Assembly: GCF_028641065.1 (NCBI RefSeq)
Contig: NC_073408.1
Coordinates: 7,130,001-7,194,000 of the forward strand
Origin: Leucoraja erinacea
Taxonomy: Eukaryota
Direction: 5' to 3'
Length of the DNA: 64,000 bases
A model generated the notes under the pieces. That model did not search any database. It had not been told where the DNA came from and saw only the letters and a program-made list of their open reading frames with translations. Position numbers and translations under genes: made by a program. This document shows positions 1-64,000 of this stretch, piece by piece (the stretch's first letter is position 1; each line of letters begins with the position of its first letter).

Positions 1-84
1 TGGGGCCATGTTGATCAGCACCTGCAAAGTTGTACAACATCAAGGTGGCGGCAGAGGAACAAGCCCACAAATATAGCGTTCCAA

Positions 85-545
85 TACAATACAATACAAT
101 TTATTTGTATCATTTGAACCTCATTGAGGTTCAAACAAATTTTGGTTTCTGCAGTCATACACACAAGAAAAAGAACCAAGACACAACACAATTTACACAA
201 ACATCCATTACAGTGAATCACCTCCTCACTGTGATGGAAGGCAAAGTCTTATCTCTCCCCTGCACTCCTCATTCTCCTCCCGATGTCAAAGTCAAAGTCA
301 AAGCTCCCGGCGGGCGATGGTAGGTGTCCCGCGGCCATTAAAGCCGCGCCGGGTGATTCAAGGCCGCGCTCCGGGTCTTGGTGTTGGAGCCCCCGGCGGG
401 TGATGGTAAGTGTCCCGCGGCCATTTAAAGCCGCGCCGGGCGATGTAAGGCCCTGCTCCAGGTCATCCTCAACCCCGCAACTCGGGCGGGAGAAGTTACC
501 GTTGCGGAAGCCCCGAAAAGCGGTTTCCCAGCAGGGACCCGCGGG
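85..545 (-). mobile_element. GC-rich interspersed retroposon with microsatellite 3' tail (same family as 43265-44150)
   Basis: Reverse-complement similarity to ~43690-44150; (ATTGT)n tail. Confidence 0.7.
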
Positions 546-663
546 CCTTGCCCGGATTTTTCTGTCCACTATTTGTTTACAAATTTCAATAATTTCTGAA
601 TATTGTACTCTGAATTTGTATGTTTATAAAATTACTCAAATTAAAGTTAATAATTGAACTTAC

Positions 664-3600
664 AAGTTACCAGTCTGTTTGTTTGCTGTATTCCTGCCAC
701 TTTTATTCTCTTTTGATTTGGAACCTTCAATCTGAAACAGATATAGAGTGTGTATAAGTTGCTAACTTATTCCATAATAAAGTCACCATTCTAAGTCCGA
801 AAACTTGTTGCTGAATTCAGGAATTTACTACAAAGGGAGTAATGTACTTCCTCTTTACAAATTGTATAATGCAATCTCATTTTATAACATGATCGCTACC
901 TTTAAAATGTCATGTGTATTACAAGGATCTTTTTTTAATATGTAGTGATTAATGGCTAGATCAGCATCCCTAATTGACCTCAAAATACGTGAACAGCTAA
1001 GTGACTTCAGTGGGTAGTTAAGAAATATGAAACCCAGACAATGCGGGATCTGTAAAGGAAGATGAAGTGAGGAAGGCAGGTTTGATTTCTAATGAACATA
1101 CATCATTTTTTTCTTGGAATTTTCTTGTAACATGATTTTTTTTTCTCTAGTAAAAACACTTCCCACCATGTGATTAGATCCTAATGGAATCCGCTACATT
1201 AATGGAATGATAAATTACAAATCCTTTCACAGTAACAGCTGAGAGTTTAAGCTGTTAAGCTAATCACTAGCTGTTTATGACACAGCTGAGAGTTAGAAAC
1301 ATAGAAAAATAGGTGCAGTAGTAGGCCATTCGGCCCTTCAAGCCTGCACCGCCATTCAATATGATCATGGCTGATCATCCGACTCAGTATCCTGTATCTG
1401 CCTTCTCTCCATACCCCCTGATCCCTTTAGCCCCAAAGGCCACATCTAACTCCCTCTTAAATATAGCCAATGAATTGGCCTCAACTACATTCTGTGGCAG
1501 AGAATTCCAGAGATTTACCACTCTCTGTGTTAACTTGGCATAATGCCTGACACAGACATTGTGGGCCAAAGGGCCTGTTCACGTGTTGTTCTATGTAAAT
1601 GACACCTGAGGGCTTGGAAACTCACCGTCTTTTGCCGTGAATCCTGAAAAATGTCGACCTTCCAGATACATCCCATACAGTCAGGTGTAAGGCAGTCCAA
1701 ACCCAGAATATCCTGCAACATTTCAAGCAAAATCAGTTTTAGAAGTGAAAGGTACACTAGAGGCAACTGTGGAGGCCTCAATAGGCCCGACTATGGGTGA
1801 ACTGGGGTTGGGGACTGGACTTTGTGCCTTCCCTCATAATGGGAACCATTGTGGGGGGATGTTTTTTATGTTCTAAAACTCTTATTAATGTTATGTCTGT
1901 TCTTTCTTTATGTGCTGCAAAATGGCAATAAGCATTTCACAACACCTAGTGTGTATGTGACTAATAAAATACCTTTGATACCTTTTGATACTAAATACAT
2001 TTACTTTTATCATGACATCAAGCAGGAAATAAGACTATCGTTAATCTATGATAACAGCACAGACCTGCAATCTGGTCATACCCCCAGATTCTCTGGCCTT
2101 TCAAAGCATTGTTTTCTGTCTCATATCTTTGTTAGAAAAATGATCTAATCTGACTGTAGCCAATAGATGATTTATCATTTGAGTCCTTTAATGCACTACT
2201 TCCAAACGGAGAAACATTGCAAGAGACAAGGAAAGCATTTTGTTCAGCATGGACATGTTAGGCCAAAGAGCCTATGTCCATGCTGTATAACTCCTATAAA
2301 TACTTACTTTTTCAATTTTATCTTGGAACTCTTTAATTTTGCAGCGTTTCCAGCAGAATAAATGGTACTCGATACGGCAATCATAGCTGCAATGAACTCG
2401 GACAAAGCCCTGTAGAAAGAGAAAGTCCAACTTTTAATAACTCTATGCAGTGGAGTCAGCCACCCAGTATCCCTCGGGTGTGGGGATAACTGATTAAATG
2501 AGAATTGCTAAAAAACGAAACTACTGTAAATCACAAGTACTATATACTTAAACCTTTAAACAAAGTACTGGATTAGATCTCATCTGCCTACCTTTTTAAA
2601 TAACAATTTTAATACTGCAATAAAGCTGAACAGTATTAATGAACATTTTAAAAAAAATGAAAGACATCACAAAGCGCCTAGTTTTAAAATGGAATATTGT
2701 TGCTAATCAGCCTACAACTGTACAAAAGGACACAAAGTTCTGGAGTGATTCAGCAGGACAGGCAGCATCTCTGGAGAACATGGATAGGCGATGTTTCAGT
2801 CTGAGACCTTTCTTCAGTCTGATTCTTGGGGAGGACGGGGTTGAGTGAAGAAAGCTGGAAAAGGTCTACAGCACCATAATTTAACACGGCATTTCACAAC
2901 TTTGACTTTATGACAATTCAAATGAACATCAACTTATCCCTGACATTTACCGGCATATAAATTAAAAAAAATCCTACCTTGAAATCAGGATCGGACCTAT
3001 AAATGTCACATTTGTTGTTGTGGGTGCTACAGGATCGATAAAGGCAAACAGCATCAGGTCTCGGTGGACACAAACACTCTTTAAGAAGCGAGTTCAACAG
3101 GTCCTAGAACATAAAATACAACAAGGTAACTTAGCAAAAAAATAATTACAATTAAAATTGCAAGCTATAAATAATAATTGTTTTGTTACAACAACAAAAA
3201 AATCTGCTCAGGGCTCTTCATTGCACGTTTGCTTTTAACTGGGTTTTGAGATTACAGCATGGAAACAAGCCCTTCAACGCACCAAGTCCACAATGACCAT
3301 CGATCACCCGTTCACACCAGTCTATGTTATCCCACTTTCACATCCACTCCTTACACACCAGGGGCAATTTACAGAAGCCAATTAACCTACAAATCTGAGC
3401 ATCTTTGGGATGTGAGAGGAAACTGGAGCACTCAGAGGAAACGCACACAAACACGGAGAACATGCAAACTCCATACAGACAGCATCCAAGGTCACAATCC
3501 AACCCGGGTCCCTGTGAGGCAGTGGCTACAAGTTGTGAGGCAGCAGCTCTACCAGCTGCGACACTGTAAATACGGTATAATTATCAGACTTCCACAGGCA

Positions 3601-6600
3601 CCGGCTATGCACACATTTAACAACAGAATTACTTTAAAGGAAACACTTTTAACCCCCAGACAATGGCAAATTGGTTTATCCCTGCTCAATCACATTGCAA
3701 TTTCAATGAAATAATTCAGAAATCAATTATGCCATCAGACCAGCATTGGAATTATTCCACCCAAGCAGGACGAACTCACAGCAACCAATGCATAACCTTG
3801 TTGCTTGTGGCATCCTGCGACTGAGTAGAACAACAGAATTCTGAAGCTAAAGCTGGTTATGGCCTAACCAGTGTTGTACTCTGCACCAACCAGTTGGTCA
3901 GAAGAGGTCGATAGGCCTCATCAACAATAATTGTGTCAGCCACTGATGCCCATTGTATCCCCATAGGCAGATTTGACTTTTCATCTTGGATGTCAAAGCA
4001 CCTGGACCCACTGGCAAAGTCTCAACAGTCAATTCTGGCAGGTGAATATAGCCAGTTTATTCAATTTAATGGAAATAAATGTCACTTGAGATACAGCAAT
4101 ATTTTTCACATAATTAATAGCAATGGAATGGAAAAAACTCTGCTTCTCAAATGATCCCACCCTATGAATGTCTGTCATGGAATTTATTTTAATTGTAGCT
4201 TGTGTAAACAAGCAATGAACAAGTCTATGATGAGCATTTAATCTTGAACAAGGAATCTATTGCACAAAGGGTAGGATTGAGTAACTGCAAATTCCTAAGA
4301 GTCCTGTTCAAACAAGCCCCACAAGTGGTAGACAACTGAAGAGAAATCCAGTCAATCTTTATCCCCAGGGTTATAAATTACATGTAACTAGATGTTTGAA
4401 CAAGTCACCAGTAATTTTCCTGATCAACATCTGATTTCAGACACAAAGTGCTGGAGTCTCTCAGCATTTCTGGAGAACATACACTTTGTGTCATCCATGT
4501 TCTCTGGAGATACTGCCTGACCTTTTGAGTTTACTCCAGCACTTTACGTCTTTTTTTGCAAACTAGCATCTGCAATTCCTTGTTTCAACATCCAAATCCA
4601 CAGCACTCTGCCCCTAAGTGTTTGAAATTCTAATGAGGATATCGGTCCAAAATGCTATCACTGGAAAAAGGGAAGGATAGTCCAAATGCTGTCAGGGTCT
4701 AGAGTCCTGGTCACTTTCTACTGTTTCCCTTTTGATTGGTGCCTCTCTGAATATACTTACATCTAAAGTGAATATGTGGTGTAGTTTGTTTTGTATGGCA
4801 TTGCATCCCTTGCATCATCTCCATTCTGTAAATATCCATGTATCAAGCATTGAGCAAGTGTTAAACTCCAAAAAGTGTTAAATTGCCAAAACCAAAAGTC
4901 ATTTAGAATAATATGAATGTATTTTTTCTTGTTCACATCCAATCTGGATGAATTTAGCTCTCAAACTTACCCACTGCGTACTTTTCTTTCAAGAGAAATT
5001 AGTGTTTCTGAATCCTGGATTGTCAGGTCACCAAAAGTATTTCATTCCCAACTGGTTTTTACCCAGCTCATAAAGAATACAGCATTCCAGAAAATCGTAC
5101 GCTTTAAATATTTTCTAGATTTTTTTTCAAACGCAGCTTGTGCAAACATTACAGCAAATAGATGTAACCACTATGTTATATTCAATATCACTAACTTTAT
5201 TTTTCTCAGGAACCCTACTCAAATTATTGATTACCCAGTCATGCTCTCAGTACATTTATGCATAGGAACACTAAACTTGAAAGTCAAAAATATATCAAAT
5301 AACAAAATTCAATTGTATTCAGCAAGGATTCTAAGAATGTAACATTATTTAATAAAACAACTTTTCACTTACTGAATATACTCATTCAGCAGCTCAGATT
5401 GCAATGATTGTGCACCACAAAGGCATCAGCAAAAATAAAAAGGAATGTAATTTTTTACATTCAAAACAGAATATGCTGGAAAAATTCTGCAGGTCAATCA
5501 GCATCTGTGAAGGGCAAAACATTTGTTACTGGTCTGCAATCCTTTGTCATTTGCAGACCCAAAAAATAAATAAACCACTGAGAAACCATTCCGCACATAC
5601 TGCATTTTTTGTTGAATTTGTTGAATTTTTCCAGCATTTTCTATTTTGGCTCAAAATTTCCAGCTTCTGGAGTTTTTCTTAGAATCGTATAAAACTTTAT
5701 AATCCTACATAAATCTATCATGAGTAAAAACTATTTGGACTAACGCATGGGCATTCCTTACTTTCAATACACCATCCCTGGTTTCTTCAATGACAGTATC
5801 TGTGCCTGGCCACGTCTGAAGCCCTGGGACTAAACCACTCTCAACCAGCTTCAGAGACTCCTCCACAGATGATCTTGCTTCTTTATATCTAGAAGTAAAT
5901 TATCGAGTTAAATGTAACAAGGCAGAAACATTCTTGTATTCCTGTTCCTTTGTGAGACAAAAATACAAAAACCAGACCATCCCCCTGTATGCCTCCATTG
6001 TATTCAAGATAGTCTGAATATGTTGGAGCGATGCTCAGGTTTTTGTATTTTTGTCTCACAACGGAACAGGACTGCACCCGAGGACACAACAACATTTTCC
6101 TCCTCTCACCATATTCCCTCTAGTTTTCTACCATGGGGTAAAGACTGTGAGCATTCACGTTAACCAGGCCGATCATGATCTTGTATACTTCAATAAGTTG
6201 CTTCCGCTATTCTGTGAGTTTTAGAGGAGGGTGATTAGGTCTATGCTGGACTCACACACTCAGTCACATGAAGTAAGTATGTGATGGGAGGGATGGTGGA
6301 TTGCTTGGAACCTTGTGATTTGGTTATATTCTTTGTGCTTAGCCTGAGCATACAAGGCAAGGTGCTCAGTGCCTTCTTGGATGTGCATTTCCATCTTAGT
6401 GCCTGCTTCCAAAAGATGCATGCGCTCGTGAAGACATTACATGTTTTCAAATAAACACTGTGAATGTTTAAAGTGTTTCCTCTGTCCCCCTAAGCATTTT
6501 TTTGTAATCAGATTGTTGTGGTAAATGTTCATAAATCTCACTATTTCTTCTGCTAATCTTTTTCCTTGGGTTGAGGATCACTTGCTTCCAATGTTCTATG

Positions 6601-9600
6601 GATTCTGAGGTGGCTGGTGAGGTCATGTGGGATTCACAAACTCAGCTACAGGTGAGATAAATGGTCCTTGATGGGAAGGTGAACTTAATGTCAGGTATGC
6701 AGACAATATGGCACGCTCCTAAAATTGCTGGAGTGTGATTAGAGCCTCAATGCAGGAGATGCTGGCTGAGGAGATAAATCAGATGTTGTAGAATAGGCAA
6801 ACTCATGGATTTGGAGGATTTTGCAGCAAGGGCATTAGCAGTATTTTGAGCTGCCTGTCATATGTTGTCTGGTTAACTGTTTAAGATGATAGGGATCAGT
6901 GCTGTCTATAGACAAAATCAAACACTTTTCCTCAGCCAGCTCATGGTTGTGCTGGCACAATGACTGATGATGCCTTCAATAGTGAATTTCCATCACTGAG
7001 TGCATGCCTTCATGAAAAAAAGTGTGATTAAAATTTTATCCAAGTACAGGTAAAAACCTTTTACATGTTCCAGAAACCGAAAAGCTCCGAAAAGTCCAGA
7101 GCAGAAACCTTTTGGCGCCAAACCTACGGTCAACCCAGGTCTGGACTGTGGCTGCCTCCTTGCGGGAGAATCTGTCCATGCTTAAATGTAAAGAGGGCTT
7201 TTTGTGAAGGGGGGTGAAGGGGTAAACTTTAATTCTTAGTCCCCTATTAGACGGGGAGCGGTATGCCTTACCGGGTCGCTGTGCAGTACCGGTCAGCGGG
7301 CGGCGCAGGTTGTAGGCAACACCCCTGGCTGCGAGGCGCTCCAAATTGACGCCCCAGCTTACAGCGCATGTATGAGCTTTGGCCGCCTCACACATATGGA
7401 TTTTAAAACCAGGGGTAAAGTTCTCGGAGCTGTTAAAATCCAGCGACGCTCCCGAATTTCTCTGGTTTTGGAAAGACCGGTAAGGCATTTGAATCCCAGA
7501 CGCCGCCGACTCCCGACAGTTCTGGGAATTTGGAGCGCCTCGCAGCCAGGGGTAGAGTTGGTTCTGGGTCAAGATGGAGTCGCCGACCAGGTAGGTAGGG
7601 GACTAAGAATTAAAGTTTCCCCCTTCACCCCTACACCACCACCACCACATAAAATCCCTCCAAACTAACTGACTAACATTTATGCAAGTCTCCAGACTTT
7701 TCAACCGCCCCGCGCTACCCTAATCTACGCTAAAAAGCTTCCATTCTGAAATCCCTCCGAAATCCGACAAGTGGTCTGGTCCCAAGGCTTTTCGATAAAA
7801 CCGCAGATAATTACGACCGTCTTTAAATATCTGACCCGTTAGTATGCATTGCTCAGAGTGCTATAAATGTGACCTTTAATGTATATTTTCTCAGCTAAAA
7901 CATGTTAAAATACCGAATTTCTCTGGTTTTGGAAAGAATTTTTGAATGAGTTCCATTTGGAAATGACAAATTTCAAAAATCTGACCCGTTATATGCATTG
8001 CTCAGAGTGTATGGAAGCACATACCATTTGGAAATGAAAATCAAAAATTTCCATAAGTAAAGCACATACCTGTTCCATCGGATGTGGACACGGCTTAGAC
8101 CATAATATGAGAGGCAGGTGAAGTGGCTGGAATCTTCATCACTGAACTCATCAAAAATTTTCTTAAAATGCCGTTCAGCCTCTAAAACATCCTAAAACCA
8201 TCAATAAATTCAGGAGAAAAAAATAAATCATGTGTCATCCTCATAACTTATTCTCTACTGTAAGAAGGTAATGTATTTAGCCTACAACAGTTCACGGAGC
8301 ACTTTAGTATATTTTATTGATGTTGCTTTAAAATATTGTTCTTATCCAGTGACTTAAACCCATTACAAAAATTCTTTATCAATTATTTATCAATGTAGCA
8401 ATATTATTTTCTTGCCATGTACGCAGGGGAAAATTTCCCTTCTCGTGGCTCCAGTAAAAATGGAAAATGAAATTAGCCTCCAATACCATCTAGCAATTCT
8501 GTTGTAGAACTGTTTGTATTAATATATAGCATATCCAACATACTCAGGATAATTCCCTGCAGAAATAGCAAATAACGTTTTATACAACGCATATAAAGGA
8601 GATATTGGACTGGATGGCTTGTTCAGTGATAGGCTTTGAGGAGGAGGGAGAAGTGCCAAGATGGGTTATGGGAAGTAATTCTATTCACCAAATTATTATT
8701 TTGTTTAATGATGGGCGATAGATCAAGATTCAGAGGTAAACTTGGTGCTGTCATCAATGGAAATTATATAAAACTGTACTGCATGTTATAATGTAGCTTT
8801 CATTTAGACAAAGTTTGATGACTAGACCCATCCCACTATCATCGAAGAATAAAAATTCACACCTGAATTAAATTATTTCCCAGAAAGGCCAAGCCACAGG
8901 CGTACTCAATGAGTATGTACTCCATGGTAGTCAAGTTGTACACCTGTAATGGAAAATCAAATGAAATTAATAAATAGACTAACATCTAATATTCTGTTCA
9001 GACACACAATAAACTTCAGATGCTCGAATTTGGAGCAATAACAAAAGTTGGAAAAATTCAGCAGGTTGAGCAACATTTGCGGAGGCAAAAGAATGATTGA
9101 CCTTTCTGGTCGAGTTATTGTATCAGCAGTGAGTGCAGAGGGAAGATATTGAAGACTACACTCATCATTCTCCCCTAAATCTAAGCATATGATCACCCCA
9201 TCATGCTTCCACACAGGTTTTCAAGGATCCAACAAGAAAAAAAGTCATAACCTTTTTAAAATGTACTTAAATTTATTTTGTTTGTTGTGTTATCTATAAG
9301 TAATGTTTACAGACGTGTTACGGTGCTGCAAGAATTTAATCGTTCCGTTTTTGGTACATTTGACAATTAAACACTCTTGACTCGAAACTCTTGATAATCT
9401 ATGCTTTGCTAACAATCTGAATGCCTCCCAAAAGAAATCTAAATTCCTTCAACAAAAAAACATTCTCCACGTATTCTAGCTGTAATATTGCCTTTGCAAT
9501 GTTCTTTTTTACCTCTATCCAGTTCCTTTTCCCGCAAATAATTATTTTGCCAAATTGGTCTCAGTATCACTTTCATGTACAGCCTCTTTTACCAAATAAC

Positions 9601-12600
9601 GGCACTTAGAAACAAATGTGCAAATTAATTAAATACTCAGGATCTTTAGCATAGTCACCTGTACATGATGGTGGAAAGAGCTGCAAAGAACAAGGAGAAA
9701 GCCAAAACTGAGCAGCAATCAAATTAGAGGTGCTAAGGGTTCTTGACACATTTCATCATTTTTAAATTAAATCAATTCCAGGGAACATTTCATGGATTGA
9801 AAGGAGTTCAGACAATGGTCCGGATTTTTTATGACCACAAAATACTTTATTTCCTTTCAACTATTGTCGGAAGGATATAACCCAGTCAATGCTGAGAAAA
9901 GAAAACAATTCTTCTCGGTTGCAACCGTCTGGACTGACAACTTGACCTTTCTACATAAAAATGTAAAACCACAAAATAGCAAGATTCAGATATTAGGGAA
10001 AAACCTAAATGACTGAACTTTCTATCAGCGCCAAGTATAGCTTAGAGATTTTCAAGTACAGTCATCTATAAGGAATCTGGAACTGTACACTGCAGTCTCT
10101 ACAAAGAAATTTAAAGATAAACTAAATTTGGTGCCTATATAAGAGCAATTGACTTCTATTATTCAAGGAGAACACTTCAATAGATTTGCTGCTTTGTCCA
10201 AACAATGCAATGTAATATTACTGTGTTGTGTTATCTATAAGTAACGTTTTTGCAGACCTGTCACGCTGCTGCAAGTAAGAATTTAATCGTTCTGTTTTTG
10301 GTATTTCTTATCAAAGACTGCATTTGCAAAATAAGGAATATGTCAATAGTATTTAAAACATCTCTGACGGTGAAACTTACTTTCTTTTCTTTTATTAATT
10401 TAAGGGCATGCAGATAGTTTTCCTGAGCATTTCTAAAATTAGATGCCATCAGGGCCTCAGAAGCTTCTTTCAATTTGCATTTCAGCAACCTTTCTTCCAC
10501 CTGCAACATAAAGAGATGAATCAAAAACTTAAAAATGCTTAACAAGTAGATAATGAGATTATTCTTGTCTCACTGTCCAAGAAAATTGCTGTTTTACATT
10601 GTCATTAATACCACAGAATGCGTGATTCCAATAAAGCAGCACAATGCTATCTGAGCTAATATTACATACAAATTAATATTACTTAAATGGCAAGTTTTAA
10701 AAGCCAATGCACTTTGAATACTAAATCCACAACGTAAAAATAAATAAAGTGTCTTTTATAAAAGGTGCATATGTATCATTTTCCAATATTAACATCATGT
10801 TTCTAATCCTTACTAGCCTCTCGAAGTAAAGTGATCATGTTCCTGAGCCAAAAGGCCAGTGAAATGTTGGTCACCTTAAAATACAACCATGAAAACAGTG
10901 CACAGAACGAGATAGATCACAGTTATCTATCTAACAGTGGATTAATTGAACTCAAAACTTCAATTTTTATACACGTGACCTCTTCCAGAATACAGAGGCA
11001 TTTAAGAAAATCGTGTAAGCCAAAAACAGAAGTTGGAGATCAACTATCCTGTTGTCATACCTACTGCAAGACAATAAAAAGGATTTTGAGAATTTCCCAG
11101 ATATTCCACTGTAGAAATAATCAACTGCTCCCATTATTAAGTTATACTTGGAGGAATTCAATTAAATTATACTTTATTGTCACATGTACCTAGAAAGTAC
11201 CTAGGTACAATGCATAGCTTTATTTTTGCATACAACCTGGTAAAATTATAAAGCACACCTCACCTAGGCAATACCTAGCAGTCACCATGTTTCTGGCACC
11301 AACAAAGTTATATAAATGCACTAATTGATAGTCACTCAATGGTCCCAAAGGTCACTTAATTATTTGGTGCGTTCAGGGTGTGGTAATATTCAACAACTGT
11401 AGTAACTTTTCTTTCCTGGATAAGAAGTTACAACATCTCTAAATTTAATCAGAATTTCTATTGACTTCAAAAAAGACTGAAACATGAGAATTTAATTGTT
11501 GGATCTGCTGGACAATGATTCCAAAAGATTTGTTTTCGCCTCGGCCATTTTAAATCTGAAAAGTAGAAGTCAGGCCCAACACTCATCAAGAAGAGGTTGT
11601 GCGATTTCAAGCGTGTTCCTATTCTCGTAAATTTCGTAGATATTCTCATAAATCCATAAAATATTTCTGCTCTTGAAGCAATTTTGCAACAAATTGATGT
11701 TTGTTAGTTCTCCACCCAGACATCAGACAATTTAATCTGAACAGGATGAGGAGGATGCGACCAACGCATGCATACGCAGAAGACTAAACAAACCGCAATA
11801 TTTGTATTGGTTAAACTGAAGTCAACTATTCCGACCTATACATTAGATCAGAATGTCTGGAAAACTACTTTGAAGCTGCCCTAACTGAATTCCATCATTG
11901 TTGAGATATATAGCCAAATGATGGATAATTTAAAATGTCTGCCTTCATTAAACTCTGTTCTTGCCCTTATTTTCCAAAGACCAAAATTAAAAAATGATTG
12001 AATTCAAAGTCAAGGTCATTTTGTTTGACTTCTTCACATAGCTAATCTCTGATCTAAATCTCACAATCCCAGCACAAAAGTGTGGTAAAGCACCTCCAAT
12101 GCATGTTGTGTACGAATTTCAGGGTCTTTAAGAGGGTAAAGATCTAGTTAAGAAGTAATTCTGAGGGTAACGATCTTGTAACATTTAACAAGCTAAATTA
12201 TTGCAGTTCAATTGCAGACAAAATGCTGTCTTTTCATTGGAATAAAGGCTAATTGGCAAAAAAACAAAATTAAAAAAAAATTAACAAAGATAAAAACTGA
12301 GCATGATGAAAAGCTTATGTTTGAAAGGTTAGTGCCATACAAATATTATTTGAAACTTTGGGTTGAAAATACAAGAATATAAAGCTTCCCTCTCACGAAA
12401 GAGAAAAATAATTGGCATCAAACTTAAATTAGTTTTCCAATTATGCATTTTTTTGAAATTGCGTATTGCCTCAAGTATTGTCAGGGTGTAGGTGGAGTTT
12501 CATTATAAATATAGTCCACTACAACATTCAAACAAATGAAATCAGAAGAATCTGCTCGACAGTGCAAGTAAGCCAAACTTTCACATTTGCTTTGGGAATA

Positions 12601-15600
12601 TTAACATTTAAGAATGCATTGTAAAATTTCCTCATTCATCAGCTTAATCGGAAGTATCTCATAAGAGTAATGAAATTGGAAATAATGTCGTACATGATTT
12701 ACAGCTGTTGTTGCTTTGAAATGCCTCCAAGATATCAATAATAATTGCTAAATATTCTTTTTCTAAGCATCATATTTGTAATTGTCTATAAGATCATTTA
12801 ATTTTACAGCAACCAATCAGCCCGCTGAAAAAAAATAACTTTTGGTCAATCCCACCTCTCGGCGAGGGTCTCTGCTTCAACTTTTTAAGACAGTTACTTG
12901 CAGGCCACAGCCTCCATTCCCCTCCCTCAACCCACACACAAAACTTTCACTCATTGGGTTAGGGTTAGCCTTGCCATGGTCAGCAAAGTGAGTGATCAAA
13001 GCACTTTCTTCCGTGACAGCCCAGATTCTATGATCTTCCTTTTACCTCCTTAGATGCAATGGATAGTCCCTCAGTCCTTGTCCACCTAAATACACAAATA
13101 TCTGATCCCATCGAATAGTCTCTAGTAACTTTCCTACCGCAGATGTTAAGCTCACTGGTCTCTAGTTCATTTGCTACCCTCCACTTTCCCAGCACCTCAC
13201 CTGTATTTAATCCAGGAGCTGAATTGAGAGAGAGAGGTTGCTGAGGTTGTAGCAAAGCCAACAATTAATTTAACTTGGATAGATTAATAAGCATTCAATC
13301 TGTTGTATGCTGGATATTCTGTCTTTTAGTGTAACTCGATTTTGAAAACCTTTTTGAAAGTTTTGTAAAAAAATTTGAAAACCATGTATCATTTTCCTTC
13401 CACTTCACAATTATGCACCACTTTGTGTTGGTCTCTAACACATAAAATCCCAATAAAATAATTTACGTTTGTGGTTGTAACGTGACAAAATGTGGAAAAG
13501 TTCAAGGGGTATGAATACTTTTGCAAGCCACTGTATGTTGCACATATTAAAAGTCCTCTAAAGTTAATTTTAAATGTTGTTGATTTTATATTCAGATCTC
13601 CGATCCTTCTATTTTATTGAATGTTTTTCATATTAAGTTTCAATGGAGATTAGGAGTACAAATCCAAATATCACTCGGAACAAGAGCCTGCCCTCTTTTC
13701 TGTTGTGCGATAAATTATATACTTCACGTGTCGACCCAAATACTATAGATTATTGGCTGCAAGCTCAGTTTCACTATTTGCTCCTTCTACAACAGAAGGA
13801 AATTTGAGGTAGCTATAATGGCTCGATTGTAATCAGGTGTTGTCTTTCCACTGACTCGTTAGCATGCAACAAAAGTGTTTCACTGTACCTCGGTACACAT
13901 GACAATAAACTAAACTGAAACTTAATTGAGTTGTGTCTTGCAGATATAAAATACAAATCAAACATTGACTTTCAAAATTTTGCACAAATTCTTGCACAGC
14001 ATTAATTTTATTTTACTTTTCCTACCTTTGAACTCATTACCAGTGTTGGTTCTTCGTGCTGTTCTGTGGTTGTGTTGTAAGCTACATGCTGCTTGCTCTC
14101 ACTACTTACTTGTTCCACTTCCTTGAGCATTACCCGACTGTAATAAAAATAATTGCTTGTCACATTTGTCACAAATTTTTTAATAGTATATCATGATTCA
14201 AGGACATGCAAGTTATTAAAAGAACATTTTAAAGAAACGCAAATGCTGGTCATAAGATAAATATACTTAAGGTGGGTGCAGTACAATGTGTGATGGACAA
14301 ATTATGTACAAAAAGTGGTAGTTGTCAATTAGAACAATCAAAATTTAGATACCCACACTTCTGAAAGAATAATTTAGCAACCTAGATTAAAATCTGGATG
14401 CCAGAGACGGCAGATAATTATAAAAAAAATACTTGATTTTAATAGAACACAAAGCGTGGAGTAACTCAGCGGGTCAGCTAGCTTTCTCCCTTACTACAAT
14501 CGGTCTGAAAAAGGGTCATGACCTAAAATGTCACCTATCCATTCCCTCCACAGATGACTCCTAACCCGCTTGGTTACTCCAGCACTGTATTCTAAACAAG
14601 GTTACAGCATCTACAGTTCTTTATCTAATTTGAATGCTTTACCTTTCACCAGGTGATGGCTGTGCTGCAGAAGATACAGAGGAGTTCATGTCCTTTCTAG
14701 GATCAATAGGAGATGATGATGCAGTTGTTGCAGTATCAGTAGAAGGTGTAGAAGCATCTTTTCCAATGTCTATACCCAGGAACGATGGAGTTTTTGTACC
14801 AACTGCAAGTATACATTTTTCTTGGTTGTCAGATTCCACAGAATTACATGGAATTGCAAAATCTCCTTGGTCTTCTTTCAAACTGGAGTTTGACTCGGAA
14901 TCAGAAGTACATCCGCTAGATAACATCTTTGATCCATGACCTTGGTTCAATCTGTCAAAGTTATCATTTCCAGAATCAGAGCTGCTACCACTGAAGTTCA
15001 TTGATAGGAAAGGAATCTGAAAAACAAAACATATTATTTGATAGAATGGCTATAAAAATGAAACTATATATCACCAGTGAAGTGAATGCAAAATATTTTA
15101 TCCAGAAGTTTTGCTGTTTATACAGCACACTGGGACCATTTAACCTACTCTTCCAGTATATCATTGGTAAAAAAACCTGTGAAAATATCAAAGCCCAGTG
15201 TAAACTTTCATTCTTTTGCATTTTCCCCTATTATTCTTCTGGAGCTCTGTATGATTCTGTAGGCACACATAGCTCATCAAACTAGGAACCCTGTACAGCA
15301 AGCAATTGCAAATATATCACCTTTATTTTACGTAAATGGTCAATCCAGGGAGCTGGCACTCAAAATAAGGTGAAAATTCATTACTCATCACCAGCAGCTC
15401 AAGGTAATGAAGGGGAGACTCATTTGTTTTAACAACGGTGGAAGGTGCTATTAAGTAAAATGGTGAATGACGATATAGTTGCCATGGTAGTATTTTCCAG
15501 CACCTGTGGCCCTCTTCTTTCTCAATAGTGTTTTATGACAAATTAGGTTGCACCTCCTGATGAAACAGGTGGAGAAAACAGTCTTCCACAAATAAATGAA

Positions 15601-18600
15601 TTAGTTACTTTCCTTACACCCATTTGGAAACGGAAACATGTTTTTAAGGTCAGTTTTTAGTTTTACTGAACCAGCGTCACTTATCTGTGAGCTCAACCAA
15701 ATACTACTTGTCATTGCAAGGATTTCACTCATTATTATAATTCATTTCCTCATACTTTACTTTGAACTTGCTAAATCTTGAAACCCCAGTGCAAACCCCC
15801 ACCCACACTTACAAACTAATAAAGTACAATGTGTGCACTGTTTATATCAGCCAGATGCTTGTACATTGGGGTGTATCTTTAACCTAACTTTTCAACTCGG
15901 TAGCCGATTTAAATGGCTTAGACTATTGCACACTAATTTAAAACCACCCTTCAAATTTTGCATTGGTATTATGTAAAAAACTATTTTTCATTGCCATGAA
16001 AAAATTAATTATTCAGCACTTTGTTCGAAATTATAGTCAAAAAATTCTGCTTGAGTGTCAATGCTGCTTAGATAGGGATTTATGCAATGAAGTGACTCCT
16101 ATTACAGCAGCATGCACATAAGTGGTTACCAGCAGTGAAACAGACCGAGGTGGGGAAAAGAAGACACATGGAAAGATGAGAAAGCAGCTGAATAATTCAG
16201 ATCGGTCCTTGGAAAGTAAATGCTGTCATAAAGCGGTTTTCTTTGTATGAACAGACCTCGATTTGGCAGCATTTAACTTTACTGGACTAACTGGCATGGA
16301 TCAAGAAGATGGATATGCAACAGGGCGCTGAAATGTTGAACGAAGGGCAGATATCCCGTGACTAAGATCTGCTAATTCAACCAAATATCATGAATCTATG
16401 CCCTTCGCAGACACAATCTTACCAGGATAGCATTTTGTATATTTATTTGGTAATTCATTAATCTGGATGTGGGTAAGATGGGGTGGATGACAAATTCCAC
16501 TCATTGTCACACCTGGAACATGTATGCTCTCTTCAACAAAAATATATTGTTAACCCAAGTTACTTCAGAAGATTGAGTTAGATCTAACTATTAGACAAGG
16601 GAGCAGGACATTAGCCCCTCGTATCGTTGCACCATTCAGACAAACTGTGGCTAATATTTAACATCAGCATCACTTGCCTGCACACTCCCCATATTCTTTA
16701 GATTGATAATATAAACAAATCTCCATGGCTGAGTGTTTAGATTCTTTCTGGGTAGGCCATTTCAAAGATTCACTATCCCCTGATGAAGACATTTCTCATG
16801 TCTTGAATAGATGAGCTTTTATTTTGGAACAGTCCAGCTACAGCAAACATCAACTTAACTTCGAGCCTGTGAAGTCCTGCTAGATCCATTAGCTTGAATG
16901 AAGTGTACCTTGGTAGGACCTACCCTGTTGGGTTGGCTTATATATTTCATATATAATTTCAGAGATCAGATAGCATCCTTGTCACTTCAAACAAGGCAAA
17001 CATGGTTTAAGGATCTGAATTAAAAATATTCTGAGACATACAGAATGGAAACTGTCCCTTTGGCCTACCCAGTCCACACTGCCCATCGATCACCCGAACA
17101 CTAGTTCTATGTCCTGCACACTAGTGGCAACTTATAAAAGTCAATTAACCTACAAACCTGCGTGTCTGTAATGTGGGATGAAAGCGGAGCGCCTGGAGAA
17201 ACCAACGCAGTCACAGAGTTAATGTACAAACTGCACAGACAGCAAAGAGATGAGGATCGAACCTGGATCTCGGGGGCTGAGGCAGCAGCTCTACCAGCTC
17301 TGTCGCTGTGCTGCCCGAAAACTCAGAAATAAGCAGTCCACTGGAAGGCCCCCTTAAGATAGTCCATCATCATAGGAAGTTGTATGAAGATTTTTTCTCA
17401 TCTTAATGTGTTAAGAGCTCCATATGTCTCAATAATAGGGATTGCTCAAGAGCAGCCCTCAAGGCACTCACCATGGGAACCACAGGCACATAGACGAAAA
17501 TAGATAATAGCAATGCATTGGGAGGTGATGTCGTGTACATGTTGCCTTAAATAAATATATACAATGGAGAAATTAAATTGACAGGGTTGGGAATAAGAGC
17601 CAAAAAAATAAAATTGCAAATGTCTATTTGATGCAAGCATAAACCGAGAAAGCATGGAGACACATAAATGCAAATTCAATATTTTATCCACAAAATAAAT
17701 AGATGAATATCACGGTTCAATTTGACAGGTTGTGATCAATTAAACTAACAATATGATTTTATGTAATAAAATGAATTTCGGATGCTGGTTTATACCAAAG
17801 AAAGACACAAAATGCTGGAGTAACTCAGCGGGTCAGGCAGCATCTCAGGTGAAAACGGATGTTTTGTATTGGGACCCTACTTCAGACGATATGGTTTCTG
17901 TTACAGCCCAGCTGCTTATTTTAGTTATTGAAGTAAATAACTCCTCAGTTGGAAACACCAATTTATGTTGAATAAAGCTGTAAAATCTCACATCTGCCAC
18001 TTAACCTGACCCAAATAACTGCAGGATTAAATTTTATGACGCCAATTTTTGGGAGGAATGTAACGGCTGAATTAAATTAAACAAGACCTCATATATTGTG
18101 AACTTACATCAAAAGGCAGAGGATGCTCATTTTGCTCCTGTTCAGCCCGATCATTATCTTTAGTATTTTCCAGCCATGCATCCATACCACCAACTGAAGG
18201 GATCACATCATCTTCTCTAGATTCATCCTCTCCATCCTCATCATCCTCTTCAGGTGTGGAACTCTCAGTATCAGTGCTTTCTTTCAAACTAGATATGAAC
18301 AGTTTCCAAACATTGGTATAGTTCATCGATACAACAAGGAAACAGACCCTTCAAGCCACCGAGTCCACATTCTATCATTCATACGTTCTATGTTAATCCA
18401 TTTTCTTATCCACTCCTTACACACACTGGGAAAATTTAGAAAGGCCAATTAACCTACAAAACCACACGTATTTAGAACGTGGGACGAAACTGGAGCACCT
18501 GGAGGAAACACACAGTCACGTGGAAAATGTGCAAACTCCACACAGACAGCATCCATGGTCAGGATTGAACCCGGGTTTCTGGTGCTGAGAAGCAGCAACT

Positions 18601-21600
18601 CAACCGCTGTGCCACTGCATGGCCCTAGATTTATGAATATTATAATAAATTACTTAGGAGATTTAGCCAATCAGAAAGACATAATTTTTCAAATTAAATC
18701 ATTTAACTTAGGACAATAAAAAACAGAAAAGAAAATGTAAAACATTCTACCTGTCACTCTCCGTTTTCCCAATTTGTTTCTCTGAACACAAGCAGAAAAT
18801 ATGTGGAATTAGGACACACTTATTCATTAAATCTCAGTTTTCCAAAACAGGTGCTATTACTTTGTCCATCGTAAGTATTTACACAAACTTAATCAGTTTG
18901 TGTATGACCGGATATAACATTACTATGTCAATCATAATTTCTTCCTGAATAAACTAAAGTATTTCAGGGCTACATATAGACCAAGACACAAAGTGCTGGA
19001 GGAAGTCAGCGGGTCAGGCAGCATCTCTAGAGAGCATGGATAGGGGGAAGGAGGGTGAAAAAGGAGATGGAGGTTGCTGGTAGGTTATTTATCTGAAATT
19101 GGAGCATTCAGTGTTCATGGTGGTTATAATCTACCCAAGTAGAATATGAGGTGTTGTTCCTTTTGCGTGTGGCCTCACTTTGAGACTGGTGGTGGCTTAG
19201 GACGGAAAGGTCAGTATGGGAATGGGAGTTAAAATAGTTAGCAACCAGGGGATCCAACATTCCTTGGTGGATCGAACGCAAATGTTCGACAAAACAGTCA
19301 CCTAGTCTCTGCTTGGTCTTGCCGATGTACAGATATAAGTCTTTCAGCAGAATACAAATTAAGCGTCAAAAACTAAGTTATGGAAGATAGGTTTTCACTG
19401 AATGCTATCAATTATTCCTTAACTTTTATTATTGCTTGAATGGATGCTGATGCCACAATAATTGTTTTCTCAGAGTTATTTTGTTGCAGTCTATCTACTG
19501 ATGCAAAATACCGCTGCAGCATGCAAATACACCAAGTGTGAGAATTTTGACAAACCTTTCGATGAAAGTAATTGTTCAGTTTGAATCAGTTCTCGCTGTT
19601 CTGTCAAACCTTTTATGTTCAGTCCTTTCCTCTGACAGTCTCGAATACCCAACGAATTAGCCTTCAAAGCGCGCGTATACCATCCTTTTCCACACTGCGC
19701 TCCGGCAAACAGATAATGGCCCTAAAGGAGAACAAAGAAACATTAAAAGGAACTGTTGTTACTGAGGCCTTTTGGCATCAAAAGCGAAGGTGAAGAAACT
19801 GTGATCCCAGAAGGTGAGTGATCCTTCTAAAATTTCGTTCCACTTTTTTTTAACATAGTTTCGAATATTAAAGTTTGCAAATATTTGGAATCATTTAGAT
19901 TGAAGAGCAGAGGCATCACTGATACTTTGGGCTTGCTTTGCCAGAAACAGAAACTGAGTAAAATGTACCAGGTTTACATACCTCAATGGAATGAGGTTTC
20001 AGGACAATGCACCGCTTTGCATCACTCCATGCTTTTCTGTGAAGCAACAGGCAATGCAATGTTAACTATATAAAATGCAACGTGGTGATATTCATCATGA
20101 CATTAAATGAATAAAATATTCTCCATTTTGAGACAGAACACCACTATGTATATTTTTACGCAAATAAATTAACAACAGAATACTTTTAAATTCTCAGAAC
20201 AAAAAATCCTAAAACAAAATAAAAGGCCCAATAGTCTCCTAATTGTCTGTAAATGAAAATACTTTGTTTCTTAGTAAAGAGAAATATAGCCATTTGACAG
20301 TAGTTTTATGTAATTAACCAGTATCAAAACATGATTAACCAAATGTTCCAAAATAGTAAAATTAGCTAGATCTGTATTACACTAGATCAAAACAAAAATG
20401 AAGTCATAAATTCCCTGGCAATCTTATACCGGATACCTTAAATCACGTTGCTTTAATCATTTATCAACAGACATAACCAACTTAACTTCAAAGGATACCC
20501 CAATACATCCCATCCCCACATATTAATAAAATACACAATCTGGAATTACATTTTATCAAAGAATGAATGTCCAGAAAAGAGCAGAAGCAACTTACTTGTA
20601 TTGACATAATTGCAAATAGCAATATGATCTTTTCTCATACAACAAGTGATTGAATGCACTGAAAAGAAAAATATGCACAAATCAGTTTTTAGTACTGAAA
20701 CATTTCACAAATTGCATCAACATCATAACTCATATAGCATAAGAATTTATATTAACAATAAAGCACCATAAAAATAATGAATGCAAGAAAACAAGCCAAT
20801 TTTCATATGAGCTGTAAATGTTCTAATACATAACCCAAGTTTTGAGTTGTCTTATGAAATTCTTTTTCACAAAATCACAAACATTTTGTGGAGAACTGGG
20901 GGAAATCTCACCAGGATTTTGTGGTATCGCGTTTTGTTCATTAATCAGACAGAATGAATGTGGGTCTTGACAAGCTAGATGTGGAGAGGATGTTTCTCTC
21001 ATGTGGGAAAATGTATAACCAGGTGGCCACCGTTTAAAAACAAGGTCTAACCCATTTAAGACAAATATGAGGCGAGTTTGATTCTCTCAGACGGTTATGG
21101 GTATTTGGAACTAGATATTCTTGATATGTAAAGTAGTCAAAGATTACTATCGGTAGGTGGTAGTTCGAGTTTGCAAAAAGATATATCATGATCGAATGTA
21201 GTAGCAGGGTAGGCTTGAAAAGTTTACTGCCCCACTCCTGCTCCTAATTCACATGAAACCAAATACATGTGCATCCACTACAATTCATTAGTCTCATTCA
21301 CAAGTATGACAACAATTTTTACACCTTGCATAATCTCAGCATGGAAATTCTTACCAAACTCTTATTGCTTCATTTAAAGACTTCACCGCTAATTCATAAT
21401 GTTGTTTTTTCAAATCTGCTTCCCAAAGTTCATGAAATATTTTTGCTTGCTGAAAATTAAATAGGTAATTTTCATGTCCAAATTTAAAAAAAAATCAATT
21501 TCTATAAATCTACCCTACTTCATAAGCTTTTTCTACAAATTTAGTTTGATATCTTTACAGTCACATTGGAGAACCAGCACAGCACATTGCAACAAATCAG

Positions 21601-24600
21601 GATTCAACAGCAATGGTTCAAAAGGGATGACATTTTTGGCAAGAACATCTTATGTTACTTTGTAGGCATTTAGACTTTAGAGATACAGCGTGGTAACAGG
21701 CGCTTTGGCCCACCGAGTTCACACTGACCAGCAGTCATCTGATACAATGCACTATCCTACACAGTAGGAACAATTTACATTTTATTACCAAAGCCAATTA
21801 ACATACCAGCTTATATATCTTTGGAGTGTGGGAAGAAACTGGAGCACCTGGAGAAAACCCATGTGGTCATAGGCAGAACGTACAGGCTCTGTATAGACAG
21901 TACCTGTAGTCAGGGTCGAACCTGGGTCTCTGGCGATGCAATCAGCAACTCTACCTCGGCATCATTGTGCCGCCCTGTTTCACCATCCATGAGATAGATC
22001 TGATTTTTATGTAAATAAAATAGGATTGAACATGCAAGGGAGCAGTTTAACTTCAACACTGGCCCAAACCTTTTGGACTTGTTAACAACATGGATGCAGT
22101 TCAAAGCAATTAATAAGCTAGTTCGGTATTCCAAAAACGCAAGGAATCATGGGATTCGTCAAAGGACACCGGCCCGTTGCAGTGGCGACCCAGGCTACAG
22201 CCAGTGCGGAGAAGAAGCACTAACTCCACTGCTCCGGACCCATCAGTCCAGGGCAGTCGGTTAACCCAGCGGGACAGGCAAAGTTGAGCTGGAGTTAGCG
22301 CTTCTCCGCGCTGGCTGTAAGCCTGAGCCGCCACTGCAACGGGCCGGTGTCCTGTCAGTCCAGGGCTGGCGGTTACCCGGTGGGACAGGCAGAGTTGACC
22401 TGGAATTGCGCTTCTTCTCCGCGCTGGCTGTAAGCCTGACCGCCACTGCAACAGGCCGGTGTCCCATCACTCCAGGGTCACCCCGGACTTCTCCGGCCAC
22501 CCCCGGACAGGGATGGGACACCCGGGAGGGGACGGTTCAGTGGCAATTCAACATCGCTTGCAGCAGCGGGTTCAATCCTGACTACGGATGAAACGCAGGT
22601 CTGTATTCATGCAGCAGCACAGCTGCCGAGAATGTTTATCGCGAGTGACCTATGACCTGGGCATGTACAGTCGGACGACCAAACGTGCTTATTCAAATAG
22701 GTTTTCTTATTTCTTGGGCAAAATTTTTATAAAATCTACCTTCTTTTACAATTGATTAGCATTGCTAATGTTGGTGGAAGAACAAATAAATGATATACAT
22801 TTCTAAAATTACAACATTGTGTACTTTAAAAGGATAAATTATTACTTTTACGCAGACCAGTTGAATCGCTTACCTGCTTTTCCTGAACGCACTGATCTTC
22901 AAATTGCTCAAACAGATTCTGATCAATAGAATACTGCTTTATCAAATTAAAATCTGCAACAAAAAAATGTGAAAATATATTTTCATATCAGGAGTTTTTA
23001 GCTTTCATGTTCCTCAGAGTATTTAAACATGTACAAGTGGTACGTACCAATTGATGTGGCTTCTGTGCTCAATTGCTTTTGTTGAGTCTATTTAGCCCAT
23101 GATAATTTAACAAGCTCATGTGAACTAATTAAATTACAATCAATCAGGACCAAATCAGTAATTCCAAAAGTTGTATGGATCTTGTATTTCAGTTTTAACT
23201 CCTGCTTCGCTGAACAACTGGATGACGCGGAATAATGAAGCTGAACAAGTGTCCATTCCTCACCAGCCACAAGTTGCTATGATTCACTACTCTCTAACTT
23301 CCCATTACATCAATTGCTTTATAATCAACTTACAGACCACTGTTTGATATCTGTTTTCCCCACTCCGACCTTTCCAAATCAATGAATCATTTTTGCTTGC
23401 CTAATCAGAGATTAGCCAGCCTCAAGCCATATCCCAATAATCTGATTATTCCAACCAGTGTTTTGGCATTTTCTGGCACATTTCACACTCTGGTCCTTTC
23501 CAGGACCAATTATTTGCTGCTCTACCTTTTCCTGCTTTGACATGGCAGTTGTCTCTACTAGCTTGTCAATCTCCGTACCACCCATGAAACAGTAATCAAA
23601 AGGAATATGACAAATTTGCAAATGAAACATTTCCTTGATTATTATATGTATCCATGAACTTTATAAAACAATCACTTTCTCAACATTAACCCTTCCAAAT
23701 GTTCCTCTCCCAACTCTGCTATGCAGAAAATAACTAATGGCTGACAAAACCTAAGCCTCCTATATAAATTCAAAACATGCCACGAGACACAAAATGTATA
23801 TCACAACTAAAGTGTTATACACAGTGGCAGGTGATGTAAATGTACCAATGTTTTCATGCTGATTATTTTGCCAACCAACATTTAAATTAACTTTTTTCCA
23901 GCAAAAATCCATTAAAAATAAATCCTCATGTGCAATCAGAAGTTTTAAACAGAGTTCAGAATTCTTAGTTCCAGTTTAGTTTATCATATCATGTGATAAG
24001 ACTAGAATTAGGCCATTCGGCCCATTAAGTCTACTCCACCATTCAATCATGGCTGATCTATCTCTCCCTCATAACCCCATTCTCTTGCATTCTCTCCATA
24101 ATCTCGGACAACCGCCTATTGTCAAGTGTACCGAGGTATAAGTTAGCAGAAACACAATACATTATTACAATCGATCCATTTATTGATACATAAGGGATAA
24201 GGGAATAACGTTATGTAGCACCAAGCAGTACTCACAATGAAGGCCGGTAAGTGCGAGGATTGTAGCCACTTGCATTTTATTTCCAACTGTTATTTCCCAG
24301 GCGTCCCGAAAAATCTTCTGCTGCTTTACAACCTTTATTGCCTCTTCCAAAGTGGAACACTGAAAATAAGACCTTTAGCTTAGAAATGAATATGCCCCAG
24401 GAGATAATGACAGAAAAGAGAATCAGCTTTCATTTAAAAATGGTAAGCACATGTTGTTCCATTCAATACACTGTACACTACCAGTCAATTCTTTCAGAAT
24501 GGATATACTGCTGCCGTAAAGCACTATTTTTAGTTACATTAGTCTTTGAATGAAAGATCCCTTTATATTCCGCAACAGCCATGATTCTTCATTTTACAGG

Positions 24601-27600
24601 AGTGAAGAATCTTTTTCTTTAGCAAAACAAAATGTGGGATAAACCAACAGATCCAACTCTATTTTTTAAGTTTAGTTTAGAGATACAGCATGGAAATGGG
24701 TCCTTCGGCCCACCAAATCCGTACCGACCAGCGATCCCTGCACATTAACACTACCCTACACACACTAGGGACAATTAACACTTATAACAAGCCAATTCAT
24801 ATGCAAACCTGTACATCTATGGAGTGTTGGAAGATCTCAGCAAAAACCTATGTGGTCACGGAGAGAAGGTACAAACTTCATAGACAGCACCCGTAGTCAG
24901 GATCGAACCCGCATCTCTGGCGCTGCAAGCACTGTAAGGCAACAACTCTACAGCTGCGCCACCATGCCGCCCAAAGTGTGGAGAAATGAAATGACGTTTC
25001 AGATCAAGAGAACTGCTATATCTGATTCTTTGTTGTTGTGCTGCTTGAAATATTTCATCACAGAGCCATTTTAAAACACAAAGGTAGGGATTGATCATGT
25101 CTATTCTCTCCCTGTCTGAACTGCTGTGCTCCTCCCACACTTTGAGTTTTCCCTCAAGATTCCAGTATCTCCTTGTGTCTCAAGCATTTTTTTAGGTTTG
25201 TTGTGAATAGCCAGGGAAGTTACATGCTACAGAGGAAAAAGTGTTTCCCTTCTGAAAATGGACTTAGGTGTAATTAAAATAATGGCCTTTAGGACAATGG
25301 AGATTTTGACCACACCCTGGTGGAGGATATTGTGGTTGTCCACCTGTTATACATTTTGATCCATTTTACTTCGGGAACTTCTTAATTATGTACTTTGTCT
25401 CATGCTTTAAAACAGCTCAACAAAACTAGAAAAATAATTTGGTTTTACCTGAACAAGGTTTTCATTAACAACACGAACAAACTGGATCAGCAGTGGTCGC
25501 TTCAACTACAAGATAATTAGAAAATAAATCAAAATACACCAATTAGGAGACCAGAATGAGACATTATAACACCAGGCCAAGTTTTAGATACTTACAGCAT
25601 ATACAAGCAGGGCTCTATGTGCAGATTCCAAAAGTTCTATGATCTTCAGTGTTTTGAGATCAAAGTCTTGAAGTTCACCACAACTACAAGAAAAATAGTC
25701 ACATGAACTATAGTTACAAGAAACTTACAATGCTGTATGCAGCGCATTTAAAAAGTTATCATAGAGTCATAGTCATACAGCAAGGGAAATGGTCCATTGG
25801 CCCAATTCATCCTTTCCAACCAAGATGCCCAATCTTAGCTAATCCCATTTGCCCACATTTGGTCCGTATCCTTCCATGTACTTTCCACCGATCCATGTAC
25901 CTATCCAAGTGTATTTTACATTTGATTATTGTACCTGTAATGAGGTGACCAGAACTAAATGCAATACTCATAAGCAGCCTAACCAAAGTCTTATGGAGGT
26001 GCGTCATAATTTCCTAACTCCTGTAATCAATGCCCTGACCAATGAAGGCGAGTGTAATTCTTTACCACTCTACCACTACTGTTTACCAAGTTGCCAGATA
26101 TACTGTATAACTTACTCCTCAGGTTGGATGAGCTTTGCTTCAACAGCCCAGTTCCTGTACAGTTCATCTGTGTAAGGCCGACCAAAAAGAATAGGGCTCA
26201 GGAGCTGGACTTTTACAATGTGGCAATATCTCTTCAAAACTGATGTCCTCAGGTAACTCCATTGGTTAGGGATCAGAACTGCAATTAAGAACATACAATA
26301 ATTTAGAAAAAGAACAGCAACTGTATATCCCAATCTAATTAATCGCCAACACAATGCTCAGTAGAATTGGGCTAAATAGCAATAATATAGCAGTGAATGT
26401 GAAAAGCTGTATTTTCCACCCCACTGCATTGTCAGTAGCTATTGCAGTGCATAGTTAGTTTCACAACATTTTCTCACACAACTATTACATTTCTTATGTA
26501 ATAACAGGCAAACAGTTTTAAACTATCAAGCATGAGAGATATGCAGAACCCATCAATTTCATGGCTAAATATGACAGAATTTAACTCGATATTTCAATGA
26601 TGTTTCTCAGAATGGAGGCCTGTGACTAGTGGTGTGCCACAGGGTTCAGTGCTAGGCCCGTTACTGTTTGTCATCTACATCAATGATTGGGATAACATAC
26701 AGGGCAAGATTAGCAAGTTTGCTGATGATACAAAAGTTAGTGGTTTTGCAGATAGTGAAGGTGGTTGTGAACGATTGCAGCAGGATCTGGATTTTAATAA
26801 AGGATTTTTAATTTAATACAGAGAAGTGTGAGATGTTGCATTTTGGGACGTCGAACAAGGGCAGGGCCTACACACGTCTCTGAGTAGTGTTGTAGAGCAG
26901 AGGGATCTAGGAGTACAAGTGCATGGTTCCTTGAAGGTCGAGTCGCAGGTAGATAAGGTGGTCAAAAAGGCTTTTGGCACCTTGACCTTCATCAGTCACA
27001 GTAGTAAGAAAAGAAGTTGGGAGGTCATGTTGCAGTTGCATAAGATGTTGGTGAGACCGTATTTAGAATATTGTGTTCAGTTTAGGACACCATGTTATAG
27101 GAAAGATATTGTCAAGCTTGAAAGGGTTCACAAAAGATTTACGAGGTTGTTGCCAGGACTAAAGGATGTGAGCTATAGGGAAAGGTTGAGTCGGCTGGGT
27201 CTCTATTCCATGGAGTGTGAGAGGATGAGGGGAGATCTTATAGAGGTGTACAAAATTTTACTCAAAGTGGGGGAATCAAGGACCAAAGGACATAGGTTCA
27301 AGGTGAAGGGGAAAAGATTTAATAGGAATCTGAGGGGTAACTTTTTCACACAGATGGTGGTGGGTGCATGGAACAAGCTGCCAGAGGAGGTAGTTGAGGC
27401 TGGGACTATCCCATTGTTTAAGAACAGGTATATGGATAGGACAGGTTTGGAGGGTTATGGACCAAGCGCAGGCAAGTGGGACCAGGGTAGCTGGGGCATT
27501 GTTGGCCGGTGTGGGTGAGTTGGGCTGAAGGGCCTGTTTCCACACTGTATCACTCTATGACTCTAAGCGCCTGACAAATAATAACACCAACATAAAAATC

Positions 27601-28474
27601 GTCATAATTATTATTTTATAAATATAAATCCCCCTCTTTACATATTCAGAATGTTAGTACAGTATTATGATGTGCTAAGCTCACAATTTAAATCAGCAGT
27701 TTTGTTCCAGTTGGCACACCTCAAGTTGTCTTACCTTCAAGGCTTAATTTTGGTGGTTTAAATGGAGGAAACCATAGTCTTGATTCCTGCAAAAACAATG
27801 TCATAGTTCCAGCAAATCTATTAGTGATTTATGAATTACATGTCAAATAATGATCAATTTACCCAGCAAGATAGGACTAAAGTAAGTATTTACTTTGTAC
27901 TCAGGAATTTAAAAAATATATAGTCTGCTTTCAGTGGCAAGAAAAACTGGTTTTGGAATAAGCAGTGAGTCATTTAGGATGGGCACAAGCAGAAATTCCC
28001 CGAGTCAGAGCCTTGTTGAATTTTGGTATTCTATATCCAGTTGCTAATGAATGCTCAATCAGCAGATAGCGTTCAGGCTGAGATGAACAGATGTTTATGT
28101 TTTGTATATGCATATATTTACAAATGGAATAATTCTTTGATAATGAACAATATACAAATTAAAATAATATGCCACTGCTGTTGTGTTCCATAGTAGTCTA
28201 TCAAGTCAGCAGATTATTCAGAAAAGGATGGTAACCCATACAATCAGAGATTAGGGGATCTTTACAGTGGTATTGTTGTCATTAGGTAACAATACTATTT
28301 TTTAATATTGCAGATTTAAGGTTCCAATAGTCAAATAAAAAGTACTTTTATGAGAAAAAAAATAGCCAGTTCTACTCTTTCGTAATGACTTACCTCGTCA
28401 GAGGAAACTAAATCAGGTAAATCACTTGAATCAGATGTAGAACCATCATCACTGTCCCAAATCTCTGGGTTCAT
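664..28474 (-). CDS. TTC3/DZIP3-family protein (TTC3-like, probable E3 ligase); first ~851 codons, gene continues past the left edge
   Basis: 23 AG/GT-bounded exons with consistent phases, 5'->3': 28474-28394, 27786-27735, 26278-26116, 25683-25596, 25505-25449, 24359-24236, 22953-22874, 21449-21355, 20658-20596, 20036-19982, 19721-19556, 18781-18751, 18288-18108, 15016-14643, 14137-14026, 10500-10381, 8943-8863, 8191-8070, 5888-5762, 3103-2978, 2409-2308, 1712-1626, 731-664. Peptides recall TTC3: [19 protein letters not shown]; TPR-like [35 protein letters not shown]; [15 protein letters not shown]; [46 protein letters not shown]. Family match is from memory; orthology unresolved. Confidence 0.85.
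1294..1530 (-). mobile_element. CR1 LINE 3' end
   Basis: [25 protein letters not shown] followed by a typical CR1 3' UTR and tail. Confidence 0.8.
3247..3565 (-). mobile_element. tRNA-derived SINE (HE1/V-SINE type)
   Basis: Minus-strand tRNA-like head (GCAGCTGGTAGAGCTGCTGCC..GACCCGGGTT), V-domain GGAGTTTGCATGTTCTCC..TTTCCTC, and CR1-like tail. Confidence 0.75.
7046..7800. mobile_element. Non-autonomous DNA transposon (Tigger/pogo-like) with internal inverted repeat
   Basis: TA|CAGGTAAAAACC start; GGGGTGAAGGGGTAAACTTTAATTCTTAGTCCCCT (~7211-7245) is inverted at ~7598-7631. Confidence 0.5.
13367..13535 (+). mobile_element. Tc1/mariner terminal inverted repeat remnant
   Basis: Ends AAAAGTTCAAGGGGTATGAATACTTTTGCAAGCCACTG|TA, a typical Tc1 TIR followed by the TA target. 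Confidence 0.8.
17035..17316 (-). mobile_element. HE1/V-SINE copy
   Basis: Same architecture as 3247-3565. Confidence 0.75.
18327..18625 (-). mobile_element. HE1/V-SINE copy
   Basis: Same family. Confidence 0.75.
18984..19329 (-). mobile_element. Penelope-like element fragment
   Basis: Minus translation [21 protein letters not shown] (GIY-YIG) linked to the AGACACAAAGTGCTGGAG terminal repeat. Confidence 0.75.
21668..21975 (-). mobile_element. HE1/V-SINE copy
   Basis: Same family. Confidence 0.75.
22164..22463. repeat. GC-rich inverted plus direct repeat block
   Basis: 22164-22228 is the reverse complement of 22290-22352; ~110-bp direct repeat 22244-22352 / 22356-22463. Confidence 0.75.
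24668..24972 (-). mobile_element. HE1/V-SINE copy
   Basis: GGGCGGCATGGTGGCGCAGCTGTAGAGTTG head and (CTAAA)n tail. Confidence 0.8.
26608..27565 (+). mobile_element. 5'-truncated CR1 LINE (RT C-terminal part)
   Basis: [29 protein letters not shown]; [32 protein letters not shown]; CTCTATGACTCTA tail. Confidence 0.9.
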
Positions 28475-29849
28475 AATTGCAATAAAGGAACTGGAGTATT
28501 AAAATTCGACATTTAACATTTCCCAACACCTTCTGGCAACCAATTTTCTCCTGACAAAACAAAATTAGATAATCAACAAATTTCACGCATGCAATATTAT
28601 TAAAACTCCCACGTGTTTTCACTGGGCTATGCACGCACTAATTTGAAAATTAACCTGTAGTTGAAATGTAAACAAAAATAAAATGCAAATAACAGCATGA
28701 AACAAAAAACTATCACCCCTTGCAAAATAAACTTAACCCTGAGTGTGGCCACATGCACCTACCCTGGCACTTAATAACACAAAGCATTATGTGAATGCTG
28801 CTTTAAAAAAAAGCAACAAACTGCTTAAAGAACTCAGTAGATCAAGCAGCTTCTGTGGAAGCAGAGGGATAGGTTAGTTGACCTGAAAAAATATCTGCTG
28901 TTCCATGCCTATGCAAAAAATAAGAATTCATAGAATACCTTTCACTTGTCAGATCACTACTAAGTACTTAAAAGCTACATGGTATATCTGATGTGTGGTC
29001 ACTGTTTAAAAATGCAAGGAAGCAAGCTCTCTCCAACAGCAATGTGATAATAAAAATTATTCCCCTCTGTTATCTGTTAACAGTCCTTCCATTAACTAGA
29101 GTACTGTCCAAATTACCTCTACTCCATTGCGCCTACTGGACTGTCTATGGAACTGCTGAGAACATATTCTACATTTTGCATCATCCCCTTTGCTTTACCT
29201 TTTGTACTTGAGTTTGGCTTGTTTGTATATATGTGTAGTATTATCGGATCTGATTGGATGGCATGCTAGCTGTGAACAATAATAAACCTAAGCCTAATTC
29301 TGGTTTATTGGTGAAAAAAGACAGTGCCAGAATAACTCAGCGGGTCAGCATCTCGGAACAACACGGATAGATTACTGTTCGGGTCGGGACCCTTGCTCAG
29401 ACTGATTCCGATTAATTGATGCTGATTAAGATATAAATATTGACCTGGAAGAACTAAGGTGTTCTTCTCTTGTTCAAAATACACCATCCAAAACATCCAA
29501 GTGTGGCATTCCCCCATTACTGCATTGCCGACAGTACTCATGTGATGCAGTTTGCTCAGCCCTGCCCCTCCAGCAATGCAATAATTCCTTGTTGCTGTAC
29601 TTTCAGGTCAGTGTTTAGTGCTCAGGACAAGGGGTTACAGGGGAGGGCTATTGGGGGAGTGAGCGCATGGGTTTTGGGGGAGGGCCACTGGGGAGGTTTA
29701 TTGGGTAGGAGGGCAGAGGAAATTGTTATTGGGAAGGGACACGCAGGGAGGGTTATTTTAGGAAGCAGTACACGGGGGGGGGGGGGGGGGGTTATGAGGG
29801 ATACTGGTGGAGGAGTGCACAGGAGAGGGTTATTGGCTTAAGGGACCAA

Positions 29850-30140
29850 TATTATTGGGGAAAGGGGGGGAACGGGAAAGTTATTGGGGAAAGGGGGGAG
29901 AGGAGAGGTGTATTGGGGAGACAGGGGGGAGGGTTATGGGGAAAGGGGGGACAGGGAGAAGGTTATTGGGGAAAAGGGGGGGATAGGGGAAAGTTATTAG
30001 GGAAAAGGGGGACAGGAGAGGTGTATTGGGGAGACAGGGGAGGGTTATTGGGGAATGGGGGGGACAGGGGAAAGTTATTAGGGAAAAGGGGGACATGAGA
30101 GGTGTATTGGGGAGACAGGGGAGGGTTATTGGGGAAAGGG
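29850..30140 (+). repeat. G-rich tandem repeat (~21-bp units) in intron 1 of the TTC3-like gene
   Basis: Repeated TTATTGGGGAAAGGGGGGACAGGGGAAAG / GTATTGGGGAGACAGGGGAGGG; decayed flanks from ~29620 to ~30300. Confidence 0.85.
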
Positions 30141-30329
30141 GGAGATAGAGGAGGGTGAATGGGGATGAGGTCACGGGGGGAGAGGGCATAGGGTGGGATA
30201 TTGGAGAAAGAAGTACAGGAGAAGATTGTAAGAGGAAGGGAGCACAAAGGGTGACTGGAGGAAGGGAAGTGGGAGGAGGGGCAGTGCGAGAGCTTTGGAG
30301 GGTCAGGGTTCGATATCAGCAGCCGCTCT

Positions 30330-30565
30330 CCTGCTGTCCTCAACTAGACGTCAACCGGGCCGCAGGGACCTCTTGCAGGGCGGCGAACGCTTCCAATAGC
30401 GCCCACCGTCGCCCCAACAACCCGGTACGGCCGCGAACACCCACCTCAGACCCGCAGCCACCACCGCATCTCCCTTCGAGCACTCACCGTCCGCCGATAA
30501 GATGGCGGCCCCACCACCCATCTCGCGAGACTGGACCGCGGGGCATGCTGGGGATTGTAGTCCTC
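30330..30565 (-). promoter_or_regulatory. CpG-island housekeeping promoter and short non-coding exon 1 of the TTC3-like gene
   Basis: CpG-rich. YY1 motif AAGATGGCGGC 30499-30509; palindrome TCTCGCGAGA (BANP/ZBTB33-type) 30521-30530; ZNF143/ACTACA-type GACTACAATCCCCAGCATGCCC on minus 30541-30562; minus-strand donor ACG|GTGAGT with exon end at 30488; next exon acceptor at 28550. Confidence 0.8.
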
Positions 30566-30632
30566 CCATCACAATGAGCCACCAAGGGCTTGGCAACAAA
30601 TGACTCTAAATGGATGGAATATTGACCTTAGA

Positions 30633-31040
30633 TAGACACAAAAAACTGGAATAACTCAGCGGGACAGGCAGCATCTATGGAGAGAAAGAATGGGTGACGT
30701 TTCGGGTCCAGAACTGGTTCAGCTTCTTCCCTCTAGCCAATAGACTATTAAACACTACCTCAAATAAGCTCCTAACTACATAGACTATTATTGGTATTAT
30801 TGCACTATTATTGTTTGTTATCATGTGTGCATACATTACTTGTATATGTCTGAAGAAGGATCTCAACCCGAAACATCGCCCATTCCTTCTCTCCAGAAAT
30901 GCTGCCTGTCACACTGAGTTACTCCAGCATTTTGTGTCTACCTTGTATATAGACACACACATATGGTAGACACAAAACGCTGGAGTAGTTCGGCGGGAGA
31001 CAGCATTTCGGGAGAAAAAAGAATGGGTGACGTTTCGGAT
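30633..31040. mobile_element. Cluster of three Penelope terminal-repeat fragments in alternating orientation
   Basis: AGACACAAAA..CTGGAGTAACTCAGCGGG..GGGTGACGTTTCGGGTC family at 30633-30708 (-), 30848-30942 (+) and 30966-31040 (-). Further copies near 2725, 4440, 14450, 17800, 29320, 40315, 41145, 41420, 46705, 55335, 60705 and 63630. Confidence 0.7.
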
Positions 31041-31479
31041 CATAGAAACATAGATGCAGGAGTAGGCCATTCGGCCCTTCATGCCAGCATTGTCATTCAA
31101 TTTGATTGTGGCTGATCATCTTCTAAAATCAGCCCCGTTCCTGCTTTTTCCCCTATATCCCTTGATTCATTTAGCCCTGAGAGCTAAATCGAATTCTCTT
31201 TTGTAATTTTCCCAAGTGTGAAGGATAGTGCTAGTATATGGGCGTCGGCGTGGACTCGGTGAACCAAAGGACTTGTTTCCATGTTGCACCTCTAATCTAA
31301 ACTAAATCTAAACTATCTGAAACTACTTTTTTAAAGTATTTTTAATCTTTAGGATTTTCAACACAATGCAGTTAATAGAGACACATTATATATTTGGTAA
31401 TTTACACAAATATAAATTGATGTACAAGATGCACAGTGGCTTGGTGTAAAATGCACAGGATTCATTTTGACTTGGTCAT

Positions 31480-33345
31480 AGAAGACAGAGGTTTGTGGTG
31501 GAAGGAAGATATTCTGGCTGGAACATTCTTCTGAATATCTCTTCTGCGACATGTGGAGTTCTGCAGGGATCTGTGCTGGGACCTCTCCAGTTTGTGATAT
31601 ATATAAATGGCTTGAACATAAATGTAAATTGTTTGGTGACAAAAGGTCTGCTGGCGACACCAAAATTAGGGGAATTGCAGACAGTGAGGAAGGCTGTCAG
31701 AAGATACAGTGGGATATAGATAAACTGCAGAAAATGCAGATAAATGGCAGATGGGAGCTTAATCCAAGCAAGTGTGAGGTGTTGTACTTTGGGAGGTTGA
31801 ATGTCAGGGGGTGAGTATACAGTTACTAACAAGACTCAGATTGGCTGCCAGTGACTAGCGGAGTTACGCTGGGGCGGTGGAATATCGTGTAGCAAAGTGT
31901 GGAGTCATGCATTATGGTAGTTGGAATAAAGGCATAGACTATTTTCTAAATGGGGCGAGAATCCAGAAATTGGTGGTGCAAAGGGACTTGGGCGTGCTGG
32001 TACATGATTCCCAAAAAGTTAATCTGCAAATTGAAAGAAAGCAAACTCAATGATAACATTTATTTCAAGAGGGCTTGTAAACACAAAACCGAGATGTATT
32101 GCTGAGGCTCTATAAGGTGCTGGTAAAGCCGCATTTGGAATATTGTGAGCAATTTTGGGCACCATATTTGAGGAAGAATTTGCTGGCTCTGGAGAGGGTC
32201 CAATGGAGGTTTAGAAGAATGATACCAGGAATGAGTAGGTTAACCTATGATGAGTGTTTGCAGGCACTGGGCCTGTAGTCACTAGAGTTTAGACCTCATT
32301 GCACCATACAGAATAATGAAAGGCATGGATAGAGTGGATGCGGGTAGGATGTTTCCCCTAGTGGGAGAGTCTAGAACATAGACTCAGTCTATAAGTCATA
32401 GTCTCAGAATTAAAGAACGCTCTTTTAGGAAGGGGATGAGGAGAATTTTATTTAGTCAGAGTATGGTGAATCTGTGGAATTCTTTGCCACAGAAGGCTGT
32501 GGAGGCCAAGTCGGTGGATATTATTAAGGCAGAGATAGTTAGATTCATGATTTGTACAGGTATCAGAGGTTATGGGAAGAAGGCAGAAGAATGCGGTTAG
32601 GAGGGAGAGATAACTCAGCTATGATTGAATGACGGAGTAGACTTGATGGGCTGAATGGCTTAATTCTACTCCTATCACTGATAGCCCTTAACAGAATTGA
32701 CGTGCTGAGAGATATTAAGAGTCCAAATTCATAGCTCACTGAAGGTACCAGCATAACTAGAAATGGTGGTAAAGAAAGCAAATGACATGCTTGCTCCCAT
32801 TGCAAGGGGCATTGGGTATAAGAGTCAGGAAGTCATGATGTAGCTTTATAAAACTTATGATATGTGCCATTTGGAGCATTGTGTTCAGTTCTGGTCATCC
32901 TATTACAGGAAGGATGTGGAGGTAAGGAGAGGGTGCAGAGGAGGTTGACCAGAATGCTGCTGCCTGGGTAAAGGGGTTTCAGCTACCAGGAGCGGTTGGA
33001 TAAACTTGCATTTTTTCCCTGAAACGCCAGAGGTTGAGGGGAAACTTTTTAGGAATAAAATTATAAGAGGCATGGATAGGGTAGTCAGAAACGTAGTCAG
33101 ATATGCAGGGCAAGTTTTTTTGCAGAGTGGTGGGGGCCTGGAACACATTGCCAGCGGTGGTGGTGGAGGCAGATATGACAATAGTATTTAAGATGTTTTT
33201 GGATCGGCACATATAGTGCAGGGAATAGAGGGATATAGATCATGTACCGGCAGATAAGATGAATTTAACTGCATTGTGTTTGGCACAAACATTGTGATCT
33301 GTGGGACCCATCCCTGTGCTGTGCCGGTCAATGTTCTATGTGCTG
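31480..33345 (+). mobile_element. Nested decayed CR1 LINE fragments
   Basis: [30 protein letters not shown]; two CR1 3' ends near ~32670 and ~33340. Confidence 0.8.
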
Positions 33346-35639
33346 TGACACTCCTTTTCAAACTGCAAAGGAGAAGTTTCTGATTTCAATCAGATTTTCT
33401 CGATACCAAGGTCAAGGTTAAATTTGAGTCGTATTTAGCAACATTTATTATCCAATGGACCAATATACCATTTCAAAGTACTGACAGGCTGACTCATCAT
33501 GCTTAAGATAAAGTAACCTTAATGTAACACTCCTTATACGGTCTGTGTGAAGGACTGAACGTGAGTGACAATGTTTTTAAAGCCTTGATTGCTTCAACGA
33601 GTGCATGTTGTTAATTTTGCTAAATACACATTTAGTAAACTACTTTCTTGCCTTAACAGAGCGAAAAAAGTTGTATCTTTGAGCTTCTATCCCCTTTTTT
33701 TCTGCTGGCGAATAAAGCAAGCTATGCAACAAATAAACTCATGCACAAATGAACAATACTCTCAAAGTACCAATGCAGTGATTTTCTGGGCAAGTTGGGG
33801 CAAGGATAAAGCTCAGTCTTGTCTTATGGTGACAGGGGAGTTATTTATGGACCTCATGTGCAATATTTTTACTCAAAGCATAGCCTGTGTCTGGAATAAG
33901 ACGTCCGAAGAACCCACAGAAATGGATACAATTATAGCATGTGAAAGATATTTGGGCAGATACATGGATAGCAAGGGTTTAGAGGGCTGGTGGCCAAATG
34001 ATACTAGACCAGAATGCCAGCTTTGTCGACTTGGACAAACTGGGCCTATTTCCATGCTGCAGAGCATTGACTTTGTGTTCCAGTATTGCACGTTTAAATA
34101 CCATTTATTAAAAACTCACAAAACTCTTATTGATAGCGCCTTAACTTGATACAGCCTCAAACTTGCAAACAGTAGTTAACAAAAAAACTTGTCCGAACAT
34201 TTTTAGACCAATTTCACCCCATCTAAAGCTTTCACATTATTTCCAGTCAACATTAGGAAGTTAAAATCCCCTGACAACTTTATGATCTGCAGCTATATTA
34301 TCTCCTGGCATATTTGTTCCAATTCACATTGACTACTTGGGGGCCTGCAGTACAACCCCAGCAAGGTGATCATCCCTTTCTTATTCTTTAGCCCCACATA
34401 TAGCCTCACGAGATTAACCATCTGCAACATCATATCTGGCCACTGCCATAACATCCTCACCCCCATCTCACCTGAAGCACCTGTACCATGGAACATGAGA
34501 AATGGAGCCCCAATGCAATGCAGCAGAGTTGGGGAACAGCCAGCATATATAGCAAGGCGTGTTCAATGCAACATTTCAGCATTGGGACATTTATGACAGG
34601 TAAATAATGTCCGTCAATTCAGTTTTTGAAGAGACACACATCAGGGGATATAAAGGAGAAGGGGGATTGGGAAATAAATGGATATTTACACAAAATGTCT
34701 TCCAAGGGCAGAAAATCTTGCTTATTTCCACCTTCAGGCCATTATATTTATTAGACTGGATGTACAATAAAATAAAGCCAAGCATCATCAGTCATGATCT
34801 TAATGGGGCAAGTTGCTTGTCCTATTTATTTGTTATGTCAATAAGGTAATGTGTATTGCTAAATTCCCAGTTATTTCAGGAAATAGATATCCAAACAAAT
34901 TGCCACTGAGTAAATAAATCCTGGAAAGACCAGATGAAATGTCATAAATTGTTTTCAATGCAGAAGTAGGTACTTACAACAAACTATCAAATTTAGGTGG
35001 GGCAAGATGTTCGACAACTGAAAGGTTATCCTTCACCCACTACCAACTTGGATCTTGGGCAAGGATTTTCTTCAGTCACTAAGTATTTCTCTCTGAAGCA
35101 CCAGTTTAAAAACAAAAAATGTATTGTGCAATGCCAAAATGCAAGCCACTTATTTCTGTGACAAGCCACCAGATTAACCATTGTATCACTCAATTGAGCT
35201 TGCATAAACAATCAAGTTGCAATCATTTAGAAGAATTGCCACTCATCGTATATTTGATGCAGCTTGGGTCCCAGGAGGGACCTAATGTGCTAAGTATCTA
35301 GTTTGCTCCTGCAATACCTGCACTCAGAAGGGAGAGATTCACACCAACCTTTGTAGTAAAGATTAAGGGGACAATTGAGCCCCAGTGAGCACAACTAATG
35401 TGATAGAATCAGTGGCATTAAGCAACAATCAAGAACTCTTACTACCTACCCATTTAATGTACATAATTGAAGACACAAGTTTAATACTCTGATCGTAGCC
35501 TTTATTCATACCAAACACATTCATGTACAAGTGCATTGTTCAAATCTTGGCACTTAAAATCAAAGCTGGTTCTTTTTAATATAGTAAGAGCACTTAACCA
35601 GAGTCAAGACACTCATGACCAGTAGACATGCTGTGCATT

Positions 35640-39046
<3,407 letters not shown>

Positions 39047-40833
39047 TTTGTCTGAAAAATAAAAGTTAATAAAGTCAAAAATAATTTATTCAGTTCTACC
39101 CAGAAGGAAACCGCCACCCAATTCCTTCATAAGGTCAGAAACAATGACTCATCACAATGAGCTGTTGTTCAACAGATTACACAATCACTTCAAAAACCAG
39201 CAACACCTGCCACTCCACATTCTTTTCAAAGAATGAATTGCAACCACTGTGCAAAAGGATGATGGAAAGGGACTGATAGGATTGCTACTGGGGAATTAAG
39301 TTGAGGCTCATGCTCCATACAGATTATTTCCACAATCTACATGACTTCTCATTCCAAATTCTTAACTCTTGAATTCTCATTCTTAATTATCAGTCTGTCT
39401 ATATGGCCCATGATATACCACAGGCCTGGAAGGTTAGATCACACGGAAACAAGGCTAGTCAAATTGACACACAATGGGCCTGAAGTTTGGAGACAGAATG
39501 ATGGTGGTAGGTTGGTCTTCAGACTAGACTTGTAATACATGGTGCCTTACAGGAAAGAGCACTGGGTTCACTTGCCATTATTAAGTTTGGATAAGAATGT
39601 AGATTCCTATGATTGCAAGCTAGTAAATTGGTTTAATGGTCAACAGTGGCTAAACAAAAGCTAGATGGAGGTTTCCCCCCTCTCCTCTATTGTGGAGTAG
39701 GAATTATAATGTAATCAGGGCTGGGGAAAGGTCAATCATAAGGGAAGTCCACAGGTCTTTTTTTTTTGCATGGAATATAAATCTGGAGCATTATCTTGGA
39801 ATTTTACCTTTTCATCTTATCGTGAATAAGGAGAAAAGGTGGATAAGAGTAAACCCGGAGGGCACTGTCTAAGGCGCGAAGGAGGTTCAGAACGGGCGAG
39901 AGGATTTTCCCCAAAGTGGTAGATATCTGGAATCCTGCCAAAGTAGCTGAGGTATGCACGAATGGTGAAAATACTTGAAAAATGTAGAGCCGTAAGGAGG
40001 TCTCACAATCTGACCATGTGGCTAATCGGCGACCCCCCCCCCCCCCCCCCCCCCCCCGATGGGGAGGCCACCACGTGTTGCGGGAGGCCGCCCGCGGCCG
40101 CTCCGTCTCATCCCGGAGGGGGGCGGAAGGGAGCGGCCGCCCGCTCGCAGACTCTTCCAGAAGAGTAGGCGGAACAAAGCGGCAGAGGACGCCCGCCCAC
40201 ATGGTCTCTGCAGCCCCAGCCGTGGGGGGGGGAGGAGGAAGCGAAAACGATCGCAGTGGTCCGTCACATCAACCACGGGTCGTGGAAGGAACGGTCTAAA
40301 TAACGCTGATAAAGACGCACACAATGCAGGAGTAACTCAGCGGGTCAGCAGCATAGATGGATTAAAATGAAATGGGCGACGCTTCGGGTCGAGACCCTTC
40401 CGCATACAGGGGAGAGTTGTGGATGGGTAAGGTGTGAAAACGAGACATACAAAGGAACGGTGTGCACGGAAAACGTCGAATGGTTCATTGTTGGCTGAGG
40501 GCAAGGTGACAGAGGCACGCGATCAGTAAAATTAATCAGGACAGTGAAGTTAGTCGGAGAACTAGGGTGGGTAGAATGCTACTTTAAGTTAGAGGAATCA
40601 ATATTCATACCGATGGGTTGTACGCTGACAAATACTAGGCGGCCCAGGACAGAAAGGTCAGTGTGCGAGGGGAAAAACCGGGGAGATAAAGGCGCGTCGG
40701 CCAAGACGGACCGAGCGAAATGGCGGCCGGATGCGGAGGCCCCGGCCTGAATTAGCAGGAACGAAGGCGATGAAAGAGAACATTAATACAAGTGGCGGCG
40801 AGGGTGAGTGAAGGTGCAAGAGTGAGGCCGTAC

Positions 40834-40920
40834 CTGTAGTTGCTTGCTTGCTGGCGGGCGGTGGTGATGGTGAAGACCGGGCTGCGGAAGAGAGCTGTTG
40901 GCCGTGTCCGACGCCGCAAT
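40834..40920 (-). other. HSPA8: Non-coding exon 1 of hsc70 copy A
   Basis: Inr-like GTCTCATTG ~30 nt downstream of a TATA-like box; donor CTACAG|GTACGG with exon end at 40834; exon 2 acceptor at 39051. TSS is approximate. Confidence 0.7.
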
Positions 40921-41070
40921 GAGACCGCGCCGCTCCCGCCGCGCGCTTTTAAGGCTCACTCGAAGGTTCTAGAAAGCCGCGCGCGTCATCGCTGGGGCCC
41001 GGCCAATGAGCTCCCGATGGGTGACGTCACCGGGCGCGGCGGGAAGGCAGGCCGGCGTCTGATTGGCTGT
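40921..41070 (-). promoter_or_regulatory. Promoter of hsc70 copy A (TATA-like box, HSE, two CCAAT boxes, CRE)
   Basis: CCTTAAAAG on minus ~40946-40954; perfect 3-unit HSE cGAAg gTTCt aGAAa 40961-40975; CCAAT ~41003 and ATTGG ~41062; CRE palindrome GTGACGTCAC 41021-41030; CpG island. Confidence 0.85.
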
Positions 41071-41864
41071 GCCGTGGAGCCGCCCTTGGGACCGGGCCGG
41101 ATGGGACGAGACTACCTGGGCGGAAAGATGGAAGCTGTGTGTTGGAACAAACTGCAAATGCCGGGTTATATCCGGAGATTGACACAAAAAGCTGCAGTAA
41201 CTCCGCGGGTCAGCCAGCAACTCGGGTTCGAGACCCTTCCTCAGATCTGAAGCTGAGATGGCGCCCAACACAGGAGCACGAAGGCGTGCAGATCGGTGTG
41301 ATAATCCAAGGGCCGGGGTTCGGAGATACCCGCGGCCCTCCCGTGGTTTACACCGGCTGTTCACACGATGTTACATCACTTGTGTGTAAGCGCTTAGTTA
41401 CACGACATCTTAACAGCCGAAGATAGACACAAAAAGCTGGAATATCTCAGGGAGTACTCCAGCCATTTGTGTATCTTCGGTGTAAACCAGCACCTGCAGT
41501 TCCTTCCTACTCATCCTAACGGCTTCCTGAACTGCGAAACGTGGTCTATTGTATGTTAATAGCGAGCCAGGACTCTGGCTCAAAATAGTGGAATACCACC
41601 ATTGTTGTATTTATCACAAGGCAGGACGGACAGATCTTCCGCGATTTATTATCTACATCTGTCCTGAAGCATTATATATTATAAAAGCCTACATTTTATG
41701 CTTATGTCTGGAGAGGAATTTCAATACTACTTGCTATATTCATTATTAGCAGAGCCACGGCTGGCACTGATGTAGAATCCAGGAAGTGTGCGTAGAAACA
41801 GAAAAAAACGTGCAGGAGTAGGCCATTCGGCCCTTCGAGCCAGTCCGGTAACAAAATAATCATT

Positions 41865-42500
41865 AATGCAGCACAGGAACATGGCCGTTGACCCATAATG
41901 CCCTTGCAGCACAAACCGAGATAAAGAAATACAATCTGCCTGCACATGATACAAAATACCTCCATTCCTTGCATATCTGAGCTTAAGTAAAAGCCTCTTA
42001 AACGCTACCATGCTATCTGCTTCATCCACCACCCCTGGCAGCGTGTTCCAGTCATCCACCATTCTAAAAAAATACTTGCCTGTCTCATCATTAAACGTCC
42101 CCCCTCTCACTTTAAAGCCATGCCCTTGAGTCTTTGACATTTCAACCCCATGGAAAAAGGATCTGATTGTCTACCCAATGTATGCCTTATTGTCTTATAT
42201 ACTTTTGGCAGGTCTTCTCTTAACATCTGGCATTCCACTCCAGTTTCTCCAACCTCTCCTTATAGTTAATACTCTCCAATTTAAGTAGCATTCTGGTAAA
42301 CCTCAACTACACTGTCTCCAAAACCTCCACATCCTTCCTGCAATGGGGTGGCCAGAACTGTACACTATTCCAAATGTGGCCTAACTTAAGTCCGAGTTCA
42401 AAAATACTTCCTATCTCTTATACTCAATGCCCAGACAGATGAATGCAAGCATACCATATGCCTTCTTTACCACTCTATCTTACACATGCTGCCACTTTTA
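41865..42500 (-). mobile_element. CR1 LINE fragment
   Basis: ORF 41727-42140 (-) TQGHGFKVRG..FF..WNTLPGVVDEA..AFKRLL. Confidence 0.75.
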
Positions 42501-42909
42501 AAAGTGCACGTTTCATACGTGGGAAAGCAGCTAACATAATCAAGGACCATTTACACCTCTTTTGTTTCCTTTTCTGTCCCCTTTCCTGTTAGCCCTAGGA
42601 TAAAGTGTAGCAACCTTCCCATCGTGGATCTTGGACCTTTTCTCAGCAACTAACACAATAATGTTGGAACACTATATTCTGCACTTTTATATCTTTACAT
42701 TAATGGCATAAGTAATTGTACATCCACTTGGGATAAAAGGCTATGGGCTGTTTCAAGATAGTTAGAATTAGCTCTGAGGGCTAACAGAATCAAAGGTTAT
42801 GGGGATAAAGCAGGAACAGGGTACTGATTTTGGATGATCAACCATGAACATATTGAATGGTGGTGCTGCCTCGAAGGGCCGAATTGCCTAATCCTGCATT
42901 TATTTTCTG

Positions 42910-43250
42910 CTTTTCATATCCACCAACCACTTCCCTTTTTATGTCACCTTCCCATGTAACTGCAGGAGCTACACTGACACCTTTACCCCATTCTTTTGAA
43001 CCAACCAAGGACCAAAATTATCGTTACAATTGAAGTGGAAATTGACCTGCATTTTTTTACAATCTTGAGGACTGCGTTTGGTGCATGCAGTGTGGTCTTC
43101 TGCACCGGAGAAACTAAATAAAGATTATGTGACTGCTTTGCAGAGCACTTTCTTCTGGTCTGCATGGGTGACCCTGAACTTCTGGTTGCCAATCCCAAAG
43201 TAAACTTGAGGACATATTTTTGACTACATCACAGCCTTCAGGACTCAATA
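42910..43250 (+). mobile_element. Decayed Penelope GIY-YIG fragment
   Basis: Remnants TGETK*RLCDCFAEH, homologous to the 19.3 kb and 46 kb copies. Confidence 0.55.
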
Positions 43251-43264
43251 TTTTCCGGTAATAC

Positions 43265-44150
43265 GTTCCGGTAGGCGGCGCGGCTCTGGCCAGCAGCGGC
43301 CTCTGCAGCCTGTCCGCGTTTTTGTTATTTTTTGTCTGTGTTTCTGTGTAGTTTTTGTTATTTTATGTTGGGGTGTGTGTGTGGGAGGGGGGGGGGAAAC
43401 TTTTGAATCTCTCCCTGCACTGGAGACCCGACCTTTTCTCGTCGGGTCTCAGGTGTCGTTGAGGCCGCAACGAGGAGCGGCCTCCAACGGGAAGAAGCCG
43501 GGGACTCTGGTGCCTACTCACCATTGCCGTCGCGGAGCTGGCCGAGACCGGAGCGGGTGGAGCGGTGGAGGAGCGCTGCTGCTGCCGCTGCCGCTGCCGC
43601 TGCTGCTGCTGCTGCCGATGATGCTGCTGCTGCTGCTGAGTCGGAGGCTGCTACTGCGGGTCTGCGGACGGCTCGGACGACCCCGCGCGGATCCCTGGAG
43701 GGAGACCGCTTTTCGGGCTCCTGCAACGGCGAATTCTCCCGCCCGTGTTGCGGGGTCGAAGAGCTCCTGGAGCGGGACCTAACACCATTGCCCCGCGCGG
43801 CTGGAACGGCCGCGGGACTTTGCGAGCACACACCGGGGGCTCCAACACCAAGACCCGGTGTGCGACCTCGCACCACCCGGCGTGGCTTCAATGGCCGCGG
43901 GACAATCGCCATCGCCAGCCGGGGGCTTTGACTTTGACTCTGACATCGGGGGGGGGGGGGGGGAGTGCAGTGGAGAGATAAGTTTTTTTTTTGGCCTTCC
44001 ATCACAGTTATGTGATGGATGTTTATGTTAAATGTAATTATGTTGTGTCTGGGGTCTATTTGTGTGTAATGTATGGCTGCAGAAACGGCATTTCGTTTGG
44101 ACCCCCAGGGGTCCAAATGACAATTAAATTGACTTGACTCTTGACTCTTG
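43265..44150 (+). mobile_element. GC-rich interspersed retroposon with internal (GCT/GCC)n and a (TTGAC/TCTTGAC)n tail
   Basis: Homologous to 85-545; ends ATGACAATTAAATTGACTTGACTCTTGACTCTTGA. Confidence 0.7.
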
Positions 44151-44742
44151 AATATTAAATCCAACACCTTGTAACTAGCTTTCTCTCTTTCTATCAGAAC
44201 TGGGCACTTCCACGGTTAGCATCAACCTGTAATTTTGAATCAGTTTTGTTTTCCACTGACACTGCTTGATCTACTGGGCATTTCTAACATTGTCCTTTCA
44301 GTTTCATTTCCCTGCGACAGCTCTCATCTGTTTTTCAGTCTTTGTTTATTGTTCCTCTATTCATTGTCATTTATCAATCAGACACTTTGTAATAAGTGTA
44401 TTATCATGCCAACCCTGGCCTGGCCCTATACCATTGTTCAAAACAAATTTCTCCAGCACCTGCACCTCTATGAGTTTCAATTACATATATACATTTGTTA
44501 TAATAGTATGAGACTTGGCATTGCAGCTGATCACTACAAAGTTTTAGAATGGTTGAGAGACCATTTGGTCCATTTTGCTTGTGTTAATTCTTCAAAAGAG
44601 TTATCAATGAAGTCCCACATCGTATCACTGTAATTAGTATAAAGGATTAGGGGATGGGAAGAGGAGGAACACAAGGGGTACTTTACATCTTTACTCAATC
44701 AAAACCATTTGTGATTTTGAAAATGTTTATCAATTTTCTTAA

Positions 44743-45115
44743 AGGGCCGGTTCCACCAGCATGCGCCTGCATGCGGCAAGCGCGACCAAACCAGAAGCGG
44801 GGGCCGCGAGGAGGTTGAGTGAGTGACATGAAGTTCGAGCGAAGTTCGCGCGTGACGTACGGTATCGAGGTGGCTGCGGGCCGGTAGGCTGTTACCGTGC
44901 AGAATTTTTGAACACGGTCAGTTTTTCGGAGCCCCGCGCGATGTCGGGACCAGCTCCGCACAACTCCATACGACTCCAGTGATCGAAGTGGGACCGGCCC
45001 CGATAGGCCGTACGGCTCAAGCGACCACGTTAGGTCGCGCTTGCCGCATGCTGGTGGGACCGGCCCTTTAGGTCGCGCTTGCCGCATGGAGTCGCATGCT
45101 CGTGGGACAGGCCCT
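44743..45115. mobile_element. PIF/Harbinger-type MITE
   Basis: TIRs AGGGCCGGTTCCAC / GTGGGACAGGCCCT flanked by TAA/TTA-like sites; CpG-rich and palindromic. Confidence 0.65.
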
Positions 45116-45223
45116 TAACTTTTTCTTCCCCAAACATAACCAGATAATTTTATTACATTAGATCTTCTATTTTCACTAAGTATTTGCTGTGGAAAACCAA
45201 GGCATGTTATGATATATTCTGAA

Positions 45224-46100
45224 GAGACACAAAATGCTGGAGTAACTCAGTGGGACAGACAGCATCTCTGGAGAGAAGGAATGGGTGCTGATTTGGGTCG
45301 AGACCCTTGTTCAGACTAGTTATGGATAAGGGAAAAGAGAGATATAGACTGTGATGTAATTAAAGTGAAGGGCGAGATGTGATGTGATTAAAGTGAAGGG
45401 AGGGATGTGATGTATTTGTAATGTACTATCATTGAATGTATCAGAATAGAATTTGTGATGTATATGCAATGTAAATGCCAGTGCCCATTGAGGTCAAAAG
45501 CAGAAGCTGGTAAATGTACCTGTGCCTCGTGACTGAGGTCAAGTGACCTTCTGGAAGTTTCTGTCATTGCAGATTAAACTTTTCTTACAAGATGTCGGAC
45601 ATGTATTCATTGTGCTAGTCACAAGGTCTTAAGGAAGACATTACATAGACGGTGATGTGAAGAGATGAAGAGTACAATGAATGAAAGATTTGGAAAAAAG
45701 TAATGATGATAAACAGGCCATTGTAAGCTGTTTGGAAGGTTGAAAATGAGAAGCTGGTGTGACATGGGTTGGGGAAGGATTGAGAGGGAATGCCGGGGCT
45801 ATCTGAAGTAAGATAAATCAAAATTCATACCACTGGGCTGGAAACTGCCCAGGCAAAATTAGATGCCGTACCTCCAATTTGCGTTTAGCCTCACTCTGAC
45901 AATGGAGGAGACCGAGGCCAGAAAGGTCTGTGTAGGAATTGGATGGAGAATTAGTGTCCAGCAACCGGGAGATCAGGTTGCTTCACGCAGAACGATCGCC
46001 CAGTCTGCGTTTGGTCTCGCCGATATACGAGTCCACATCTTGAACAGATAAGAGCAGATGAGGTTGGAGGAGGTGCAAGTGAACCTCTGCCTAACCTGAA
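45224..46100 (-). mobile_element. Penelope-like element fragment (GIY-YIG endonuclease end plus terminal repeat)
   Basis: Minus-strand remnants QVRQRFTCTSSNL..YIGETKRRLGDR; terminal repeat with a decayed CTGAxxA-GGGTCTCGACCC-xAAA motif at 45286-45318. Confidence 0.75.
45350..45622 (+). mobile_element. Probable solo LTR inserted into a Penelope element
   Basis: TGTGA...TCACA termini; ATTAAA ~45573; interrupts Penelope sequence that resumes after it. Confidence 0.55.
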
Positions 46101-48861
46101 TACTGATCATTCAAATAATCCAAAAAGTGAAAACATAAACTAGTCCATCGTACACAGGTGTTATCTGCTGCTAATGTCCTGCTTAAATACGTTACTATCC
46201 ATCTCTGCTGCATTGTAAAATCTTGAAAGAACATCCGAAAAGTAAACCCAGTCGAAAGAGATGATTAAAGTTGAAATATGGATAATTCCTAAAATTGGTT
46301 TAGACAACCCATTTGCTAATCTGTACTTTTTTTTAATCCACATACCTGCCAGATTTTGTCCATGGAGTTAAATGGTCTTATGGGACAATCAGTTATTGTT
46401 CTCTATGTGTATCAAACTCATCAATCCTCCTTTTGGTTTGTTAGTGAATGGCAAAGGCAGGATTAGTAGTGAAAAACACTTTCCCGGCCTAAATGTGGAT
46501 GTTCTTCCTGTAGTTATGGGCATCATATTTTCCTATCCATGTGTTACTAATGAAATAACTTTTTATTAAAGTGATTCATAGTTTAGTTAATGATTGTTAC
46601 GTGTACCGAGGTAGTCAAATAAAAGACCACACAGGATTACAATCAAGCCATCCAGTGGACAGATAAAGGGTACAATATTTAGTGCAATAGACACTAAATA
46701 TAATAAACACACAGTGCTGGAGCAACTCTGGCCAGGCAGCACCTCTGGAGAACAGGTGATGTTTTGGGTCAGAACCCTTCTTCGGAACTCATTTTCTGTA
46801 TCTTATTGCATACACACCTTTCTATTTGATAGCACTGTTTGTTTTTTCTGCTGCTTGTGGCAGAAGCATGACTTGTAGTTTAGTTTACAATTCTCAAGGA
46901 ACAGTAAAAACAGGTGACGGTAAGATTAAGTGGGCCAAAGTGCTGCTTAGCTTCATGTACAATCGTCTTAATTTAACAAAATAATCCTTTCCGTTATCCA
47001 TTTACAACATAGATCTCTAATTTTATAGCTGGAAAAATTAAATTCAGTTAATTTGTAATGTATGTAATGGTGGTCATGAAATTAATGGATTGTTCCAAGC
47101 CCCATCGTCTTGAACATAACATTTTTGAAGGAGATATGCTATACTCAATCTGCTTAACTGAAATGTGACTCCTGCAGGTTCAAAATACTTTAGGTCATTA
47201 TTAATTTAGGGAAGGAAATGATAGTCGTTAACCAGTCTGTCCAATATGTGACTCCTGTAGCAATTGTTTGATTCGCTGAAATGATATAGGAAGTATCTTC
47301 GCTGCAGAACACACAATAAGTCCCAGAGACTGTAATTTTATTTATTTCTCTAATAGCTCAGAGTGGTGGATACTAGTAACCTTGTCAAAGACAGAGACAA
47401 TTATTGAGAGAGCAGATTGCATCATGATTTAATATTTGCACCTCTAAATATTTTTCTTGATTCCATTTTTGGAGACGTATAAAAAAACGTGCTAACATGA
47501 ATCAGGGAAGCATTGAAGGTTTTCTTGAGAAATATAATTAAAACTTAGTAAAGTGGCAAAAACACTTAAATGTGTGGATAAAAGAGTGCATTTAGTTGCC
47601 AATTATGTAAGCATAGTCTTAGCATACTCACATTGGTCACTAAACGAGGTAGCACAAATTAGACAGCACATAACGAACCAAAGATTTGATTTATCTTTTG
47701 TTCAGAATATTACTATAGAAGGGGGGTATATTTTTGCAGCTTTAAACAGCCAATAATTGTTTGTGATTCCGGTTAAGATTTTTTCACCTAACGCTGAGAC
47801 ATGTTCAGATTATTTATTACGAACATTTGCCTTACTTCAATGGGACAATGGGAACGTAACACTTGGGTTGGTGAGATAAAGAGCAGCAAAGGCACAAATT
47901 GAAAAATTATTTCTGCAAACTGATTGAAACATGGAACATTTGAAAAATAAATCACTGGTAAAACAGGCACCTGGCCTGTCGGGCCACACAATAGTGCCAA
48001 CTAAATGAATCATTTTGGGAAAATACTGAATTCTGCAAGAGAATAGTAAATATGTTTTTTAATATTTGACTTTAACATTTCAACCTTAAATAGATCAGTC
48101 ATGTAATTGTACGGTTAAACAGTAATTTGGCATATTCATATGGAATCAATTTGTGCCATAGCATTTTTATTTTAATTGGAAAAGGATCATGGTGTAATCC
48201 TTTAAACCAACTAAGGGTCAAAGCTGTCCTTTTCGGTAGAGGGCCACAACTTGAAAAAGAGAGGATGATAAGAGGCTGTGTAGGGCTAACCCATTGCTGA
48301 AAATACTACTAAAGCAGTTTTAAACTCAAAAGTAGTTACTCAATCCAAATTTTAACCACCCTCATAAAACTTAAGGGACGAGGTTAATGAAAAAGCACAA
48401 GAAGATTTTAAAATCTTGAAAATGATTTCAAATATCCAGAGATCTAAATTTTCTAGTTTGCCACTTTTAAATTCAACCTTTAATGCAACTAATCAAATAA
48501 CAGAAATATTGATTATTGTGCAAAATGACTAGTAACATGAAAATAGCACAAATAGTAAACATGAATGCTCAAATTAGAGAATTAGAACTAGAAAAGTTGA
48601 GACTCGGAAGCTGCAATGTGTCTAATCAGAAGACAATACTCAAGCTTCATTCAGAACTGTACAACATATTAGACCTCATTACCAAGTGGATAGATTTAAA
48701 ATAGTATTTGCAATCTACCAAGAAAACAATGTAACATTCTGAACTAGAATTTATTTAGCCAGATGTTCACGTCTCTATAAACTTAACACATTTAACACCA
48801 ATAATGGGGGGTTTGCATTATTACAGTACACAGTAACAGCCAGATTAGTGATGCATATGTT

Positions 48862-57035
<8,174 letters not shown>

Positions 57036-58559
57036 TCTGCCTGCAAAATGAATCGAGTGGGTTTAGTTTTAAAATAGGTATCAACATAGAAGTAAACAAG
57101 CTTTATTCATTTCCAACATGATTGTTTGCAATCTAATTGTCCTTGATAAAAGTGGCAAACTCCTTGCTTTGATCTGTGGTTCTTCTGGTAAAGTACACCT
57201 TCGTGATGGCTGGGTAGCGTTTCAGGTTATAGATCGAGTGATAAGACAAACTATTATAAAACAAAATGATATGCAACTTGGGAAGGCATTCTGCAATTGT
57301 TATCTTGTTCTTCTAGGTGGTAAAAACTGCAAATTGCAGTGTTGTCAAAAGTGATCATGACAAGTAACTGCAGCACATTTTATGGGTGTTATCAGCGGCC
57401 ATTGCATTGATGAAATAGATACTGTCATTACCGTACATTTGCATATTTTAATAATTCTCAATGCCAAGCAATAAAAGTTGCCGGAATATAAAGTTAAGAT
57501 GGTACCAAAACAGTGATTGGCACAATTTTGATAGACAAGTAACAGAAAGCTGAACTATGACAGAAATAAAATTGAAATCCCACCAGCAGCTATGTCCAGT
57601 AACCTGAGCAGCCCTTCCAGGTGAGACAGGCAGAGATTCTCTTCCAATCTGGTCTACTGCAATTAATGCAGATGGCGAAACCTAGCACAGAACAGGAAGT
57701 CCACCTAATTTTCTCCTCCTTCTGTTCAATCATCTCTCCCAACCTGTTCCCCAATTGCCCTTCATTCCTCTCCCCACCCCACTTGTGTCCACCTATCAAT
57801 TGCCAGGCTATGCCTTACACCACCACCCCCCCTCGAAATCTGAAGTACGGTTCAACACAGAATATATTTGTCTATTCCCTTCGCAAATGCTGGCTGACAC
57901 ACTGAGTTCCTCCTGCACTTCGTTGTTTTTTTTATCAGGAGTGAACCATCTGAGCCACCTGCCATCCATACCCAACATTTTCCATGACCTGCATGAGATG
58001 GGCATTGGACAACACTGAACGGATGGCCAACCTACCTGAAGGACAGATCCCACGTCAGTTTATATCAGATTAAACTGCAGCACTGGGTAACTGGAACCAA
58101 AGATACTAGAGGAGAGCTCCTCTAGTGTCTTTGACTGGAACAGCTCTATCCATCCCCAATGGCGACCCAAATACATCTGAGAACCGAGGGGATGAGTCAT
58201 TTGAACAACAACACATTCTTTAACAAATAAAAACACCTAGGGTGCAAGGCAGCTTTGTGGTAGTTATGGGCAACAATTAACGAAAAGGCTTATGCTGTGA
58301 GGTGCCCTAAATACTGCTTGATCCCATTAACTGAAGCTTAGAGGTCGACGGCTGACGGAAAGACGCTGCTTAAACGCCCGGGATGGTGGTGCAGCCAGGC
58401 GATGGGTGGGAGACCGACGGGCGCCTTCACTCCCCTGTCCATCTCAAACACAAACGACGGCTAGGGGGGAATTATCCGCAACAAGGACACCTCGGGGTGC
58501 GTAGTCCCGGTGATGAGTCAGCCCAGCTCCCCCGTCATAAACTGTTCGCAGGCGCAGGG

Positions 58560-58900
58560 AGTCAGTGATGGAAACGGAAGCGTCAGTGATGGGGTCGAGG
58601 GAGTGTCAGTAATGGGGAAAGGGTCAGTGATGGGAGACACGGGAGTCAATGGTGGATAAAGGATGGGATCAGTGATGGAGACACGGGAGTCAATGATGGA
58701 GGCAGTGATGGGAATACAGGGGGAGGGTCAGCGTTGGAGGTCAGTGACGGAGAAGGGACGTGGCAGTGATGGAGACACGGGAGTCAATGATGGAGGCAGT
58801 GATGGGAACACGGGGGGGGGAGGGGAGGGTCAGCGACGGGGACACGTTGGAGGTCAAGGATGGAGAAGGGACGTGTCAATGATGGGGACACGGGGTGATG
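58560..58900 (+). repeat. G-rich degenerate tandem repeat in intron 1 of hsc70 copy B
   Basis: Recurrent CAGTGATGG(G)AGACACGGGAGTCAATG units. Confidence 0.75.
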
Positions 58901-58934
58901 GCGACGCTCCGGGCATCAGCGGGCCGGTACTCAC

Positions 58935-59230
58935 TCCCTGCTCACTTCAGCAGCACCGCCGATGATGTCCCAGCGTGTACGTCTCGCCGCTCTCAAGGTG
59001 CGCAACCTAACCGGCCGCCAGAAGATTCTGGAAAGGACCGGCACCTCCCGGCCAATCAGATGCGCGTCCGCCGAGTGCTCGTCACTCCGCTCCGCCCCAC
59101 TGGCGGGCGGGCAGCCAATGGGAGCGCGGCCGGTCGCCGTCGGCAGGAGGGGCGGTTGGCGGCGCGCGGACCGGCGATGGAAGCGTCTGGAAGGAGCTGG
59201 AACTTTCCCAATGGCGGCGGGCGGAGAGCG
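58935..59230 (-). promoter_or_regulatory. CpG-island promoter and non-coding exon 1 of hsc70 copy B
   Basis: Donor |GTGAGTACC with exon end at 58935; exon 2 acceptor at 57040; perfect HSE aGAAg aTTCt gGAAa 59020-59034; CCAAT at ~59053 and ~59115; GC boxes; second gapped HSE array 59179-59208; no canonical TATA. Confidence 0.8.
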
Positions 59231-59369
59231 AGTGAGTCTCACAGGTTAACAGGGAGAGATGTCTAAACATTCTCGCAGGGCGAGATCTCACAGGGAGAGA
59301 TGTCTAAAACATAAAACTCGCTCCCGCACCGATTCCCATCGAATTCGCCTGCAGGCCATTGCCCGCTAA

Positions 59370-59850
59370 CAAATCCATATCAAATTATCACATATCAGTA
59401 TCAAACCAATAAAAAAAAGAATATGATATTAAATTAACAATACATCAGTAACAAATCTATCAAACCAATAAATCAATTATATAAACTAATTGTATCAAAT
59501 CAATAATATATCAATATGATATGAATAAGTTTATTGGCTAAGTATGTACACATACAAGGAATTTGCCCTGGTGCTCCGCTTGCAAGTAACAATACGACAT
59601 ACAGAAATAATTAAGAATGACACATAAAACATTAAACATCAAACATAATAAATCAGTATCGAATAATAAATCACTATCAAATCAATAAATAAAATCTATG
59701 ATATAAACTAATTATGTATCAAATTAATAACAAATCAATATCAAACTAATAAATTCAAGATCAGTATTGTTAATATCAAATCAATAAATCAAATTAATAA
59801 TGCCTCAGTATCAAATCAATATCAAATTAATAAGCCAATAAATCAATCGC
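59370..59850 (+). repeat. A-rich low-complexity repeat upstream of hsc70 copy B
   Basis: Recurrent ATATCAAA(T/C)CAATAAATC units, interrupted by a LINE-tail fragment at ~59525-59640. Confidence 0.7.
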
Positions 59851-61479
59851 ACTGAAACAAAATTATTCCATAAATGCTTTCACCCGCAATATAAATTCTA
59901 CACATGCTTGATATATTTGTTGGAATGTTGCTTCAAATGTCTTGAATTTATTTTAAAAACAAAAACATCTTGTTCCTTTTTTTGGATTTCACAACAATCT
60001 TGCACAATTCTGCTGTTTTGCACTTGTCATTCTGTTTATTGTATTTATCATCACATTAGCAGGTGACACTTGAAAGGAACTTGAAAGACACTTGGGCAGG
60101 TATGTGCATAGAAAAGGTTTAGAGGGATATGGGACAAATGCGGGCAAATGAGAATGGGGTAGACGGGACACCTTAGTCGGCTCGGGCGATTTGGGGCAAA
60201 GGGCATGTTTCCGTGCTGTTTGAAACTAGGTATACTGTATGCTCTGCAAGCGTTATGTGAACCAGGACTTTCAGTCCACCCAGGTGTATGTGACAATAAC
60301 CTTATCTGGTGCCCTGATCTTTGGGGAGAGTTTCGAAATTGACCGAAGAGATCTGCTCTCGTTGCCAGACCGGGCACAGCTCAAGGTGATCCCTATTTCT
60401 GGCTGCTTATCCCATTAACGGGATGAGTGTGGGATTACTTTGGCCACGCAGCGTCAGCCTGTACAATGCGATTAAGTGTGAAGCCAGTGTTCAATCCTGC
60501 TTGTAGTCTCCAGCAAACATACCGTTCCTTAGAATAAACTGCATGAATTTGAAGATTCAAAATTAACTTTATTTAAAGTAAAACACAATACATAATAAAA
60601 GTGAAAAACATTTAATACATTCTTAGTATGTACAAACAGTGTTGCAGATGTTAGTTAATACACAAAATGGCGCAAGATGGGTCGCGACTCAAAATGTTAC
60701 ATATTGAGTCTGAAAAAGGGTCTCGACCCAAAATATCACCTATCTAAGTTCTTCAGAGATGCTGCCTGACCTGCTGAATTACTCTGGAACTTTGTGTCTT
60801 TTTTAATACATTCTTAGTGTTGGTCTCATGTGTTTTTTTTTAATACATGGTTGATTTAACACATCTCTGTTTTTTACGTACCACCATGTGACACATACGG
60901 CTTCCTGTGGCGACACCCCTTTTGTTTGAGATATTTACCCACCGTACTCAGCCCCTCAATGCAGCAAAGTGATGCACAAGCAGGCCACTGAGTCTATGTG
61001 CTTGTGATGCTGCTGCAATCAAGATTTTCATTGTACCAGTATCTTGTGCATATGACCGTAAACTCGACTTGAATGCATGCAATGACAGGGGAATGTGGGT
61101 ATCCTTTAAACAAGTCTTCTGTCCATGAGGAGTAAATCACTCCTACTTCCTTTACCTCGGGTATGCAGACAAGCATCTGCTGCCTGTGCCTGGCTGTGAT
61201 GTCATGACGGACTTGCAGATGCCAGTAAGCAGAACAAAATGTCTCTATAGACACAGCTCTGCAGTTTTATTGAAAGCTACAGGCCAAGATTTGGAAAAAG
61301 AAAGTTAATGTGCATAAGCATTTAATAGTTGGTGCAATCACCATGGGTGAATGGGCATGTTTTCATATTGTATGACTGCAAATCCTTGACGTAACAGCTG
61401 ATCACAGCCAATCTCAATGCCATTCAATGTCCTTGTAAAATAATTGTATGTACTTTGAGTGAAAGTTTCTTTACATCCT

Positions 61480-62176
61480 TGAGTCTTTGTTCGATTGTTC
61501 AAAACCTAGAACCAGAGAACTGACAGTGAACTGTTTCTTAAGCGAGAAGAGATGGATCAATGAACTAAAATCTCTCTGTAAGCCAGACAAAGAATGGCCA
61601 AAGCTTGAGCTGGGATTTGAAATCTCTGCTAATGATCCGGACATTAAATCAAACCTAACGGTGAACTTTATTGCTAAAGATCCTGTTATTCTTCTGAAGG
61701 ATTTGCACACTTCAACATTGCTGTTACCACACATTGATGAGTTGATCGGACATGGAGGAAGACGTTTCATGCTATCAAAGCTCTGGACTATTATGTTTTG
61801 AACTATATATTGAACATCATAAAATGCCTGATTTTAAGGGTTTGGTGCACACGGTACGATTTTGAACTAAAAACAGTGTTTTAGTATGATTAATAACCTA
61901 GTTAGGCTTGCTTCTAGAAGGCGAAAGTGAAGATGGAAGAGTTGATGAAGCATTCTGATTGCGGATATATAGTGCATGCATTTTTTTCCTTGTTGGTATA
62001 GTGTTTAATATCCCCGCCTGTCACACGGTAGACTGGGGTTCAATTTCCCGACGAGGAGCCATGGGTTCAATTCCCTGACCTTTTGCTTTTTGATATATGT
62101 TAAGCCTTCATGGCTACTTTTTTGATGTTTATTAGTAATTGCCTCGTTATATACTCGGAACAATTATGGGCCGGTA
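61480..62176 (+). mobile_element. BEL/Pao LTR retrotransposon internal relic (deleted pol, 3' UTR, PPT)
   Basis: ORF 61487-61801 has KPDKEWP..ISANDPDIK and PVILLKDLHTSTLLLPHIDELIGHGGRRFMLSKL, which are BEL pol motifs. Broken C-terminal KGLVHTVR..TKNSVL..LLLEGE at ~61835-61930. PPT-like CAATTATGGGCCGGTA directly before TGT at 62177. Confidence 0.72.
61987..62061 (+). pseudogene. tRNA-Asp(GTC) pseudogene followed by genomic CCA
   Basis: TCCTTGTTGGTATAGTGTTTAATATCCCCGCCTGTCACACGGTAGACTGGGGTTCAATTTCCCGACGAGGAG+CCA resembles vertebrate tRNA-Asp(GTC), with about ten substitutions, including in the D-loop GG and T-arm. Confidence 0.8.
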
Positions 62177-62774
62177 TGTAGTGTCCATTTGGCTTGTTTT
62201 GCATGTCATTGATGATGGCATGTGCCTTTAAATTTTAGACTACCCGTTATATTGTAGGTGGGATTTATGACTTATTTTTGGGCGTGTTTTGGGCTATGTA
62301 GCTCGAGCAGAAGTCAAGTCAAGTCACTTTTATTTCTATAGCACATTTAAAAAACAACTCTCGTTGACCAAAGTACTTTCCATTGGTGGAGTTTAGTTTG
62401 GTCTAGTTTAGTTTAGTTTTTAGTGTAATTTGGAGAGACCATGGAGAAGGTTTACCCTTCGACCATGCGAGGTGTAAAGGAGATCATGCGAAGTGTAACG
62501 GAGACACGAGGAGTTTTCTAAAGTTTAAAGTAATAAGCTGGAGTTCGATGACGATTATAGTAACGAGTCGGAAGAAGTTTGGATGTAATTTATTGTTGTC
62601 ATCAACAATAAAGAACATTGATCAAAAGACTGTTTTGAAGACTTATCTGTGAAGAAGCTCTGAAGGTCTCTGTGGGTGAGCTTGCATGCGTTTCGAAGAT
62701 ATTCCCCTTAACCATGCTCATCTATTTAGTGGCTAGAGTTAATTTCTCGAATTATATATAAATCGGCCGCTACA
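62177..62774 (+). mobile_element. 3' LTR of the BEL/Pao element, with a short LINE-tail insertion at ~62311-62380
   Basis: Begins TGTAGTGTCC after the PPT and ends GGCCGCTACA (imperfect inverted termini TGTAG..CTACA); internal AATAAA ~62607. Confidence 0.65.
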
Positions 62775-62859
62775 CTCATAAAGGATTGTGATGTTTAGAA
62801 ATTCTGTATCCATGAAAGAGAGTGAATCTTTAATATTGAATCTTTAAGAATGTACAGGA

Positions 62860-63595
62860 AGGGAAAGCCGAGGATCCATGAACCTGTCTTTATTGATGGG
62901 AGGGCGGTTGAAAGAGTTAATAACTTTAAGTTCCTAGGTGTCCATATATTCAAAGATCTGTCCTAGGCCCATCATATTGATGAATTCACGAAGAAAGCTT
63001 ATGCTGCTACTTCCTTAGCAGATTGAGGAAATTCAGTATGTCACCATATGACCCATTGAACTTCAACAGGAGTATGGTGGAGCGCATATGTGCCTGGTTG
63101 GGTAACTCGAATGCCGTGGATTGAAGGAGGTTGCAGAAAGAGGTAGATATTGCTCAGTCCAATGACCTCCACACCATGAAAGGGATCTTCAAAAGGTGAT
63201 GTCTCAAAAAGGAAGCTGATATCAAAGACCCACACCACCCAGGTCAATCTCTCATTTCACAACTACCATCGGGAAGAGGATATTGAACCCTGAGAACTGT
63301 GACCTGCTTTTTTTCCAGCAGTCATCAGACTCTTGAACACTGCACCACACTAACCACAATCCTACATCAACAACTATGATACACTGTGGACTTTGTTTTG
63401 GTTACACTAGAGATTTGGGTTTTGCACTATAATAGTCTGTATACCCATTGTATACTGATTGTTAATGTGTTATATTATTGATCATTGTATACTTATTTGT
63501 TGTGTTATTGTATTAATGGGCCTGTAAAGTTGCAGCCAGTAAGAATGTAACTGTTTTGATGCCTCTACATATGACAATTAAACACTCTTGACTCT
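62860..63595 (+). mobile_element. Decayed LINE 3' part (same type as 55575-56760)
   Basis: IDGRAVERVNNFKFLGVHI..; 3' ATGACAATTAAACACTCTTGACTC. Confidence 0.65.
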
Positions 63596-64000
63596 CTTTT
63601 GTTCAAGGTTGCAATTATCAAACATGTGTAGGTCTGAAAAGGGGTCTCGACCCAAAATGTCACCCATTCCTTCTCTTCAGAGATGCTGTCTGTCCCGCTG
63701 AGTTACTCCAGCATTTTGTGTCTACCTTCGGTATCAAACATGTCATGAGTTTGGAGCTTTCTTTGAAGAGACAAAGCTTATGATCATGCATTCAATTTAT
63801 TTTAATATGCTACTTTGCTCCCAATTGGCAAAATATCAAAATCTCTCCAATACTAGGGCTTAAGGTTTTCTAATTGTTAAGATAGTAAATAAGTGATTTA
63901 TTTAATTATCTTTTGGGAACCAGAATTGGCTGTGAGTCTCTTGTACCATTCAGTTAAGTCATAGCTGATCGGCTTTAACCCCATGTAACCACTTTGCTCA

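Follow-up and report, generated by a model that had tools for sequence, protein, structure and literature searches.

Which member of the TTC3/DZIP3 family adjoins hspa8 in Leucoraja erinacea, and what kind of protein does it encode? In the window, the whole stretch of 64,000 nucleotides that was analysed, we modelled 23 coding exons on the minus strand, running from an ATG at 28474 to position 664. Every exon flank inside the window was an AG acceptor or a GT donor, and the 2555 nt of coding sequence gave 851 residues with zero stops, so that the long in-phase gene reported here in an earlier note was recovered. The model represents residues 1-851 of 1559, with 0 differences to the L. erinacea protein P0206 (XP_055516627.1, LOC129712320), 4 to P0210, a protein derived from a Logan contig, and 13 to the Amblyraja protein P0001. 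An RNA-type contig (X1 record 2) had contiguous record coordinates across six listed exons, its two unlisted gaps of 314 and 31 nt matched the intervening exons of the model exactly, and 65 nt of it lay past exon 23, over the window edge; the gene therefore extends past the left end of the window. The proposed check of the exon junctions with RNA thus found the exons joined as modelled. P0210 is a 1559-aa open reading frame within a 5637-nt contig, so its source must be spliced sequence, and it ends in the same RING-less tail as the orthologs, which are 1441-2063 aa long. The skate gene is intact and spliced. Its parts in the window are:

30488..30565, minus strand: putative promoter and non-coding first exon, CpG-rich, with a candidate donor GTGAGT at 30487; beyond the coverage of the RNA contig
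28394..28474, minus strand: coding exon 1, aa 1-27; acidic motif at the N-terminus, its core of the D-L-P-D-L-V type, also present in invertebrate TTC3-like proteins
22874..27786, minus strand: coding exons 2-7 (27786-27735, 26278-26116, 25683-25596, 25505-25449, 24359-24236, 22953-22874), aa 28-215; TTC3-type N-terminal domain
19556..21449, minus strand: coding exons 8-11 (21449-21355, 20658-20596, 20036-19982, 19721-19556), aa 216-341; first TPR block, with altered clamp positions
14026..18781, minus strand: coding exons 12-15 (18781-18751, 18288-18108, 15016-14643, 14137-14026), aa 342-574; acidic, Ser-rich linker of low conservation
5762..10500, minus strand: coding exons 16-19 (10500-10381, 8943-8863, 8191-8070, 5888-5762), aa 575-724; second TPR block
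1626..3103, minus strand: coding exons 20-22 (3103-2978, 2409-2308, 1712-1626), aa 725-829; TTC3/DZIP3 Cys/His domain PF19179, predicted C4-H-C3 zinc finger
664..731, minus strand: coding exon 23, aa 830-851; the final exon inside the window, with donor GTAAGT, the gene running past base 1

The region 30250-30549 had a GC content of 0.66 and a CpG o/e of 0.84, compared to 0.46 for the window; the putative promoter has motifs at 30561, 30530 and 30509, which we take to be of the ZNF143, BANP and YY1 types. Pfam matches to PF19179, TTC3_9th, the TTC3 helical domain and TPR agreed with the TTC3-like N-terminus, TPRs and Cys-rich TTC3/DZIP3 domain that had been claimed. PF19179 scored 141.8 bits against a curated cut-off of 26.9 (E 1e-41); in P0206 PF24905 scored 43.3 bits and PF24525 28.1 bits (cut-off 27), both outside the window, and PF24525 was undetected in some orthologs. 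With all three domains above cut-off, the gene is, as judged by sequence, a homolog of the TTC3/DZIP3 family. Identity to tetrapod (canonical) TTC3 over the second TPR block and the finger was about 36-42%. Among the four orthologs compared, identity was 73-86% in the N-terminal domain and 31-64% in the linker; between skate and chimaera it was 70-78% in the folded blocks and 31% in the linker. The model of the second TPR block had a pLDDT of 93.7 and matched TPR folds with up to Z 17.2 (rmsd 2.5, 138 aligned). The predicted finger ligands are C744, C749, C773, C777, H782, C785, C807 and C812, seven of which were invariant in 49 family sequences, with C749 present in 46.

The gene is distinct from the RING-bearing TTC3 and DZIP3 of rays and skates. 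Mobula birostris has a RING-TTC3 (P0038) on a 198-Mb contig and the paralog (P0005) on a 67.9-Mb contig, Hypanus also has a separate RING-TTC3 besides the paralog, and in L. erinacea a DZIP3-like protein (XP_055500325.1) is encoded on a 56.1-Mb sequence and the paralog on one of 26.9 Mb. The gene is accordingly not the sole TTC3-like gene, nor is it on the DYRK1A-type chromosome. In a tree of 41 rows and 287 columns the paralog formed a clade of its own (100/100) outside lamprey, DZIP3 and TTC3 (95/91), DZIP3 paired with TTC3 (94/83) and not with the paralog, and a vertebrate clade (99/92) enclosed all four. These trees have a long paralog stem (1.29 in the 41-row tree, 1.3-1.6 over trees), a partial and compositionally odd lamprey row, and an unreliable outgroup branching in which a coral protein clusters with amphioxus. 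A TTC3 ortholog was rejected on the separate clade and on the AU test, in which a grouping of the paralog with ray TTC3 gave p=0.001 on 882 columns, although it was not rejected on 287 columns (p=0.086). A DZIP3 ortholog was rejected as well, the protein having neither HEPN_DZIP3 domain nor RING and falling outside the DZIP3 clade. Based on the vertebrate-wide clade, with an invertebrate outgroup presumed to be single-copy, and on the 882-column test, the split of the paralog is older than that between sharks and bony fish. Nesting within TTC3, which the earlier note named as speaking against a separate paralog, was not what the trees gave, and other TTC3 genes exist.

Published positions bear on the age of the duplication. 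In SI Table 10 of PMC10115646 two Hspa8 baits map to 7.17-7.19 Mb of Leri_32C, and Leri_13C carries Dzip3-1 and Dyrk1a; Clmp lies ~5 Mb from the Hspa8 pair in published skate data. The skate annotation also holds a Ttc3-2 with zf-RING_2 (LE06338), which is probably on Leri_13C because its identifier falls between those of two genes mapped there. Paralogon 13 has the topology ((A,B),(C,D)), in which quad B comprises the Hsa11q24/Gga24 genes KCNJ5, KCNJ1 and APLP2, and quad D the Hsa21/Gga1 genes KCNJ6, KCNJ15 and APP (PMC8040251); TTC3 and DZIP3 had 0 matches in the paralogon table, so they are assigned a quad through their neighbours. Indirectly, the positions and quads B and D thus put the paralog and TTC3 on chromosomes that separated at the first duplication. 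Together, trees, separate genes and synteny make it most likely that the gene is, as had been proposed, a genome-duplication paralog on the 11q23-25-orthologous chromosome. An origin at the first vertebrate genome duplication is likely, as the paralogon data favour it, but the second is not rejected by the trees. The same gene with the same losses could have arisen later, at the second (jawed-vertebrate) genome duplication or by segmental duplication on the jawed-vertebrate stem, its depth being an effect of the long branch. AU tests did not reject a clade of jawed vertebrates only (p=0.254 and p=0.339), lamprey with TTC3 reached an SH-aLRT of only 19-46 in concatenated quick trees, and PMC10115646 describes beta segments as evolving faster and losing more. 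However, lamprey sits with TTC3 and DZIP3 at 95/91 in the careful tree, and the 11q24-type and chr21-type chromosomes lie on opposite sides of the first duplication (PMC8040251), and we consider the younger date rather unlikely.

The suggestion that the protein probably has a RING did not hold. Against a RING profile all 17 paralog sequences, one of them a truncated model, scored below 0 bits, and eight controls scored 92-122; this absence is drawn from the models of orthologs and from a single protein translated from a contig, since the window does not reach the 3' half of the gene. The winged-helix PF24812 and the CARD-like block were also absent from the paralog, and a novel conserved acidic C-terminal tail terminated 16 of 16 complete paralog sequences. 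A RING E3 ligase of the TTC3/DZIP3 type was rejected, since the orthologs tested have no C-terminal RING-H2 finger. Ligase activity could still reside in the internal C4-H-C3 finger, acting as an atypical RING or hemi-RING that binds E2: its eight cross-brace-like ligands are nearly invariant, and the top structural match of its model (pLDDT 93.1) was a UBR4 E3 module (Z 3.7, rmsd 5.0, 85 aligned), with a RING-H2 also among the matches (Z 3.0). However, all matches were below Z 5, the best being shared by RING, ZZ fingers and unrelated folds, and the best Foldseek E was 1.3. TTC3, moreover, has the same finger beside a true RING, and according to a review the critical E3 element is the RING (PMC9239942), which makes such a ligase improbable.

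Upstream of the gene lie two hspa8 genes, both with products terminating in GPTIEEVD:

35640..39046, minus strand: coding span of hspa8/hsc70 copy 1, hosting SNORD14 at 36323-36416 and 35886-35979
48862..57035, minus strand: coding span of hspa8/hsc70 copy 2, no SNORD14 detected

The neighbour is thus indeed an hsc70 3' end, followed by a second hspa8. TTC3 and PIGP are arranged head-to-head. Here none of the 43 plus-strand open reading frames of at least 30 aa in 30560-35640 matched PIG-P, in agreement with the partner's reported absence; this search covers the divergent strand only, and shorter exons escape it. One of the 43 had a weak, unrelated match.

The location might suggest an Hsp70 co-chaperone whose function is tied to the adjoining EEVD-ending pair, as had been hinted, and the first TPR block does belong to the HOP/PP5/SGT2 class (best E 1e-9). 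The carboxylate clamp consensus is K5/N9-N6-K2/R6 (PMC2939883), which we scored as equal to HOP K8, N12, N43, K73 and R77. At these positions the paralog has H221, E225, K256, E286 and L290 in place of K, N, N, K and R; none of the five was kept in 15 of 15 orthologs, in which the Lys-to-Glu charge reversal at 286 and the Asn-to-Lys change at 256 are invariant, whereas four or five were kept in all 24 TTC3-type controls (14 vertebrate TTC3 and 10 invertebrate proteins). Known co-chaperones tolerate single radical clamp changes (PMC2939883), but here all five are replaced, and membership of the clamp-type TPR co-chaperones was rejected. In addition, a three-unit heat-shock-element pattern was found at both hspa8 promoters and was absent from that of the paralog. 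A co-chaperone role is therefore highly improbable, and we read the position beside hspa8 as inherited synteny, not function.

Orthologs of the paralog were found in 17 cartilaginous-fish species (sharks, rays and chimaeras). The paralog profile scored best for 3 of 150 listed representatives (the best 150 of 280), all three from cartilaginous fish, and no bony-vertebrate ortholog was seen among the matches listed from protein databases. The notion of a third family member thus stands, while loss in mammals was too narrow: with no ortholog seen in any bony vertebrate, the loss was probably wider. That the gene is a TTC3 copy specific to cartilaginous fish, relocated to its present chromosome and never present in bony vertebrates, would suit this distribution and the 287-column AU result but is very unlikely given the 882-column rejection, the joining of ray TTC3 to bony-vertebrate TTC3 (SH-aLRT 99), an invertebrate-type N-terminal motif that is weak in ray TTC3, and the location on a paralogous chromosome.

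We therefore favour, with reasonable though limited confidence, an intact, spliced TTC3/DZIP3 paralog without RING or EEVD clamp, of likely first-duplication origin and likely lost in bony vertebrates, that is likely a non-catalytic scaffold because it has neither the catalytic RING nor the residues that bind chaperones. After duplication this copy would have changed rapidly, dropped ubiquitin-ligase function and binding of Hsp70/Hsp90 tails, and gained a short acidic-hydrophobic C-terminal motif before coming under strong constraint. Partners may be bound through the remodelled first TPR groove, the second TPR block, the zinc finger and the coiled coil, and the protein would most plausibly act in the same pathway as its ligase paralogs, either as an adaptor or as a competitor, the new tail serving for docking. 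Tentatively, it may be a pseudo-ligase about half a billion years old, the first-duplication sister of TTC3 and DZIP3. On this reading the ancestor was an E3 linked to chaperones, whose RING and EEVD clamp were both discarded in this copy; the TPR groove was reshaped to take a new ligand, a docking tail was added, and in sharks and rays the product today regulates the pathway of TTC3 and DZIP3.

The family picture is thereby corrected to three TTC3-type genes in jawed vertebrates, the third still present in cartilaginous fish; no general principle is changed by the paralog. It is under strong constraint without two parts usually credited with TTC3 functions, and the N-terminal domain, second TPR block, PF19179 finger and coiled coil would therefore have a function of their own. 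The clamp, intact in TTC3 from corals and molluscs to mammals, makes Hsp70/Hsp90 binding a predicted property of TTC3. If the pseudo-ligase reading is true, the paralog offers a natural separation-of-function allele for the Down-syndrome-region gene TTC3, without ubiquitin transfer or Hsp70 binding.

Compared to known systems, the paralog is close to TTC3, a RING-H2 E3 ligase (M. birostris XP_072116110.1, P0038), which has the N-terminal domain, two TPR blocks, PF19179, PF24525 coiled coil and PF24905 in the same order, with ~35% identity between the two Mobula genes in the first TPR block. It differs from TTC3 in its missing RING, winged-helix and CARD-like block, in its clamp (none of five residues versus four or five), in its own C-terminal motif and in its chromosome. 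DZIP3 (L. erinacea XP_055500325.1, P0268) shares a TPR2-like block before PF19179, PF24525, PF24905 and the missing winged-helix, but has a RING and HEPN_DZIP3 (PF18738) and lacks the TTC3 N-terminal domain and first TPR block. HOP, PP5, SGT2 and CHIP are in the sequence class of the first TPR block, of which the paralog keeps no clamp residue. Invertebrate TTC3-like proteins (amphioxus P0086, Saccoglossus P0085, Lingula P0090, Mytilus P0032) share the acidic D-x-P-x-L-V-type motif, the N-terminal domain, both TPR blocks and the finger; unlike the paralog they keep the RING, the clamp (four or five residues in 10 of 10 proteins) and the winged-helix where it was tested, so the modules missing from the paralog are lineage losses. 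Its retention and loss pattern is that of the 19 ohnologs reported in PMC10115646 as kept in cartilaginous fish and lost in bony fish; the paper names wnt6b and cspg5 among retained ohnologs, and its available part does not mention loss of a catalytic module. Ohnologs that sharks have retained, and paralogs that are catalytically dead, belong to known kinds; what is new here is the disarmed architecture.

With one exon used as the query we retrieved the Amblyraja radiata gene LOC116991350 (98%), which mapped onto the window as 23 coding exons on the minus strand. At their exact boundaries all acceptors and donors of the paralog, a TTC3/DZIP3-family gene, were AG or GT with consistent phases, and the reading frame of 2555 nt encoded 851 residues with 0 stops. 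This model was identical across all 851 residues to L. erinacea XP_055516627.1 (LOC129712320, 1559 aa), and therefore the gene is already annotated, though uncharacterised; 708 of its residues lie beyond base 1 of the window. Contig pieces from two sequence sets (X1 and X2), RNA by guess, were mapped over 501-20500. X1 record 2, again RNA by guess (2364 nt, depth about 5.6), matched the window as follows:

2977-3102, 5761-5888, 8070-8190, 14643-15016, 18108-18288 and 19556-19720, blocks contiguous in the coordinates of the record

The two stretches of the record missing from this list, 314 and 31 nt long, are exactly the size of the intervening exons of the model, and the record runs 65 nt past exon 23. 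X2 record 6 independently joins three exons. Furthermore, a 5637-nt Logan contig carries a full 1559-aa ORF (P0210) that differs from the window model at 4 of 851 positions; this contig is too short for 28 kb of introns and therefore has an intron-free source. Near 30500 the sequence reads as a putative promoter with a non-coding first exon. The long in-phase TTC3/DZIP3-like gene proposed in the earlier note was confirmed by the 23 exons, the stop-free frame and the spliced contigs.

A query of residues 570-850 gave 35 matches. Sixteen of them were proteins of cartilaginous fish, 71-100% identical to the query; the first match after those 16 was a TTC3 at 39% identity. The paralog was found in 17 species (skates, rays, sharks and one chimaera), Hypanus (as a fragment) and Leucoraja included. 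An index-free search of 1.84 billion representative proteins gave 280 matches, and among the best 150 of these three scored best with the paralog profile, all from cartilaginous fish. The bony-vertebrate matches that were named, both fish (coelacanth, lungfish, bowfin, reedfish, smelt and mormyrid) and tetrapods (caecilian, newt, echidna, gundi, birds, lizards and turtle), were all annotated as TTC3, and therefore the loss looks bony-vertebrate and not mammalian. The third family member previously suggested holds up; its loss, judged from the protein databases, is probably one in bony vertebrates as a whole and so wider than the suggested loss in mammals. Only one DZIP3 was among the best 150 of the 280 matches, which indicates that fast-diverged relatives can drop out.

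TTC3 and DZIP3 were found at loci of their own. The RING-bearing TTC3 of Mobula birostris is on a 198-Mb contig and the paralog on a 67.9-Mb contig, and in L. erinacea a DZIP3-like gene is on 56.1 Mb and the paralog on 26.9 Mb; rays thus have a separate RING-TTC3 and L. erinacea a separate DZIP3-like gene, which bears on the separate loci that the earlier note had asked about for this genome. Within Mobula hypostoma, and likewise within Hemitrygon, the TTC3 and DZIP3 contigs are equal in size, suggesting one chromosome. DZIP3 is apparently on the chromosome of TTC3 in rays and skate, which suggests an intrachromosomal origin. In the accessible part of the PMC10115646 supplement, two Hspa8 baits are placed at Leri_32C 7.17-7.19 Mb and Clmp at 12.6 Mb, and we infer that the window holds this Hspa8 pair. 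Dzip3-1 and Dyrk1a are both on Leri_13C there, and the RING-bearing Ttc3-2 has a gene ID within the Leri_13C block. The ID of skate Ttc3-1 (LE06587, without Pfam domains) is in that block too, so this gene is probably distinct from the paralog. The terms 'pigp' and 'bsx' gave 0 matches in the accessible skate supplement of the same paper. Chimaera CADM1 (XP_007894301) is close in accession to the chimaera paralog (XP_007894295), as is thorny-skate NECTIN1 (XP_032905843) to the Amblyraja paralog (XP_032905809), hinting at 11q23-type linkage.

A careful IQ-TREE analysis was run on 41 rows and 287 columns (8 of 49 rows dropped, mostly close relatives of kept rows). The paralogs formed a 100/100 clade with a stem of 1.29. 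Their sister group was lamprey+(DZIP3+TTC3), supported at 95/91, and all of these fell within a vertebrate clade at 99/92. We read the tree with caution, since its branches are long, its lamprey row is incomplete and a coral grouped with amphioxus. The paralog is thus separate from the TTC3 clade and rays have a RING-TTC3 besides, which speaks against the outcome that the earlier note had named as refuting its reading, a gene nested among TTC3 orthologs with no other TTC3 in the genome. Concatenated AU tests used 20 rows and 882 columns (9 of 29 rows dropped, mostly near kin of retained rows), and the trees quoted for this set are quick ones. In two AU tests a clade of jawed-vertebrate copies was not rejected (p=0.254 and p=0.339), leaving the position of the lamprey soft and giving some room to a younger duplication. 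We take human TTC3 to be close to KCNJ6 and DYRK1A. In the accessible part of PMC8040251, the human 11q24/chicken 24 genes KCNJ5, KCNJ1 and APLP2 are assigned to quad B of paralogon 13 and the human 21/chicken 1 genes KCNJ6, KCNJ15 and APP to its quad D, the first-duplication split being reported as ((A,B),(C,D)); the paralogon table seen there has no entry for TTC3, and the assignment of chicken chromosome 24 was not found in the accessible text and supplements of PMC7269912. From tree and synteny together we favour the first vertebrate genome duplication as the split of the paralog and hold a younger duplication to be unlikely; DZIP3 would be a later branch on the side of TTC3. On 287 columns the data did not reject a TTC3 duplicate specific to sharks (p=0.086), but on 20 rows and 882 columns they did (p=0.001), and we regard such a duplicate as very improbable.

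The paralog keeps its N-terminal domain, both TPR blocks, the PF19179 finger, a coiled coil and PF24905, and also the acidic motif at the N-terminus that the invertebrate proteins have too. Losses were scored with profiles built from 14 TTC3-type proteins, and of the 8 controls six were in the profile and two DZIP3 were outside it. The RING profile gave <0 bits in 17/17 paralog sequences, one of them a truncated model (chimaera P0011), compared to 92-122 in the 8 controls, so the expected 'probably RING' protein was not found. Paralogs reached at most 4.5 with the winged-helix profile (against 125-186) and at most 1.0 with that of the CARD-like block (239-276 in vertebrate TTC3). A CARD-domain Pfam match was above cut-off in vertebrate TTC3, at about residues 747-826 in Mobula birostris (P0038) and coelacanth (P0040); the paralog lacks this match and invertebrate proteins show it weakly. 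The remaining 16 paralogs end in the motif LPLGD(L/I)LE(L/M)EGxFDx(L/M/F), seen in no fetched non-paralog protein. Complex prediction of this tail (1525-1559) with residues 40-345 scored 0.00, with no controls folded, and is uninformative either way. The Ser/Asp-rich linker between the TPR blocks (exon at 14643-15016 of the window) shows lineage-specific tandem expansions in P0004, P0010, P0011 and P0013, and DZIP3 of shark and mammals (P0147, P0215-P0238, P0268) keeps a TPR2-like block ahead of the finger.

Seven of 8 candidate zinc ligands of the finger were invariant across 49 family sequences, and the finger domain of a shark ortholog was modelled at pLDDT 93. A fold search with TPR2 plus finger returned TPR folds only, and the finger model alone gave none at E<=0.001 or Z>=5, which implies neither a new nor a different fold. 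In the ESM Atlas the finger gave one 0.77 lead and the N-terminal domain no usable match. The structural matches of the finger were weak (Z at most 3.7) and a mix of RING, ZZ and unrelated folds, which speaks neither for nor against a role in E2 binding. An atypical ligase with the finger as a putative E2 binder would be quite improbable.

The neighbouring features in the window are:

35640-39046, minus, hspa8/hsc70 gene, copy 1 of a tandem pair
48862-57035, minus, hspa8/hsc70 gene, copy 2
35886-35979 and 36323-36416, minus, a pair of SNORD14 genes, each in an intron of hspa8 copy 1 (one of them scored under the gathering threshold)
40962-40974 and 59021-59033, at both hspa8 promoters, triple units resembling heat-shock elements
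45549-45561, third heat-shock-element-like match
61987-62061, plus, tRNA-Asp(GTC)-like gene that scores low against Rfam and may be a pseudogene

Between the hspa8 copies, two exons share 96-97% identity and the remaining six matched blocks 73-87%, a pattern suggestive of gene conversion at this site or of stronger constraint. SNORD14 was not detected in hspa8 copy 2.

The earlier note had hinted at a tie to these EEVD-bearing chaperones. We set five clamp positions by aligning ray TTC3 to HOP TPR1, taking the consensus from the accessible part of PMC2939883. The clamp was K/R-N-N-K-R/H in 14/14 vertebrate TTC3 and 10/10 invertebrate proteins (4-5 of 5 exact), whereas 0 of 5 residues were kept in 15/15 paralogs, so the hinted tie is not supported and a role as Hsp70 co-chaperone is very doubtful. 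The skate has H221, E225, K256, E286 and L290 at these positions, with K256 and E286 invariant among paralogs. The skate and chimaera paralogs nevertheless share 75% identity in TPR1, and therefore this block has been remodelled and has not decayed. The canonical TTC3 clamp is near-complete from coral to mammals (24 proteins), and TTC3 is not mentioned in the accessible part of a survey of human clamp-TPR networks (PMC6212638).

With RING and clamp gone and the other folded blocks constrained, a non-catalytic scaffold is most likely. Judging from sequence, we lean towards such a scaffold acting as an adaptor or competitor in the TTC3/DZIP3 pathway, in which the new C-terminal tail would be a putative docking motif. 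A third TTC3/DZIP3-family gene, most likely derived by genome duplication, is retained from the earlier interpretation, without its RING and its EEVD-chaperone tie. A description of the paralog was not found in the literature, most subscription papers being outside our scope; it may be among the 19 shark-retained ohnologs mentioned in the accessible part of PMC10115646. The functions of TTC3 have been ascribed to its TPR motifs and RING (PMC9239942, review, in part), and according to the accessible part of PMC10041068 the main TTC3 form of neurons is truncated at its N-terminus and is found on 40S subunits. A TTC3 start at Met402 would omit TPR1, so the TTC3 modules look separable. Compared with TTC3, the paralog is a conserved, disarmed ohnolog of cartilaginous fish.
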